Part shown: in pieces, positions 1-64,000 of the stretch
Layout of the letters: each line of letters begins with the position of its first letter
Numbering within the stretch: the stretch's first letter is position 1
Origin: Octopus vulgaris
Taxonomy: Eukaryota
Assembly: GCA_951406725.2 (NCBI GenBank)
Contig: OX597822.1
Span: 18,476,001 to 18,540,000, forward strand
Reading direction: 5' to 3'
Length of the DNA: 64,000 bases
Program-made: the position numbers and the translations under genes
Notes under the pieces: model-generated
Seen by the model: the letters and a program-made list of their open reading frames with translations, nothing else
Told to the model about the DNA's origin: nothing
The model's database searches: none

Positions 1-505
1 ATGCCTCACCACCTCATCCCAGGTCTTTTTGGGTCTACCTCTTCCACAGGTTCCCTCTATTGCTAGGGTGTGACACTTTTTCACACAGCTGTCCTCATCC
101 ATATGCATCACATAACCATACCAGCACAGTCGTCTCTCTTGCTCACCACATCTGATGCTTCTTATGTCCAACTTTTCCCTCAGGGTGCTTACACTCTGTC
201 ATGTATGCACACTGACATTACACATCCAGCGGGGCATGCTAACTTCATTCCTTGCAAGCGTATGCATGTCCTCAGCAGTCACAGCCCATGTTTCACTGCC
301 ATATAGCATGGCTGTTTGCGCACATGCGTCATACAATCTACCTTTTACTCTGAGCGAGAGGCCCTTTGTCACCAGCAGAGGTAAGATCCCTCTGAACTTT
401 CTCCAGGCTATTCTTATTCTAGCAGCTACACTCTCAGGGCATCCACCCCTGCTACTGACTTGGTCACCTAGGTAACGGAAGCTATCAGCTACTTCTAGTT
501 TTTTC
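1..505 (-). mobile_element. RTE-clade LINE fragment (RT C-terminal/thumb region), runs off the window edge
   Basis: ORF 199..540(-) contains FRYLGDQV...AARIRIAWRKF...KGRLYDAC...MLYGSETW, typical of the RTE RT thumb. Confidence 0.85.
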
Positions 506-1061
506 CTCCGGGCATGTGACAGAAGCTGTTTTCTGCACATTTTCAGTATTTATTACCACAACCCTATATAAGGCCCTCTGAAGCTAGTGGGTAGGAGAAA
601 GGTCTCCTCGAACTGGAATCTTGGATTGAATACTTGCAGTGGAGTGCATTCGGCTAAAGGCACCCAAGGTACTTGATGGTGGTGTTTAATTAGATGATCA
701 ATCAAGGCAGCCATCACAAGATTTGAACTCAGAAGGCCAAGAATCAAAAATATTGTCAGGTGTCCAGTTTGAGGAACTTAGAATTCACTCCTTACCTCCT
801 GGATTTATACTTTTTTTTTATTATTTCAATGCTGAAAGGATGAACTAAAAAGTTGATTTCAGCAGGATTGAGTAGAAGAGATTTTGGCACCACTGGTTTG
901 GCATTGCCTTTTTGACATCACTTATTCAATACTGACTTACTTGACATCAGATATTTTAATGATTCTTTCATTCTCTCTCTCTTTTCCTTCACCCTCTCTT
1001 TACTTCCATCCCTCCCACTCTCTCTCTTTCTGTAAAGATATATATATATATATATATATAT

Positions 1062-1540
1062 GTGATGGCCATCCACTTGTGGCTGAGGAAGATCATTGCT
1101 GACCTTCAGGAATATTGTGCACTCTAGGACTAACTTATATTTTGCATTTGCAGCTCCATTGGTGGCTAATGAGCCCTGCTCTTTACAAGCATACACGACT
1201 GCAAACATTGCAAACCAAGCTTTCCCCATTCACTCCACCAGCAGTTGTGCTTTCAAGCAGCACACTTAAGTTCATCATGCAGAATACATGCTCTCTCAAA
1301 AGTGTCGAATTCTCCCCACCCACTTTAACCAGCTTCTTCCATCTGTGATGATGTCAGGCATTGCTCTCCCGGTTAGTCTCCAGCATATCACAGGCCTTTA
1401 ATGAGAACTTGATACAGTCCTTAAAGCGCAGCCTTGGTTTCTGCCGGGGTCTCTTTCCATTCACAAGTTTCCCATCTAGCATCCATCTAATTCTATAAAC
1501 ACATGCATGTTTCTTTGTGTTTACCTCCAGTATCAAGAAG
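1062..1540 (-). mobile_element. Decayed RTE/BovB-like LINE 3' fragment
   Basis: ORF 1354..1536(-) GKLVNGKRPRQKPRLRFKDCIKFSLK matches the RTE C-terminal G.L..GKR..G.P..R.KD motif. Confidence 0.7.
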
Positions 1541-3288
1541 TACTGTCACCAAAAAGAGCTCAGTTTCCTGGCATCCAGAAATCCATGCACAAATGTTTCA
1601 TTGTGAGCAGGATTTGAGCTCAGGACACAAAGTATGAAATGTTTTCTCCAATAAGAAGAAAGAGGAATGTGTATATATGTGGCCATTAGAAAGCAGATCA
1701 GTTAAAGAGCAGCATCGAAAGCTTTCTGCAGGATCTGTGTTGTTAGTCCCAAATGCCTGAAATATGGGAAATGAGGATTTTAAATGAAAGTTTATTTTTA
1801 TTATTATTATCTTAAAGTATCAATAATTGTTTAGCCATTCTGATATCTGTTTTCTCACTTTGACTATCAATTTAATTATTTTGTATGTGTGTGTGCGTGC
1901 GTGCGTACTCATTTATATAAACATACATATATATATAAACACACACACATATATGTAAACACGCGTACACACATAGACAAATGTGTGTATGTATAGTTAT
2001 TTATGTGTCTGTATTTGAGAGTATATATATACATATATTTATATAAGTACATGCACACATCCAAATATGGATATATGTTTACACACACACACACCCCTAT
2101 TTAGTTCTCCAGTCGTCTATGATAATACCAATAAATTTCAAAGCCTGAACGTTAAGCTGATGGAGAAAATGTTAAAAATCTGTTATTACATAATCCTTTT
2201 TGCACAGGATTTTAAAGCTATAAAAATGCTTGATAACTCTCATTTATCACTGCATTTTATTTGTATTTTGTTATTGTGTCTTGTTTTGTTTTTTCTATTC
2301 TATTTATTTTTATTTGTTTTATATAAGTGTCTATTAATGGAAGAAGTCAGTTCTTTTGAAGTGGAGAGCATTACAGGGCATAAAAGCAGTTAACTACTTA
2401 GAACACTAGAGAAATGTTTGCTTTAAAAGAGGATGAAAAATATCTGGGTTTTTGTTTGTTTTATTCATTGAAATAAAAATAACATCTGACTTAGTGTTGT
2501 ACTCAATAAAATGCATGAATAGTTATATCAGTTCTCAAAATTATAACTTAAATATCTTCTCTTGAATAGTTTTTTACTTACTGTTTTATTTTTCGCTCTC
2601 TGCTCAGCTTGCTCTGGACATGTAAGCAAATAAGATATTTGCATATTGCTATTAAGAAGGTGATTTACAACAAATTGATGTTTCTAGCCATTTCTAAAAT
2701 GTTCTGGTGATATTTGGTTTTAGATGATTGTGTAAGGTTTCACTGTTAACAGAGTTAGGAACAGCAACAACAAAGGCTTTGCCACAAAACCTGTTTAAAG
2801 ACAGCAGCTAAGCCACCCTCGAAATGAAAAAGTGATGTGTAGGACAATGTAATCCCGAATAAGACAGTAAACTGACATGGTCATTGGAGGTCTGGTCACA
2901 ATATATATGTTTGTTGTGATCCCCTGTGGTCTGAATTCACTTCTCACTAAGGTCATCTTTGCTTTTAATCCTTTGTCTAATTGATTTTCTTCAGTCTTCC
3001 TCTCTCATCATTAGATGTGTTTTGTTGATGCTGCATGAAATGCCTTTACTCGAGTTGTTTAACATTGTGGCTATGGTGGAAACATACGTCACAGGACATA
3101 AATATTTTCCTTGCAAGTACAATCAATACACACACACATATATACCTCTCTGTGTGTACACATATGTTGATTACATAAATACACACATACAGGGTTGGTT
3201 ATGTGTGTGTATGCATGTATGTATATATATATAAGAAAAATAAAAACGGAAAATACGCACACTTACATGGTTATAGTATAATTTTTAA

Positions 3289-3325
3289 TGTATCGACCGG
3301 TTTCGCAATCGCTATTCATGATACA
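3289..3325 (-). ncRNA. Minimal type-I hammerhead ribozyme, A3-U8 core variant
   Basis: Reverse complement reads TGTATC-ATGAATA-GC GATT GC-GAA-ACCGGT-C-GATACA (helix I, core, helix II, GAA, palindromic helix III, GUC site, helix I'). Confidence 0.75.
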
Positions 3326-3600
3326 ATGTTTAATTTATATGAAAATATATTTTTTCTTAAGAAGAAAATGGGTCCATGTTGTTTATAATGAGATTCACAA
3401 GTGAATGATTTTACAAGTTGACAAGTAAAGGGAGGTAATTGTTTATTATTGTTATTGTTGTGTGTAGGGGAGATAACTGTTTAGGTTTTGGGTGGGGAAA
3501 AAATATGAGTACAGAAAGGAGACAGGTTTTAAAAAAAGGGGGCCTTGTTTAGTAGGGGATTTATGTACAGTGATGTAATATGTAAAAATATAAAAATTGG

Positions 3601-3708
3601 TTATGTGTGCTTATTCAGACGCGTTTTGTATTTTTCAATGAAAAATGTTTCTTTATTTAAACGTTCTAGTTGAGAGATTGTGTCTTTGCACTGGTAGAAA
3701 GGGAAGAC
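3601..3708 (-). pseudogene. C-terminal tail of a PLE GIY-YIG endonuclease
   Basis: Minus frame reads VFPFYQCKDTISQLERLNKETFFIEKYKTRLNKHT*, matching the R..E..FI.....LN end of GIY-YIG domains. Confidence 0.65.
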
Positions 3709-3782
3709 TGTGAATCTCATTATAAACAACATGGACCCATTTTCTTCTTAAGAAAAAATATATTTTCATATAAATTAAACAT

Positions 3783-3819
3783 TGTATCATGAATAGCGAT
3801 TGCGAAACCGGTCGATACA
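3783..3819 (+). ncRNA. Minimal type-I hammerhead ribozyme, A3-U8 core variant (inverted copy)
   Basis: tgtatc ATGAATA gc gatt gc GAA accggt C gataca, identical to the 3289-3325 copy. Confidence 0.75.
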
Positions 3820-5905
3820 TTAAAGATTATACTATAACCATGTAAGTGTGCGTAATTTCTGTTTTTAATTTTCTTATATACATTACAATCCACAACGTGG
3901 GGACAACCAAAATTCCTCTTTTCTGTTACTACTACTATATATATAATAATATTAGGGAGTATATCCAAACTTACAGGGAAAATTATCTCTAATTTAATTT
4001 AAATTTATATATATATATATATAATCGACTGTGCATACTCAGTGTATGTTTTGCTTCTGTGCTGGATGCTGTGGTTTAGAATGGTCGGAATGACTCCCTC
4101 AAAGTATTGTTTGTCAAAACACCTGAAAGTCTTAGACAAGTGAAACAACTCACCCCTAATCCCATTTAGGAGTGATAGATACTGATATTTTGCCAATTGT
4201 GTGGCTTGTCAACCTCACACCTGAATTCAACAGGCTGCAAACTAAATCATCAGTCTGTGACTCTGTTTACCATTCATGTAAAAACCATTTGTTGATATTC
4301 CACAGAAATGCATAAAAATAAATTCAATTAATGCTTGACTGTCATTGAAGCTGAGGGTTTGTTTTGTGGCTTCAATTTCAGTCCCCAACAATGTTCATCT
4401 GATCCCATCATCATTTAAGGCCCACTTACCAATGCTTGCATGTTCAGGCAGATTTTCCACGACCGGCTGCCCTTCCTGTCACTAGCTCTCACCTGTTTCA
4501 AAGTAGGGTCCTACTTTTCCCTTGCACAGAAATGCTTATCAGAGAAGACTGGAAGTGAACGACCTTAATAGTATGAGGATAATGCTCATTTACAACTGTT
4601 TCATAATGTCTGGAGAAAGGTACACACACACACACCTACCTACATGCATGCATACACACACACATACATACATGCAAGGAAGCAAGCATATGATGGGCTT
4701 CTTTTAGTTTCCATTTATTGAATCTATCCACAAGGCTTTGATCAGCCCGGGGCTGCAGTAGAAGATACTTGCCTAAGGTGCCTTGCTGTGGGAGTGAACC
4801 GAAGGCCATAGGGTTGGGAAGCAACCTTCTTAATTAATCACAGTTATACCATTAATAACTGATGCAACGCTTGGTTTTGTGAGTAAATACTGAAGTGAGA
4901 GTCTGGATAAGCTAAGGTTTTCAGTGAAGGAAATTAATGAGCTAATTTGCATATTACAAATTCAATCTGTAAGTGGAACAGTAAAAATGTGCAAGACTTT
5001 TCTTAAGTTCAAAATATGACATTGTTTCTGTTATCGACATTCCAACGATGAAGCTTTGTATCTTTGTTAGAACCCAGCACCTTTCTCAGAGAAAAGATTT
5101 CAAATTATTAGAAAACGAAGAGAACACACACACACATATAATGGTTTCTGTTTTGTATTAAATGTTAGAATACAAATAGTTATAAGCAAATAGGTTGAGT
5201 AATAATATGAAATAAATGCATTGGCATACAACCAAAAATGCATGTACACTCACACACAATGAACCAATGAGAAGTCTCTGTGTGTTGCTAACCCTACTGT
5301 ATGTGCGTGTGTGGGAGGTGAGAGAGAGTGGTAGGGGTCAGTTGGTAAGAGGTTGAAATGCTGGACCACTGGCAAACAACACAAGGCATAAATTCAAATC
5401 TTAACACTGATCGTACTTCTCAACAAGACACAAAGCAACATAACAATATACATCAGAATCCTTCACTATCACTGGATGAGCCAATTGTAAGCATTTGGAT
5501 GGTGTATATTAACCAACAATTGAAAATCCTACATGAAATTGCATTTATATATTGCATGTAGCCCTTTATTCTCCTGTAATTCTCTCATAGCAAGTGAAGC
5601 ATTTCGAGTACCTTACCTCTCTATGAATCTAAACTAAAATTTTTTCTCTACATTTCTTTTGTTGTCTTTAAAACATCTCCCTCTTATGATATTGTGTTGT
5701 TTTCCCACCAGATTCTCCTTCCAGATTCATCATCTTATTTTCGCAGAACTATTACAATGGTGTAAACATATTAGTTATTTGAGGGCTGCACTTTGAATGG
5801 AAACTCTTTGAGGCTTTAGTATCCATTCTGCTATTGAAAACACCTTCTGCCATTTCTCTTTATTACTTACTTCTCTTCTGATCCTGATCCATGCAGCCAG
5901 TGTGC

Positions 5906-5936
<31 letters not shown>

Positions 5937-7768
5937 TAGAGAGAGAGATGTAAATATATACATGTGTTTGTGTGTGTATGTAAACAAAGGAATATATATA
6001 TAAAAATATACCTATGTATTGCACATCTTAGTTAATGATTATACATAGCAGTTCTTCACACTTTCTGTAAATTTTGGTTCCCTTCACCTCATATATTATC
6101 TTAATGAATTGAGAGTTTTTTTTTGTTTGTTTTTTTTTGTTTTCTTGCTAAACACATTCAGAAGATTCACTTTGCCTCTTTTTGCCTTGTGTTGCATCAA
6201 CCTCTAATATCACCATTTATTACATTCCAACATTTCATGCAATCTTTTCTTTATCCAACACTCTTTAAAATATTCTTCATTCTGGATTTAGAAGGAGGTT
6301 TACATCTGAATATGTGCAAGAACCATAGAATGGTCATAAGCACTTGTTGAGCAAGGACTGCAACATGGGTTCAATTCCTAGTTGAATTATTACTTTTCAT
6401 GTACACTTCACACCTCTTGTTTCCAGCTTTGGTAAATATCTTGTAGAGGAATTGGTGCCATGTAACTGACTTGCCTTCATAACATTCTTCAGGAAGACAA
6501 TATCTTTAGCAGTAATTCAATAAAATATTAAGATTTATTGAAGTTTTAAGTTCCTAATTCTGAACATAAAATTTACCAAACATTTGCTGGAATTTAGTTG
6601 TTCCCAAATAAATTAATGTTTTGATTATGGATTGGCAGCCCGTCCTTCAGCTGCCAACTTTTGGTTTCTCTGCTCTCTCTACATTCACTATGCATAAAGC
6701 ACCCCCACCTCCACCTATTCTATGTTGGTGCCTTGTCAGAACCCCCACCACCCAACCTCACTTCCTGCAGCATTCCCTCTGCAGATGATTGATGAGCAAG
6801 ACTACTTCTGTAGAACTGGTGCTTTGAAGAATGCACTCAATATGCACTCTAAAGTGGTTGATAAAAGATGATCAGAAAAAGCATGGGACTGCGATGTCCA
6901 TTTTTTTCTTCAAAGACTATTCAATCTTACCAGAACTGGTGCCATAGCAAAAGACATCCAATACATTCTGTAAAGTGGTTTGGTGACAGGAAGAGCATGT
7001 AGCCATAGAAACCAAGCCAAATGACTTGCACAAGCACCAGTCTATGAGAATGGTAACTGTAAATATGAAATTATTTGGAATGTGATAACCCCTCCAAGTC
7101 ATACCAGTATGGAAAGCAGATGTTAAATGATTGTGATGATGATGATGAGAATGACAACATGGTGGCAGTGATGGCAGCAGCAGCAGAGATAGAGTTTAAG
7201 ACAAAATGTCTTGCAATATTTTGTTCTTGTCAATTCCTTTCTGAGTTCAAACACCACTAAGATCAATTTTGTCTTTCATCCTTCTGGGCTAGATATAAAA
7301 CACACTACCAGTAATGTGCTAGGGTTGATCTCATTATGGTCTTGTGTGCTGATGTTATAAATCAATCAGATAAATGTTTAAGGAGATGAATAAGTAATGA
7401 TGATATGTGAACCTTATAAAATCTATTTCCATCCCTTTCCATTTCTGACTCAAGATGATCAATAATGTCAATGCCGTGAGCTCCTATTTGGAGTTTTAGC
7501 TACAATCACAAGGAAGTCTTCATTACCATTGATATTACTTTTAGCTCTGTTATTGTCTATGTTGTTTATTCTCTTTTATAGTTGTTAGTGTCATTTTAAA
7601 AATTAAAAATATTGATTGGTTTTTGTCAGGAATGTGCATTTGGGTTCAATTATAATTTTTTTCTGTCATTTTCATTTCTCGTTTTTTTTTTTTATTTGAA
7701 ATTTAAAATTAATAAAACTGATTAATTTCTTTTTTAGTTTTGTTTTTAACAAACTAAAATCGGTGTGG

Positions 7769-8029
7769 TGTGGGATGACGTCAGCAGCTGGGGAGCTGAC
7801 CGGAACTTGGGCTTACCGGAAGGGGCAGGAGTGACGCGCATGCAGGCAGGGCAGGATTCGGCCTTTTCGATCGAGGTCGCTGAGGGAGTAAGACGCGTGA
7901 GCACGTTGTTAAGGTAGGGGAGAAGCAGCTGCTATTTCTAGTGTTCGGGTCGGGATGTGTCGAAGGATCCATTACCACTGAAAGGTCTCCATCTGAGACC
8001 TTTATTTCGAATCTCTCGCATACACCACT
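7769..8029 (+). mobile_element. Solo LTR related to the LTRs of the element at 30077-34114
   Basis: Starts TGTGGGATGACGTCAGCAGCTGGGGAGCTGACCGGAAC and ends ...TTTATTTCGAATCTCTCGCATACACCACT. Flanked by TGTGG on both sides (7764-7768 and 8030-8034). Confidence 0.9.
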
Positions 8030-8564
8030 TGTGGAAAACATCTGAAATTGAAATTTGTAAATTAAATTAAATTAAATTAAAATTTATATCAATTTCATTT
8101 TAAATTTGTTTTATTTTTAGTGAATTTTAATTCAAGTTTGAATTTCAATTCTAGATTACAAAGGAGAAAAAATCTGAATTTTGTATTCAATCTATGAAAA
8201 TATCTCAGTTTTATTGATACAAAATTTCAAATCATAAAAAGAAAAAAAAAACATACAAAACAAATGGTACACTGAAAATAAGAAAAGAAAATGTTTTTTA
8301 TTTTTTCACAAAATGTCCTTATTTGACCAGTTTGCTTCAGTGTTTTACATCTGATTTTCGATACTGGTATGGGTTTGATGGTTATTTATTTGAAGCAGCA
8401 TTTTACACCCAGATGCCCAACACTTACCTGCTTTTCAAGGGACTTCCACAGCAGTACAAGGTGTATTCTACACAGTTAATATAAATATGACATCACTGCT
8501 TTTTGGTTTGACAATCTCAGGTGAAGAAACTGTAATGGTAGCTTTCATACACACAAGTATATAT

Positions 8565-8910
8565 TTTTTCTTGTACTTGATTTAGTCATTGGGCTACAGC
8601 CATGCCGGAGCACCACACTGAAAGCTTTCATGGAACAAACCAATCCTAACACTTAATTTTAAGTCTGTCAGTCTCTTTTACTGAACTGCTAAGCTATGGG
8701 GGACATAAACAAACATCAAAAGTGCAATGACACACACGTTCACACATGTACATGGGCTTCCACACAGTTTCCACTCATAAAATTTACTCACAACACACTG
8801 GTCAACTTTGGGCAGCAGTAGAAGACACTTGCCCAAGGTACTGCACAGTGGAACTGAAGCCCAAACTATGTTGTCACAAAGGCAGCTTCTTAACCATACA
8901 GCCATGCCTG
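8565..8910 (-). mobile_element. tRNA-derived SINE (family 1), diverged copy
   Basis: Homologous to 13371-13784 (...agtagaagacacttgcccaagg...). Confidence 0.8.
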
Positions 8911-9510
8911 TACACATGTGTATATATTAAAAACTGAGACAACAACTTTGACTGTTATTTCTCTATTCTTTTGCTTAGAAGTTCAACAGTTTTCCTTGAT
9001 TGATTAACAATGCTTTTTTTTTTCTCTTTTATAAGACTTTCCAGTAAACCAACAACTCTGCTTACTCAAAGGTTGGAACATTTACTCAAGCGGGGCTGCT
9101 TAGAATACTTCTCAATGTCATTAATTTCACAAACTGTAGCACACTAGCAGAAATGGTACCATGCCAGACTTAACAGTATTTTTTCCAGCTCATTCTGTTC
9201 AAGTTGAAATGCCATCAAGGTTAACTGCCCTTCATCCTTTTGAACTTGACAAAATACCATTTGCACCCTAGGATTAATGTAATTGACTCCCCCTCCCCTT
9301 AAAGTTACTTGCCTCGTGTCAAGATTAGAAATAAATAATAGTTTCATAAAATTGAAGTCTATAGATCAATATTTAAATTTTTGTGGTATATGTCTTATTG
9401 TTGTGTAGTCTTAGGACAGCCCCAATCAAGCAGACCTTAGTCTATCTTGGACTAAATTATTCTTTATGTCCTTTTTTTGTGATTTGAAATAGATTTGGCC
9501 ACCATTGTTG

Positions 9511-9544
<34 letters not shown>

Positions 9545-9545
<1 letters not shown>

Positions 9546-10924
9546 TAAGGTGTTGCACAGTATCCAAGATCCAATATCATGACGTTGTTGATTGAAGATA
9601 TTGTGTCTACCAGGGGTTTGTACTGTCTGTCAAGTCATAACAAGGACCTCAGACTAAACAGTACTTTACGCAATGTGCGTGCAGTTCCAAGTAATGCTGG
9701 GTTTTGCAATACATCTAGATTGTAGGGTATTTCTAAAGTTTTCAGATGTTTTTTCAGATTGGCTGGTATCGAACCCAATGCTCCGAAGACAATAGAGACA
9801 ACCTTTATGTTTGACTCTCATGGCTGCCACATCTTAGCAATCTCAATTCTCAGGCCTCCATATTTATCAACCTTTCCTCTTATGATGATATGTTGATCTC
9901 CTGGCACTGCCACATCAATTATTAGGTACTCTTGTTTGTCCCTCCTAAAGATTGCTCTATCTGGACTTCAGTGCTCTAACACCTTGTCTGTCTGGAAGTC
10001 AAAGTGCCTTCCCATTTTCATCTATTATCTTTTTGTGGTATATGCTGGTACCAAGCACCCATTACCTTGTATCCATACTTCTGGCATCGTAGCTAGTGAA
10101 CATTTTGTGCTATCTTGTCATGTCTGCACTTGTACTCTTTCTGTGCAAGACTTTCACAAGCTTTAACAATGTGAGTCACACTTTCGACCCTCTTCCCACA
10201 CATTCTGCAGAGGTCCATTGCACTTGTGTGCTATATATCTCTTTTTCACTGAGTTGGTATTCAGTGCCTGATCCTGGGCAGCAATGATTATGCTTTCAGT
10301 CTTTATTTTTACGTCACCCTTGCCGAGCCACCTCCATGATGCTTCCTGGTCTTTTAATTTGTTGGTTGCATGGTGGAACTAACCATGTAATTCCATGCGG
10401 AGTAGAGTTTCTTCTCTCTTGTTGGCTATTCATGACTAGAATTCATGAGCACTCTCAAGTCCATTTTTGGTAAATCCTTCTGCATTAGATCTTGTTTGCT
10501 GTTTACCAAATATTCTGCCATGCTTCTTCTTTCACTGTTGATGCACTCTTGTATGCTAATCAGCCCACGCCCACCTTTACCCCTCTTCATGTAGAGCCTG
10601 TGTACATTCGCCTTAGGGTGGAGGGTACCATACATTGCCATTGTCTTTTGGGTAGTGCGACTGAGTTGGTCAATCTCCACTTGTGTCCATTTCAGGATGG
10701 GAGCATTATAGTGGACTACAGTTGATGGCAGTCACGAGGTTCTTGGAGTTGAGTTTTGATTTCAAGAGAAGTTTGAGGTGCTTGAAATATGCAGTGATGG
10801 TCTTGTCTTTCGTTTCTCTATGCAAGATATTGTCCAGCTCAAGGATCCCAAGGTTCTTGTACCCATCATCATCCGGGTCTTCCATTCTCTCTCCATTTGG
10901 CAATTCTATGCCCCTACAATTTAC

Positions 10925-10925
<1 letters not shown>
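9545..10925 (-). mobile_element. Dong/R4-clade LINE, 5'-truncated and decayed (RT thumb plus restriction-like endonuclease)
   Basis: GYKNLGILE...LNSKNLVTAIN and LHPKANVHRLYMKRGKGGRGLISI motifs, flanked by (TTA)n at both ends. Confidence 0.85.
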
Positions 10926-10960
<35 letters not shown>

Positions 10961-11150
10961 GATGGCAAGCTGACAGAATTGTTAGCACACCAGGCTAAAA
11001 TGCTTAGTGGCATTTTGTCCATCTTTACATCCTGAGTTCTAATTCTGCTGAGGTCGACTTTGCCTTTCATCCGTTCAAGGTTGATAAAATAAGTAATAAA
11101 CTCATCCTCTTCCCTAAAGGCTTCAGCCCTTGTGGCAAAATTTGAAAGCA
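10961..11150 (+). mobile_element. tRNA-derived SINE (family 2)
   Basis: Homologous to 34212-34441 (gaggtcgactttgcctttcatcc...gataaaataagta). Confidence 0.75.
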
Positions 11151-11164
11151 TTATTATAATTATT

Positions 11165-11397
11165 CTTGAAACAAAGCTCAGGTTTGGACTTATTCCTGGT
11201 TCTATTTATGTGGGCAGTGGGTTGCTACCTGTAACCTTAGGTATCCACTCATTTCTAGAAGTCTTATAAGTGCTTAGAACCTTCTTGATAATCCTTGCTG
11301 TCCCTAAGAGACAAATTTTCTGGAGGAGCTCTACCGAACATTCTATTTCAGTCTCCTTCAGCCATTTCTCTACATCTTGGCTTACTGTTCCCATGCT
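11165..11397 (-). mobile_element. Dong/R4 LINE 3'-end fragment
   Basis: ORF 11206..11394(-) contains ELLQKICLLGTARIIKKVL. Confidence 0.75.
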
Positions 11398-13311
11398 CCA
11401 TCATCATTATTATTATTATTTAACAGCATCATACAGTAGTTTAGCTTTTTACAAATAATGGAGTATATCTGCTTTTTACAAATAGGTACCCCACCAAGGT
11501 ACTTATTCACCACTTGACTGTACCAATGTGAGTTAAATGGCATGGTTATTTTGTTTAGGATAATAGAATGATAAAATCAGAAGCACTGAAGTCTCTTCTG
11601 TGTTTCTTTGTTTTGTATTGTCTTACAATTCTATTAAAAATGAAAAAGAAAACAGTAACACAGAAACCATTTTGATTGTTCCTCCATTCAAATTCTAAAC
11701 AAATTTTTACATCACACTGAGAAACAAACCATTAAAAAAACAAACAAAAAACATAACATATGTCATTATATCTTCAAAGAACTTCAATAACGACTCATTT
11801 TAGAAATGAAACATAACTTCTTTATATTTAAACACTGCTGGAGGTTTTTGTATTTTTTTTTATTTCTTGTTTTTTTTTTTTATATTTTTTAATGCAATCT
11901 GAAATTCAGAAAATTGTAAAGATCTTGGGTACTATATAATATTTATTTCCTACTATTGATTAAAATCTTTCAGTCATCATTTCATTCTGTTAAATGTTTG
12001 TCAAACTCCCACTGACATATGCCAGCACCTCATGTTATTCATCCTTGTAAGAGAGGCGTTGCTGTTTATTGTTACAAATTATTTAGGAGTAGCAGTTATG
12101 GTTTCCACAATGGCATACAAATGAAAGAGAGAGAAAGGGGCAAGAGAGGGGGAGGAGTTCTATCCAGTGATCAGCCGATTCCTCTAAGAATTAAGCTGAG
12201 TCTGTGAGACGTTTTGACTTGGCTGTTTCAATGCTCACTTATTTGACATCAGACATCTTGATGCTTCCCTTATTTTAATGTTTTTCTCACTTTCCCTTCC
12301 TCTCTCTCTCTCTCTTATCTTTCTCTCCCCTCTTCTGTCTGTCTCTGTCCTCTTTCTCTCTCTCTCTCTCTCTATTTGTGTGAGCATATTGTTCTATGCC
12401 TATAAGGAGAGGGAAAGTGTTTATGTTGTGTTCAATTAATAAATTGCAATGTCTCTCTCTCTCTCTCTCTTCCTCTTCACCTCTCTCATTCACTCTACCT
12501 GTATGTATATATACTTCTATGCACATAGACACACACACGTGTGTGTGTATTGCCACCAAAACAGTTCGAATATCTGGTCTGTCATGTTGAACCATCAGCA
12601 TCCAAGCAGTTTATTCTGTTAATTTGATACATTTCCAGTTTTTAAACTGACAACTAGAGAAATACACACACACACACATATGCATATATGTATGTATATA
12701 CATACACATGACAGACACCCGTGCAGATTCTGTCTACCAAATCTACTCACAAGGCATTGCTAAGCCGATGAGATTGCTGTTGAAAACATTTGTTCAAGGT
12801 GTTACGCAGCAGTATTGATCCTTTAAACACATCATTGCAAAGCAAGCTTCTTAATGTAAGAATACATCGAAAAATGTAGTCCGAGATAGACAACATTTAA
12901 AAATAAGCATGGCAGGAACATCTTTAAACAATGGCTTGTTTGATCAATGCTAACCTTTCTTCATTTCTTCATTTCTGACTAAATATTCCATTTGAATCTC
13001 ATAAGTCAGTAATATTTAAGCAATTTTCCTCTTTCGTGTTTCTCTTTTCAAAATAATGTACAATCTGTTTCGATTCCATGGAAAATCAATTTATTTTCAA
13101 TTCTATGACTTTATGGTTTAGTAAGTTACTATGGCACGGAATGAAACCCTAAATAAGAAATAAATATTTTCAGCTTGAAATCAGCCAAAAAGTATGTTTA
13201 TATGTAGAGACTGAATACGATAAGACAAAGAAGATACTGATTGAGGCATATTTCACAAAAGAGAAGCCTGAAAATTGAAATTAATAGTCAGACCTGTTCT
13301 AGCTTTTACTC

Positions 13312-13370
<59 letters not shown>

Positions 13371-13372
<2 letters not shown>

Positions 13373-13781
13373 TCTCTTACTCTCTTTACTCTTTTACTTG
13401 TTTCAGTCATTTGATTGTGGCCATGCTGGAGCACTGCCTTTATTCGAGCAAATCGACCTTAGGACTTATTCTTTATGAGCCTAGTCTTAATCTCTTTTGC
13501 CAAACCGCTAAGTTACAGGGGACATAAACACACCAGCATCAGTTGTCAAGCAATGTTGGGGGGGACAAACACAGACACACAAACACACACACATATATAT
13601 ATACACATATACATATATACAATGGGCTTCTTTTCAGTTTCTGTCTACCAAATCCACTCACAAGGCTTTGGTCGACCCGAAGCTATAGTAGAAGACACTT
13701 GCCCAAGGTGCCATGCAGTGGGACTGAACCCAAAACCATGTGATTGGTAAGCAAGCTACTTACCACACAGCCACTCCTGCG

Positions 13782-13784
<3 letters not shown>
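13371..13784 (-). mobile_element. tRNA-derived SINE (family 1), near full length, within (TA)n
   Basis: Minus strand begins AGGCGCAGGAGTGGCTGTGTGGTAAG (A-box-like)...GGGTTCAGTCCC (B-box-like). Many copies occur in the window. Confidence 0.9.
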
Positions 13785-13837
<53 letters not shown>

Positions 13838-16085
13838 AAAATATATAAAATTCTCTGTTGTCTCAGGATGATAATGACCATCATTTTGATTTAATGTCTG
13901 TGTGTCCCATGCTGGCATGAGTTGGATGGTAAGAAATTATGATCCTGCAAGTTGGATTGAAACTGGTAACCTAAGGATGACAACTGTATATGACACTGAT
14001 GCAGTCCTCCATTCTACAAAGTGAGCTATCAATGTACAAGAAATATCAGATGTTGAGCATGGTTAACAAAGACTTTGTTAGCTTCAAACATGCCATATTC
14101 ATTTAAACTATATTCTATCATAAACAAGCTGTATGGAAGGAACAGCATTATAGTTTTGTGGAAACTATTCCGAAACCTTATATTATTATTTTTTTCTATG
14201 ATAAAATTACCAATCTGGGAGAGAGAGAGAGAAAGAGAAAGCGTATTTAAAAATGATCTTGAAAAGGCTTCTAAGGTTAAAGATGCAATTTATTTTCAAG
14301 GATCTACCAATCGTAGACAAGATCTTCCAATTGATGGAGGATTCAGAAAGATTAAACAACAGATATATTTGTTCATTATCTCTACTGCTTTCTCCATCTC
14401 CTTTTTAGTGGTTTTTGTGTTTTTTTGCTTTTGTATCTTCCTTTATATAAACGGGTATTATATACGTTTTCTCCATTTGCCATGGTTTACCAGCTTTAAA
14501 CAAATGGTTAAATTGTTTAAACAAATAAGTAAAACAGATATGAAATCAATTGGGTTTATTTTAGTTCAAATTCTTCTGAGATTGTTGCTACTTGAAACAA
14601 AAATTACTGCCTTTACTTACCTTAAAACAATAAGAGAAGAATGCATGTTATTACTGTAGTTCAATAAAGAAAATATGATCGACAACATCATTATTTACTT
14701 CGTTTTACAGTAAGTTTTTGAAAACCTTCATGTTTTGTTTGGCTAATTTTTTATATTTTTTTAAGAAAATAAAGTTATATCACAGTATTTTGGTTTCTTT
14801 GTTAATAGAAAAAATTTTTTTAGGAAAGGAAGAAAAAAAAAGGGGGTCTTAATCAATTGAATTAACTGATTTCTTTCTGGTAGTTCAATATTGACCAGTT
14901 TCTTTTGGAAGCCTCAAACCAATTCCCTTTTGTATCCTAGAAACAAGTTCATTTCAGCATCTGATAGAATCATCATTTAACATCCACTCTTCTATGCTTT
15001 CACTAGTCTCAGATAGAATTTATTGAGGTATATTTTCTGTGTCCAGATGCCCTTCGTCTCACTAACCCTTACCTGTTTCCAAGCAAAAATTCCCCCATGG
15101 CTAAACATATTTTCATAGAATATTGGTAATGAATGATACTGCTTATATGCTTGTGGGTTTCACTTGCAACTATGAGAGGATGTCACAACAGTGAGATACA
15201 AATAAATACACTCACACACCCATTACACACATGCACACAATAGACTTTTTTTAGCTTCCATCTACCAAATCCACTCACAAGGCTTTGGGCAGCCTAGGGT
15301 TATAGTAGAAAGCACTTGCCCTTGCCCAAAGTTCCACACAGTGAGATTGAATTTGAAGTAACCTTATTAACTGCACAGCCACACCATTGCAACTTGAGTT
15401 CAAATTTCATCAAATTGAACTTCATTTTTCATCCTTTGAGGATTGATTTAAACATCCCAATGCAGGGATGTAGATTGGTTGTAGAATTATTGCAGCAGAT
15501 GCCTTGTGGAATTTCTTCTGACGTTTTGTATTCTGGATTGAAATCCAGCCTTGACCTACTTGGTGGCAGGGTTGGGGGGAGAGAGACTTTGCTTCCGCAT
15601 AGATCCCTCAGCTCCAAGAATTATAATATCCCTTCAAGTTGGTGCTAAATACAGTTGAAGAATATGTCACAGTGAACAGAGACCAAAAGCCAAATGGCAG
15701 AGTTTTCCACAGGTTGGATTCTTTTCCTAAACTTTTTTAGCATACATAAATAGCTAGATTACTAAATCTCATGATCATAGGATCTTTCAATATCTCCTGA
15801 CATCATCAGAAGTTTAAATACTAAACTGGCTTTTCTTAGACTATTATACTTCTTAATGTTCTTTTTGTATGCACTCATGTATTATAGATATTATTTCAGC
15901 TTGCTTTCAATTTAACTGGTTTTGGGTTACCTTGATAACATTGTGTTAGCATAAATTTTCAGAGATATTGCTTTGTCTGGTATTTTGTACCCCTTTCCTA
16001 CACTTAAATAAGCTGACGCACGAGAAACAATCATCAATGAAGTATGGTGTAATCATCAAATAAAGATCTGATTTTCATGTTGTTT

Positions 16086-16618
16086 TATAGATGTTTTCGA
16101 TCTAGTTTGGATTCGTTGCAATCAAAGTCGAATTTTTCAATTGGTGCTCAAGCCTTGAAAAGAGAGTTAAACTACATCAGCCGCAAGGGAATACATGTCT
16201 ATCTTATCTAACTCGTCCAGTAGAGATGACCAATTGATATCTGAAAAGTTCGATGAAATAACTCATGAACACTGCGATAGCTTCTGCCAAAAGATGTTTG
16301 TTATGTCGACCGGTCTCAACAAGGGGAGATAATAGAAAAAGAATCATTCGTTTATTATCTCCCCTTGTTCAGACTGGTCGACAACATAAATATGTTGAAA
16401 CATCTTTTGGTAGAAGCTATCGCAGTGTTCATGAGTTATTTCATCGAACTTTTCAGATATCAATTGGTCAGCTCTACTGGACGAGTTAGATAAGATAGAC
16501 ATGTATTCCCTTGCGGCTGATGTAGTTTAACTCTCTCTCTTTTTTTCAAGGCTTGAGCACCAATTGAAAAATTCAACTTTGATTGCAACGAATCCAAACT
16601 AGATCGAAAACATCTATA
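16086..16618. repeat. ~530-bp near-perfect palindrome (fold-back/MITE-like element)
   Basis: Arms ~16086-16333 and ~16353-16618 are reverse complements (tatagatgttttcgatctagtttgg...ccaaactagatcgaaaacatctata) with a ~20-nt loop, and the right end abuts (TA)n. Confidence 0.9.
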
Positions 16619-16684
16619 TATAATATATATATATAATATATATATATATCCTTTAAGTTCATTTGTATTCTTTTGTCTTATTTA

Positions 16685-17055
16685 TTCTTTTATTTGTTTT
16701 CGTCATTTGACTGCAGCCATGCAGGAGCACACCCTTTAGTCAAACAAATCGATCCTCCCTGGACTTATTCTTTGTAAGGTTAGAACTTATTCTATTGGTC
16801 TCTTTTGTCAAACCGCTAAGTTATGGGGATGTAAACACACTAACATCAGTTGTCAAGAGATGGTGGGGGAACAAACACAGACACACAAACACACATATAT
16901 ATATATATACAACAGGCTTCTTTCAGTCTCCATCTACCAAATCCACTCACAAGGCTTTAATAGAAGACACTTGCCCAAGGTGCCACACAGTGGGATCAAA
17001 CCCAGAACCATGTGATTGGTAAGCAAGCTACTTACCACACAGCCACTCCTGTGCC
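16685..17055 (-). mobile_element. tRNA-derived SINE (family 1)
   Basis: Homologous to 13371-13784. Confidence 0.85.
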
Positions 17056-17363
17056 ATTTATGGAAAATGTTTTGAGTATGCACATAAAAGCTGTTATTCT
17101 ATTATGCCGGCTGCAACCTAATGATGCCAAATGGCAATACCAGTTTTTTTGGATCGCACTGAACTTGTCTGATATAATGTAGGATAACTATGGTAATAAC
17201 AATAATAATCCTTGAGTGGAATTTATAAATATTTTAATGCATCGCTACATGCATTTCCACAAATCACATGTTTCTCAAGATCATAGTCCAGGAATGATTA
17301 CAGTACAATCCATAGAATTCATGGACATCAGATAAATTATGTTCATGCATTCATTTTTTTCAG

Positions 17364-17469
17364 GTGATATAGCATTAATGGATGTTTAACTGAGGCTCAA
17401 ACAGAATGGAGAGGACCATACAGCCCACTGGTCGATTATCAAAAATTCTGCACTACACAACAGAACATT
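17364..17469 (+). other. Possible host exon (non-coding or first coding exon)
   Basis: Strong acceptor ttttttttcag|G and donor T|gtaagt in non-repetitive-looking sequence. All three frames have an early stop, and only ATG(ERTIQPTGR...) runs to the donor. Confidence 0.25.
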
Positions 17470-17624
17470 GTAAGTGTGCAACTTGTGTCTGATCATTACA
17501 TCCAGAGAAGACATAATTAATCGGCACTCTGAAGTCATTGTATCATGTAAACATAAAAACAAGGCACCATTCCTAGAATTAAAAAAAAAAAATTTTGAAA
17601 TAGAAGCACACTAACCACCTTTAA

Positions 17625-17824
17625 CCCTTTTGTTACCAACCCGGCTGAAACCAGCTCTGGCTCTGAGTACAAATGTCCTGTTATCATAAGTTTTCAATTA
17701 AAATCTTCCACCAAACCTTAGTCACAATCCATGTTCCTAACACTAGCTTAATGATAACGATGCTATTTTACTAATTTGTTTGTTATATTTAGAGCTTCTC
17801 AAAATAAATACAATAACGAAAGGG
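17625..17824. mobile_element. piggyBac-type MITE (200 bp)
   Basis: TTAA|CCCTTTTGTTA...TAACGAAAGGG|TTAA: TTAA target duplication and CCC...GGG termini with a 10/11 TIR match. Confidence 0.8.
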
Positions 17825-18014
17825 TTAACATATAATTGAACAAATTAAGAACACAGACCATTTGACAAAATAACCGCTATTTTCATATGCTACATGCTAA
17901 ACCACCAGAAGGAATTCTATTGGTCTCTTTCATCAAACCACTAAGTTATGGGGACGTAAACACACTAACATCAGTTGTCAAGTGATGGTGGAGGCACAAA
18001 CACAGACACACATA

Positions 18015-19643
18015 CAGTTGCGGCCAAAATGTTCAGAACGGCATTGTTTTCGTCAGAAAAGTAAGTATAAGTTTTTATCAAAGTTGTTTTATATTCTATA
18101 ATTTTCACAGACAATAAATACAATATTAATTGTTATTGTCTGAGATTTTGGTGTAATTTGAGAGGATAATACAAAAGTTATGGATGATTTAGTGATTTAC
18201 TGCAAAACCCATGGTGGCCAAAAGGATCAGAACGGTTGAAAAAATAACAAAATAATCAAAAATGACAGAGAATACTGGAATTATTTAATATTTAGTGTGA
18301 AGCCCATTAGCTTCAATCACACTCTGACATCTTTGACTGCATGAGGAAATTAAATTTTCAATTTCTTGCTGGGTGATCTTATTCCATTCTTCCTGAAGGG
18401 CATTCCATAATTGCTCAGTTGTTTTAGGATTTCTGGCTTTCGAACGTTCTCCTAGAATATTCCATACATTTTCAATAGGATTGAGATCTGGGCTTTGAGC
18501 AGGCTAATCCATAACAATAACCTTTTCATCCTTGAGGAAGTTCATGACCACCTTAGCCTTGTGACATGGGGCATTGTCCTGCATGAATATGGGTTGTCGC
18601 TTAGTTGAATTTCTCAGCACATGCAAGACATGATCTTTTACAAGTTGTTTATAAACTCCTGCATTTACCTTTCCATGTAATCGCACCAAAGGGCCCACAC
18701 CATCTCCAGATATCATTCCCCAAACCATGACACTTCCTCCATCGAATTTAACACTAGTCTTAAGGCATTTAGGCGACAATTTTTCACCTACTTTTCTACA
18801 AACGTACCTTTTCCCATCTGAGCCAAATAACATAAACTTAGATTCATCACTGAAATGCACCGTTTGCCATTTTTCTTGAAACCACAACACATGCTCGGTT
18901 GCAAAGGTAAGACGACACTTTTTATTCTTGGAGCTGATCAGTGGCTTCACTGCAGGTGCTCTTGCTTGTAGGTCATGTTCAACTAAATGACGAGACACAG
19001 TTTTTCAAGATAAAGTTTTCTTCAATACAATGCTTATTTTCTGAGAAACAGCAGCAGCAGTTTTAAATCTGTCCTTTTTAACCAACTTTACTATAGCACG
19101 ATCTTCTCTCTTGGTCGTTTTTCTTGGCCTACCTGCAAACTTTCTTGCTTCACACGAACCACAATTATTGTAGACCTTAAGAATACCGTGTACAACACTT
19201 TTTGACTTGTTAACAATCTTTGCAAAAGATCCAATACTTAAATTACCCTTCCTTTGAAGCTTAATAATCTGCTGACGAATTGGTTACGGAGTAAGTGGCA
19301 TTATATTAACAAAGTACACTGCAAATATTCTTACTAATGTTTAGTAAACGAACCGTCAGGTAAACAAATTCAAAACATTAGAGTTCGCCGGTTAAATATA
19401 CTAAAACACGGAGTAAAAGCAACTGTTCTGATCATTTTGGCTGCCATGGGTTTTGCAGTAAATCACTAAATCATCCATAACTTTTGTATTATCCTCTCAA
19501 ATTACACCAAAATCTCAGGCAATAACAAATAGTATCGTATTTATTGTCTGTGAAAATTATAGAATATAAAACAACTTTGATAAAAAATTATATCTACTTT
19601 TCTGACGAAAGCAATGCCGTTCTGAACATTTTGGCCGCCACTG
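18015..19643 (-). mobile_element. Tc1/mariner DNA transposon (DD34E, IR/DR-type long TIRs), 1629 bp
   Basis: TA|CAGTTGCGGCCAAAATGTTCAGAAC...GTTCTGAACATTTTGGCCGCCACTG|TA. The ~225-bp TIRs each carry two GGCCAAAA.G.TCAGAAC direct repeats. Confidence 0.95.
18285..19301 (-). pseudogene. Tc1 transposase, full-length frame with three in-frame stops
   Basis: GRPRKT, FSDESKF, GGSVMVWG, FMQDNAPCH...SPDLNPIE (D-34-E spacing), ending GLHTKY*. Confidence 0.93.
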
Positions 19644-20699
19644 TATATATATACAACAGGCTTCTTTCAGTTTCCATCTACCATATCCACTCACAAAGCT
19701 TTGGTCAGCCCAAGGCTATAGTAGAAGACACTTGCCCAAGGCACCTCACAGTGGGACTGAACCCAGAACCATGTGGTTGGTAAGCAAGCTACTTACCACA
19801 CTTTCAAGAAAGTATCATTTGTCAACTCTGACAATGAACTCCAACAACTGGATGGCTGTACTTGCTGATCCGACTCCTTTGTATTCATTGAGGTGGGAAT
19901 CTGCTGTGATTAAGATCAAACAAAAGAACCATACTCTACTCATCCTGACATCTGCAGACTCAAATAGCAAAATAAGTGCAACATCACCACACACACCTCC
20001 ACCACCAAATAACTATCATTCTTTCATTTCTTTCTGTCACCTTCCACTCCTCCCCACCAAATACACACAGAAATGCCTACATACCCCCAATCAACATTTT
20101 TTCATTGGTCAGAATTGGTAAACAACCCTCACTTAAACATCCATTAATGTTATATCACCTGAAGAAATGATTCCATGAAGTTTATCTCTCTGATACTGAT
20201 GGATACCAAAGACTGCACTGGAATCATCCCAGGAATACGGACTGTGATCTTAAGAAACATGATTTGTGGAAACGCACATATTGATGCATTAAAATATTCA
20301 TAAATTCCATCCAAGGATTATTATGGCTATTACTCTGTGCGTGTGTGTATGTGTGTGTACGTGTGTGTGCATATCCATCTATCTGTCTGTCTGTCTAAAA
20401 TAACCATCACTTGCAAGTATGACTTGCTATCATGTAGCATGCTTTCTCAAATTGCTTTAAATGTGCAAGTAGTCATGAGCAGAGACAGACATCTTCTCAG
20501 CCCTTCTCTCCTTCATTCAAAATCTTGATTGTGGTAGCTGAAGGAGTGAGAGAAAGGGCAAGGGCTGCACCAGCCCTTTGTTGGTGCTTTTTCTTAATCA
20601 ACCCAGAATGAATGAAAAACCAGTCAAACCTCACAAACCAGCACAAAAATTGTAACAGATTTTATCTGAATTTGATCTCAAGGACTTCAACCAGTTTTT

Positions 20700-21115
20700 C
20701 TTCTTACCTTTTACTTGATTCAGTCATTAGACTACAGCCATGCTGGAGCACTGCCTGGAAAGAGTTTAACTAAACAAACTGAGCCCTGAACTTAAGGTTT
20801 TTTTGTTTTTTTCAACACTGGTAATTATTCTTCTGGTCTCTTTTGCCAAAACTGCTAAGTTACAGGGCCATAAGCAAATCAACGCTGTTTGTGTTGAGTG
20901 GTGGTGGTGGTGGTGGTGGTGGTGGGGTGACAAACACACACACACACATATATATGTGAGGCTTCCATGCAGTTCCCATCTACCAAATCCTCCTAAGGAA
21001 TTGGTTGGGCCAGGGCTATATACAAGCCACTTGCCCAAAGTGCGGCACAATGGGACTGAACTCAAAACCGTGTGATTGCAAAACAAACCGTTTGACCACA
21101 CAGCCATGTCTGCAC
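20700..21115 (-). mobile_element. tRNA-derived SINE (family 1), diverged
   Basis: Homologous to 13371-13784. Confidence 0.8.
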
Positions 21116-22334
21116 CCACTGTCTTTTTGATCATCTTTCATTTGTTTTATTTTTATTTTTTTATATGTAAAATATTAAAAACATTGGTTATCTTGTATTG
21201 AATGCTTCAGAGGTCCAGGTTTTGGTCTCACTGCTTAGCATCTTGGATACATGTCAGTCTCTACAGCTTCAGGTCAAAACTTACCTTGTGAGTGAAACTG
21301 GGTTGACAAGAACTTTACAAAAACCTGTTGGATAAATGATAATTCAAAAGGACAATCGTGTTACACACACTAAGAATTATATTAAGGATTAGACATGTCT
21401 GTAGAATGCTCAGCTAATTGCTCATTTATTTAATGAACAGATAAATCAATTGATCAAAGAATTGAATTTTCATTGTTGAAACCAATAGAGAACCAACCTT
21501 CCATAAAAATATATAAATGAGGTGCCCAAAAATACACTACTGCTGCTGCTGCTGCTACTACTACTACTACTGCAACAGTGACTTTACAAATAATATAGAA
21601 TCCATCGACTGTATGTATATCACCTCTTATATTTTTTCTGACTATAACAGTAAAATTGAGAATGCATCATTCAAAAGAACTTGCAGGACAAAATCTCACA
21701 GAAATTAGTTAATAGTCAAATATTTCAATGCTCTCTGTTCAACCTGAATTTCTACAAAGCTCAATGGAATTCTATGAAGACAGAGATCTGCAAATTGAAC
21801 TGACTCCAAATTCTCTCTATGGTCAGATAATGACAGAAAACTGAAGAAATTTAAGAAATTTATGCCAACAATTCCAGTATTATGCATTAAGTGTCACCCA
21901 GAGATGCAGACCAGAGTTCATAAAAATATTATCTTCTGGGACAGAAAATGTTCTTGAAATAAAGAACAAAGGTTTCAAATCGATTAAATGAACAAATAAA
22001 TTATCTACAGGGAATAATAATAATGATAATGATGATGATAATAATAATAATAATAATAATAAATGAACAAATTAAGAATACCTTTCATGGAGTTTGGAAA
22101 TAAAATGCTGCCATGAAGAAGAAAAAGCTGTAAAGAATATCAAGGAATGTAAAAACTTTAGCACAAGAAAGAAGGTTGCAATAGTATTAATGTTATTACT
22201 CCAGTACTATAAAAAAAAAGGATATAATGTATAGGAATGAGTACATTTTGTGACACAGTATTCTTTTCAAAGAGAATACTCAGAGTGTGGGAAAATGTAT
22301 AAATTTCTATTCTCTAATACTAACAAAGAAAGAA

Positions 22335-22690
22335 GCCTCTGTATAGTGTCTTGGCCTGCTAGAAATAACAGCCAATTCTCATCTTTGGGGAAAAAAGGAT
22401 TCATTGGATATTGTAGTTATATACACCTAAAAGATAAAATGGTCATGGCTGGAATGTCTTCAGTCATAAAGTCTGTTCAACCAGGTACAGGCTAGGCTGG
22501 GGTTAAACAACAAAACATCCCTTTAATTTGAGCCAATGAAGGAACTTTTATGTGGTCACTTACTTTGCTAAAAGTAGCAGCCAAATCTCCATTTAACATT
22601 AGATTATAAAGTCTTATGTACATCTAAAAAGGTAGGATGGTCATATCTGGAATTGCTTTGTTCCATTAGGGATGATTTGGATCTAATCAA
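22335..22690 (+). repeat. Two tandem copies of a short dispersed repeat (ctgctagaaatagcagccaa...ggatggtcatggctggaatg...aaacaac)
   Basis: Similar units also occur at ~61720-62130 (tandem), ~59190-59310, and reversed at ~36530-36700. Confidence 0.6.
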
Positions 22691-23984
22691 TAATAACTCT
22701 CATCATTATTTAATCTGCGTGCATTTTAGATTAATAATTTTCTGGAGAAATTTACCCAGAAATTTTCTAAACATGATTCCTATGAACTATATCGAATGCT
22801 TTTCTGTTTTACAACTGCTGTTGACAAGAAGTGCTTGCAGAGTGTGTGGGCTGCAGAAATTAATGTAAAACTATCATTGATTCAACTGCTGACCGTCAGG
22901 TCAAAAGTGATCAATGAAGAAGTTTTATTTCTATGGAAGTATATTTATTCTTGGTATTGTCTCAACAAGAACTTATTAAATTGATGTCTCTTGTTGAGCT
23001 TCCATTTACAACTTTATTGTGACCATTATTATCAATAAGACTGTACATTTTTCCTCACTGATCTCTGACAAATGAATTCCATCTTCATTAGTATTTCTTA
23101 AAATGAATGTCGAAAATAACTTTTATTATAATACAACATAATCAAATACTTTGTCCATAATACCAGCCATGTAATAGACTTGTCCTTGTTGCATTGAAAT
23201 CTTTCTAGAGAATTTAATTATAACCAGAATGGTACATGCTTCTCATTGTAATTATGAGCTAATCTCCTTCACACTTGAACTCCATCGTCAAATTTGATTG
23301 CTTTTCTTCACAATTAGTTTTCAGTCACTTGATGGATTCTATTAACTGAATGTCTGTCAACGAACATAAAAAGACTATTGCCAATAAAATTCCATGAGGA
23401 TTTCATTTACATTTGAATATATTTTATCAAGAGTTTTCTATCATTCCACTCAGTGTTAACCTTGTTTGTTTCCAAGCCTGCTATTATCAGTTCAGCTAAT
23501 CTGTCAGAGTTTTTATCAAATTATTCAAATCCTATATAAAAATCTCATGAATACAAATAAGGTACCGTTTCTTCACCATTCATATAGCTGTGTGATGAGA
23601 CAATTATTTTGGCCTTCGTTAAGTTTCCCTTGTTAATTTATTTATTTCCAATTGTTATTTGGGCTGTATGGTTCATTTTGATAGATGTAGTAATATCATA
23701 ACATGGTGAACAAATTGATACAAATGCTTGAGTGCCAAACGAAATGACTTGAGTATTTATGCTGCTTTGCTTTCTTAGTTCAAATTCTGTTGTTGTCAAC
23801 TTTCTCCTCAACATCAACTGTGCTGCCATTTTGCTGCCTTCCCATTCTGGAGTGGCACAAGGATTTTTTGGCTGCTATTCTTTGAGTCATCACACTAAAA
23901 TGGAATTTGTCTCTCTTGCTGCTTTTTGTCTTTTTTGTTCATTCAGCCAGGTTAAGGTAATTGTTTGCAATTTTAATATATATA

Positions 23985-24026
<42 letters not shown>

Positions 24027-24119
24027 ATCCAAACAAGAAAACACAGAAAAAAACACAGCAACGCGAGGACGTGGAACGATTAAAGTATTATTTGATGCTC
24101 AGGAAAGAAGGGAAGGAGG

Positions 24120-24154
24120 GTTTAACGTTTCGAGCGGAGCTCTTCGTCGGAAAC
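24120..24154 (-). ncRNA. Minimal type-I hammerhead ribozyme (C3-G8, U4->C)
   Basis: Reverse complement GTTT-CCGACGA-A-GAGC TCC GCTC-GAA-ACGT-T-AAAC. Confidence 0.7.
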
Positions 24155-24297
24155 AAAGGAGAAGGAAAGATCCCGAGAAGGGAAGACAGATGAAAAAAAT
24201 TTTTTTGCTGGTGGTGCTCAAGAGATCACATGTTGAAAGGACAGAAGTTGAAAGGTAGACGAATCATGATTTTTAAAAACAAGTTTCAAAGACAAGG

Positions 24298-26087
24298 ATG
24301 TGTGTGGGTGCGTGTGTGTGTGTGTGTGTGTGTGCAAGGATGACAAGTGTGTTTGTGCATGCGTGCGTGTGTGTGTGTATGTATGGTGAATAACAGGCAT
24401 GGCAAGCCAGCTGTCATAAAGGATTGGCACTTTTTTGTGTCCAGCAAGGTCAAAACCAGGTCGAAAACAAAGGGGTATATGTGTGTGCGTGTAAGTATAT
24501 GTATTGTGTGTGTGTGTGTTGTTTGTAGTGTGTGTGTGTGTTCGTGTGTGTATGCGTAGAGTTTGGGTGTGTGGTAAGTAACTGTGCTTAACTTAGTGTA
24601 TGTGTGCTTGTAAGTGCGTGTGTGTGTGTGTAGGGATGTATGTGTGGGTTCATTTGTGTGCGTGTGTATGTATATGTGTGTATGTTTGTATGTGTGTATG
24701 TGTATGTATGTGTGTATGTATGTGTGTGTATGTATGTGTGTGTGTATGTATGTGTGCCTGCATGCATGTGTGTGTATGTATGTGTGTGTGTATGTATGTG
24801 TGTATGTGTGTGTGTGTATGTATGTGTGTGTGTATGTATGTATGTGTGCGTGCGTATGTGTGTGTGTGTATGTATGTATATGTATGTATGTATGTGTGTA
24901 TGTGTGTGTATGTATGTATGTATGTGTGTGTATGTATGTGTGTATGTATGTATGTGTGTATGTAAGTGTGTATGTATGTGTGTATGTGTGTAAGTGTGTG
25001 TGTGTGTATGTATGTATGTATATGTACGCATGTGTGTATGTATGTATGTATGTGTGTATGTGTGTGTGTATATGTATGTATGTGTGCATGTGTATTTGTG
25101 CATGTGTGTGTCTGTATGTATGTATATGTATGTGTGTGTGTATGTATATATGTGTCTATGTATGTATGTGTGTATGTATGCGTGTGTGTATGTGTGTGTG
25201 TGTATGTATGTATATGTATGCGTGTGTGTATGTATGTGTGTATGTGTGTATGTGTGTGTGCATGTCTGTGTGTGTGTATGTGTGTGTGTGTGTATGTGCG
25301 TGTGTGTACCTATGTATGTATATGTATGTGTGTATGTATGTATGTGTATGTATGTATATGTATGTGTGTATGTATGTATGTGTATGTATGTATGTATGTA
25401 TGTGTGTGTGTATGTATGTGTGTGTATGTATGTATGTATGTGTGTATGTATGTATATGCATGTGTGTGTATGTGTGTCTATGTGTATGTATGTATATGTG
25501 TATGTGTGTGTATGTGTGTATGTATGTATGTATGTATGTATGTATGTATGTATGTGTGTACGTGTGTGTGTATGTATGTATGTATGTGTGTGTATGTATA
25601 TGTATGTATGTATGTATATGTATGTATGTATCTATGTATGTATGTGTGTATGTATGTATGTATGTGTGTATGTAAGTGTGTGTGTATGTATGTACGTGTG
25701 TATGTGTGTGAGTGTATGTATGTATATGTACGCATGTGTGTATGTATGTGTGTATGTGTGTGTATGTATGTGTATGTATGTATGTGTGCATGTGTGTGTA
25801 TGTATGTATTTATATGTATGTGTGTGTGTATGTATATATGTGTCTATGTATGTATGTGTGTGTGTATGTATGTATGTGTGTATGTGTGTGTATGTATGTA
25901 TATGTATGTGTGTGTATGTGTGTATGTATATGTGTGTGTGTGTGTTTATGTGCATGTATGTGTGTGTGTGTGTATGTATGTATGTGTGTGTATGTGTGTA
26001 TGTATGTATGTAAGTGTGTGTGTGTATGTATGTATGTACGTATGTATGTATGTTTGTGTGTGTGTATGTATGTGTATATATGTATGT
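24298..26087. repeat. ~1.8-kb compound (TG)n/(TATG)n microsatellite
   Basis: Direct reading. It produces the spurious MYVC/HTYI ORFs. Confidence 0.97.
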
Positions 26088-26476
26088 GGTGCCGAGGGGG
26101 AAGAAGGGAGGGTGCTAAGGACCAGGAGGTCGCGTAGATTCCGGGCTCGTTTGAAGGAGGACAGGGGTGGGTTGGGGAAAATGGGGGTGGGTCGTAGAAT
26201 CGAGCTGGAGACGACGGAAGGCACGAAGTATCTTCCGACGAAGGGATAGAGTAGAGGGGTGGAAAAGGAGGGGAAAGGGGGTGCGGTTGGGGGTGGGTGA
26301 GTGGAAGGAGAAAGGGCGGTGGTGCGGTCGATGCGGCGAGTGCGGGCGAGGGCGTTCAAGACCAGGGTAGGTGGGTATCCTCGAAGCCTGAACAGGCGGG
26401 CCAGGTATTGAGACTGGGTCTCGAAATCCTGGTCGCGGCTGCACAAGCGTTGGAGATATATATATATATATATATA

Positions 26477-28670
26477 GCTAGAAATAGACTCCGACACATC
26501 TTAGATCAATACAACAAGTTCACTAAAAAACATAGTGAGGAGGGGTCCCACCAACTCAGCTCATCTGTTGACAAAGGCCTACAAAAACTAAAACAGCGAA
26601 TTAGGAACAAAGAATTAGTGTACCTCCTTGGCAGACTATCAGTAGATAGCCCACAGAACTATGTCCAGACCATGCAACAGCATATCAGTAGCATGAGAGA
26701 AGTTACACCACAGGAACATGAAAGAGTAGAAAAACTCCTCAATGCACACATGGGAATGTGGTGCAACATACTCCAACCTACAAAAAGGACGGCACACAAT
26801 TTCCAGGCATCCAACAATGAGTTTCCTACACTATACGGGTTATGCAAAGACCACAAACCCTACATAAACCCTGTCGCTGGGCCCCCAACCAGACCAGTTT
26901 GCAGAGCAAACATCTCCAGCAACTATAGACTGTTCTATTTCCTCTCACAAGTATTGCGACCTCTCATAGAGATGTCTCCGGATGTCTGTATGAGTACGGA
27001 AGATCTCCTCAGTAAAATAAGTACTTGCAACCACACCAACGACCTCACAGGTTGTATAGTGGGTAGTATGGATGTAATTTCACTCTACCCACCTATAGAC
27101 ATAGATTTTGCTGTGGAGAAATGCATTCAAGCAATCTGTGAGAGTGAAGTGGAATTCCGTAAGGTCAACACCAGGGAACTGGGCCTCCTCCTCAGACTAT
27201 GCTATGACAATAACTATTTAGATGACCATGACCTTAGTAAATTCTGCCCCACTTGCTCACAGAGAGGTAGACCACCCACCATCACTTCAGCGGTGAAGAA
27301 AAGCACCACAGAGCACTGGAGTGGCTGGACTGAACCCACCCCAAATCCTGAGAACAACAATCAGGTGAGGGAAATGACTGCATATGCAATAAGGGCCAGT
27401 GTAAAAAACCACCTTGAAAAACCACATGGTAAAGTTTAATAAAAAAACTATACATGCAGGTTCAAGGTGCAGCCATTGGTGTCGGTGTAGCTGGAGATGT
27501 GGCTGGCCTCTTCATGACATGGTGGGAAAGAAAATTTAAACAAATGTTAGCAGAACAGTCCACAACTCTTCTACTCTACAGTAGATATGTAGATGACATT
27601 AATATAATAGTTAGAACCAACTCTAGTGACGATAATGTAGAGACTGAGAAGAACGTAATGGAGAGCATCCAGCAAATAGCTAACTCCATTCACCAAAGTA
27701 TCAAGAAAACTATAGATTACCCCACTAAGAACCCTAACAATAGACTCCCTGTACTTAATACTGAACTTTGGTTAGAGACTGTGAACAATAGCGTGCAGCT
27801 CCTCCACTCTTATTACATGAAACCTGTAACTTCAAAATATGTTGTTCACAAGAACTCAGCTTTGTCACACAACAGGAAAATTAACATACTAATAGCAGAC
27901 CTATTAGAATAATGAACAATGTGTCCCCACTATACGAACCCTGTGAAATGAAGAAACATATACAGAACTTCATACACCGCATGCAGTTCTCTGGATATGA
28001 TCAGAAAGATAGGGTTTGTGTATACAGGGGGGGGGCTAGAAACAAATTAGATAACATTATACGTAATGATACCAGTGGTACCTGCCATAGATATAGAAAC
28101 AAAGAATGGAATAGAATACAAAGAGCTTGTGACAAAGCAAACAGGGCGAACATGTGGTATAAAACCAACAAATATCAAGTAGTGATGTTTGTAGAGGCCA
28201 CAGCCCTTGGAGAACTAGCCCGTAGATTTAGAAAAGCTCTGAAGGAGACCAAACTCAACATTAAAATTGCTGAAAAGCCAGGGAACTCCGTCAGATCACA
28301 ACTATGTAGGAGGTACCCGTTTAAGAATACCATATTCACCAATGATAACTGCATGGTATGTAGAATTAGCCCTGGTATTAACTGTAGAACTCGAAATGTA
28401 GTTTACAGCATAAGATGCATAGAAGGTGCTTGTAAGGACATGAACATGATGTACATAGGGGAGACGTCTAGGAGCATTGCGGAATGGATAAATGAACATC
28501 TAAGACAATATGACGACAGAAAACAGTCCTCCATACTCTACCAACATGCCAAAGACCACCATGGAGGTAATCTTATCCAAGCACCCAAAAGACCCAACAC
28601 TCAGACAAATACGGGAGTACGTCCTTATAAATGAAATTTCCCCAATATTAAATAGGAAATATACACAGTA
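26477..28670 (+). pseudogene. PLE reverse transcriptase + Zn-linker + GIY-YIG endonuclease (frameshifted)
   Basis: LYGLCKDHK...GPPTRPVC, GSMDVISLYP, QVQGAAIG, RYVDDI, C..C...C linker, NVVYSIRC...YIGETSRSI...EHL, ending ...LINEISPILNRK. Confidence 0.92.
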
Positions 28671-29338
28671 AATACCATACCTCCATACCCACAGTTTACA
28701 CAGGTAGAGTAGAATAGTTAGTGGACTGTCAGGTAGATAAATGTATGTATGTGGGTGTGAGTGTGTGTGTATACCTTTTTTTTAATCATTATTATTTTTG
28801 GGTTTTTTTGCTTTTGTCATATTTTTATATTTTTTATTTATTTTTTTATATTATTTATTTATTTATTTTTTATTTCTGTATGTAAGCATTTAGATATGTA
28901 AATAAACAGATCAACATACAGACGGATAGGTACATAGGTTACAAGAACAGACACATATTGAGACACGGAACCACACATATAAAGATGCACATACATACAT
29001 ACAAACATGGTACATAGTTACTTAACACACACACACACACAGATATGCACACACAAGGAGACAGAGGTGCATACACATACAAACACATGCTCACACACAC
29101 ACACATAGAAAATACACAAACACGGACAGGCAAGCACATAAATATGCAGGATACGTACATATAGATGCACACACATACATATGCATACACACACATATAT
29201 ACATACACATGCAAACACACACATACATACGTACATGCATGCTTGTATAGGCACACACGCATACTGACCCATTGACCCACACACATGCGCACAAACAAAC
29301 AAAAGGGAATGCAGTGTAAATAACGGACAAAGTCAAGA

Positions 29339-29375
29339 CTATTGAAAAGGTTGCAGGACGCAACAAAAATTTTAG
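29339..29375 (+). ncRNA. Hammerhead-like motif, U3-A8 core variant (G12->A in this copy)
   Basis: CTA-TTGAAAA-G-GTTGC AGGAC GCAAC-AAA-AATT-T-TAG. Helix I is only 3 bp. Confidence 0.55.
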
Positions 29376-29535
29376 AAAATAAAAATAAGAAATAAGTGGA
29401 AATTTTACCGGTGAGTGTGTTAAATAATAAGGTACTAAAAGAGAATGACTCTCCCCAGACACAACAGAATATGCTTCAACACACGAAATCATATAAAGAA
29501 TCTTGCAAACCAAATCCCAAAACGAAATATATATA

Positions 29536-29770
29536 TTTTACGGAGATGTACTTGCATAGCAAGTGACCTGATCTGAAATCGTGTGCTGGAACGAAAACAA
29601 TTGCAGCGTGGAAGGTGTTTATAAGCCATTTAAGAAACACACAGAAACCGTTAGATTCACTTCAACTCTTAAATTTAATTTGTCAAAATATTTCCATCGC
29701 TTTGAGACCGCGACTTATTGACTGACAAAGCTTCGTGCTGCATCTCAGAAAGTAACAGTTAGTTCATGAT
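29536..29770 (-). mobile_element. PLE pseudo-LTR of the same family as 56363-56938
   Basis: Aligns with 56363-56570 (ggagatgtac...gcagcgtggaaggtgtttataagccatttaagaaacac...gtgctgcatc). Confidence 0.8.
29679..29729 (-). ncRNA. Degenerate hammerhead (G3-C8 family)
   Basis: Reverse complement TTTGTCA-GTCAATA-A-GTCGC GGTCTCAAA GCGAT-GGA-AATATT-T-TGACAAA. Helices are intact but core positions 5, 8 and 13 are mutated. Confidence 0.55.
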
Positions 29771-30076
29771 ATATATGTACGTACGTATGTATGTGTGTGT
29801 GTGTGTGTATGATGTATGTATGTATGTATGTATGTATGTATGTATGTATGTATGATGTGTGCATGTATGTATGTATGTGTGTACATGTATGTGCGCATGC
29901 ATGTGTGCATGCCTATACGCATGTATGTATGTACCTATGTACTTACGTATGTATTTGAGTATTTAGGAGAGTGAGTAGACGTGTCTGTGTGTGTGTACAT
30001 GTGAACATATGTTTATGTACTGATATGTGTCAGTTGAAGTTGTATACATGACTGTTACTTTGTTGAAGGTTGTATA

Positions 30077-30352
30077 TGGTGTGTGCGAGAGATTCGAAAT
30101 AAAGGCACCTACCTTCTCTTCGCTCCAATGGAGACCCTTCAGCGGTAACGGATCCTTCAACACAGCCCGACCCGAACGCTAGAGATAGCAGCTGCTTCAC
30201 CCAATCTTAACAACGTGATCACCCGTCTTAACCTCTCGACGACCTGGCTCGAAAAGGCAGAATGCCCCGCTCGCTGTGCGCGCATCACGGCTGCCCCCTT
30301 CTGGTCAGCCCCAAGTTCCGGTCAGCTCCCCAGCTGCTGACGTCATCCCACA
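30077..30352 (-). repeat. 3' LTR
   Basis: About 90% identical by eye to 33840-34114. Confidence 0.9.
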
Positions 30353-30383
30353 TGCCACCCTGATCTTAAAGATCACAATCTCT

Positions 30384-33103
30384 CTACTCCATGTTGTAGT
30401 CTACCATCCAACCGGGAGGGCGCCTTGTGCGTCGAGATCTTCTCAAGCTGGGCACCTCGTTCTCCCCCTCTCCACAATCGTCGTCTGTCGAAGCGATAAT
30501 CCTGCGAAGGTCCAAGACGTGTCGCGGCATTCCATCCACGGAGACGTTGTTTCTGGAATTGACCGCCGTCACCGTTCCTCTGCTCCATTGAGACGTACAG
30601 CGCGCCTTTGGTGGCTTAACCCAGACTTCCTCCCCTATTTTCATGCAAACAGGTCCCTTCTCTTCCTCGTGGCCCTCCGGCGCTTTGCTCGGGTGCCTCC
30701 ATTCATATTTAAATACAGCTCTCTGCGGCACAGATTCCTCAGCTTGTCCGGATCGGGGAGACAAGTTGTACCAAAAAACTGCTTCAAGTGGCGAAATGTG
30801 CCCTCTTTCCGCTATAGCCTTGACTGTCCGATGGTGCCTCACTATGATCCCGTTACCGCTCGGCCTATACGCTACTCTGAACAAGTGACGCACCTTCCAC
30901 CGATCAAGCATAACCCTCAATGCTTCCGAACGAAACGCCACCCCATTGTCCATCAGCAGTTCTTCCACGGAACCTCTCTCTAAAGATATCCCGTTCAAGA
31001 TCTGCGCGATCTCGTCAGCAGTGCCCGTTCTCAACTCCCTTCAAATGGCCAGCCGGCCCGGCCCGCAGTCGACCATGGAGAGATACATTCCCTGACGGTA
31101 GTGTGTCACATCCACAGCTAGCCTTTTCCAGTTGTGCTCCACCGAAAGGCTTCCCTGTTCATGCCCACACGGAGCAGGGTTGATGGACTGACACCTGTCG
31201 CAGCTCCCGACCACTTTCCGGATGCTTCCCCTAGTGACGTCAGCATCACTTTTCTTCGCCAGATACAGGGTCCTGTCCACACCCAGGTGATGCATAGCAT
31301 GCAGTCTCTTCAGTTCAGAGTCATCCAACCGACACGCTGCAGCTATCCCTTTCCGGGCCTCCTCCGGTTCTTCCAACCATGCTCTTTTCACCCTGGTCAG
31401 TGCGTCCGCCCTGTTTTTCTCCGAAGGCACTAAAACGACATTCAGCTTCAGTCCGAACTCGGCGATCAATTCACCTAGAACTCCTAGACGGCACTTCACT
31501 AACATCTCTGTGACACCTTTCGTCCGCACTCTCCTTTCACCAGTGATCACCGATCCTACCCAGCCAAGCACAGTGGCCGAATCCGTCCGGATTTCAATTG
31601 TGCGCAGCCCCCATTTCAGGGCCAAGTTCACTCCTTTCAGCACCGCGTCTAATTCGGTGACATTGATGTGGTTGAAGTCATCTGCTTTCCGAAGCCAGGC
31701 CGCGTCCTCCACCGCAGCGCCTTCGATTGCCAACACAACCTCTATCGCTATACTGCTAGCATCACACCAGATGGTCCCGCATTCCGTCTTGGGCACGTAC
31801 CAGTTCCCTCTGACCGGGTCTTCCGCTCTCGTCCTCTCTAGGATTTCCTGCATCATGGCCACCGTCCCTTCTCCCACTTTGTCACCCCAACTCTCCTCCT
31901 CCGCTCGTCTCTTGGTGTAACTGCACGCCGTGCGCAGCCATCCAGCGATCGGGTAGTGACCAACCAACTTCCCACACACTGAGAACAGCTCTCTCCTGCT
32001 GACGCTGGAACTCAGCTCTGGGATTTCATTCCCTCTCCAGAACACCAATTCACCCGATCTATCTCTTCGCAGCTTCAGCCCCAGCGCGGATCCTCCTTCC
32101 ATCGACTCCGGTGGCTTCGCAGTCAGTCCGAACTTCTTCAGATGTCTTACTACCTCGTTGGCTGGCACTACAGTTTCATCCACCAAAATGTAGTCAGTGT
32201 AGGAGCTGGTGACCTTTCTAATCTTGCCGTCTTTCCCTAGGACGGACTTAAGCACTGCCACCATGATCTTCGGAGCGGAATTCAGCCCGAAACCCAGCCT
32301 GGTTAAACAGTACGTCCGGCCTTTGTACCGCACCAGCTGATACCGCCACAGTTTGTCGCTCATATGGAGCTGCAAGTATGCCGATTTCAAGTCGACAATC
32401 GTCGCCACCTCACTCGACTGTCTCCACGCACGTAACGTCTTGCCACAAACGTCTGTCACCTCACCTCCCATGTGACACGATATATGCTGGTTTAGCTTCC
32501 TGAAGTCCAGCACCAGTCTGACTTTTCCCTTCGTAGGCTGCACCACCGCCATCAGGGGTAGCACTCCGCCCACTACCTCCTCCTTCCAAGGGACAAGGAC
32601 CGCTGACCATCGAACGCCGCCTGAAAGTCTTTGTCCTCGATGGTGTAAGCGGCGCAGTCCCTCGCGGGGCTCTGCTCTCTCTGGCGATCCTGACTCACAG
32701 TGCACGTTGCCCCCACGCTTCCGAACGTGATCTCATTTCCCACAACACTGACGCCACCGAGGCGGTTGATGGCGTCCATCCCCATCACCCCATCAACCCC
32801 ATCTATCATGCGTTCAGCCACAATTACCTGCAGCCTTAGCGTCGTGCCGTGCACCACTATCTCTACCTTGCTGCTGCCTCTGCAACGGATTTCGCTGCCG
32901 TCGACAATCCGGACGCTACTTGCCCCGTTCCATTTCTTTGTCACCCTTGAATTCACAAGGGTGGTCGTACAGCCCGTATCCACGAGGGCCTTAAACGTCT
33001 TCCCCTCGGCCTCCACGTCAATTAATGGCAGCGTCTCCAATAGCGCCTCTACTCGTTTGCGGGGAAAGTTTGAGAGGCAGCAACTGCCCCGCGGTCGTTT
33101 CCC
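30384..33103 (-). pseudogene. pol (protease, RT, RNase H, integrase) with a frameshift/deletion near 32600 and a stop at 31041
   Basis: ALVDTGC, VRLVLDFRKLN, DLKSAYLQ, RLGFGLNSAP, YTDYILV (degenerate YxDD), WCDASS, H..HLG...C..CQ, AVDVTH, LMDNG. Confidence 0.9.
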
Positions 33104-33810
33104 TGGTCACAATCACAGGCGATGTGCCCTGTCTGCCTGCATCGATAGCAAACGGGCTCCGGTTGCATACAGTCCCGCGCCATGTGCGACCCCTGACATT
33201 TAAAACACTGACCTGAGAACGGCCGCTGTCGTTGCATGGTAGGCTTCTGTACGTCTTTCTCCGGTCGTCGTCCATCTTTACGCACCTCCGTCACCACCAT
33301 TGCTATCGCCTTCCGCCCAGAGTGTCGCGTCAACACGCAGGCTTGAGTCACAAGTTCGCTCAGCGCCATCTTTTTAATCCCGGGCAATCGTTGTAGGTGA
33401 ATCCGTACATCGTCGGGGAACCCATTTACAAACGCCAGCCGCGCTGCTCTCTCCAGCCCTTCTCCTGTAAACCCAGCCAGCATCGCTAACCTTCTAACTT
33501 CTGCCGCGTACTCGTCCACCTGTCCTCCCGTCCATCTGATCGTACCCAGCTTAGCAAAAGCTGTGTATTCACACTCTGTGTAGGCATCCCGCAGACGTTG
33601 CTCTATTTTTTCCTCGCTCAGGCGTTCCTCCTCCTCCATCTCAAGATATAGCGTCAACCCACTCCCTTCTAAATACAGCGCCATAAGACTTGCCACATCG
33701 CTTATACCTTGCAGTCTTGCCACCAGCCTGATTTTACGAATCCAGGCCACTACATCGCCTTCACCATTAAAGGGTCTGATGATGTCGCTGGCGATCCTGA
33801 TTTTCGCTGC
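33049..33810 (-). pseudogene. gag with two CCHC zinc knuckles
   Basis: CFKCQGSHMARDC and CYRCRQTGHIACDC in ORF 33049..33963(-). The upstream part of that ORF is LTR sequence. Confidence 0.88.
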
Positions 33811-33839
33811 CGACTTATATGGAGCGCCGAAATAGCTTG

Positions 33840-34114
33840 TGGTGTAAGCGAGAGATTCGAAATAAAGGCACCTACCTTCTCTTCGCTTTGATGGAGGCCC
33901 TTCAGCGGTAACGGATCCTTCGACACAGCCCGACCTGAACGCTAGAGATAGCAGCTGCTTCACCCAACCTTAACAACGTGAATCACCCGTCTTAACCCCT
34001 CGACGACCTGACTTGAAAGGCAGAAATCCCTGCTCACTGCGCGTGCGTCTCGGCTGCCCCTTCCGGTCAGCCCCAACTTCCGATCAGCTCCCCAGCTGCT
34101 GATGTCATCCCTCA
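33840..34114 (-). repeat. 5' LTR
   Basis: Direct repeat of 30077-30352. Confidence 0.9.
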
Positions 34115-34211
34115 GTATACACACACATATACATATATATAGACACACACACACATATATATGTGTGTGCGTTTGTCCCTGTCACCACCGTCTAATGGTG
34201 ATTGGATACAA

Positions 34212-34441
34212 GGCGGCAGCTGGCAGAAACGTTAGCAGGCCAGGCGAAATGCGTAGCCGTATTTCGTCTGCCATTATGTTCTGAGTTCAAATTCCGCCAA
34301 GGTCGACTTTGCCTTTCATCCTTTCGGGGTCGATAAATTAAGTACCAGTTACACACTGGGGTCGATATAATCGACTTAATCCGTATGTCTGTCCTTGTTT
34401 GTCCTCTCTGTGTTTAGCCCCTTGTGGGCAGTAAAGAAATA
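34212..34441 (+). mobile_element. tRNA-derived SINE (family 2), full length, with a 15-bp TSD
   Basis: GGTGATTGGATACAA at 34197-34211 and 34442-34456, plus a B-box-like GAGTTCAAATTCC. Confidence 0.92.
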
Positions 34442-34624
34442 GGTGATTGGATACAACGCCTTAGATACATATATGCACATATAACCATATACATATATAC
34501 AAGTACACACAATCATATAGACACTTACACATACTCACAAATATACGTATAATCTTAAAGTATACACACATATACGCTTATCCATCTCTCTCTCTATATA
34601 TATATATATTTATATATATATGAC

Positions 34625-35960
34625 ACTATTTTCAAGGACAACGTTGAGTGTGGGTTTGTATTCTTGTATACAGACAGCTTCAGTGACCTGTCTCAGCATT
34701 ACATCCGTGGGATGTGTGGATAAGATGTTTAATTTAATCCCTTGTGGCAGTCTACAGCATGCTGATAGAAGATGGAGTTTGGTTTCTTTGCAATGTAGTT
34801 GTCCAGGTGTTCTTTGAACCTATCATTGATACTCCTTAGAAGTCTCACCTATGTATGACTCTGGACTAGTCACGCAAGCTCTTTCTCGGCACTTAATTTG
34901 GTATACAGTGTTCTTGGTTTTACAGTTCACATGTGGGTTTGTAGAACATACTGCACAATTATTTTGACACATGATTTTATCAAATGGATATGATCTACAT
35001 AATACAGATTTGATAGTCCTACCTGTCTTTTCTACAACTTTGATCTTAAGGCCAGTTGTACGCAGGATTTTCTTAGATGCCTTACTTAATTCGTTCTTAG
35101 GTGTGGCGACAACAAATATTACACTGTGAAATTTTTTGTTATCATACCAAGTATTGGTTTTATTTCTTTTGTTGGTGTCCCTCTCTAACCTATTCCAGAG
35201 CTTGTTGCGGTATAGGGGGCATATACCGTTTTCGTCATCTCTTAGAATGCGTTCGAATCTTGTTTTTGCTCCTTTGTACACTCTGATTCTATCGTATTGT
35301 GTGTATCCGGGACGTTGCATTCGGAATATGAAGTGCTGGATGTGTTGTTGTTCTTGTGGTTGGCATAGTGGGGATACATTCCTCAGTACTCTAAGTCTGC
35401 CACCAGGATGTTGATCTTGGTAGTACTCACCATCGCTGAGTCACTACGGTTTACAATAGTGTGAGTGGAGTATACAGGGTTTAACAGTCCCATTAGCCAT
35501 AGTATTTTCTATCTACAGCTCAGTATCTAGGACAGGTAATCTATTACTGGGGTGTAGTCTACGGTAACTTTTATACTGCTATGGATAGAGTCAGCTATGT
35601 GTTGTATAGCTGTCATCACCTGTTCTTCATTTAGTAGAGAGTCTATATCTGTGTCTGTATTACTATTACATTTCACGACAAGGTTAATGTCGTCAACGTC
35701 AACATATCAAGAGTACATAGCTAAGTGGATGTTACGGGTCACTAGGCACTGTTTAAACTGTCTGTCCCACCATGAAGAGGTTAGTAACATCACCGGCGAT
35801 CCCTACTCCAATAGCACCGCCTTTCACCTGTTTATACAGTTTGTTGTTAAACTTAAAAATATGGGTTTTAAGCGTAGTTCTAATAGCATGTGCAACAGTA
35901 GTTTTGATGTCGTGTGCCATACCAGCGTTCACAGTTGGTATCTTTACCTCAGCATACAAA
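34625..35960 (-). pseudogene. Penelope-like element B RT (C-half) + GIY-YIG, frameshifted, related to element A
   Basis: YKQVKGGAIGVGIAGDV, DDINL, CAVC...C linker, NTVYQIKC...YIGETSK, RFKEHL...EAVCIQEYKPTLN. Confidence 0.9.
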
Positions 35961-36404
35961 AAGAAGTCTGTCTTGTGTGTGTGTGTGTGTGTGTGTGTGC
36001 CCTCTTGTCTTGACATGGTTTGATGGTTGTTATTGAGCATCGTAGTCTTACAAGTTGCGTCGTTTATTTCCAGTCTTTCTGGAAATAAAGTCTGGCAAAG
36101 GGAATATATTACCTTACTTGGAAACAGGAAAGACCTCTGGCCAGAGAAAGACTCCTTTGACAAACTCTGACTGACCCATGTGAGCGTGGAAATGTACATG
36201 TTGATGGTGATGATGATGATTATATATTTATGCCTTTAGGTATGTATGTGTGTGTGTGTGTGTGTGTGAGAGTGTTACCAATAAAATAATTATGAGACTG
36301 AAATAAATTCTCTTGTTAATATACTTTTGTAAGCTCTATGAAAGAGTTAGCATGGCAGATGTCCAGTGACTGAAACCATAAAAGAATAGATACGTATATA
36401 TATA

Positions 36405-36455
<51 letters not shown>

Positions 36456-37165
36456 CATAATGAAGTATTTTTACAGTAGACTTAATTATCAAGGTTAAAA
36501 TTATCTTCACTTTTTAATTAAATAGCGTTATTGTTGTTCAGCACTTGGTCAGTTCGTGTAAGCAGGCTGTGACCATCCCATTGTATTATTCAGACATAAT
36601 GTACTTAACACTATAATGTGCAATGCATGCTTTAGTTTTGAAGATAGCAGGGTGAATTTGAGGAAGATCTAAGTTCGGTTTCCAACAGGTTGAAGCACTT
36701 TCATTGACTTGTGTTTGTTTTTTTCTTTAAATCATTTGAATTCTTCCTCTGAAGAAGGAGCTGGTTTCTAACAAAGATGCAAAGCTCCATCTATGGAATG
36801 TAGGTAACAAAGACAATGTCACATTTTAAACCTGAGTGAAAATCCAAGCTTATCCAGACTGACAGTCAGGCATTTATGCATTTGTTTATTTACTTATCTA
36901 TTTATGCATGTATGCACTTCTCTAAAAAAATCACTGAATTACATGCTGTGATGTTATTTCCCATCTCATCAAATCTGCTGCTGCATCTGTGCTTTCTCTT
37001 ATTTCTTATAAGAGCTCCCTTACTTGAAAACCAAATTGGGTTAGTGGGTTGGTGAGAGGAAGAGCATCCAGGTGTAAAAACAATGCCTGAATAATATATT
37101 CATCTAACCCATGCTAGCATGGGAAAAGATGTAAAAGTAAATGAATGGATATATATATATATATA

Positions 37166-37546
37166 GCAATATTAAATCTCTGAGCAAGAATTAAACAGTA
37201 GCAGCACGGAATTGTGAAGTATATTTGCCACCTAAATGTAGCGGCCCCATAGGGGACAATGTTACTGTTGTTTATAGTCCCAGGAGGACACCTTCTCCAG
37301 CTTGCTAATGACACACTGTGTGTGTCTTATGAGTATTTGCTGGTGACTATCATACACTGAAGATGGGTTACTACCCAGAAACCCGGGTCTGCATGTATCA
37401 CTTAAGGCTAGAGATGGGAATGATGATTTCCCTTCACAAATACTCATAAGACACAGACAGTGTGTCGTTAGCAAGCTGAAGGAGATGTCCTCCTGGGGCT
37501 ATAAACAATAGTAACATTGTTTCCACATTTAGGTGGCAAATATACT
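37166..37546 (+). mobile_element. Non-coding fold-back element with a central HHR, in (TA)n (PLE pseudo-LTR-type)
   Basis: Inverted arms 37218-37339 and 37437-37546, an extra tail 37166-37217, and (TA)n on both sides. Confidence 0.8.
37351..37395 (+). ncRNA. Type-I hammerhead ribozyme, canonical core
   Basis: CATACA-CTGAAGA-TGGGT TACT ACCCA-GAA-ACCCGGGT-C-TGCATG. GUC site, with one mismatch in helix I. Confidence 0.88.
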
Positions 37547-38819
37547 ATGTATATATATATATATATATATACAAATATATGTATGTATATTGTGTGTGTG
37601 TATGGATATACTTACTTGAGCACTCTGCTCTCTATAAGGCAAAGGCCATCGACGACTTTTCTCCTGTTGTTTTTGACTCTGCGCTGTCTTGTTTACTTTC
37701 TCTCCAATTGGATAATGAAGAGAAAACAAAAGACAGTCGTCTCCCAAGTTTTGTTAGTTTAAATTGTTATGGATGCTTCTGTAACTTTCTTTTGTCCTGG
37801 ATAGAGGTGTTGGTCATATGCAAACTCATTTTTACCTTTGGAAAGAGCTAGCCATATCAGTCTGGTCTCTATCCTTTGGTCTGTGCAACATAGAGGCCTT
37901 TCTCGGAACTTGCACTCCACTGGTATAAGCTCAAAGTCTCAGTGAGGCATACAAGCCACCACACCACATCAAGGACTGCACCTTGTGGTGGATACGTGTG
38001 GGTGTGTGTTTATAAATCCTCATTATTTTATGTCTGTTTTCTATGCTAGCATGTGTGTTGGATAGTTTGCAGTTCAGATCTTGTTGGGTATTACTAGCCT
38101 CTTTGATGGCTTGAAGAATCATGTCTCATTTGTTCATTTCATTTTTGGCATCATGGTTTTCATGGCTTGATACTTTTCATAACATCAACCATTTCACAGA
38201 ATGGGCTGCATCTTTTTTATCATACAAGAGAGATTGTCATATCCTCAATAAGACTAAAGGGACTTCTTTAAACTATTTTCTCTCTTTTCAAATACAGGTC
38301 ACTTTACAATATGTACTTGATATTTTTTATTGTTGCACCAACACCAGAGAGGTTACCTTATACCTTGCAGGGCTAAGAAGTCCTCTCTGTCCATATTTTA
38401 TTAATATTTCATTTAATTTCAATGACAATATTGTACTCAGTAGAATATATAGCTTGCATTGATTTAAAGATTACTAAATATTCGAAAATGTATTGTTTAG
38501 CTTCAGGTATCAATAAATGAAAGGCAGAATATCGAAAAAAATTAATTTGTCTGAAAACATAGCTTTTTTTTTTGTTAGATTTCTGTATAAGTTGCACAGT
38601 AAAGCAGACACAACAATGCCAGTGATGATTAGGTTGATGATGGAGCTGTTGTTGTTTTTGTTATTGTATTACAACATTGATATTTGAGATCAATATTCAT
38701 AACACCTTGGTGATTTTATTTAACCCCAGGCCAGTCCTAATTAAGGAAGACTTTGGTGAATGATTAATGGTATTTGTATCAAGACCATGTTATCTTTTGT
38801 TTTCAAATGTAGTATATCA

Positions 38820-39215
38820 CCATCATTATCATCATTAACATTGAATTCCATTTTCCATGCTGGCATGGGTTGGACGTCTTGACCGGAACAGGCAAGGCTA
38901 GGGGCTGCACCAGGTGCCATTGTTTGTTTTGGCATGGTTTCTACAGCTGGATGCCCTTCCTAATGCCAACCACTTCACAGTGTACTGGGTGGTTTTTACA
39001 CAGCACCAGCATGAATGCTTTTTATGTGGCACCTTGTACCTAGGACTGTAACATCCATTGTGGGCAGTGACCAAATTGAAACTCTCCTGTTCACTCTTTA
39101 ATAGCAAGTTAGCTTTTTTGCATATATCACATGTTGAGGCCACTTCAGTAGCACTCGACATCTGGCCGTTGGAATTTTGACAGAACTGAGACACTGAAGC
39201 AAGACAGAGTATTAT
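38820..39215 (-). mobile_element. RTE-type LINE 3' end / RTE-tailed repeat
   Basis: (CAT)n tail plus ttttccatgctggcatgggttggac...cagctggatgcccttcctaatgccaacc. Related pieces occur at ~4405-4620, ~6780-7150, ~14970-15200 and ~63800-64000. Confidence 0.6.
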
Positions 39216-39570
39216 AATCTGTTGGATTCTGTGTAACCACTCAACCCCGTATCAGATGGAAAGCAGAAACAAAATGAATGTGGTGGTGGAGGTGATGATG
39301 GCAACAGAAGTGGTGGTGGTGGTGGTGAGAATGATAGTGAAGGTGTTGGTGTTGGTGAATATTTGCAGCAGTTTAAAAATCATTGCACTCAAATTTTGCT
39401 TGCCGAAAGAGGTAACTAAAAAGGGTGGACAAGAGAAAAGGCTCCCAGCCATAAAGTAGTACTTCCTCAAAAAGGCAGCCTTGATAAGTTTGATTGTGAT
39501 GGGAATGCAAGACTACTTCTCCACTCCTCTTTGGTTGTGAAAATGGCTTAAAAGCATTTTGATGTAACAA

Positions 39571-39611
39571 CTCCAGACATGTTTCAGTTTTATTAAATCT
39601 CCTCAGTAAAG
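39571..39611 (-). ncRNA. Old hammerhead motif (canonical core, eroded helices)
   Basis: Reverse complement CTTTA-CTGAGGA-GATTTAATAAAACT-GAA-ACATGT-C-TGGAG. Confidence 0.55.
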
Positions 39612-39623
39612 CATAGTTTACAA

Positions 39624-39908
39624 CAGTGTTTTTTTTCCAGGGTGTCAGGGACCGGAAAAATTTCTTAGTAATATTAATTTATACTGGAAACAATATATAT
39701 ATATAATTAATATAATAAACATTGACAATTTCTTTTTTGTCTTATATTTATTTTGTAAACAAATAATACAAATATTACAAAAGCATTTTATAATGTTTCT
39801 TTCTTTTCTGGAAACTCACTGCAAACCAGCAGCTGATGGCTCACAGACCAGCAGATGATGGCTCACAGACCAGCACCGGTCTGTGAACCACCACTTTGAG
39901 TAGCACTG
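39624..39908. mobile_element. hAT-Charlie-type MITE
   Basis: CAGTG...CACTTTGAGTAGCACTG ends, imperfect 8-bp TSD GTTTACAA/GTATAGAA, and an internal ~22-bp tandem accagcag.tgatggctcacag. Confidence 0.6.
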
Positions 39909-42654
39909 GTATAGAATGCAATAACCAGACTTTAAGATAATGGCAGTGGAGAATTTCTCAGGAATGTCTTCTGCATGAAGGACATATAGTGAAGTACAGG
40001 CTAACACAGTATAGTAAGACAAAAAGGATTTTTTTATGTCTTGAACATTAATTTTTAATTTCAGAGAGGAGACAGGTTCTGACTGATTCAATTTAGATTT
40101 AATGCTTTCATTTACAGTCACATGCGTAATATTTCAAGGCACATACGCAAAGATAGGAATGTAGTAGGAGACACACACTTACCCATGTGCTTGTATACAC
40201 TTTTGTAACATTTACACTCCACCCTTAACAGATCTAAGATAATTTTAATTGAAGGAACAAGAGAAAAGGGACACTTGGCATAGAAGTAGCGAGAGGGTCA
40301 TGATAAAGGAAGTGGAGGTTGATAGTTTTATACCCTGCAGGGCAGAGTTCTGAGCTAGAAAATGAGAGGCTCCTTTTGTGCTTTTGGAGAGAACACCAAT
40401 GGTTGAGAGGTGGCCAGTGTCATGGTTAAGTAAGTATAAGTGTTAGCCTGTGCAATTTAGAATTCCTTGGATATTGCTACAGACATCCACATTGACCTGA
40501 TCACTTAACTAGTGCCTCATCTCACCAATTGACAATTCATTGTAGAGTGTGCTGATAGGCTCTGCAATTACCCATGAAGTTTATTTTGCTCTATTAATAG
40601 ATTCTTAAACCTAAATGTATTCAAGCTTCATCACCCAACACTGGCACAGTTCTATGCCCACAACCAAAAATGCCTAACTTTAAAACAGCACACCCATTTT
40701 GGCTGAAAGTAAATGCCATGAACTGTGTGCCAATTTAAGCACTGAAAATTTAAATGACAACACATAGAACTTGTAAGCAGTCTCTGCCCCCAGGTGAATG
40801 AAATTCAGTGTTGACCTTGGGGAGCTTTGAACTCAGAATATAAATGGCTGGAACGAAGTTTCTAATTTTCAAATATTTCCAGTTTGTAGTGGTGTCTTCA
40901 AAAGTTTTTATTTGTGTAACTTAGAGACAAATTGGTTGGCCACAAGTGAGAAGTTTTCAAGTGAGGTCCCTTGTGACACACTGGGTTATGACATTCTCAC
41001 AGGTACAGAGCAAAATATCGGAAGCTTTTTCTTATAACTATTAAAACAATATCTATGACTTAGTTGTCTATATTTACCTGATCAATATCTGTTATCATTT
41101 ACATTCTATCAGTTGGTCTTAGGAAATCTTAAATTGAATTTGTTCTTAAGAACAGTTCATATCTTTTCATGACTCACATCTATGAACTAATCTAAACTAG
41201 ATTGTCTGCTTCTGTGTTTAGTATCCCTTCTGATCTATGAGAACCAGTTAATTATAATTAATCTTGTAGGCACATTAACATTTTCCTCAATGAGAGCTAA
41301 AAAAAATGCCAAATGAATATGTTGGTCAAGCCAGAAAGAAATCGATAAACTGATATTGTAAAAGCATTCATTGATTTTTTTTTTATTGTTACTTTACCGT
41401 TTACCATTTTACTTCAGTTCTTTTATTCTTCTGTGGGTTGTCTGGTCTAACAATTTGAAACAAAAACATTTACCTTATTTATTGTACACACTGTATGATA
41501 GAAGCTATGTGTAAATATACTTAAATAATTTGGTCTAGATTGCTTTGATTTTAGAAGCCAAGTTAATGAGGACACTTTATCAAGAAATAATTTGTAATGA
41601 TATTGACAAGTATCAGCTCCTTCAGTTTGGATCACACTCTTAGAGTAATACATCCCTGGTACATTGGGTTCTTTTAGCAGAGTCCACTCTACTCTAAGCA
41701 CCCTCTCCTGATCACCAATCTCAAAGGCTCTGTAAAGGGTCATGGGCACTGTCTTCTTTGCTGACTAAAAGCTTAAAGAGCAATTCCTGATTATATGCTT
41801 TCATTGACTTGAGTTTAATATAAAAACAATTCTGGAGAGATCAATTCCATTGAACTTTGGATTAACTTCCCTTCCACTGTTTTTTGCAAACTGACATGCA
41901 TCAGTTTTTATATTCAGTTTCAGCATATTCTAAGCTGATGTGGGTGGACAGGTTTTGTTATAGCAATAGTTAAATAGGAAAAGAAGCTGAAGTCCTGCAG
42001 AAGTTATGTACTTTCCAGGAGTCCAACATAATAGCCATACTTGGGTTGGAACACATGGTCATGTGGGTCAGAAGTTCATCAACCTAAATTCTTCATTGAG
42101 TGGAAGTTACTACTTTCTACTAGATTAAATTAAAACTAGTATACTACTGCCTGTTCATCAACTGTAAACTATAATATATCAGTCAGTTATTCTACATCCT
42201 CTTCATCCTCTTCACCCACCCACACTATTTTTCTTAGATACAGGCAAACTGTGTTCATTATTAGTTGAAAATTAACTTCTGTATTATTTTAATTAACTTG
42301 TCAGTTTCTGTTCTGTTTCTTATCATGTCCTGAAGATCTATAAAATAAAATTTTAAAAACGAAAAAGAAAAATTAAATATCTCAATCACTAGGAAAGATC
42401 TTAATGTCTTTACTTTGATGACATGAGATTTTTAAAGATGTCATTTTCTCCATGACAGTTGTAATCCAATGGAATTATATATCTCCAAGACTTTATCCTC
42501 TGAAGAATGTGTTGAACTTATTTAGTAACATTGCCATATCCAAAAGTATTAAGCAAGTTATATACTTCATTAAATTTATTGGAATAACTCAAAAATATAT
42601 TCTACTCTAGTACTGCTGCTTGAGACTACTACTACTACTACTGTTGTTGTTGTT

Positions 42655-45290
42655 GATTGAAGTTATTATGTCTACCAGAGGTTTGTACTGTCTGTCAAGT
42701 CATAACAAGGACCTCAGACTAAACAGTACTTTATGCAATATGTATGCAGTTCCAAGTAATGCTGACTTTTGCAATACATCTAGATTGTAGGGTATTTCTA
42801 AAGTTTTCAGATGTTCTTTTTCAGATTGGGTGGTATCGAACCCAATGCTCCGAAGACAATAGGAATAACCTTTATGTTCTAGTGATCTCAATTCTGAGGC
42901 CTCCATATTTACCAACTTTTTCTCTTTCTCTCATGATGATATGTTGATCTCCTGGCACTACCACGTCAATTATGAGGCACTCTTGTTTGTCCTTTTTAAA
43001 GATTACTATATCCAGGCTTCAGTCCTCTAATACCTTGTCTGTCTGGAAATCAACATCCCAGAGGATTTCCACATTCCCCTTTTCATCCATTACTTTTTCT
43101 TGTGCATGTTGGTACCCGTAACTTCATATCCATACTTATGGCATAGTAGCTAGTAGAGGTTTGGGGCTACCTTGTCATGTCTACACTTGTACTCTTTCTG
43201 TGGAAGACTTTTACAAGCACTAACAATGTGAGTCACACTTTCGACCCTCTTCCCACACATTCTGCAGAGGTTTGTTGCACTGAGTTGGTATTCAATGCCC
43301 AGTCCTGGGCAGTGATGATTAGGTTTTCAGTATTCTTTTTTAGTCATCCTTGTTAAGCCACCTCCATGATGCTTCCTAGTCTTTTAAGTTGTTAGTTTCA
43401 TGATGGTCTTGTTTGCTGTTTACCAAATATTCTGCCATGTTTCTTCTTTCATTGTTGATGCACTCTTGTATGCTAATCAGCCCACGCCCACCTTTACCCC
43501 TCTTCATGTAGAGCCTGTGTACATTCGCCTTAGGGTGGAGGGTACCATACATTGCCATTGTCTTTTGGGTAGTGCGACTGAGTTGGTCAATCTCCACTTG
43601 TGTCCATTTCAGGATGGGAGCATTATAGTGGACTACAGTTGATGGCAGTCACGAGGTTCTTGGAGTTGAGTTTTGATTTCAAGAGAAGTTTGAGGTGCTT
43701 GAAATATGCAGTGATGGTCTTGTCTTTCGTTTCTCTATGCAAGATATTGTCCAGCTCAAGGATCCCAAGATTCTTGTACCCATCATCATCCGGGTCTTAC
43801 TCCATGACAGGACCATGTGAGCATAACAACAGAAGATGTCATTGCACAGGTATCAAAACTGCCAAACTGGAAAGCGGCAGGACCAGACGGAATTCTCTTT
43901 CCATTTGGCAATTCTATGCCCCTACAATTTACTCTTTTCCCCCACTACAAAGTAAGCACCACACACTTCAAGATACCAAATTCCACCCCTATATCCTTGC
44001 TGCACATTTGCACAGTTTCATCCAGCCTTTCCACTTCAGGCTCTGTTTTTGCAAACAGTTTGAAATCATCCCTGAAGAGAAGGTGGTTGAGATGAGGTCC
44101 ATTCTTTCTCAGCTCATAGTGCACATTGACTTTGCACAGGACTGTGGGATCAGGGCTATAACAAATAACAGATACCTCTTTTGATTGTTATCTCAACTAA
44201 ATGCTGGTTGTTACAGGAAAGACATATTTTTCAACTAGGCATGCTGTTCTTAATCTGTGCACACACATTCTCAGCTTTTCGACACATGTTGAGTGTTTCC
44301 AAAATCCATGAATGTGGCAACATGTTATAAGCTCTTTTGAAGTCTATCCAGGCTATGCATAAATTTTTATGGTACCATTTAAAGTTCTTCATTATAACCT
44401 TGTCTATCCCAAGGTGGTTCTTCGTGCCCTTCGATCCTTTTCAGCATCCCTTTTGTTCTACTGGAAGTAGATTGTTTTCCCCAAGGAACAGATATATTTT
44501 CCCTGTGAGGATACCTGTTAATACTTTCTGTAAGAGGTTAAGACAAGCAATGGGTCGGTAATTGCCAGTTTCATTGCCTTTTGACCGATCTTTCATTAAC
44601 AAGTTGTCTTTCCTCAGGAACTGCACCACTCTATAGGCGATTGTCTAATTGCAACACAATTCTCTTGTGTATTGACCTAAACCACTTGAGCCAGTAGCCT
44701 TGAATTCCGTCTGGTCCTGCCGCTTTCCAGTTTGGCAGTTTTGATACCTGTGCAATGACATCTTCTGTTGTTATGCTCACATGGTCCTGTCATGGAGTTT
44801 CCAGGTGATGGAGTTCAGATTTCATGGAATGAATCCATTCAGCACCATGGTAGTAGGAAACTTCTTGCCTCCAGCTGTTATTCCAAAATTGGTGGCTTTC
44901 TTCTGCCGCATTGTCATGTCTCCATTTGTATTCGCACTGTGTGAGCTTACAGCACTCACTAACAATATGGCTTATACTTTCTCCCTTCTCAGAAAACATC
45001 CTCCCTTGTGGTGAGTCAGTGCTTTTATTAATGAGATATTTGGAGTAGTTTGTTCTGAGACCTTGTTCTTGAGCATTGCACACTAATGCCTCTGTAGCCA
45101 TTGTCAGGTTCTATTCCAATCAATTTCATCTTTATTCTACAAGAACTGACTGTGCATTTTTCTTGTCCCACCAAATTTTCTTCATCTACTCTCTCTGGCC
45201 TTTCTTAAATTGTATTGGATCTATGGCTTTGTTTACTTTTAAGGTTCCCTGCATTTTCACTGCTTCAATAATTTCTTCTTTACTCCCCTT
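42655..45290 (-). mobile_element. Dong/R4 LINE, decayed and rearranged (same family as 9545-10925)
   Basis: NYRPIACLN...EQKGC, WKAAGPDG, LHPKANVHRLY and LQKSALLGTA motifs. Confidence 0.85.
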
Positions 45291-45311
45291 ATCATTATTA
45301 TTATTATTATT

Positions 45312-47232
45312 CAGTAGTTTTATTTTTATAGCGTGCTTTCACTTCACTACCGAGCGCAGCTCTGTGTGCCTTGGGTATGTGCTGTGATTTGTTGTGATGC
45401 TCTGATGGTTATTGTATGGAAAGTGTTCTGCGTAGGATGTGTGCAGTGCCTAGTAGTGCAATTTTCTGTATGTTATATGTGTTTGTAAGTCCTGGTGTTT
45501 TTGTTATGTATTTGTCTGAATATTTTTTTATCATGCCTAATGCACCTACTATGATAGGAATTGTTTCTGTTTTCAGGTTCCACATTCTAGTTACCTCTAT
45601 TTCCAGGTCTTTGTATTTTGAGAGTTTCTCCATTTCTTTTAGAGACACGTTGTCATCTGCCGGTATTGATACATCAATTAGAAAGCATTTTTTTCTTCAT
45701 GATCTCTGACAACTATATCTGGTCTGTTGGCCTTAATTTCTCTATCTGTGTGTATCGGCATATCCCAGAGTATGGTTGCTTTCTCGTTTTCTGTGACCTT
45801 TTCTGGTGTGTGCCTATACCATCTTTTTTCTGTTGTTATTCCATAATGTTGGCATAGCTTCCAATGTATGTAGGTTCCAACTCTGTCATGTCTGTGAATA
45901 TATTCCTTCTTAGCCAGGACTGGGCAGCTAGAGATAATATGATTTATTGTTTCTTGTCCATCTCCACATATTCTGCAGTTACTTGTAATATTTCTTTTCA
46001 TTACATGTTTTTGGTAATTTCTGGTGGGGAGGCTTTGGTCTTGTGCTGCAATTAAAAATCCCTCTGTCTCTGCTTTGAGTCCTGAGCTTCTCAACCATTG
46101 CTGGGATTTTTCTTTGTCTATTTCTTTTGCGTTTAGTTTAGTGCAGTATTTACCATGAAGGGGCTTTTCTTGCCATCGTTTTATCATGGCTCGTTGCTGT
46201 TCTATTTTTAGTTTGGATTTCATTTGTTTTATAGCTTCTTCTTCTTCTTCTTCTTTGTGTTTATTAGGTGGTATGATTTCTTGTTTGTATTTGTCAGCTC
46301 CCTTAAATACTGAGAACAGTTTTTTGTTTTGCTCGTGTTTTGCTGCTATCTGGATCAGTTTTCCTTCCTTCTGAAGTCGGTATTTTTGCAGTCCTATGGT
46401 GGTTATTTTATAGTAGTTTTCCAGCTGTATAAGGCCTCTACCACCTTCTATACGTTGTATATATAGTCTTTCTATGTCAGATTTTGGGTGATGCATCCTA
46501 GATCCTGTCAGTATTTTTCTTGTTTTCCTATCTATTTTGGACAGTTCATTTCGTGTCCAGTTAAGGATATTGTAGCTGTAACTTATAACTGGGACAGCTA
46601 AAGTGTTGATACCTATTATCTTGTTTTTAGCATTGAGCTCTGTTTTTAGTATTGATCTAACTCGTCTATAATATTCTTTTTTTATTTTCTCTTTCATTTG
46701 TGTGTGTTGTGTCTTATCTAGTTCATGGATTCCTAAGTATTTGTAAGTTTGGCTTTGGTCTAATTCTTTTATTTCATTGGTTTTATCTAGTGTGATGTTG
46801 TTGCTCTTAACTAGTTTTCCTCTTTTCATGGTTACTTTGGCGCATTTTTCTAATCCAAATTTCATATCTATTTCTTTGGTAAATCCATGAACTGTCTTTA
46901 ATAGTGTTTCCAGCTGTTTATCATTTGCAGCGTATAGTTTTAGGTCATCCATATATAAAAGGTGGCTGATCGTTTTGCCGTAACATTTATATCCGCATCC
47001 AGTTCTATTTAGCATATCAGATAGAGGTGACAGTGCCAAGCAGAAAAGGAGTGGAGAGAGCGTGTCTCCCTGGAATATTCCTCTTCTAATGGGGATGTCT
47101 TTGGTTTTCATGAGTCCCTCTTTTGTTTGGAGGTGTAGGACTGTTTGCCATTTATTCATAGAGTGCTCTATGAATTTTATGATTGTTGGTGCTACTTTGT
47201 TAATGGCTAGTGTTTCGAGGATTCATGTGTGG
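45312..47232 (-). mobile_element. Dong/R4-clade LINE, relatively young and 5'-truncated, inserted in (TAA)n
   Basis: Flanked by (TTA)n at 45293-45311 and 47233-47308, with a long ORF 45678..47159. Confidence 0.93.
45409..47230 (-). pseudogene. RT + CCHC + restriction-like endonuclease, one frameshift near 45690
   Basis: RRGIFQGDTLSPLLF, HLLYMDDLK, CRICG...HIISSC, RHDRV, RPDIV...IDVSIP, KLSKYKDL, PIIVGALG. Confidence 0.93.
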
Positions 47233-47247
47233 ATTATTATTATTATG

Positions 47248-47297
<50 letters not shown>

Positions 47298-47308
47298 CAT
47301 TATTATTA
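47233..47308. repeat. (TTA)n microsatellite
   Basis: Direct reading. Confidence 0.95.
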
Positions 47309-47525
47309 TGGCAAGCTGGCAGAATCGTTAGCATGCCAGGCACAATGCATAGTGGCATCTCATCTGTCCTTTGTTCTGAGTTCAGGTTCCATCAAGGTTG
47401 ACTTTGCCTGTCATCTTGGAGGGGGGGGAGCGATAAAATAAGTACCAGTTATGCACTGGGGTCAATGTAATCAATTAGCTCCCTCCCCCACAGTTTCAGG
47501 TCTTCTGCCTATAGTAGAAGGAATT
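47309..47525 (+). mobile_element. tRNA-derived SINE (family 2)
   Basis: Homologous to 34212-34441. Confidence 0.8.
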
Positions 47526-49239
47526 ATTATTATTATTATATTTTACTTCTCAGAGCTCTCGCTCTTTCTTGCAGTGATTAATTCTGTGAGAGTGGACAGC
47601 ATCCTGTTGTCAAAGGTCTCATGGGGTCTCTTTCCTCACTTAAGTTGCTGTTACCAGTTCTCCCTTCCTGATCAGTAGTGCTATTATTATTTTTTCCTTT
47701 AGGTTCTTCTTTGGTTTGAGATGTATCTCTTATGTTGTTGTTTGTCTTTCCCACTGCCTGGTTTTTCTTTTCCACTTCTGTTGTGATCCCTTTCATCTCC
47801 AATTCCGTCATTCATTTACTTCTCCCAATGGCATTAACCTGGTCTACCCATCTCTGATCAGCCACTTGAAACACACTCTTCTCAACCCAAAGTGTTAACC
47901 CCCATTTTCTGTTATTCCTTCTTTTAGGTTCACTTTCTAATTAGAACTGCGTCACAATCCTATTTTCTCCACTGGTCCACTTTCTTCTTTCTCTATAATC
48001 TGCTGAGGCTATCTTATGATAACAGCTGTGGTCAGTCTGCATCTCTATCAAGCCACTCCTGAGCAAGAGGCCTTCCCTTAAAGGTCCTCCATCATTGTCA
48101 CTGTTACCAACAATGTTCATCAGAATTTATCATCACTGCTATCATTATTTGACATCTGATGCTTTCAAGTAAGATTCGATTGCATCACTTTCATGTTGCT
48201 CAGATGTGTGCAGCATTGTGTGTTCTTTTGTGGGTACTTTTTTTTCCTTTTTTGGTGAGTATTGAATTGCTTCAGTATGTTTTGTTTAGGGGTTTGGTTG
48301 TATTAGTGTTTGTATTATGTGTTGTGTGTGCAGTGCGAGTTGTGTTCTTTTGTTGGGTATCGGGTCTGTATGGTACTTGTTGTGAGGGTTGTTCAGTTCA
48401 TTGAGTATAAGAGTTTATACTGGTGTATTTTAGGGAGTGTTGCACTGTAGTATGCATATATCACTTCATTGTAGTCATCATCTGTCCATCATTCTCTCTT
48501 AGTTTTGTTATTTATTTGGGTAATGGCATTAAGAGATCGGTTTGTCTTTACTGCATTAACTTTCTGACAGAACATTCTCTCTAGATGCATGTTGAGGCTT
48601 CTTTTATATTGTGATTGCCTGAGCCTCACAGAACGAAATTCCCTGCTATTTCTTTCTCCTTTATTCTTTATTCTTAGCTTTATTACTGAGCACAATTACT
48701 CCTTTCTAATGCTTAGGATGAATGGAGCTAGTCGCCTCTTTTGTTAAAGTAATTTAAATACCATGTGTGGACTGAATAAACATTATATTTGTTGATTATA
48801 AGCAAGGAACTGAGAAACAACAATGTGTATATGTATATAGGATTTGTAGAGATGAGATGCATGTGTGATTAAAAATTTACTCACAGTTTTGCAGCCCATG
48901 TGTTTACTTTGAAGAAAAATCTTTTGAGTTCCTGTGATGACTACATTAAAACAAACTTTTCTTTCATTGTCCTTGTGAATTCTTAACTTCAATTTCATGT
49001 TAATTTCAGATTTGAACTTTCTTCCAGACATCTTGCTGTCATAAGTCCATGCTGTTAAATTAGTCACTCCTGTTAAATTTGTAACATTGGTAAATGGTCA
49101 ATGTACTTAAGAGCAGCTTTGCGTATATTCCCCAGAGCTCCACCAGTCTTAAAGTACAGCAACTGTTTTCAGATGCCACATTTTTTAAGCCTCTATTTGA
49201 AGGCCGTTATATTTACTTAACTTTTTAAATGTTATTATT

Positions 49240-51720
49240 ATTGATTTGACTCAAGTTTGGTCTTATTCCTGGCAGGATTTATGTGGCTATCAGGTTGCTA
49301 CCTGTAACATTAGGTATCCACTAGCTTTCAATAGACTTTCAAGTGCTTAGAACACCCATGAGAATCTTCCCTCTCCTTAACAAGCAAACTTTCTGTAGAT
49401 GCTCTACATCTCCTTCAACCTTTTGTCTATATGAAACCACTTTAATTTGGTACACTTCTCAGCCAGCATTCAATTACTATCACATTTACATCTTTTTTTT
49501 TCTTTTTGGACTTTGATTCTGGTCCTCTTCAAAGGCTTGGAGACAACCTGCCAGAGCTTGTTCAGATACTCCTTGCCTGTCATGTGGGATACCTTCACCA
49601 TCGTTTTTATTATTATCCTCATCATCATCATTATTATTATTATTGTTGTTGTTATAACTGCCATTATTTTATTTTGCTTCCCAGACCTCTTGATTTTCCC
49701 TACTCAGTTAATGCTGTGAGAGGATACAGCAACTCACAGGGTCTCTTTCCACAAATTATAAGACCCAGTACCTAGATGTTAAGTATCATTGACAAACACC
49801 CAAGTTCCAATCTCAAAATCATTGCTTTCCCCAACAGAGCAATATTTTTAGCATGTTCTGCCCTTGTGTCAATTCCAATTTCTCCAACCTGGTGCTTAGT
49901 ACTCCGAGTACCCATACAGTTACTCTTTTCATTGCTCGCATTCTTGCAATTTTGTCTTTTAGCAATTTGTATTTTTTCATTTTTTTCCCCAACTTTTTGT
50001 CACCTGTTCATTCATCCCCAGGTATGGCAATATCAATGACCTTAGTTTCCTTTTTCCTTTAATTCACTACAATGATGTCTGGTCTCTGAAGATTGCTTAG
50101 GGAGTTGCACTGGATTACAAAAAATCCCACAAGATCTTATATTCATTGTTCCTAGAGACGTCTTCTAGTTCATGTTCATACCATTTCTGTATTCTTCCAA
50201 GACCACACTTCTCATACAATCTCCATTTAACAAACTTAGCCATGTTATCTTGCCTCCTTTTGTATTCTTCTTCAGACAGTTTGCTACACTCACTCACAAC
50301 ATGTGATATTGTTTTGTGTTTGTTTCTGCTTCCACACATCCTACAAACGGATAATTTACTGCTCTTATCTATTTGGAACTCAATGTAATTAGTTCTCAGA
50401 ACTTGTTCCTGGGTGCTGCATATCAATACCTCAGTGCATCCTTTCAAATTACTTTTCCATGGCCACCTCCAGGTGTTGGTCTTGTCTTTTCCTTCGATTT
50501 CTCTGAGGTTATTGTCTGTGCATTGTTTTCATTTTCCAGTTGTTTATTCTTTGTTCTTCATTTTGCTTCTTAAATGGTTTTAGTACATCACATTTTTTGT
50601 TGCTACCATGTTGCTATTTCTAACTGTGGCAAGCTAGAGTTTACTCTGCTGTTTGATGTACCATCCCAGGCTGTTTTCCTCATTAACAACACACATCTTG
50701 CGTCATATGAGGCTTCCTCCTTCCTTGTACCTATACAGACTATTGATATCACTTTATGGCTTCATTGTCATCACTTTCCTGGTATTTTCCTCAAACTTGT
50801 TTCCTGTCTGCCTAATAACACCTGCACCACATCACATTCAGGAAACAGCCCATGTATTCATTGCCCTGATCTTGTTCTTTCCATTGAGTCTACTTTCCAT
50901 AATTATTATTGTTGTTAATAATAATAATAATATTCAAGCAGTGAGCTAGCAAAATCATCAGCATACTGGGCAAGTATTACTTAGTGGTGTTTCTGTTCTG
51001 ATTTCAAATGCTGCTGAGGCTGTATTTGCTTGTCATCCTTTTGGGAGTCGGAAAAAATAAGTACCAGTTGAATGCTGAGGTTGATGTAATTGACTAAACA
51101 CTCCCCCAAAATTTCATGCCTTGCGCCTATAGAATTATCATTATTTCATATACGCACAACAGATTTAACTGTTGAAAAAGAAAAGTTCCTAACATCTGGT
51201 TACAATAGATAAACTTAGATGCCAAGAACCCTCCTAAGTATTCTAGCTGTCCCTAACAAAGCTGTTTTCTGGAACTGTACTAAACAAGGTTTAATGCCTA
51301 AATCCTCTATTCATCCATTCAAATCTTTCAGGATAGGTTCCTAATGCACCTATAACTATATGCATACATTTCACCTGCACTTTCCCATAGTCTCTGTAAT
51401 TCAATGGTTACGTCCTAGTACTTTGTTCTTTTCTCTATACCTCTCAAATTGACTTTCTTATCATTTTGGACTGGAAAGTCAATTATCTGGCACTTTCTAT
51501 TCTCTTTATCTACCACTACTAACTTCTTGTCTGTTTGAATAGGAAAGTCCCACAAAATCTCACATTTCTCTGACTCCAGTACTCTTTTGACTCAATGATG
51601 GTACCATGTTTCCAGCTTCAAATCCCCATTTCTGACGAAGTTTCCAGTGTAAAACTTTTACAACCTGGTCCTGCTGCCTCCATTTCTTATATTCTTCCTA
51701 TGCCAACTTGGGGCATTCTT
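49240..51720 (-). mobile_element. Cluster of old Dong/R4 LINE fragments (with a family-2 SINE at ~50935-51130)
   Basis: ORF 50115..50447(-) QEQVLRTNY...CRMCG...HVVSEC...RQDNMAK...ILWDF. A similar 3' piece lies at 51135-51720. Confidence 0.75.
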
Positions 51721-51739
51721 CGAACTGGGACAATGAAGG

Positions 51740-53325
51740 GCAGTGTTGGCATATGTGGATGACGTCACCATCATGGTGTTGCACGGCTCTGAAATGGAGA
51801 CAGTTGGCACCATCCTAACGGAATATGAGTCAGTAGCATGGGCTAAGATCAATGCCAAGAAATTGGTGGGTTTCCTGGAGAGGCAAGATGATGCCATGAG
51901 ACAGTGTCATTGGACGCTGGACTGACAGACCAGTTAAACTGCTCAGGGTCTTGTTTAGTCTCAACCACCAGGTTGATAAGAAACAGGACAAGGTGGTGAA
52001 CAGGGTGGCTAGTCTTACCCAGAAATGGGCTGAGAGGAAACTGTCCCTGAAAGGTCGAGCAGAGGTGGCAAATGCCTACATCACCTCCTTTATCATTTAT
52101 TGCCTGACCCTCATCCTTATCCTGGTTACTGCTTGACCAAGTTGAAGCATCTGTTATTCTGTTATTTAAATTTCTGTGGAAGAGATGCATTACAATGGTT
52201 AGGTGGTCATTCTGTTGTCCGCATCCTCTGAGTGGTGGATTAGGTTGGATGCTGTGGCTCCGAATGCACAGCCGCACTCTCTTAGGTTACACCACCTGCA
52301 ATGATTTCTGGACAGTCAGCTTGTGTGAGCTCCGTTTGTGAGGCTCATCTTTCTGCAGCTCATCTCTTTGATGGAGCTGCCGTCCTGGGTGAAGAAAAGA
52401 CCAAGACTGGGTGCCTGACACCTAAAATGTTGTTAGGCACTCACAGCCCTTTACCAGTCAGGCAATGGGATTGGTGGATGTTCTGCTTTAGAAATTTATA
52501 GAGAATTAGTCATGAGGAAGTGTGATGGCATTCTCAGAGAGACTCTGCGCACTGATGTAAACAAACTGGTTAGTCTGTTCTGGAGCACTTTCCAACTGGG
52601 AACTATCATGGATAATTTCCAGATGTTCTTGGCCTGGCAGTGCTATGGTAGGGGGGTACTACCAGTTCAAGATAAACTCTACAGGCACAGATATACTGTC
52701 AGGCAAGCTTGTCTGAGGTTTGCACAGAATGATGAAACCATTCTGCATGCATTCATTCAGTGTCCAGGTATTGCTGACTAGTGGGGTTATGTTAAACAGC
52801 TGCTGTCATGTGTGGGATGGATCTGTCTGTTGGCCGAGTCTGTAGTGATAATTACCCTGACGCCCTACTTCAATCGGGCAAGCAAGGCAGTTTTCCTTTG
52901 CTTGGTGGTCGTAGCAAAAGAAGTTGTACGGTGGACAAGGTTGAAAGGCATGAGATGAGAAGAAAGTGCTGTCCTCGAGTGAGTTTACTGAAAGGTGGGC
53001 AAAAGTTGCAAAAATGGTACCTCTGTCTGTGTCGGAGAGAAGGAATTAGAGAGGGCACTCGCTCTTAGTGTTCAGGTAAATCTCAGACAGTGGGGCTCCT
53101 TGATTATCCCTGAGGTTTTCCTGTATCAGGAGGACTACATCATCTCTATCATTCTCCCTGCCACCTACCCACCCTTTTTTTTTCAACCTTTGTATGCTGT
53201 GTATATGACCCTTCTTTTTCAGTGTATACCATATATACTTTTTTTTTATCCTTTCATTATATTGTAAACCCTCACACTTTATGTCTGGCCCCTTTGTCCT
53301 TTGCCCTTGTGGCAAATAAATGAAA

Positions 53326-53327
<2 letters not shown>
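51740..53327 (+). mobile_element. L1/Tx1-clade LINE, 5'-truncated and decayed
   Basis: AYVDDVT...AKIN, KWAERKLSLKGRAEVAN, LPVQDKL...ETILHAFIQC, and a 3' AATAAA followed by (ATT)n. Confidence 0.85.
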
Positions 53328-53359
<32 letters not shown>

Positions 53360-53760
53360 ACGACGACGATGATGATGATGATGATGATGACAGTAGAAGG
53401 AGTAGGAGGAAAAGTAGGAGCTATAGTAGTCCTACCTTTATGGGCAAGGATTCATATTGCTGGTCAAAGTGATCTTGGATCAGTGTGTGTGTGTGGGGTG
53501 GGATTGGGGGCTCCCATGACCGGCACAAGCTGCAGGCTTTCCTCTTTCAAGAGAACTGCCTCATCCACATATGTTTTGTAATCCTTTCTATCCTATTTCT
53601 CATCTCCTCCCCTCCCCACTCTTTTCTGCCCTCATCCAATCCTTATGTAAACCACTTCCACACCACAAAAATTGTAACCTGTCTTTGTAATATCCCCATC
53701 ATCTAACACCCCTTTGGCAAATATAAGAAATTTTTATCTTTATTACTACCTCTACTCTTA

Positions 53761-53813
53761 CTCATCATCATCATCATCATCACCATCATCATCATCATTA
53801 TTATTATTATTAT

Positions 53814-53845
<32 letters not shown>

Positions 53846-53849
53846 GTAT

Positions 53850-53917
<68 letters not shown>

Positions 53918-53960
53918 GTAGTAGTAGTAGTAGTAGCAGTAGTATCATCATCATCAATAA
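53761..53960. repeat. Compound (CAT)n(TAT)n(TAG)n microsatellite
   Basis: Direct reading. Confidence 0.95.
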
Positions 53961-54724
53961 CAAATAATTAGCTTAGTTAACAGAAGCAACACACAAAATT
54001 TGCTTTCAATGCCTCGTCTACAAGACAGTAGACAAATGACTGTAATTATGCAAGAATTTATCACAGAGTCTGACAGTTAGAAAAATATAAATAAATAAGT
54101 ATACAGAAATGAGTAAAATAATAAAATGGAAACCTGAAGTTCCAATAAGACATCAGTATTTCTACAATGCACAAAAAACAACAAAGAACCTTCATCTCAA
54201 CTTATCTCTTTCTCATGTTGACATCTATTTTTATTTTTCTATTTATCTGTTTCTATTTTGGATTTTGTTTCTTAAAAGATTGAATATTCAGTTTCCTGGA
54301 AAAATATTTGCTTTAGGCAGTGAGTGTATGTAGATCTAATCAGCTAGCAATTGTATTGTCATAAACTAGTTGCACTTGTGCATTAGTGTGAGCACTAATG
54401 AAGCAGCTAGGCTTGTTGTTAGCTGGGGAAGAGCTATTAGGCATATGGACGAAAAAAAAAAAGATGGTGAAATACTGACAGCAGTCATTGGAAAATGTAC
54501 AGCAGTCCCCCAACTGGCAGATAATAAGATGATGATTTAAATGCTTGCCTTTCAGCAAAATATAATTGTTAATGGTGATTTTTGTTATAGCACAAAATCT
54601 CAGAGTTTTCGGTCTAACAGCAAAGTCCTGCCATTAATTCACTGCCAGAGAAATGGAATTATTTACATGTATTGTTGCTGGAAGTCTAATTGATATATGT
54701 ACATGTATGTGTATATATGTTATT

Positions 54725-55112
54725 TTATTCATTTACTTGTTTCAGTCACTTGACTGTGACCGTGATGTAGCACTGCCTTTAGTCAAAGAAATTGACCCCA
54801 GGACTTATTCTTTGTAAACCTTGTACTTACTTTATAGGTCTCTTTTGCCAAGTTTCGGGGATGTAAACGCACCAACGTCGGTTGTCAAATGATGATAGAG
54901 GGATAAACACAGACACACACACACACATAAATATATATATATGTACACAGCGGGCTTCTTTCACTTTCCATCTACCAAATCTACTCACAAGGCTTTGGTC
55001 AGCCCAAGACTATAGTAGAAGACACTTGTCCAAGGTGCCATGCAGTGAGACTGAACTCAGAACCATCTGGTTGGGAAGCAGAGTTCTTACCACACAGCCA
55101 TGCCTGTGCCTG
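54725..55112 (-). mobile_element. tRNA-derived SINE (family 1)
   Basis: Homologous to 13371-13784. Confidence 0.85.
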
Positions 55113-55138
55113 TATATATATAAATATATATATATATA

Positions 55139-55602
55139 ACTTTATAAAAATAGGGTAAAGTAAAATAATTTACTTTACCACACACCGAGCTTTTTAGAAA
55201 TAGCAGCCAAAAATTTGGCTATTTCTTCTATTGCAAGAAAAAGTCTCCCAGACAATGTATACTCAGAAATAACTCACATAGGTATAAGGGAAAAACAACA
55301 AAAGATCACATCCATACGAGATACCCGAGGACAAGCCTGTTTCTGGATTAGTTGATTAAACGCCAACATTTCCTTCATCAGCTCAGAGATTTCTTCTGAT
55401 TTAGATTTGAAAGTACTAAGAATCAAACATACCCGTCCGATATATGAAACACCGGACAAACCAAAGCTCGGTGTGTGGTAAAGTAAATTATTTTACTTTA
55501 CCCTATTTTTATAAAGTAATATTTCAAATATACCGTAAATGGTCATTTTACATACCGAACACTGCTCGGTCGAATTGATTAATTCTACCCTTTTTTATTG
55601 AC
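55139..55602 (-). mobile_element. Non-coding fold-back element with a central HHR, in (TA)n (PLE pseudo-LTR-type)
   Basis: Perfect 55-bp inverted arms 55139-55193 and 55463-55517, a tail 55518-55602, and (TA)n on both sides. Confidence 0.8.
55325..55386 (-). ncRNA. Type-I hammerhead ribozyme, canonical core, long helix II
   Basis: Reverse complement CTGAG-CTGATGA-AGGAAATGTTGGCGTTTAATCAACTAATCCA-GAA-ACAGGCTTGT-C-CTCGG. Confidence 0.82.
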
Positions 55603-55742
55603 TATATATATATATATATACCTACATACACACATAAACACATATATATCAACATCACCATCATTTTCATGCTCACTTTTGTATGCAACAAACATACACA
55701 CACATATGTGCACACATACACAAATATATATTTATTTCAAAG

Positions 55743-55927
55743 CTGTGCATTTCTTCAGGGAACAAAGTGATTCATCTCTTTGTAACCTGAAAGTTGGCAC
55801 TACCAATAAACTCTGAAATGCTGCGCAGGGAATCATCAGCTTTGACTAGATAAATAAATAAATAAACTCTGTTACATATATTGAGTACTTTTCCTACCAT
55901 CTGTTTATAAAAACATATCTCAGTTTA
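55743..55927 (+). repeat. 185-bp segment duplicated at 56574-56758
   Basis: Direct repeat with about 4 mismatches by eye. Confidence 0.93.
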
Positions 55928-56316
55928 TTGTGTATATGCGTGTGTGTGTGTGTGTGTGCGCACATGCTTAGCTGAAAGTGCACATATCCTTATTTAGATC
56001 TAAGAATTACACTGCAGAATTTCAGATCAGAAATTTTCAGTAAATGCAGATATGTAGAGAAGTTCCTTTTGGCAAATTGGAAAACACCACCCTCTCCAAA
56101 TAGAGCAGCTGTATTACAGACTTTAGATTCCTTCCATTGTTTCTACACCATTTAGCCTTACTATATCGTCAAAGGGGACATAACTCTATTTTTTTTCCAG
56201 TTTTTTTTCAGTTTTTTTTTAATCTCTTCCACTTTTTGACCCCCACCTTCATCTATTTTTGTCTTGGGATTTCTCCTGTTCTGTTGTCCTGATTTGTAAC
56301 TTGTATACGCCATATG

Positions 56317-56366
<50 letters not shown>

Positions 56367-56503
56367 GGAGATGTACTCGCATAGCAAGTAATTTGATCTG
56401 AGATTGTGTGCTGAAACGAAAACAATTGCAGCGTGGAAGGTGTTTATAAGCCATTTAAGAAACACACAAAAGCCGTTCGATTCACTTCAACATTTAAGTT
56501 TAA

Positions 56504-56553
56504 TTTGTCAAAATATTTTCGTCGCTAAAATCCGCGACCTGTTCACTGACAAA
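56504..56553 (-). ncRNA. Minimal hammerhead ribozyme, G3-C8 core variant
   Basis: Reverse complement of 56806-56855. Confidence 0.75.
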
Positions 56554-56805
56554 AATCCGTGCTGCATCACGACCTGTGCATTTCTTCAGGGAACAAAGTG
56601 ATTCATCTCTTTGTAACCTGAAAGTTGGCACTACCAATAAACTCTGAAAAGCTGTGCAGGGAATCATCAGCTTTCACTAGATAAATAAATAAATAAACTC
56701 TGTTACATATATTGAGTACTTTTCCTACCATCTGTTTATACAAACATATCTCAGTTTAAATCCGCGACCTGTTCACTGACAAAAATCCGTGCTGCAGCAC
56801 AGATT

Positions 56806-56855
56806 TTTGTCAGTGAACAGGTCGCGGATTTTAGCGACGAAAATATTTTGACAAA
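56806..56855 (+). ncRNA. Minimal hammerhead ribozyme, G3-C8 core variant
   Basis: TTTGTCA-GTGAACA-G-GTCGC GGATTTTA GCGAC-GAA-AATATT-T-TGACAAA. Confidence 0.75.
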
Positions 56856-58389
56856 TTAAACTTAAATGTTGAAGTGAATCGAATGGCTTTTGTGTGTTTC
56901 TTAAATGGCTTATAAATACCTTCCACGCTGCAATTGTTGTGTATATATATATATATGCATGCCTGTGTGTACACATACATTAAATATTTAAAATAATACA
57001 TTTGTTATGGACTTCCAGTAAGACATGTACAATGACACAGTGATCAGCTGGAGTTAGCTGCACCATACCTACATATATGTGCCCCACTATGGACAACATC
57101 AGGGAGAGAGGAAAGAGAGAGAGAGAGAGAGTAGTGTGTACAGACATTTACTGTCCAGTTGTGTGCCTTGGGGAGCAAATTTAAGTGGGTAGAGACCTTT
57201 GGTGTAGTGAGACACAGGGTGGCCCCATACACAAACAATGATATTCACCTCAGTACTTGTATTTTGAAGTCTGGCAATTACTTTGTCAGGTTTTATCACC
57301 AAATTGCTAAGTTATGGGGATTAAACAAACCACATTAGTTTGTGTTAGTTTGATCACAAACACGCTCATGCACACACACAGACACACACACAAACACACA
57401 CACACACACACACACACAGGTGATGTATTTCCACACAGTTTCCATGAACCAAATTTACTTGATGTATTCATCCATCTGGGTCTATAGTCGAAGAAAGATA
57501 TTTTCCATGCTGTGGGATTGAACCTGAAGTCATGTGGGCAGGAATCAAACTACTCAACCACACAGCCATATCTGCACAGACATTGATGAGGACGTCTGTG
57601 TGTCTTGGATCCACTCACAGTTACAACCAAGTATGCAGTGTGTGTGTGTGTGTGCGATCATGAAAATATTCCTGCTTGCTGTATGAGAATTAGTATCTCC
57701 TCGCAACAGTATCCCATAATTTCCTGGCATCACTTATGCTTCAGTAGCAGCCATATTACAAGTATCTTGGATTTACCAGCCTCAAAGATGTCATGCCAGA
57801 GGGAGATTTCTCCATCGACCAATAAATACACCAGGCAAGAAACAAAGGAAGCCACTTGATTCAGAAGCTAAAACAAAAATGCTTGACCAACATGAAGAAC
57901 AGAAAAAAAACAAAAGTAAGTGCTCTCCTGAGATGCAAAGGAAGAGTCCTTTATTCTCAAGAATAATGGAGATTGTTGAATGGGATAACTGCAGATCATG
58001 TACGATAGCATTTACTTTTCTTAAGGAGAAAGGATGTTTTTCTTGGATGCTGTTCAGCCACCATGCAGTCAACAGCAATAACAAAGAAACAAGAAAGACT
58101 TCTCCACAAAATGGAGAAATTGTTAATGCTCTGCATGGAAGACCAGATAACACATGCACACACACTCACACAAAACAAAAAACACCTGTAAGCCTATTAA
58201 CAATGGAAGCTGGAGCTCAAAGAATTTTCAAGACTTTGAAGGAATGAAAAGAAGATGGCTGCATGGAAAAAATATTCAAGAGGAATACTACAAATAATGA
58301 ATTATTTGATTGCCTCCAAAAATGATTCCTTCTTCAAAGACGAAAAAATGGAAAATGTTGCTAACTGCATATCTTTTATATGTTTCATG

Positions 58390-58605
58390 TTTCTTTACTG
58401 CCCACTAGGGGCTACACACAGAGGGGACAAACAAGAACCGACAAACAGATTAAGTCAATTATATCGAACCCAGTGTGTGACTGGTACTTATCTAATCGAC
58501 ACCGAAAGGCATTAAAAATCGACCTCAGCAATCAACATAGCAGCAGACGAAATATCGCCAAGCATTTCGCCTGGCATGCTAATGTTTCTGCCAGCTCACC
58601 ACCTT
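58390..58605 (-). mobile_element. tRNA-derived SINE (family 2)
   Basis: Reverse complement of the 34212-34441 type, with an internal deletion. Confidence 0.8.
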
Positions 58606-61600
58606 TGATGAAAAGATAAAACATCTTTTATATGTTTCAGTCACTGGACTGTAGTCTTGCTGGAGCACTGGCCTGAAGAATTTATTCCAAAAAATCAACT
58701 AAAATACTAATTTTTAAAAAAATATGATACTTATTCTATTAGTCTCTTTTGCTGAACTGCTATTGTTATAGGAACATAACCAAACCAACACTTGTTGTCA
58801 AGCAGTTGTGACAGGAGTAATAATCTATTGAAAATCAGTACAAAGTACAGTACTTACTTTTTAATGCATATACTTCCTCTCTCCCCATCACACAGGAAAA
58901 GTCAAATATGAATCGGTCTTCAAGGGACATTCCTGTTGTTTGGCAACCAGTTAATAAGTTGGTAAATCCTATATACATATTAGAAAAGGGCAAAATATGG
59001 AATAATGTGGTTCAAGACACCCCTAAAAAAAATGAAAAATAAAAAGAGACAGGATGACTGCTCCTGTCTGGAACATCAATAATAACAACAACAGTAAAAA
59101 CTAACTTAAACAAGACCTTGAGTTGGCTGTTTAAGCAAGTACTTGGAATATTCTGTTAGTAAGAAAATATCTTTTGAAATTGAACCATTCTGTTTAAATT
59201 AGGAAAAACATATTAGATGTCCCAGATATACATGTCAGGAAAAAAAAAAGGATTGGACAGGATAGTCATGGCTGGAATGCCATTTGTTATTGATTTGCAT
59301 GATCATAGCATAAGAATAGTCAATGAGAAAGAAATAACAAACTGCAAAATGTTATATTTTCCTGGAAGAAAATTTTTTGAAATAAAGTTTGTCACATTCA
59401 GAAAATGTAATCAACTAAAATAACCTCTGTAGGAAGTAGGAAAGAAAAATAATTAGCTTGACAACTAAGGTTTGTTAAGAGAGGCAGGGGAGACAAACCC
59501 CAGAATTTAAATTAATTAATTTTAAGTAAAAGTAGAATATAGTGGAGAGTGAGTTTGATTGTAATAAATATCTTTATGTAATTTTTGCTTGTTTTGTTAA
59601 GATTTTTTTTCCTTCCCTGCAGACTTTTTCAGTAATTTCAAAAATGATTCAAAAATGTTTGACATTCTAAACAATTTCTTAATTTTTAAAATTCTTTCTA
59701 AACTTGAAAAATTTTGGGTTTTTTTTTTTTTGCTTCAAGAATTTGCATTTATTTATTTATTTTGTCATTGGCATAGCAGCATATATTTATATGATTTCTT
59801 TCGAGATTCCATTAAATTGTGTTTTGGTGTGGGAAAATATATACTAAAATAGTAATGACAGTGTTGTTAATGATGATGATGATGAATAACTTATTTCACT
59901 TTGTAAATGTTCAACATTCTAATCATTTTCTTTTGAGAAATCATTTCAAAGAAAGCAACTAGAATGAAATTCTTTGAAAAACCAAAAAAAAAGAAGAAAA
60001 TTTTTTTCAAGAATATTGTTTACTTTAATATTTGTGTCTTTGTGAAATAGATTTTGGCTGGATTATGTTCTTCACTATTTTTGTATTAATGGCGGTGGAG
60101 AAGGATGGCGTTCTAGTGTCTTTTGTTTATTTTAACTCATAAAATTATGTGTAATTAAAATTACTTCATCAGTAAATGAAGGATTTAAAAATATCCTCCC
60201 CCCATCCCCATCCACTCTAATACTTCAATATAAATATCTTTAATAGGTAATTCCAGCCTGAAGAATTCAATATGTTATATAATAATAATAATAATAATGA
60301 TTTTAGTCAGTTGTCTGTTTGCTCAACAATATCTAAATATATGTTTGGGAAATTATTGGCAGATACATTTGTTTGCTTCCTGGAAAACTGAAAATTGAGA
60401 ATAATTTTTTAGCCTGAAGAGAAGGTGTGGAAGGATGAGCGGGAGGAGAGGTCGTGGTGGGGAAGACTCCTGTAAAGGATTATTCCTGTTGAAATTAAGT
60501 AATGAGATTATTAACTGAAAATATGTAAACTTGTCTTGTTCAATTATCAATGTCCCTTAAGTGTTGCATTATCTACACAAGTGCAATCTCTTAAATAACT
60601 TGAAAACAGCTAAATTGAATTGAGAAGAAATAATTAAATTAAAAACAGAATACATTGATAATGCTTGTTCTTTTCTGAAGAATTATATTTGACAGAAGGA
60701 ATTACACAATGTTGTTGTTTTTAACAATGCTGTTCAAATATTTGCTTTTAAATTTCTCATTTTTATATTAAAAAATATATAACACTGCTCCTAATGAAAA
60801 CTGTTTTTCTTTTCTTTTTATTATGTTTTAAATTTTTAAATTTAAAAATCAAACAAAATGTATTAAGAGGGTAAAAAGAAGTGACTTCATACAAAATTTT
60901 AATATGAAACAAATTCACCAACTGGAATAAAAACAAAAAAAATTATCATACTTCAAATAAACTTGCAGACATAAGTCCATTAAAGGCATCATTATGAAAA
61001 CATATTCAAAATTTGGTTATTAATAACCAAATAGTAGAAGCCGATTGACAAGATGAGATATTTCAAATAGTTTCTTATAATGAACTGCTGTCAAATGTAA
61101 ATAAAGGAAATGTTAACACCGGAGATAATGACTTAGTAGATAATGATCTGCTAAGTGCAATTAGCAACATTGGTGATGGTTTACTTAGCAACACTCACTG
61201 GTGAGAAAAGAAAGGATTACCTCCCCTTGCCTTTGAACCCCATCCAAGCATATTCCATGCATTAAATACCTGCCAGTTGTTACTTGGGGATTCGACAGGA
61301 TTCTTAGCGCATTACTTAGAATATATTGAAGTAGTCATTCTGGCATTCTGTGCCCTGAGTTCAAATCCCATCAATGTCAATTGTTTTTTCATTCATTCAA
61401 TACAATGTCAGGTACTGAAAGGAATTTGTCATTATATTTTACACTCTTCCTCTCACTCTCTCTTTCTATCTCTCTCTCTCATTCTCTGTGGTTTGACAGA
61501 GAGAGAGAGAGAGGTTGGCTACACCATGCTTAAAATACCTAAATATGAGTGTGAGGAAGGCATCCTTATGATTCCGACAACATGACAGTATGCCCAATAC

Positions 61601-62946
61601 TCAATCATATTGAACAACCACAGTTATCTGTGGTAGGAAGAACACCAGATAAAAATGCTATCTGAGGTGTCTGCTGAAAATCTAAGCATGGTCCTGTCAA
61701 ACTGTTCCTGTCTATTTATTTGTACAAGCTAATAATGAACCAATGCGAGATCGGGTTTGTGGTGGTTAGGTCTGTTAGATGTAGCAGCCACACCTGCCTC
61801 ATATCTTAAAACAAGGACATGTGAACTTACATGGTTATATGATCATTGCAAATAGGAAAAAGACAGGATGGTCACAGCTGGAATGCTTTTGATCTCAGGC
61901 CTGCACAGTCAGGGTTGACCAAGGGCTAAACAGCAAATTTGTTCACAAGTGATTTATATAGTCATATGACCTGCTTGAAATAGCAGTCAAATATGCCTCA
62001 AATCCTATTCTTCAATCTTAAAACAAAAAGGAACACAGTAGATAAGGTAATCCTTGAAAGATGAGATGGATTTTACAACTGGAATCCCATTTGATCAGTT
62101 CTGCTGGATCAGAGCTAATCATCATCAACAACATCTCAGTGAAACTAAATCTTTCTCAGTAAATATATTGTACCACATGCTTTAAATCTTAAAACACTAC
62201 AACAAACATCCCTGTCATATGATTAAATCATTAAATTTAAGCCCTAGAATGCTGTGCCTACAAATATCCCTACCAGATGGTTTAAGTCCTGTATTTAAGT
62301 CTTTAAATGCTAAGGTCGCAGGCCCTATATTAAAGATGGGAGGGTTACATTTAGGTACATCAATGATGACATGTAGAGAAGTAAAATCTTCTGTAACATT
62401 TGGTCTAATTACCTATCCTATTGAGTGCCCATAATTTTTTCCCTAAGCAAACCTGACGGGAGTATTTCGATAAGACCAACAGCAACAACAACGCCTCCAG
62501 CAATAAAAACAATCACTGTGAAGTAAAGTTTAAACTTCATTATTTTCTTATTGATCTACATTTATTGATTTCTCTCACCTTTTCTTTCTTTTCTTTTCAC
62601 TTACTATCCCATTCTCAACGCTTCTCTCACTCAGTATTCTACTCTCTTTTTCTTTTATTTTCTCTCTCTTCCTCCCCCTCTCTTGTATTGATTCAGTCTT
62701 TCACTACTGCTATGTATAGATAAGATTCTGTTTAATGTACAAGTATGTTATAGCGAATTGAATTCTATTCTTCCTTTGTGCCATCCCTCTGATGCAAGAA
62801 CAGGAATAAAATATGGCAGATATAAGCTACGTATCAAAACAAACCTTTGCTCTTCTCCATTTCTTTTATATCTCTCTCCCTCTCTCTCTCTCTCTCCCTC
62901 CATCTCTCTCTATCTCTCTCCCTCTCTCTCTCTCTCTCTCCCTCCA

Positions 62947-62981
<35 letters not shown>

Positions 62982-63222
62982 TATTTATACGGGAGGCAGA
63001 GTGCTACTTTTATTCCCCATCCTGTTTCTCCATTTGTTAAAATTTAACTACTCTTATATTACCCTCTCACTCTCTTCTGTTGTTCTCTCCCTTAGCTTCC
63101 TCTCTCTTTCTCTCTCTCTCTCTCTCTTCCACTGTCATCTTTCTCTCTTCCCCTTTGTCGTCTCTTATCATTTTACATAAGCACACATACACATTCATAC
63201 ATCCACACACATGCACATCAAA

Positions 63223-63267
<45 letters not shown>

Positions 63268-63314
63268 GAAATATTAAAATTACTAAGTCTCTCTAAAAGT
63301 ATGGCGATAACTAT

Positions 63315-63349
<35 letters not shown>

Positions 63350-63420
63350 TGTATGTGTGTGCATGTTAATATATATATATATATATAAATATATATACGT
63401 ATATATGTGTACATATATGA

Positions 63421-63640
63421 TTTATTAAAGATTGGCTTATAGAGTTACAATTCCACTCCAGTGCTCATGGTTTTTCAAAGCCAATAAGTAAATCAGTTCA
63501 GAGGGTGAATATATAATTTTAAAGACCGTTGAAACGGAATTATAACTCTGGAGGCCAGTCTTTAATAAACAAAAATATTTAACTCTTTTTTTTCTGAAGT
63601 ATTGCTTACTTTATTAGAATTTGAAAAAGACTTGCTTAAA
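63421..63640. repeat. Short fold-back insert between (TA)n tracts
   Basis: 34-bp inverted arms 63421-63454 and 63536-63569 (about 5 mismatches) plus a tail. Confidence 0.6.

Positions 63641-64000: not shown

What the first reader, a model, noticed from the sequence alone, without database searches (positions are those of the whole stretch)
3231..4005. A3-U8 hammerhead tied directly to a PLE GIY-YIG tail, duplicated in inverted orientation
The minus strand reads GIY-YIG C-terminus (ERLNKETFFIEKYKTRLN*), then 3' UTR, then the HHR (ATGAATA core, 2-3 bp helix II, GUC site), then (TA)n. An inverted copy of the last ~170 bp plus a ~125-bp tail sits upstream. Both HHR copies are identical, so A3-U8 came from the template rather than from later decay. 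This element links the non-coding fold-back elements in the window to PLEs.
Basis: partly seen in the sequence, partly recalled or inferred. Interest (0 to 1): 0.7.

Follow-up and report, generated by a model that had tools for sequence, protein, structure and literature searches.

The report
Penelope-element hammerhead with A-U core pair
This is a short, dead, fold-back insertion of a very abundant Penelope-like jumping gene whose layout is textbook, but whose small hammerhead RNA motif carries an unusual A-U pair in place of the standard C-G pair of the catalytic core, as a family trait, and would be a new natural variant of the ribozyme if it is shown to cut.

Summary
Largely confirmed, with corrections. 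Minus strand 3714-3225 is the 5'-truncated end of an endonuclease-bearing, Neptune-like Penelope element: the last 37 codons of a GIY-YIG domain (ending RLNKHT*, not RLN*), a 3' UTR and a type I hammerhead motif, ending in (TA)n. A 175-nt inverted copy (3709-3883) joins it head to head through a 6-nt microhomology. The tail is about 60 nt (3884-3945), not 125; 3946-4005 behaves as a separate, deeper repeat. Contigs from 4 of 4 runs show a high-copy family that continues upstream into more endonuclease sequence, with no A3-to-C reversion at 5% or more and a compensatory stem I change. A3-U8 is therefore inherited, not decay. Related or neighbouring elements carry C3-G8, U3-A8 and G3-C8, so all four Watson-Crick pairs occur. 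The architecture is in print; natural A3-U8 in a Penelope element was not found in my searches, though two key papers could not be read. The full-length parent was not recovered and cleavage is untested; one mutagenesis study found only the G-C swap rescued. New variant of a known kind; interest 0.42.

The parts
3220..3233 (.). (TA)n target tract at the 3' end of the main copy; overlaps the element's own terminal TATA letters
   Evidence: sequence
3225..3714 (-). Main copy: 5'-truncated 3' end of a Neptune-like Penelope element (EN C-terminus, 3' UTR / pseudo-LTR, hammerhead motif)
3601..3714 (-). Last 37 codons of the GIY-YIG endonuclease plus stop (FTVFPFYQ...ERLNKETFFIEKYKTRLNKHT*)
   Evidence: phmmer E 6.8e-6 to P0001, which carries Pfam GIY-YIG; aligns to the last residues of full-length RT+EN ORFs; best of 1586 window frames against the A2 profile, E 8.3e-11
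3400..3600 (-). Unduplicated part of the 3' UTR
   Evidence: contigs join 3400 to 3710 on opposite strands in 4 of 4 runs
3289..3325 (-). Type I hammerhead motif, A3-U8 core, main copy; predicted cut after C17 at 3295
3709..3714 (.). 6-nt microhomology at the head-to-head junction: belongs both to the EN frame and to the inverted arm
   Evidence: arm starts at 3709; family contigs match to 3714 and then leave (loose end in 4 of 4 runs); random pairs of points share 6 nt or more in 0.3% of draws
3709..3883 (+). Inverted 5'-truncated copy of the last 175 nt
3783..3819 (+). Type I hammerhead motif, A3-U8 core, inverted copy; predicted cut after C17 at 3813
3884..3945 (+). One-sided tail of the element (about 52 nt plus TATA letters), present on the inverted copy only
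   Evidence: contigs run from the hammerhead to 3945 in X1 and X3 and from 3822 to 3945 in X10; loose ends behind 3945 are (TA)n then varied sequence
3946..4005 (.). Separate 60-nt, far deeper repeat lodged in the same (TA)n tract; probably not part of this element's tail
   Evidence: depth 575,116 at 3963 against 20,278 at 3942 in X1; loose ends before 3936 and 3943 are (TA)n/(TAA)n
4006..4024 (.). (TA)n tract at the right boundary
   Evidence: sequence

Best explanation
This is a dead, 5'-truncated, head-to-head insertion of a high-copy endonuclease-bearing Penelope-like retroelement (likely of the Neptune group) into a (TA)n tract, and its pseudo-LTR hammerhead motif carries an inherited A3-U8 core pair that likely still allows slow self-cleavage as a dimer in the parent RNA. 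Shown: the anatomy, the family, the inherited A3-U8, the stem I compensatory change, the 6-nt junction overlap and the one-sided tail. Inferred insertion route: the endonuclease nicks both strands of (TA)n; each 3' end primes reverse transcription on a pseudo-LTR copy of the RNA, one at the UAUAUA near 3880 and one about 60 nt further on at the UAUAUA near 3940 (which gives the tail); both cDNAs stop early (490 and about 235 nt) and are joined through the 6-nt microhomology. Inferred ribozyme step: two motifs in a tandem transcript pair through their ACCGGU palindromes to build stem III, the 3-8 pair forms as A-U, and the RNA is cut after C17. This genomic copy cannot do so in cis, because its two motifs lie on opposite strands. 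Odds: identity of the element about 0.93; A3-U8 a family trait about 0.93; measurable cleavage about 0.55-0.6; the two-primer route about 0.5.
For: EN homology; relatives have RT motifs, the CX4CxxC linker and a C-terminal EN. Loose end behind 3714 in 39, 52, 28 and 11 contigs of the four runs reads, by hand, EKCAGNIKPN in frame before FTV, matching the EN of P0001 and P0002. Joint 3400 to 3710 in 4 of 4 runs. All A-to-C differences counted in each run (2, 2, 2, 1) are accounted for by rows 3894 and 4080, so C3 is under 5%. Majority letters change G3784 to A and C3818 to T, the two sides of one stem I pair; the third listed change in the motif is in loop II. The 3-8 letters pair in every PLE-type motif seen: C-G in L001, U-A in L004 (both directly behind a related EN), G-C at 56813/56546, C-G at 55381. 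The 3-8 pair is a feature of the active conformation (PMC3884650, passages). With the family-majority letters the double-hammerhead fold is the minimum-energy dimer (-15.9 kcal/mol). Inverted 5'-truncated copy, tail and (TA)n bias are described for PLEs (PMC8557442; PMC3846280); an anole PLE protein nicks and extends both strands and starts at two internal RNA sites that define the tail (PMC11167929).
Against: No full-length parent was recovered: no genome is held, and two protein searches with this family's own peptide found no long relative, so RT and the Neptune linker are shown only for relatives 26-60% identical over the peptide. One search printed 40 of 137 difference rows, so minor variants at U8 or A3-to-G/T are not excluded, and an empty core among 14 listed rows in 175 nt is not significant alone (expected about 1.2 rows in 15 positions, my arithmetic). 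In saturation double mutagenesis of a type III hammerhead only the G-C swap rescued the 3-8 pair (PMC9901934, passages). With this copy's own letters a competing dimer is 2.5 kcal/mol more stable and the stem III duplex has probability 0.01. Hammerhead mutants did not impair insertion in vitro, and priming there was not homology-guided. The tail is longer than the 30-40 nt described. Rfam gave no match at gathering thresholds.
Confidence: 0.72

Rival explanations
1. Same element, but the motif is a catalytically dead relic: A3-U8 was fixed in a master copy by drift and spread with it, and the hairpin is kept, if at all, as a protein-binding or 3'-end signal.
For: Only the G-C swap rescued activity in PMC9901934; hammerhead cleavage was not needed for insertion in vitro; Naiad elements thrive without canonical hammerheads; competing fold in this copy; core conservation is not significant by itself.
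Against: Three separate non-canonical cores (A-U, G-C, U-A) all keep a Watson-Crick pair, about 0.02 if each had a chance near 0.28 (my arithmetic; three cases only, not a designed sample); the other 11 core positions, G10.1-C11.1 and the palindrome are intact; stem I covaries. U3-A8 was also not rescued in PMC9901934 yet is natural and reported active in vitro (PMC3088659).
Confidence: 0.2
2. The whole fold-back is itself the mobile unit, a non-autonomous MITE-like or retrozyme-like element with terminal inverted repeats.
For: Long inverted arms with hammerheads; several fold-backs in the window.
Against: Family contigs leave the window's sequence at 3714 and go on into endonuclease sequence instead of crossing the junction; arms end asymmetrically with a tail. 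No second copy of this junction was listed.
Confidence: 0.04
3. A3-U8 is local decay of a C3-G8 core, made identical in both arms by gene conversion or by copying one arm from the other.
For: Identity of two arms of one insertion does not by itself prove the state of the parent.
Against: C3 is under 5% among family contigs in 4 of 4 runs, and the arms differ at 5 other sites, three of which are private to the plus arm against the family letter.
Confidence: 0.02
4. Sub-question: the tail really is 125 nt, with an internal (TA)n that breaks contigs, and 3946-4005 is a terminal piece shared with other families.
For: The two pieces are contiguous in the window; microsatellites break short-word contigs; only part of the contig tables was printed.
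Against: About 28-fold depth step between 3942 and 3963; loose ends on both sides show (TA)n with other neighbours; two listed contigs run 19 and 23 letters past 3945 without matching 3946 onward.
Confidence: 0.15

Closest known systems
Insertion units of EN+ Penelope-like elements (Penelope/Poseidon, Neptune, Nematis, Hydra): Craig et al. 2021 PMC8557442; Arkhipova et al. 2013 PMC3846280
   Same: 5' truncation, adjacent inverted 5'-truncated copy, one-sided tail, hammerhead in the pseudo-LTR, (TA)n target, microhomology at a 5' junction
   Different: Tail about 52-62 nt against 30-40 nt described; no palindrome at the inverted junction; parent ORF not recovered here
Minimal type I hammerheads of metazoan PLEs (Cervera and de la Pena 2014, PMC4209133), including the U3-A8 variant and a truncated element with a second motif on the opposite strand (their Fig. 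S4A)
   Same: Type I, palindromic stem III suited to dimer formation, G10.1-C11.1, 3' UTR position
   Different: A3-U8 core (0 of 56 motifs in their Fig. S3 have A3: 53 C3, 3 U3; 0 of 34 rows in Craig File S2, but those searches asked for CUGANGA-type cores); helix II of only 2 bp; no extra base between positions 9 and 10.1
Natural hammerhead core variants (Perreault et al. 2011, PMC3088659)
   Same: Covariation of the 3-8 pair; stem II of as few as two pairs
   Different: The passages read report U3-A8 only; here the pair is purine-pyrimidine inverted and is the majority state of a high-copy animal family
Poseidon element of Anolis (Frangieh et al. 2024, PMC11167929)
   Same: Both-strand nicking and two internal start sites would explain the fold-back and the tail
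   Different: There priming is not homology-guided and the hammerhead overlaps the start codon; here both ends stop in TATA letters matching the target (inferred) and the core is A3-U8

Membership tests
EN+ Penelope-like element | GIY-YIG endonuclease at the C-terminal end of the ORF | tested here: met
   upstream continuation
EN+ Penelope-like element | Telomerase-like RT in the same ORF | tested here: inconclusive
   present in relatives P0006-P0008, P0010, P0012; parent not recovered
EN+ Penelope-like element | Hammerhead motif in the pseudo-LTR behind the stop codon | tested here: met
   A3 lies 281 nt behind the stop
EN+ Penelope-like element | Adjacent inverted 5'-truncated copy | tested here: met
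EN+ Penelope-like element | One-sided tail of 30-40 nt | tested here: inconclusive
   one-sided tail present but about 52-62 nt
EN+ Penelope-like element | Target-site duplication | not testable with these tools
   both ends lie in (TA)n; no empty site was examined
Neptune clade | CX2-5CxxC linker before the EN, CCHH in the EN, (TA)n bias | tested here: inconclusive
   linker and CCHH-type motifs in 10 of 10 relatives checked but outside the part held in the window; (TA)n met; no tree built, Nematis shares the linker
Type I minimal hammerhead | Consensus letters C3 and G8 | tested here: not met
   A3 and U8
Type I minimal hammerhead | Watson-Crick pair between positions 3 and 8 | tested here: met
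   A-U here; C-G, U-A, G-C in related or neighbouring elements
Type I minimal hammerhead | U4 G5 A6 A9, G12 A13 A14, A15.1-U16.1, H17, G10.1-C11.1 | tested here: met
Type I minimal hammerhead | Stem I, helix II, palindromic stem III able to form a dimer | tested here: inconclusive
   elements present; target dimer is the minimum-energy fold with majority letters but not with this copy's letters
Type I minimal hammerhead | Rfam hammerhead model at gathering score | tested here: not met
   0 matches in the window
Type I minimal hammerhead | Self-cleavage after H17 | not testable with these tools
   needs an in vitro assay

The most novel reading that the evidence does not exclude
Neptune-like elements of this host have evolved hammerheads with an inverted purine-3 / pyrimidine-8 core (A3-U8 in this family, G3-C8 in a neighbour, joined by a G-U wobble path), these cleave as dimers, and with C3-G8 and U3-A8 relatives they supply all four Watson-Crick states of a pair that exists only in the active fold: direct evolutionary evidence that PLE hammerheads are selected for cleavage, and a sign that CUGANGA-based surveys have missed thousands of active ribozymes and wrongly scored some PLE families as ribozyme-less.
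Probability: 0.35. Interest if true: 0.65.

Novelty: new variant of a known kind. Interest (0 to 1): 0.42.

Why it matters
Whether the small hammerheads of Penelope-like elements do anything is open: the papers read call their function unclear and show that insertion works in vitro without cleavage. The 3-8 pair belongs to the active conformation, so a family that has swapped both letters and kept the pair, beside relatives with the other three pairings, gives a cheap and sharp test. It also shows a blind spot of standard search patterns. The insertion layout itself is ordinary.

Tried and rejected
Rfam: 0 matches. Pfam on the 37-residue peptide: 0 families. Word-indexed protein searches for a full-length parent: nothing. 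Exact DNA pattern of this hammerhead in metagenome contigs: 0 matches. P0003 is a fibronectin-repeat protein and was dropped as chance. ESM Atlas: top hits unnamed; one cluster with a GIY-YIG family at 0.87, a lead only. Of 5 related loci, L002 ends too early, and L003 and L005 show no hammerhead behind the EN; only L001 and L004 are informative, and a G-C hit inside an L001 ORF and a U-C hit at window 21742 were set aside as chance. No RNA holder is on record; X10 is only guessed to be RNA. A possible intron (GTAAGT at 3842, no AG until 3954) showed no spliced joint: untested. Literature: 10 searches; 'A3-U8', 'A3U8', 'C3A'+'G8U' and 'positions 3 and 8' gave no relevant paper. PMC5785218 (Lunse 2017) and PMC1986816 (Przybilski and Hammann 2007) are not held and could bear directly on novelty and activity. 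A Naiad origin (N-terminal EN) was rejected because the stop, 3' UTR and terminus follow the EN directly.
Full report
OBSERVATION. The arms 3225-3399 and 3709-3883 are reverse complements at 170 of 175 positions. Each holds the same 37-nt type I hammerhead motif, at 3325-3289 (-) and 3783-3819 (+): stem I of 6 bp, core ATGAATA, helix II of 2 bp with a 4-nt loop, GAAA, the palindrome ACCGGT, and GUC with C17 at 3813 and 3295. Such a motif arose in 0 of 20,000 shuffles of the 376-nt 3' UTR, a loose one in 13 of 20,000; over the whole window a strict motif arose in 2 of 30 shuffles, so position carries part of the argument. Rfam found nothing at gathering thresholds.

THE PROTEIN. The 37-residue peptide (3714-3604) has no Pfam hit but gave 3 hits among 1.84 billion proteins: P0001 (E 6.8e-6, Pfam GIY-YIG), P0002 (a degenerate close relative) and P0003 (fibronectin repeats, dropped). 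P0001 brought 23 longer relatives of 45 candidates, two named from molluscs (Argonauta hians, Crassostrea virginica). The peptide aligns with the last residues of most of these, and 10 of 10 checked carry the RT motif Y/FLDD, a CX3-4CxxC linker and a C-terminal EN. A profile of P0001 and P0005-P0009 ranks this frame first of 1586 window frames (E 8.3e-11; partly circular because P0001 was found with the peptide). Craig et al. 2021 (PMC8557442; passages and supplement parts) tie that linker to the Neptune and Nematis clades. No tree was built, so 'Neptune-like' is a likeness of relatives. No full-length parent was found. That the host looks like an octopus is my recalled impression and rests on no call.

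THE FAMILY. Twenty of 24 listed runs hold part of the stretch. I laid 4 of them on 3400-4300 at 80% likeness and 5% share. Depth over the element is hundreds to thousands of times that of the unique flank (for example 173,773 against 43.7 in X1; the tool warns that this is no copy number). In 4 of 4 runs a joint links 3400 to 3710 on opposite strands, which is the parent's order of 3' UTR then hammerhead arm. In 4 of 4 runs contigs (39, 52, 28, 11) match to 3714 and then leave; their loose end reads by hand EKCAGNIKPN in frame before FTV, like the EN of P0001 and P0002. So homologous copies do have upstream PLE ORF, and 3709-3714 belongs to both sides of the inversion: a 6-nt microhomology, reached by 0.3% of random point pairs.

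THE CORE. One search counts 2, 2, 2 and 1 places with an A-to-C difference in the four runs; rows 3894 and 4080 account for all, so C3 is below 5% everywhere. None of the 40 printed rows (of 137) falls on a core position. Three fall in the motif: G3784A and C3818T, the two sides of one stem I pair and each the majority letter, and T3801A in loop II. Limits: unprinted rows could hold minor variants at U8 or A3-to-G/T; the two stem I changes were not seen on one contig; an empty core is not significant at this row density; copies under 80% alike are invisible. Three of the five arm differences (3825, 3855, 3860) are private to the plus arm against the family letter, so the arms have aged separately while sharing A3-U8.

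RELATIVES. Of 5 metagenome loci with a related EN, L001 has a C3-G8 motif with the same ACCGGT palindrome behind its EN, and L004 a U3-A8 motif followed by the same TTTTCTTATATATA end as here; L002 is too short and L003 and L005 show none. A scan not requiring 3-8 pairing found in the window a second fold-back with G3-C8 motifs in both arms (56813 +, 56546 -) and one unpaired hit at 21742 taken as chance; a looser scan added a C3-G8 motif at 55381 (-) in a third fold-back and an unpaired hit at 21638. All four Watson-Crick states thus occur. These elements share no alignable sequence with this one, so the link is by analogy; the 56.8-kb element does share an 11-nt motif downstream of its hammerhead with L001.

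THE TAIL. Contigs run from the hammerhead to 3945 in X1 and X3 and from 3822 to 3945 in X10, then pass into (TA)n and varied sequence. Depth steps from 20,278 at 3942 to 575,116 at 3963 in X1, and contigs of 3946-4005 are preceded by (TA)n or (TAA)n. The tail is about 52-62 nt and 3946-4005 is most likely another repeat that shares the target; a microsatellite-broken longer tail is not fully excluded.

MECHANISM. Shown: both 3' ends point outward and end in TATA letters within (TA)n; the 5' ends meet at a microhomology; one end is about 60 nt longer. Inferred: both nicked target strands primed reverse transcription on pseudo-LTR copies at two start sites, and the two short cDNAs were joined. 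Frangieh et al. 2024 (PMC11167929; parts 1-2 of 4 read) show both-strand nicking and extension and two internal start sites defining the tail, but without primer-template homology, and show that hammerhead cleavage needs the protein and is dispensable for insertion in vitro. Arkhipova et al. 2013 (PMC3846280; passages) propose self-priming for palindromic junctions; this junction has no palindrome. For the ribozyme, Cervera and de la Pena 2014 (PMC4209133; parts 1-2 of 4 and supplement parts 1-2 of 3) and the review PMC6765202 (passages) describe slow, dimer-dependent cleavage. Folding gives a mixed answer: with this copy's letters the double hammerhead (-18.1 kcal/mol) loses to a competing dimer (-20.6), while with majority letters it is the minimum (-15.9) (core contacts are not modelled). 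The 3-8 pair marks the active fold (PMC3884650; passages). Against activity, Roberts et al. 2023 (PMC9901934; passages; supplement listed, not read) found only the G-C swap rescued; for it, U3-A8 is natural and active (PMC3088659; passages), and I recall, without having read it here, that Przybilski and Hammann 2007 found every Watson-Crick pair cleavage-competent, with context-dependent preference for pyrimidine-3.

NOVELTY. The layout is in print, including a truncated PLE with a second hammerhead on the opposite strand. A3 occurs in 0 of 56 motifs in Cervera's Fig. S3 and 0 of 34 rows in Craig's File S2, but those searches asked for CUGANGA-type cores. Searches for 'A3-U8', 'A3U8', 'C3A'+'G8U' and 'positions 3 and 8' gave nothing relevant. 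Also seen: the 2026 retrozyme preprint (part 1 of 5 and passages; supplements closed), PMC7229834, PMC6155905, PMC8490949 and PMC13481778 (passages), none with A3-U8 in the passages shown. Lunse 2017 and Przybilski 2007 were not held and may already cover it.

VERDICT. A real, ordinary PLE fold-back insertion with one unusual and well-supported trait: a family-wide A3-U8 core within a set of relatives showing all four pairings. New variant of a known kind; interest 0.42; 0.65 if pairing-dependent cleavage is shown (probability 0.35 for the full novel case).

Noticed in passing
window 56365-56957: Fold-back (arms 56421-56571 / 56788-56938, 97% alike) in (TA)n with identical G3-C8 hammerhead motifs in both arms (position 3 at 56813 +, 56546 -; stem I 7 bp, helix II 5 bp, ATAT palindrome), a nested 74-nt palindrome at 56758-56831, and a one-sided tail of about 55 nt at 56365-56420; shares an 11-nt downstream motif with L001.
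   Followed up: partly
window 55125-55532: Fold-back with 70-nt arms and a canonical C3-G8 hammerhead-like motif on the minus strand at 55381, between (TA)n tracts.
   Followed up: partly
window 16086-16618 and 37218-37546: Near-perfect palindromes (553 nt at 90%; about 330 nt at 72%), the first ending in (TA)n; no intact hammerhead found by the scans.
   Followed up: partly
window 3946-4005: 60-nt repeat flanked by (TA)n, the deepest part of the laid stretch in all four runs; may be a solo tail or end of another microsatellite-targeting family.
   Followed up: partly
window 3842-3954 (+): GTAAGT donor-like site 28 nt behind the predicted cut, followed by pyrimidine tracts and no AG for over 100 nt; possible PLE 5' UTR intron; no spliced joint seen. 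An ATTAAA hexamer follows stem I, where L001 and L004 have AATAAA.
   Followed up: partly
window 26255-28634 (+) and 34823-36235 (-): Two decayed, frameshifted PLE-type RT/EN ORFs of other families.
   Followed up: no
window 18012-19646; 30384-33969 (-); 45678-47222 (-); 43799-44798: Element with 227-nt inverted ends around a Tc1/mariner-like transposase frame; a Gypsy-like gag/protease/RT/integrase set; a LINE-type RT frame; a perfect 97-nt inverted repeat 806 nt apart (names from recall of the motifs).
   Followed up: no
window 4080-4215: A further moderately deep repeat in the right flank.
   Followed up: no
L004:3245 and L001:2086: Near full-length Neptune-like elements with U3-A8 and C3-G8 hammerheads; both have a long extra frame upstream of the RT-EN frame, and L001 is a circularly permuted unit.
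   Followed up: partly

Follow-up and report, generated by a model that had tools for sequence, protein, structure and literature searches.

The window analysed here (the whole stretch of Octopus vulgaris DNA, 64 kb) harbors minimal type-I hammerhead folds that lie in terminal repeats of Penelope-like retrotransposons (PLEs) in three families and presumably in four others, and the family-wide changes in their cores are likely compensatory swaps of the 3-8 pair that preserve a putative RNA self-cutting. An earlier note had described ten motifs with palindromic helix III, and all ten named cores and palindromic helices were found at their places in the window. The ten are not independent ribozymes but fall into seven repeat families, and damaged or non-consensus cores occur in three of the window copies. 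The motifs and the associated elements are as follows.

3289..3325, minus strand: A3-U8 hammerhead motif, family AU (N3 at 3319; intact core; helix III of 6 nt; predicted cut after 3295)
3604..3714, minus strand: GIY-YIG endonuclease of the AU family, C-terminal 37 codons, upstream of the 3319 motif on the same strand (tblastn)
3783..3819, plus strand: A3-U8 hammerhead motif, family AU, inverted partner of the 3319 copy (N3 at 3789; predicted cut after 3813)
24120..24154, minus strand: C3-G8 hammerhead motif with U4C (N3 at 24150; helix III of 4 nt)
26255..28659, plus strand: broken RT and GIY-YIG frame of the U3-A8 family PLE, in at least three pieces (55-62% identity to P0002)
29339..29375, plus strand: U3-A8 hammerhead motif, family UA1 (N3 at 29342; this copy carries G12A)
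29679..29729, minus strand: decayed G3-C8 family copy of an older subfamily (N3 at 29722; G5C, C8U, A13G)
30077-34114: LTR element between the G3-C8 PLE frame and the 29.7 kb motif
about 34210-34444: short interspersed repeat between the same frame and motif
34625..35965, minus strand: broken RT/GIY-YIG frame of the G3-C8 family PLE (sequence comparison)
37351..37395, plus strand: C3-G8 hammerhead motif (N3 at 37357; helix III of 8 nt; one helix I mismatch in this copy)
39570..39612, minus strand: C3-G8 hammerhead motif of an old, diverged family (N3 at 39606; weak helix II)
55324..55387, minus strand: C3-G8 hammerhead motif (N3 at 55381; helix III of 10 nt with G-U pairs)
56504..56553, minus strand: G3-C8 hammerhead motif, young subfamily (N3 at 56546; intact core; predicted cut after 56511)
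56751..56783, minus strand: partial G3-C8 copy, an eleventh (helix I 5' strand, core and half of helix II)
56806..56855, plus strand: G3-C8 hammerhead motif, inverted partner of the 56546 copy (N3 at 56813; predicted cut after 56848)

The motifs at 3319 and 3789, and likewise those at 56546 and 56813, form inverted pairs on opposite strands. With a strict descriptor in which positions 3 and 8 were left free, seven sites were detected in the window. Six have a Watson-Crick 3-8 pair and belong to the ten motifs; the seventh, at 15116 on the minus strand, is mismatched at 3-8 and probably a chance match. In 40 block-wise dinucleotide shuffles a mean of 0.75 sites (maximum 2) was obtained, 0.175 with a Watson-Crick pair, versus seven and six in the real sequence. 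Allowing C4 gained the 24150 motif, and those at 29342, 29722 and 39606, which fail even the relaxed window descriptor, were confirmed via their genome families. An Rfam covariance-model scan returned no hammerhead family among 122 matches at E ≤ 10. The full core (U4, G5, A6, A9, G12, A13, A14, A15.1-U16.1 and an N17 other than G) is present in 7/10 window copies, the exceptions being 24150 (U4C, family-wide), 29342 (G12A, in this copy) and 29722 (G5C and A13G, decay). The 3-8 pair is Watson-Crick in nine of the ten copies and in all seven family majorities, the 29722 copy having a G3·U8 wobble.

Helix III, of 4-10 nt, is fully self-complementary in 7/7 families, and a monomer could form 0-3 pairs in it. 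Helix II is weak at 39606 and helix I has 3 bp at 29342. The GC, UA1 and 24150 families clearly show both an extra nucleotide between 9 and 10.1 and a G10.1-C11.1 pair. AU has G10.1-C11.1 but lacks the additional nucleotide, and the copies at 37357 and 39606 can be read either way. GC and UA1, which are related, also show compensated pair differences in helices I and II. Lowest-energy folds of single motifs and homodimers were often not the hammerhead fold, and since this fold is not favoured for several motifs, energy folding was not counted as support. With regard to N17, avoidance of N3-N17 pairing fits GC (U17) and AU (C17), but two of six U3-A8 families show A17 in many copies, which makes such avoidance a tentative lead. 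The part of PMC3884650 covered here reports from data not shown a higher activity of G3-C8 when N17 is G than when it is C.

The A-U, G-C and U-A cores proved to be family-wide, as the earlier note had proposed, and not the decay of single copies. A3-U8 was read in 90/90 genome matches with positions 3 and 8 left free (at 90 exact matches the AU family is small and young), G3-C8 in 5,534 exact 22-base genome matches, and U3-A8 in 31 of the 34 best family rows. G3-C8 is common to two subfamilies with different loop II, and in GC contigs from four public runs, under four organism labels, no other letter reached 5% at position 3 or 8. Position 12 of UA1 is G in 31/34 rows and A in 3/34, the window copy at 29342 reading A. 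A search for CUGANGA only would, as also anticipated, miss these swapped-core families.

Motifs of the AU, UA1 and GC families lie 0.3-1.5 kb downstream of a PLE frame, and in one copy of each family GIY-YIG was matched over the Pfam cut-off. The AU endonuclease piece in the window (3604..3714) has 95% identity by tblastn to the frame at locus L201, which matches PF01541 over the cut-off; the RT was not reached in AU family frames. In UA1, copy L271 matches PF01541 over the cut-off, and the window pieces (26255..28659) gave no RT or GIY-YIG Pfam match. For UA1 and GC a Pfam match to RT is below the cut-off or absent; the RT assignment is supported by identities of 24% (with the L187 frame, which bears RVT_1) and 53% (with a protein carrying the name RT-domain). 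The 3' part of the window GC frame continues to the 29.7 kb motif across the LTR element and the short interspersed repeat, and among 24 further copies of the frame in the genome, 11 have the G-C family repeat behind them on the same strand. The motifs match PLE-type minimal type-I hammerheads with palindromic helix III, directly in these three linked families and by probable extension in the other four. Within 1.5 kb no linked PLE frame was detected for the 24150 family (0/30) or for two other C3-G8 window families (0/20 and 0/20), and the fourth had two apparently unrelated frame matches in 20 loci. Three of these four families have a fixed 3' end and a ragged 5' end, which fits truncated retro-copies. 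In the 24150 family the core is common to 30 of the 32 best rows and U4C occurs in 31 of 32; U4C is common in at least three families.

Across families, positions 3 and 8 covary. The majority pair was Watson-Crick in 20/20 families or single motifs from 892 kb (12 C-G, 6 U-A, 1 G-C and 1 A-U), after a filter that dropped 12 of 32 clusters (5 mismatched, 1 tie, 6 paired) and whose helix-length rules were set after seeing the output. Among the retained clusters, one combines two sister families, that of 37357 and another, its copies reading U-A, C·A and C-G. Families found by accident in flanks had a Watson-Crick majority in 13/13 cases, and wherever C3 is absent (eight families or motifs), position 8 holds the complementary base. 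The background of Watson-Crick 3-8 combinations is 0.258 of 14,297 bare cores, and 3/14 in shuffles. The looser catalogue descriptor gave 17 matches per shuffled run. Applied to arbitrary stretches of the genome totalling 48 kb, the loose descriptor yielded four matches: C-G twice, U·U once and, in a microsatellite, A·G once. On the endonuclease tree ((GC,UA1),(CG2,(CG1,(AU,UA2)))) at least four pair switches are needed, or three without the single-locus CG2 link. A-U and G-C were each seen in one family only, and both families were seeded by the earlier note.

A G8 form of the G-C family was found in 201 exact matches, with differing flanks; 97 of the first 100 are G3·G8 and none has C3. This corresponds to about 200 dispersed G3·G8 copies, the G3-C8 count being about 27-fold larger. 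The G8 form accounts for 5/11 ORF-linked G-C family copies, and at locus L269 two direct repeats flank an RT/endonuclease piece and are both G3·G8. Because of these varied flanks, the ORF-linked copies and both L269 repeats, it seems that the mismatched core was propagated. In a tree of 35 repeats built without position 8, no branch was starred and the two states were mixed, giving no polarity for G3·G8 (intermediate or decay), and no alignment column in the 35 copies was linked to G8 at p<0.1. Selection on the swaps, which the earlier note proposed, is not strict on this evidence and so weaker than had been put forward, given the roughly 200 dispersed G3·G8 copies.

In a double hammerhead, nucleotides 3 and 8 are supplied by the same strand, and nucleotide 8 acts through its 2'-OH, positioned by pairing with nucleotide 3. 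Any Watson-Crick pair could therefore stand in, probably with slower cutting. In a parent element flanked by direct terminal repeats, the transcript would carry one motif per repeat. Pairing between the palindromic helices III of the two motifs would complete a pair of active sites, each cutting after N17, as published PLE work suggests, and the same work raises the possibility of help from the element's own protein. The window copies would then be 5'-truncated and inverted leftovers showing the parent state, not working dimers. As truncated or inverted relics, these copies cannot form a dimer within one transcript; no direct same-transcript pair was found in the window or among the 90 exact AU matches, and no tandem array lies over any window motif at periods up to 500. 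For each family, at most three of its 20-30 loci hold a second copy on the same strand. At L268 direct G3-C8 copies lie 6.3 kb apart with no PLE frame found between, and L270-L273 hold broken frames with the 3' motif and without a direct 5' copy.

Much of this resembles published systems, several of which are cited here from parts of the papers. Metazoan PLE hammerheads act as dimers with very low activity (Cervera and de la Pena 2014, PMC4209133), and like those described here they have type-I topology, a short helix I and a palindromic helix III behind RT-GIY-YIG frames. In the sections covered, they also occur mostly as single or inverted truncated copies, with many families per genome and covariant U3-A8, the latter in about 1,300 natural Schistosoma matches. 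The 56 representatives listed there have only C3 or U3, whereas A3-U8 and G3-C8 families and several with U4C are present here. Perreault et al. 2011 (PMC3088659) reported the first natural U3-A8 covariation, palindromic helix III dimers in repeats, and U4C, a variant seen in a viroid and only weakly active in vitro; these features are shared, but A3-U8 and G3-C8 were not found in the portion of that paper covered. Dimer cleavage is likewise described for small PLE hammerheads, whose stem III is palindromic and very short (Lunse, Weinberg and Breaker 2017, as summarized in a review). The hammerhead PAc of the Anolis Poseidon PLE is also a terminal-repeat hammerhead; in the covered part of PMC11167929, an engineered C3G/G8C exchange partly restored activity and cleavage needed protein, whereas G3-C8 is natural here in a family of more than 5,500 copies. 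For the lizard PLE the same text describes in vitro insertion without need for cleavage, and no RNA ends at its cut site. Non-LTR retrozymes (bioRxiv 10.64898/2026.07.22.740005, in part) also carry type-I hammerheads related to PLE terminal repeats, but form tandem arrays, while the window motifs are dispersed. U3-A8 has been reported before, both in PLEs and in other hammerheads. For natural A3-U8 or G3-C8, no report was found in the part of the literature that was searched, and both are unusual natural variants of a known ribozyme, not a new system.

Rather unlikely, on balance, is that the fold is kept for a non-cutting job, such as binding of the PLE protein or positioning of reverse transcription, with 3-8 loosely kept for shape and the A-U, G-C and U4C cores cutting little or not at all. 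The spread of G3·G8, the existence of U4C families, insertion in vitro without cleavage (PMC11167929, in part), the very low activity of minimal PLE hammerheads (PMC4209133, in part) and the spread of Naiad PLEs without canonical hammerheads (PMC8557442) all fit this explanation. However, the catalytic nucleotides G5, A6, A9, G12, A13 and A14, along with the A15.1-U16.1 pair and an N17 other than G, persist in the family majorities, although the descriptor requires them, and the 20/20 Watson-Crick majorities and the excess of G-C over G·G also speak against it. That A3-U8 and G3-C8 are founder accidents, two broken-core masters with complementary 3 and 8 copied regardless, is very improbable. 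Each state is indeed confined to one family, copies within one family are not independent, and the AU family is small and young; yet the matching base at 8 recurs in 8/8 non-C3 cases, G3-C8 persists in two subfamilies, and two transversions landing on the pair, twice, plus the U-A switches, are unlikely at a background of 0.26. The earlier note's idea that differing 3-8 pairs limit mixed-family dimers, favoured by several families with different pairs sharing one genome and one 64-kb window, was rejected as scarcely credible because positions 3 and 8 come from one strand, so that a mixed dimer cannot mismatch them, and the seven families already differ in helix III, which where lengths match pairs fully with itself alone, and in helix I, where cross-pairing reaches at most 3 pairs (the strong AU/37357-family helix III duplex, at -7.5 kcal/mol, has the wrong length and no helix I cross-pairing); an indirect effect via N3 pairing with the partner's N17 is conceivable.

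The swapped families provide natural covariation for a tertiary pair, whose purine-pyrimidine flips are otherwise known from engineered mutants in the literature examined. Descriptors fixed on C3-G8 or U3-A8 miss whole families, with more than 5,500 copies here. Neither a new ribozyme class nor a host function is revealed. More tentatively, the core may be relaxed and protein-assisted, with all four Watson-Crick 3-8 pairs and U4C as natural working states and the G-C family in the course of a switch, transposition-competent G3·G8 standing beside the far commoner G3-C8. If true, A3-U8 and G3-C8 would here be seen in natural hammerheads for the first time, and the dependence of PLE spread on cleavage could be tested directly. 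Matched sets from nature are available for the question whether an element can spread only if its hammerhead cuts: G-C against G·G within a single family, and A-U against U-A in families that are related.

All ten hammerhead motifs of the earlier note were found with their named cores in the window (37.6% G+C, microsatellite-rich; genome 2.8 Gb, 227 contigs), each core being followed by a hairpin, GAAA, the palindrome, the nucleotide before the predicted cut (N17) and a strand pairing with the bases preceding the core. The motifs, named here by the position of nucleotide 3, represent seven families. With a descriptor that leaves positions 3 and 8 free, seven sites were detected in the window, six of them Watson-Crick, versus a mean of 0.75 sites (0.175 Watson-Crick) in 40 shuffles; an Rfam search of the window did not detect the hammerhead motifs. 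Three copies have a non-consensus core: 29342 (G12A), 24150 (U4C) and the decayed copy at 29722.

Hammerhead copies and carrier elements in the window
3319(-) and 3789(+): inverted pair, A3-U8 family
3604-3714: remnant, last 37 codons of the A3-U8 family GIY-YIG frame
26255-28659: broken Penelope-like element (PLE) frame with U3-A8 motif 29342 at its end; a family copy matches PF01541 (GIY-YIG)
29722(-): decayed G3-C8 family member, core changes G5C/C8U/A13G
30077-34114: LTR retroelement; the terminal repeats (277 bp) are 90% alike, and its minus strand carries an RT-like and an integrase-like frame
34625-35965(-): PLE frame, assigned to the G3-C8 family by the repeat behind some of its other genome copies
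56546(-) and 56813(+): inverted pair, G3-C8 family
56751-56783: partial G3-C8 family copy near that pair

A stretch of about 200 bases is present twice (55710-55930 and 56570-56760), the second copy lying between the arms of the inverted G3-C8 pair and possibly captured during insertion. Other mobile-element sequences are a Tc1-like transposase fragment (18504-19004(-)) and, at 45678-47222(-), a frame for a non-LTR RT that includes zf-RVT.

The swapped pairs are states of whole families. Genome relatives numbered 80 to 1,943 first-look candidates per motif. In best-hit rows, which favour the window's own state and come from loci that partly overlap, A3-U8 was present in 42/42 rows of its family, G3-C8 in 46/49, the U3-A8 core in 31/34 rows of the 29342 family and C4 in 31/32 rows of the 24150 family. 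A less biased pattern search for the A3-U8 family, with positions 3 and 8 free, gave 90 genome matches, all A3-U8. The exact G3-C8 22-mer matched 5,534 times, and at positions 3 and 8 of this motif no alternative letter reached 5% (contigs, four runs, four organism labels). The odd-pair families do not revert to C3-G8.

Loose-descriptor matches from the window and 892 kb of loci (270 in all) were grouped into 32 clusters. Helix-length rules kept 20 of them; these rules take no account of positions 3 and 8, but the list had already been seen when they were drawn up. A Watson-Crick majority at 3-8 was found in 20/20 kept clusters (12 C-G, 6 U-A, one G-C, one A-U), including all 13 that did not start from a motif of the earlier note. 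Among 14,297 bare cores the background rate was 0.258, and shuffled sequence gave 1.4 single matches per run, 3/14 being paired at 3-8. Since the families are related, the 20 paired clusters are not 20 independent events. An endonuclease tree (35 fragments, 142 columns, 15 rows without an assigned motif) has two deep groups (100/100), one uniting G3-C8 with the U3-A8 family of 29342, the other joining two C3-G8 families and then A3-U8 with a second U3-A8 family; it requires four switches of the 3-8 pair, or three without a C3-G8 link resting on one locus. In a sister family of motif 37357, three loci (L006, L007, L247) carry one copy each of U3-A8, C3·A8 and C3-G8, perhaps another switch in progress.

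The A3-U8 motif lies about 0.3 kb 3' of a GIY-YIG frame at four genome loci (L201, L010, L016, L022), and the motif of the second U3-A8 family comes after a frame that encodes RT plus GIY-YIG and reaches 781 codons. For the frame at 34625-35965(-), 11/24 other genome copies have the G3-C8 repeat 1.0-1.5 kb downstream on the same strand. In the window this PLE continues to the 29.7-kb motif, interrupted by a short repeat and by the LTR element, which sits inside its 3' part and to which a solo repeat at 7755-8028 is related. Within 26255-35965, the tails of the U3-A8 (+) and G3-C8 (-) family PLEs meet near 29.5 kb; the two frames share about 47% identity. In both protein groups a CX4CxxC linker precedes the endonuclease, an arrangement reported in Neptune and Nematis PLEs (PMC8557442). 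In 6/7 families the 3' end is fairly fixed and the 5' ends are ragged. Inverted partners lie within 1.5 kb at 15/30 A3-U8 and 21/30 G3-C8 loci, likewise a feature of published PLEs (PMC4209133, PMC8557442). Three of the window's families are linked to PLEs by these frames; near the motif loci of the four C3-G8 window families no PLE frame was found, so that a PLE is only their putative carrier.

The earlier note regarded the swapped pairs as compensatory and kept by selection. Family-wide states and the Watson-Crick majority in every kept cluster bear this out in part; dispersed G3·G8 copies speak against strict selection. The G8 version of the G3-C8 22-mer, with any nucleotide 3, has 201 genome matches, and the first 100 listed comprise 97 G3, two U3, one A3 and no C3. 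On a rough estimate, 201 exceeds the ~55 expected from ~1% per-letter noise at position 3. G3·G8 also occurs in 5/11 ORF-linked copies and in both repeats of one locus (L269), the copies have differing flanks and several sequence backgrounds (mostly an older subfamily), and contig C16 is enriched for them, its first 6.7 Mb holding 21 among the first 100 matches listed. A core with this mismatch, be it decay or an intermediate, thus seems to have been copied. ORF-bearing G3-C8 PLE copies cluster on that contig (L212-L234; 18/24 best non-self frame matches). At least three hammerhead families share U4C as a common state (window 24120-24154; L240, L243, L185, L065), U4 and C4 coexisting in some; it is a viroid variant with lower activity in vitro (PMC3088659). 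That the core is relaxed, with the G3-C8 family in the midst of a compensatory switch, we consider rather unlikely.

PLE dimer hammerheads, viroid U4C and engineered G3-C8 are already known, and natural U3-A8 has been published (PMC4209133; PMC3088659). In the papers that could be searched no report of natural A3-U8 or G3-C8 was found, and both are absent from the 56 representatives in the supplement of PMC4209133.

Judged from sequence, the families have the potential to fold and carry their 3-8 pairs family-wide. In hammerheads, nucleotide 8 has an essential 2'-OH, and G8C lowers the rate 100,000-fold, partly restored by C3G (PMC8495972). Hammerheads with a short palindromic helix III require a second copy (PMC4209133). 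The inverted pairs in the window cannot dimerise within one transcript because they lie on opposite strands. The A3-U8 helix II (3783-3819) is also nearly palindromic, and the lowest-energy homodimer joins copies through it, a possible alternative dimer. The suggestion that 3-8 identity limits dimers between families was not upheld; partner choice would rest instead on family-specific helices I and III. A lizard PLE hammerhead cleaves only with its own protein and is partially rescued by C3G/G8C, and insertion of that element in vitro does not need cleavage (PMC11167929). In Octopus, the two direct repeats of a parent element may form a double hammerhead that trims its RNA, and swapped 3-8 pairs would keep this trimming going, at some cost.
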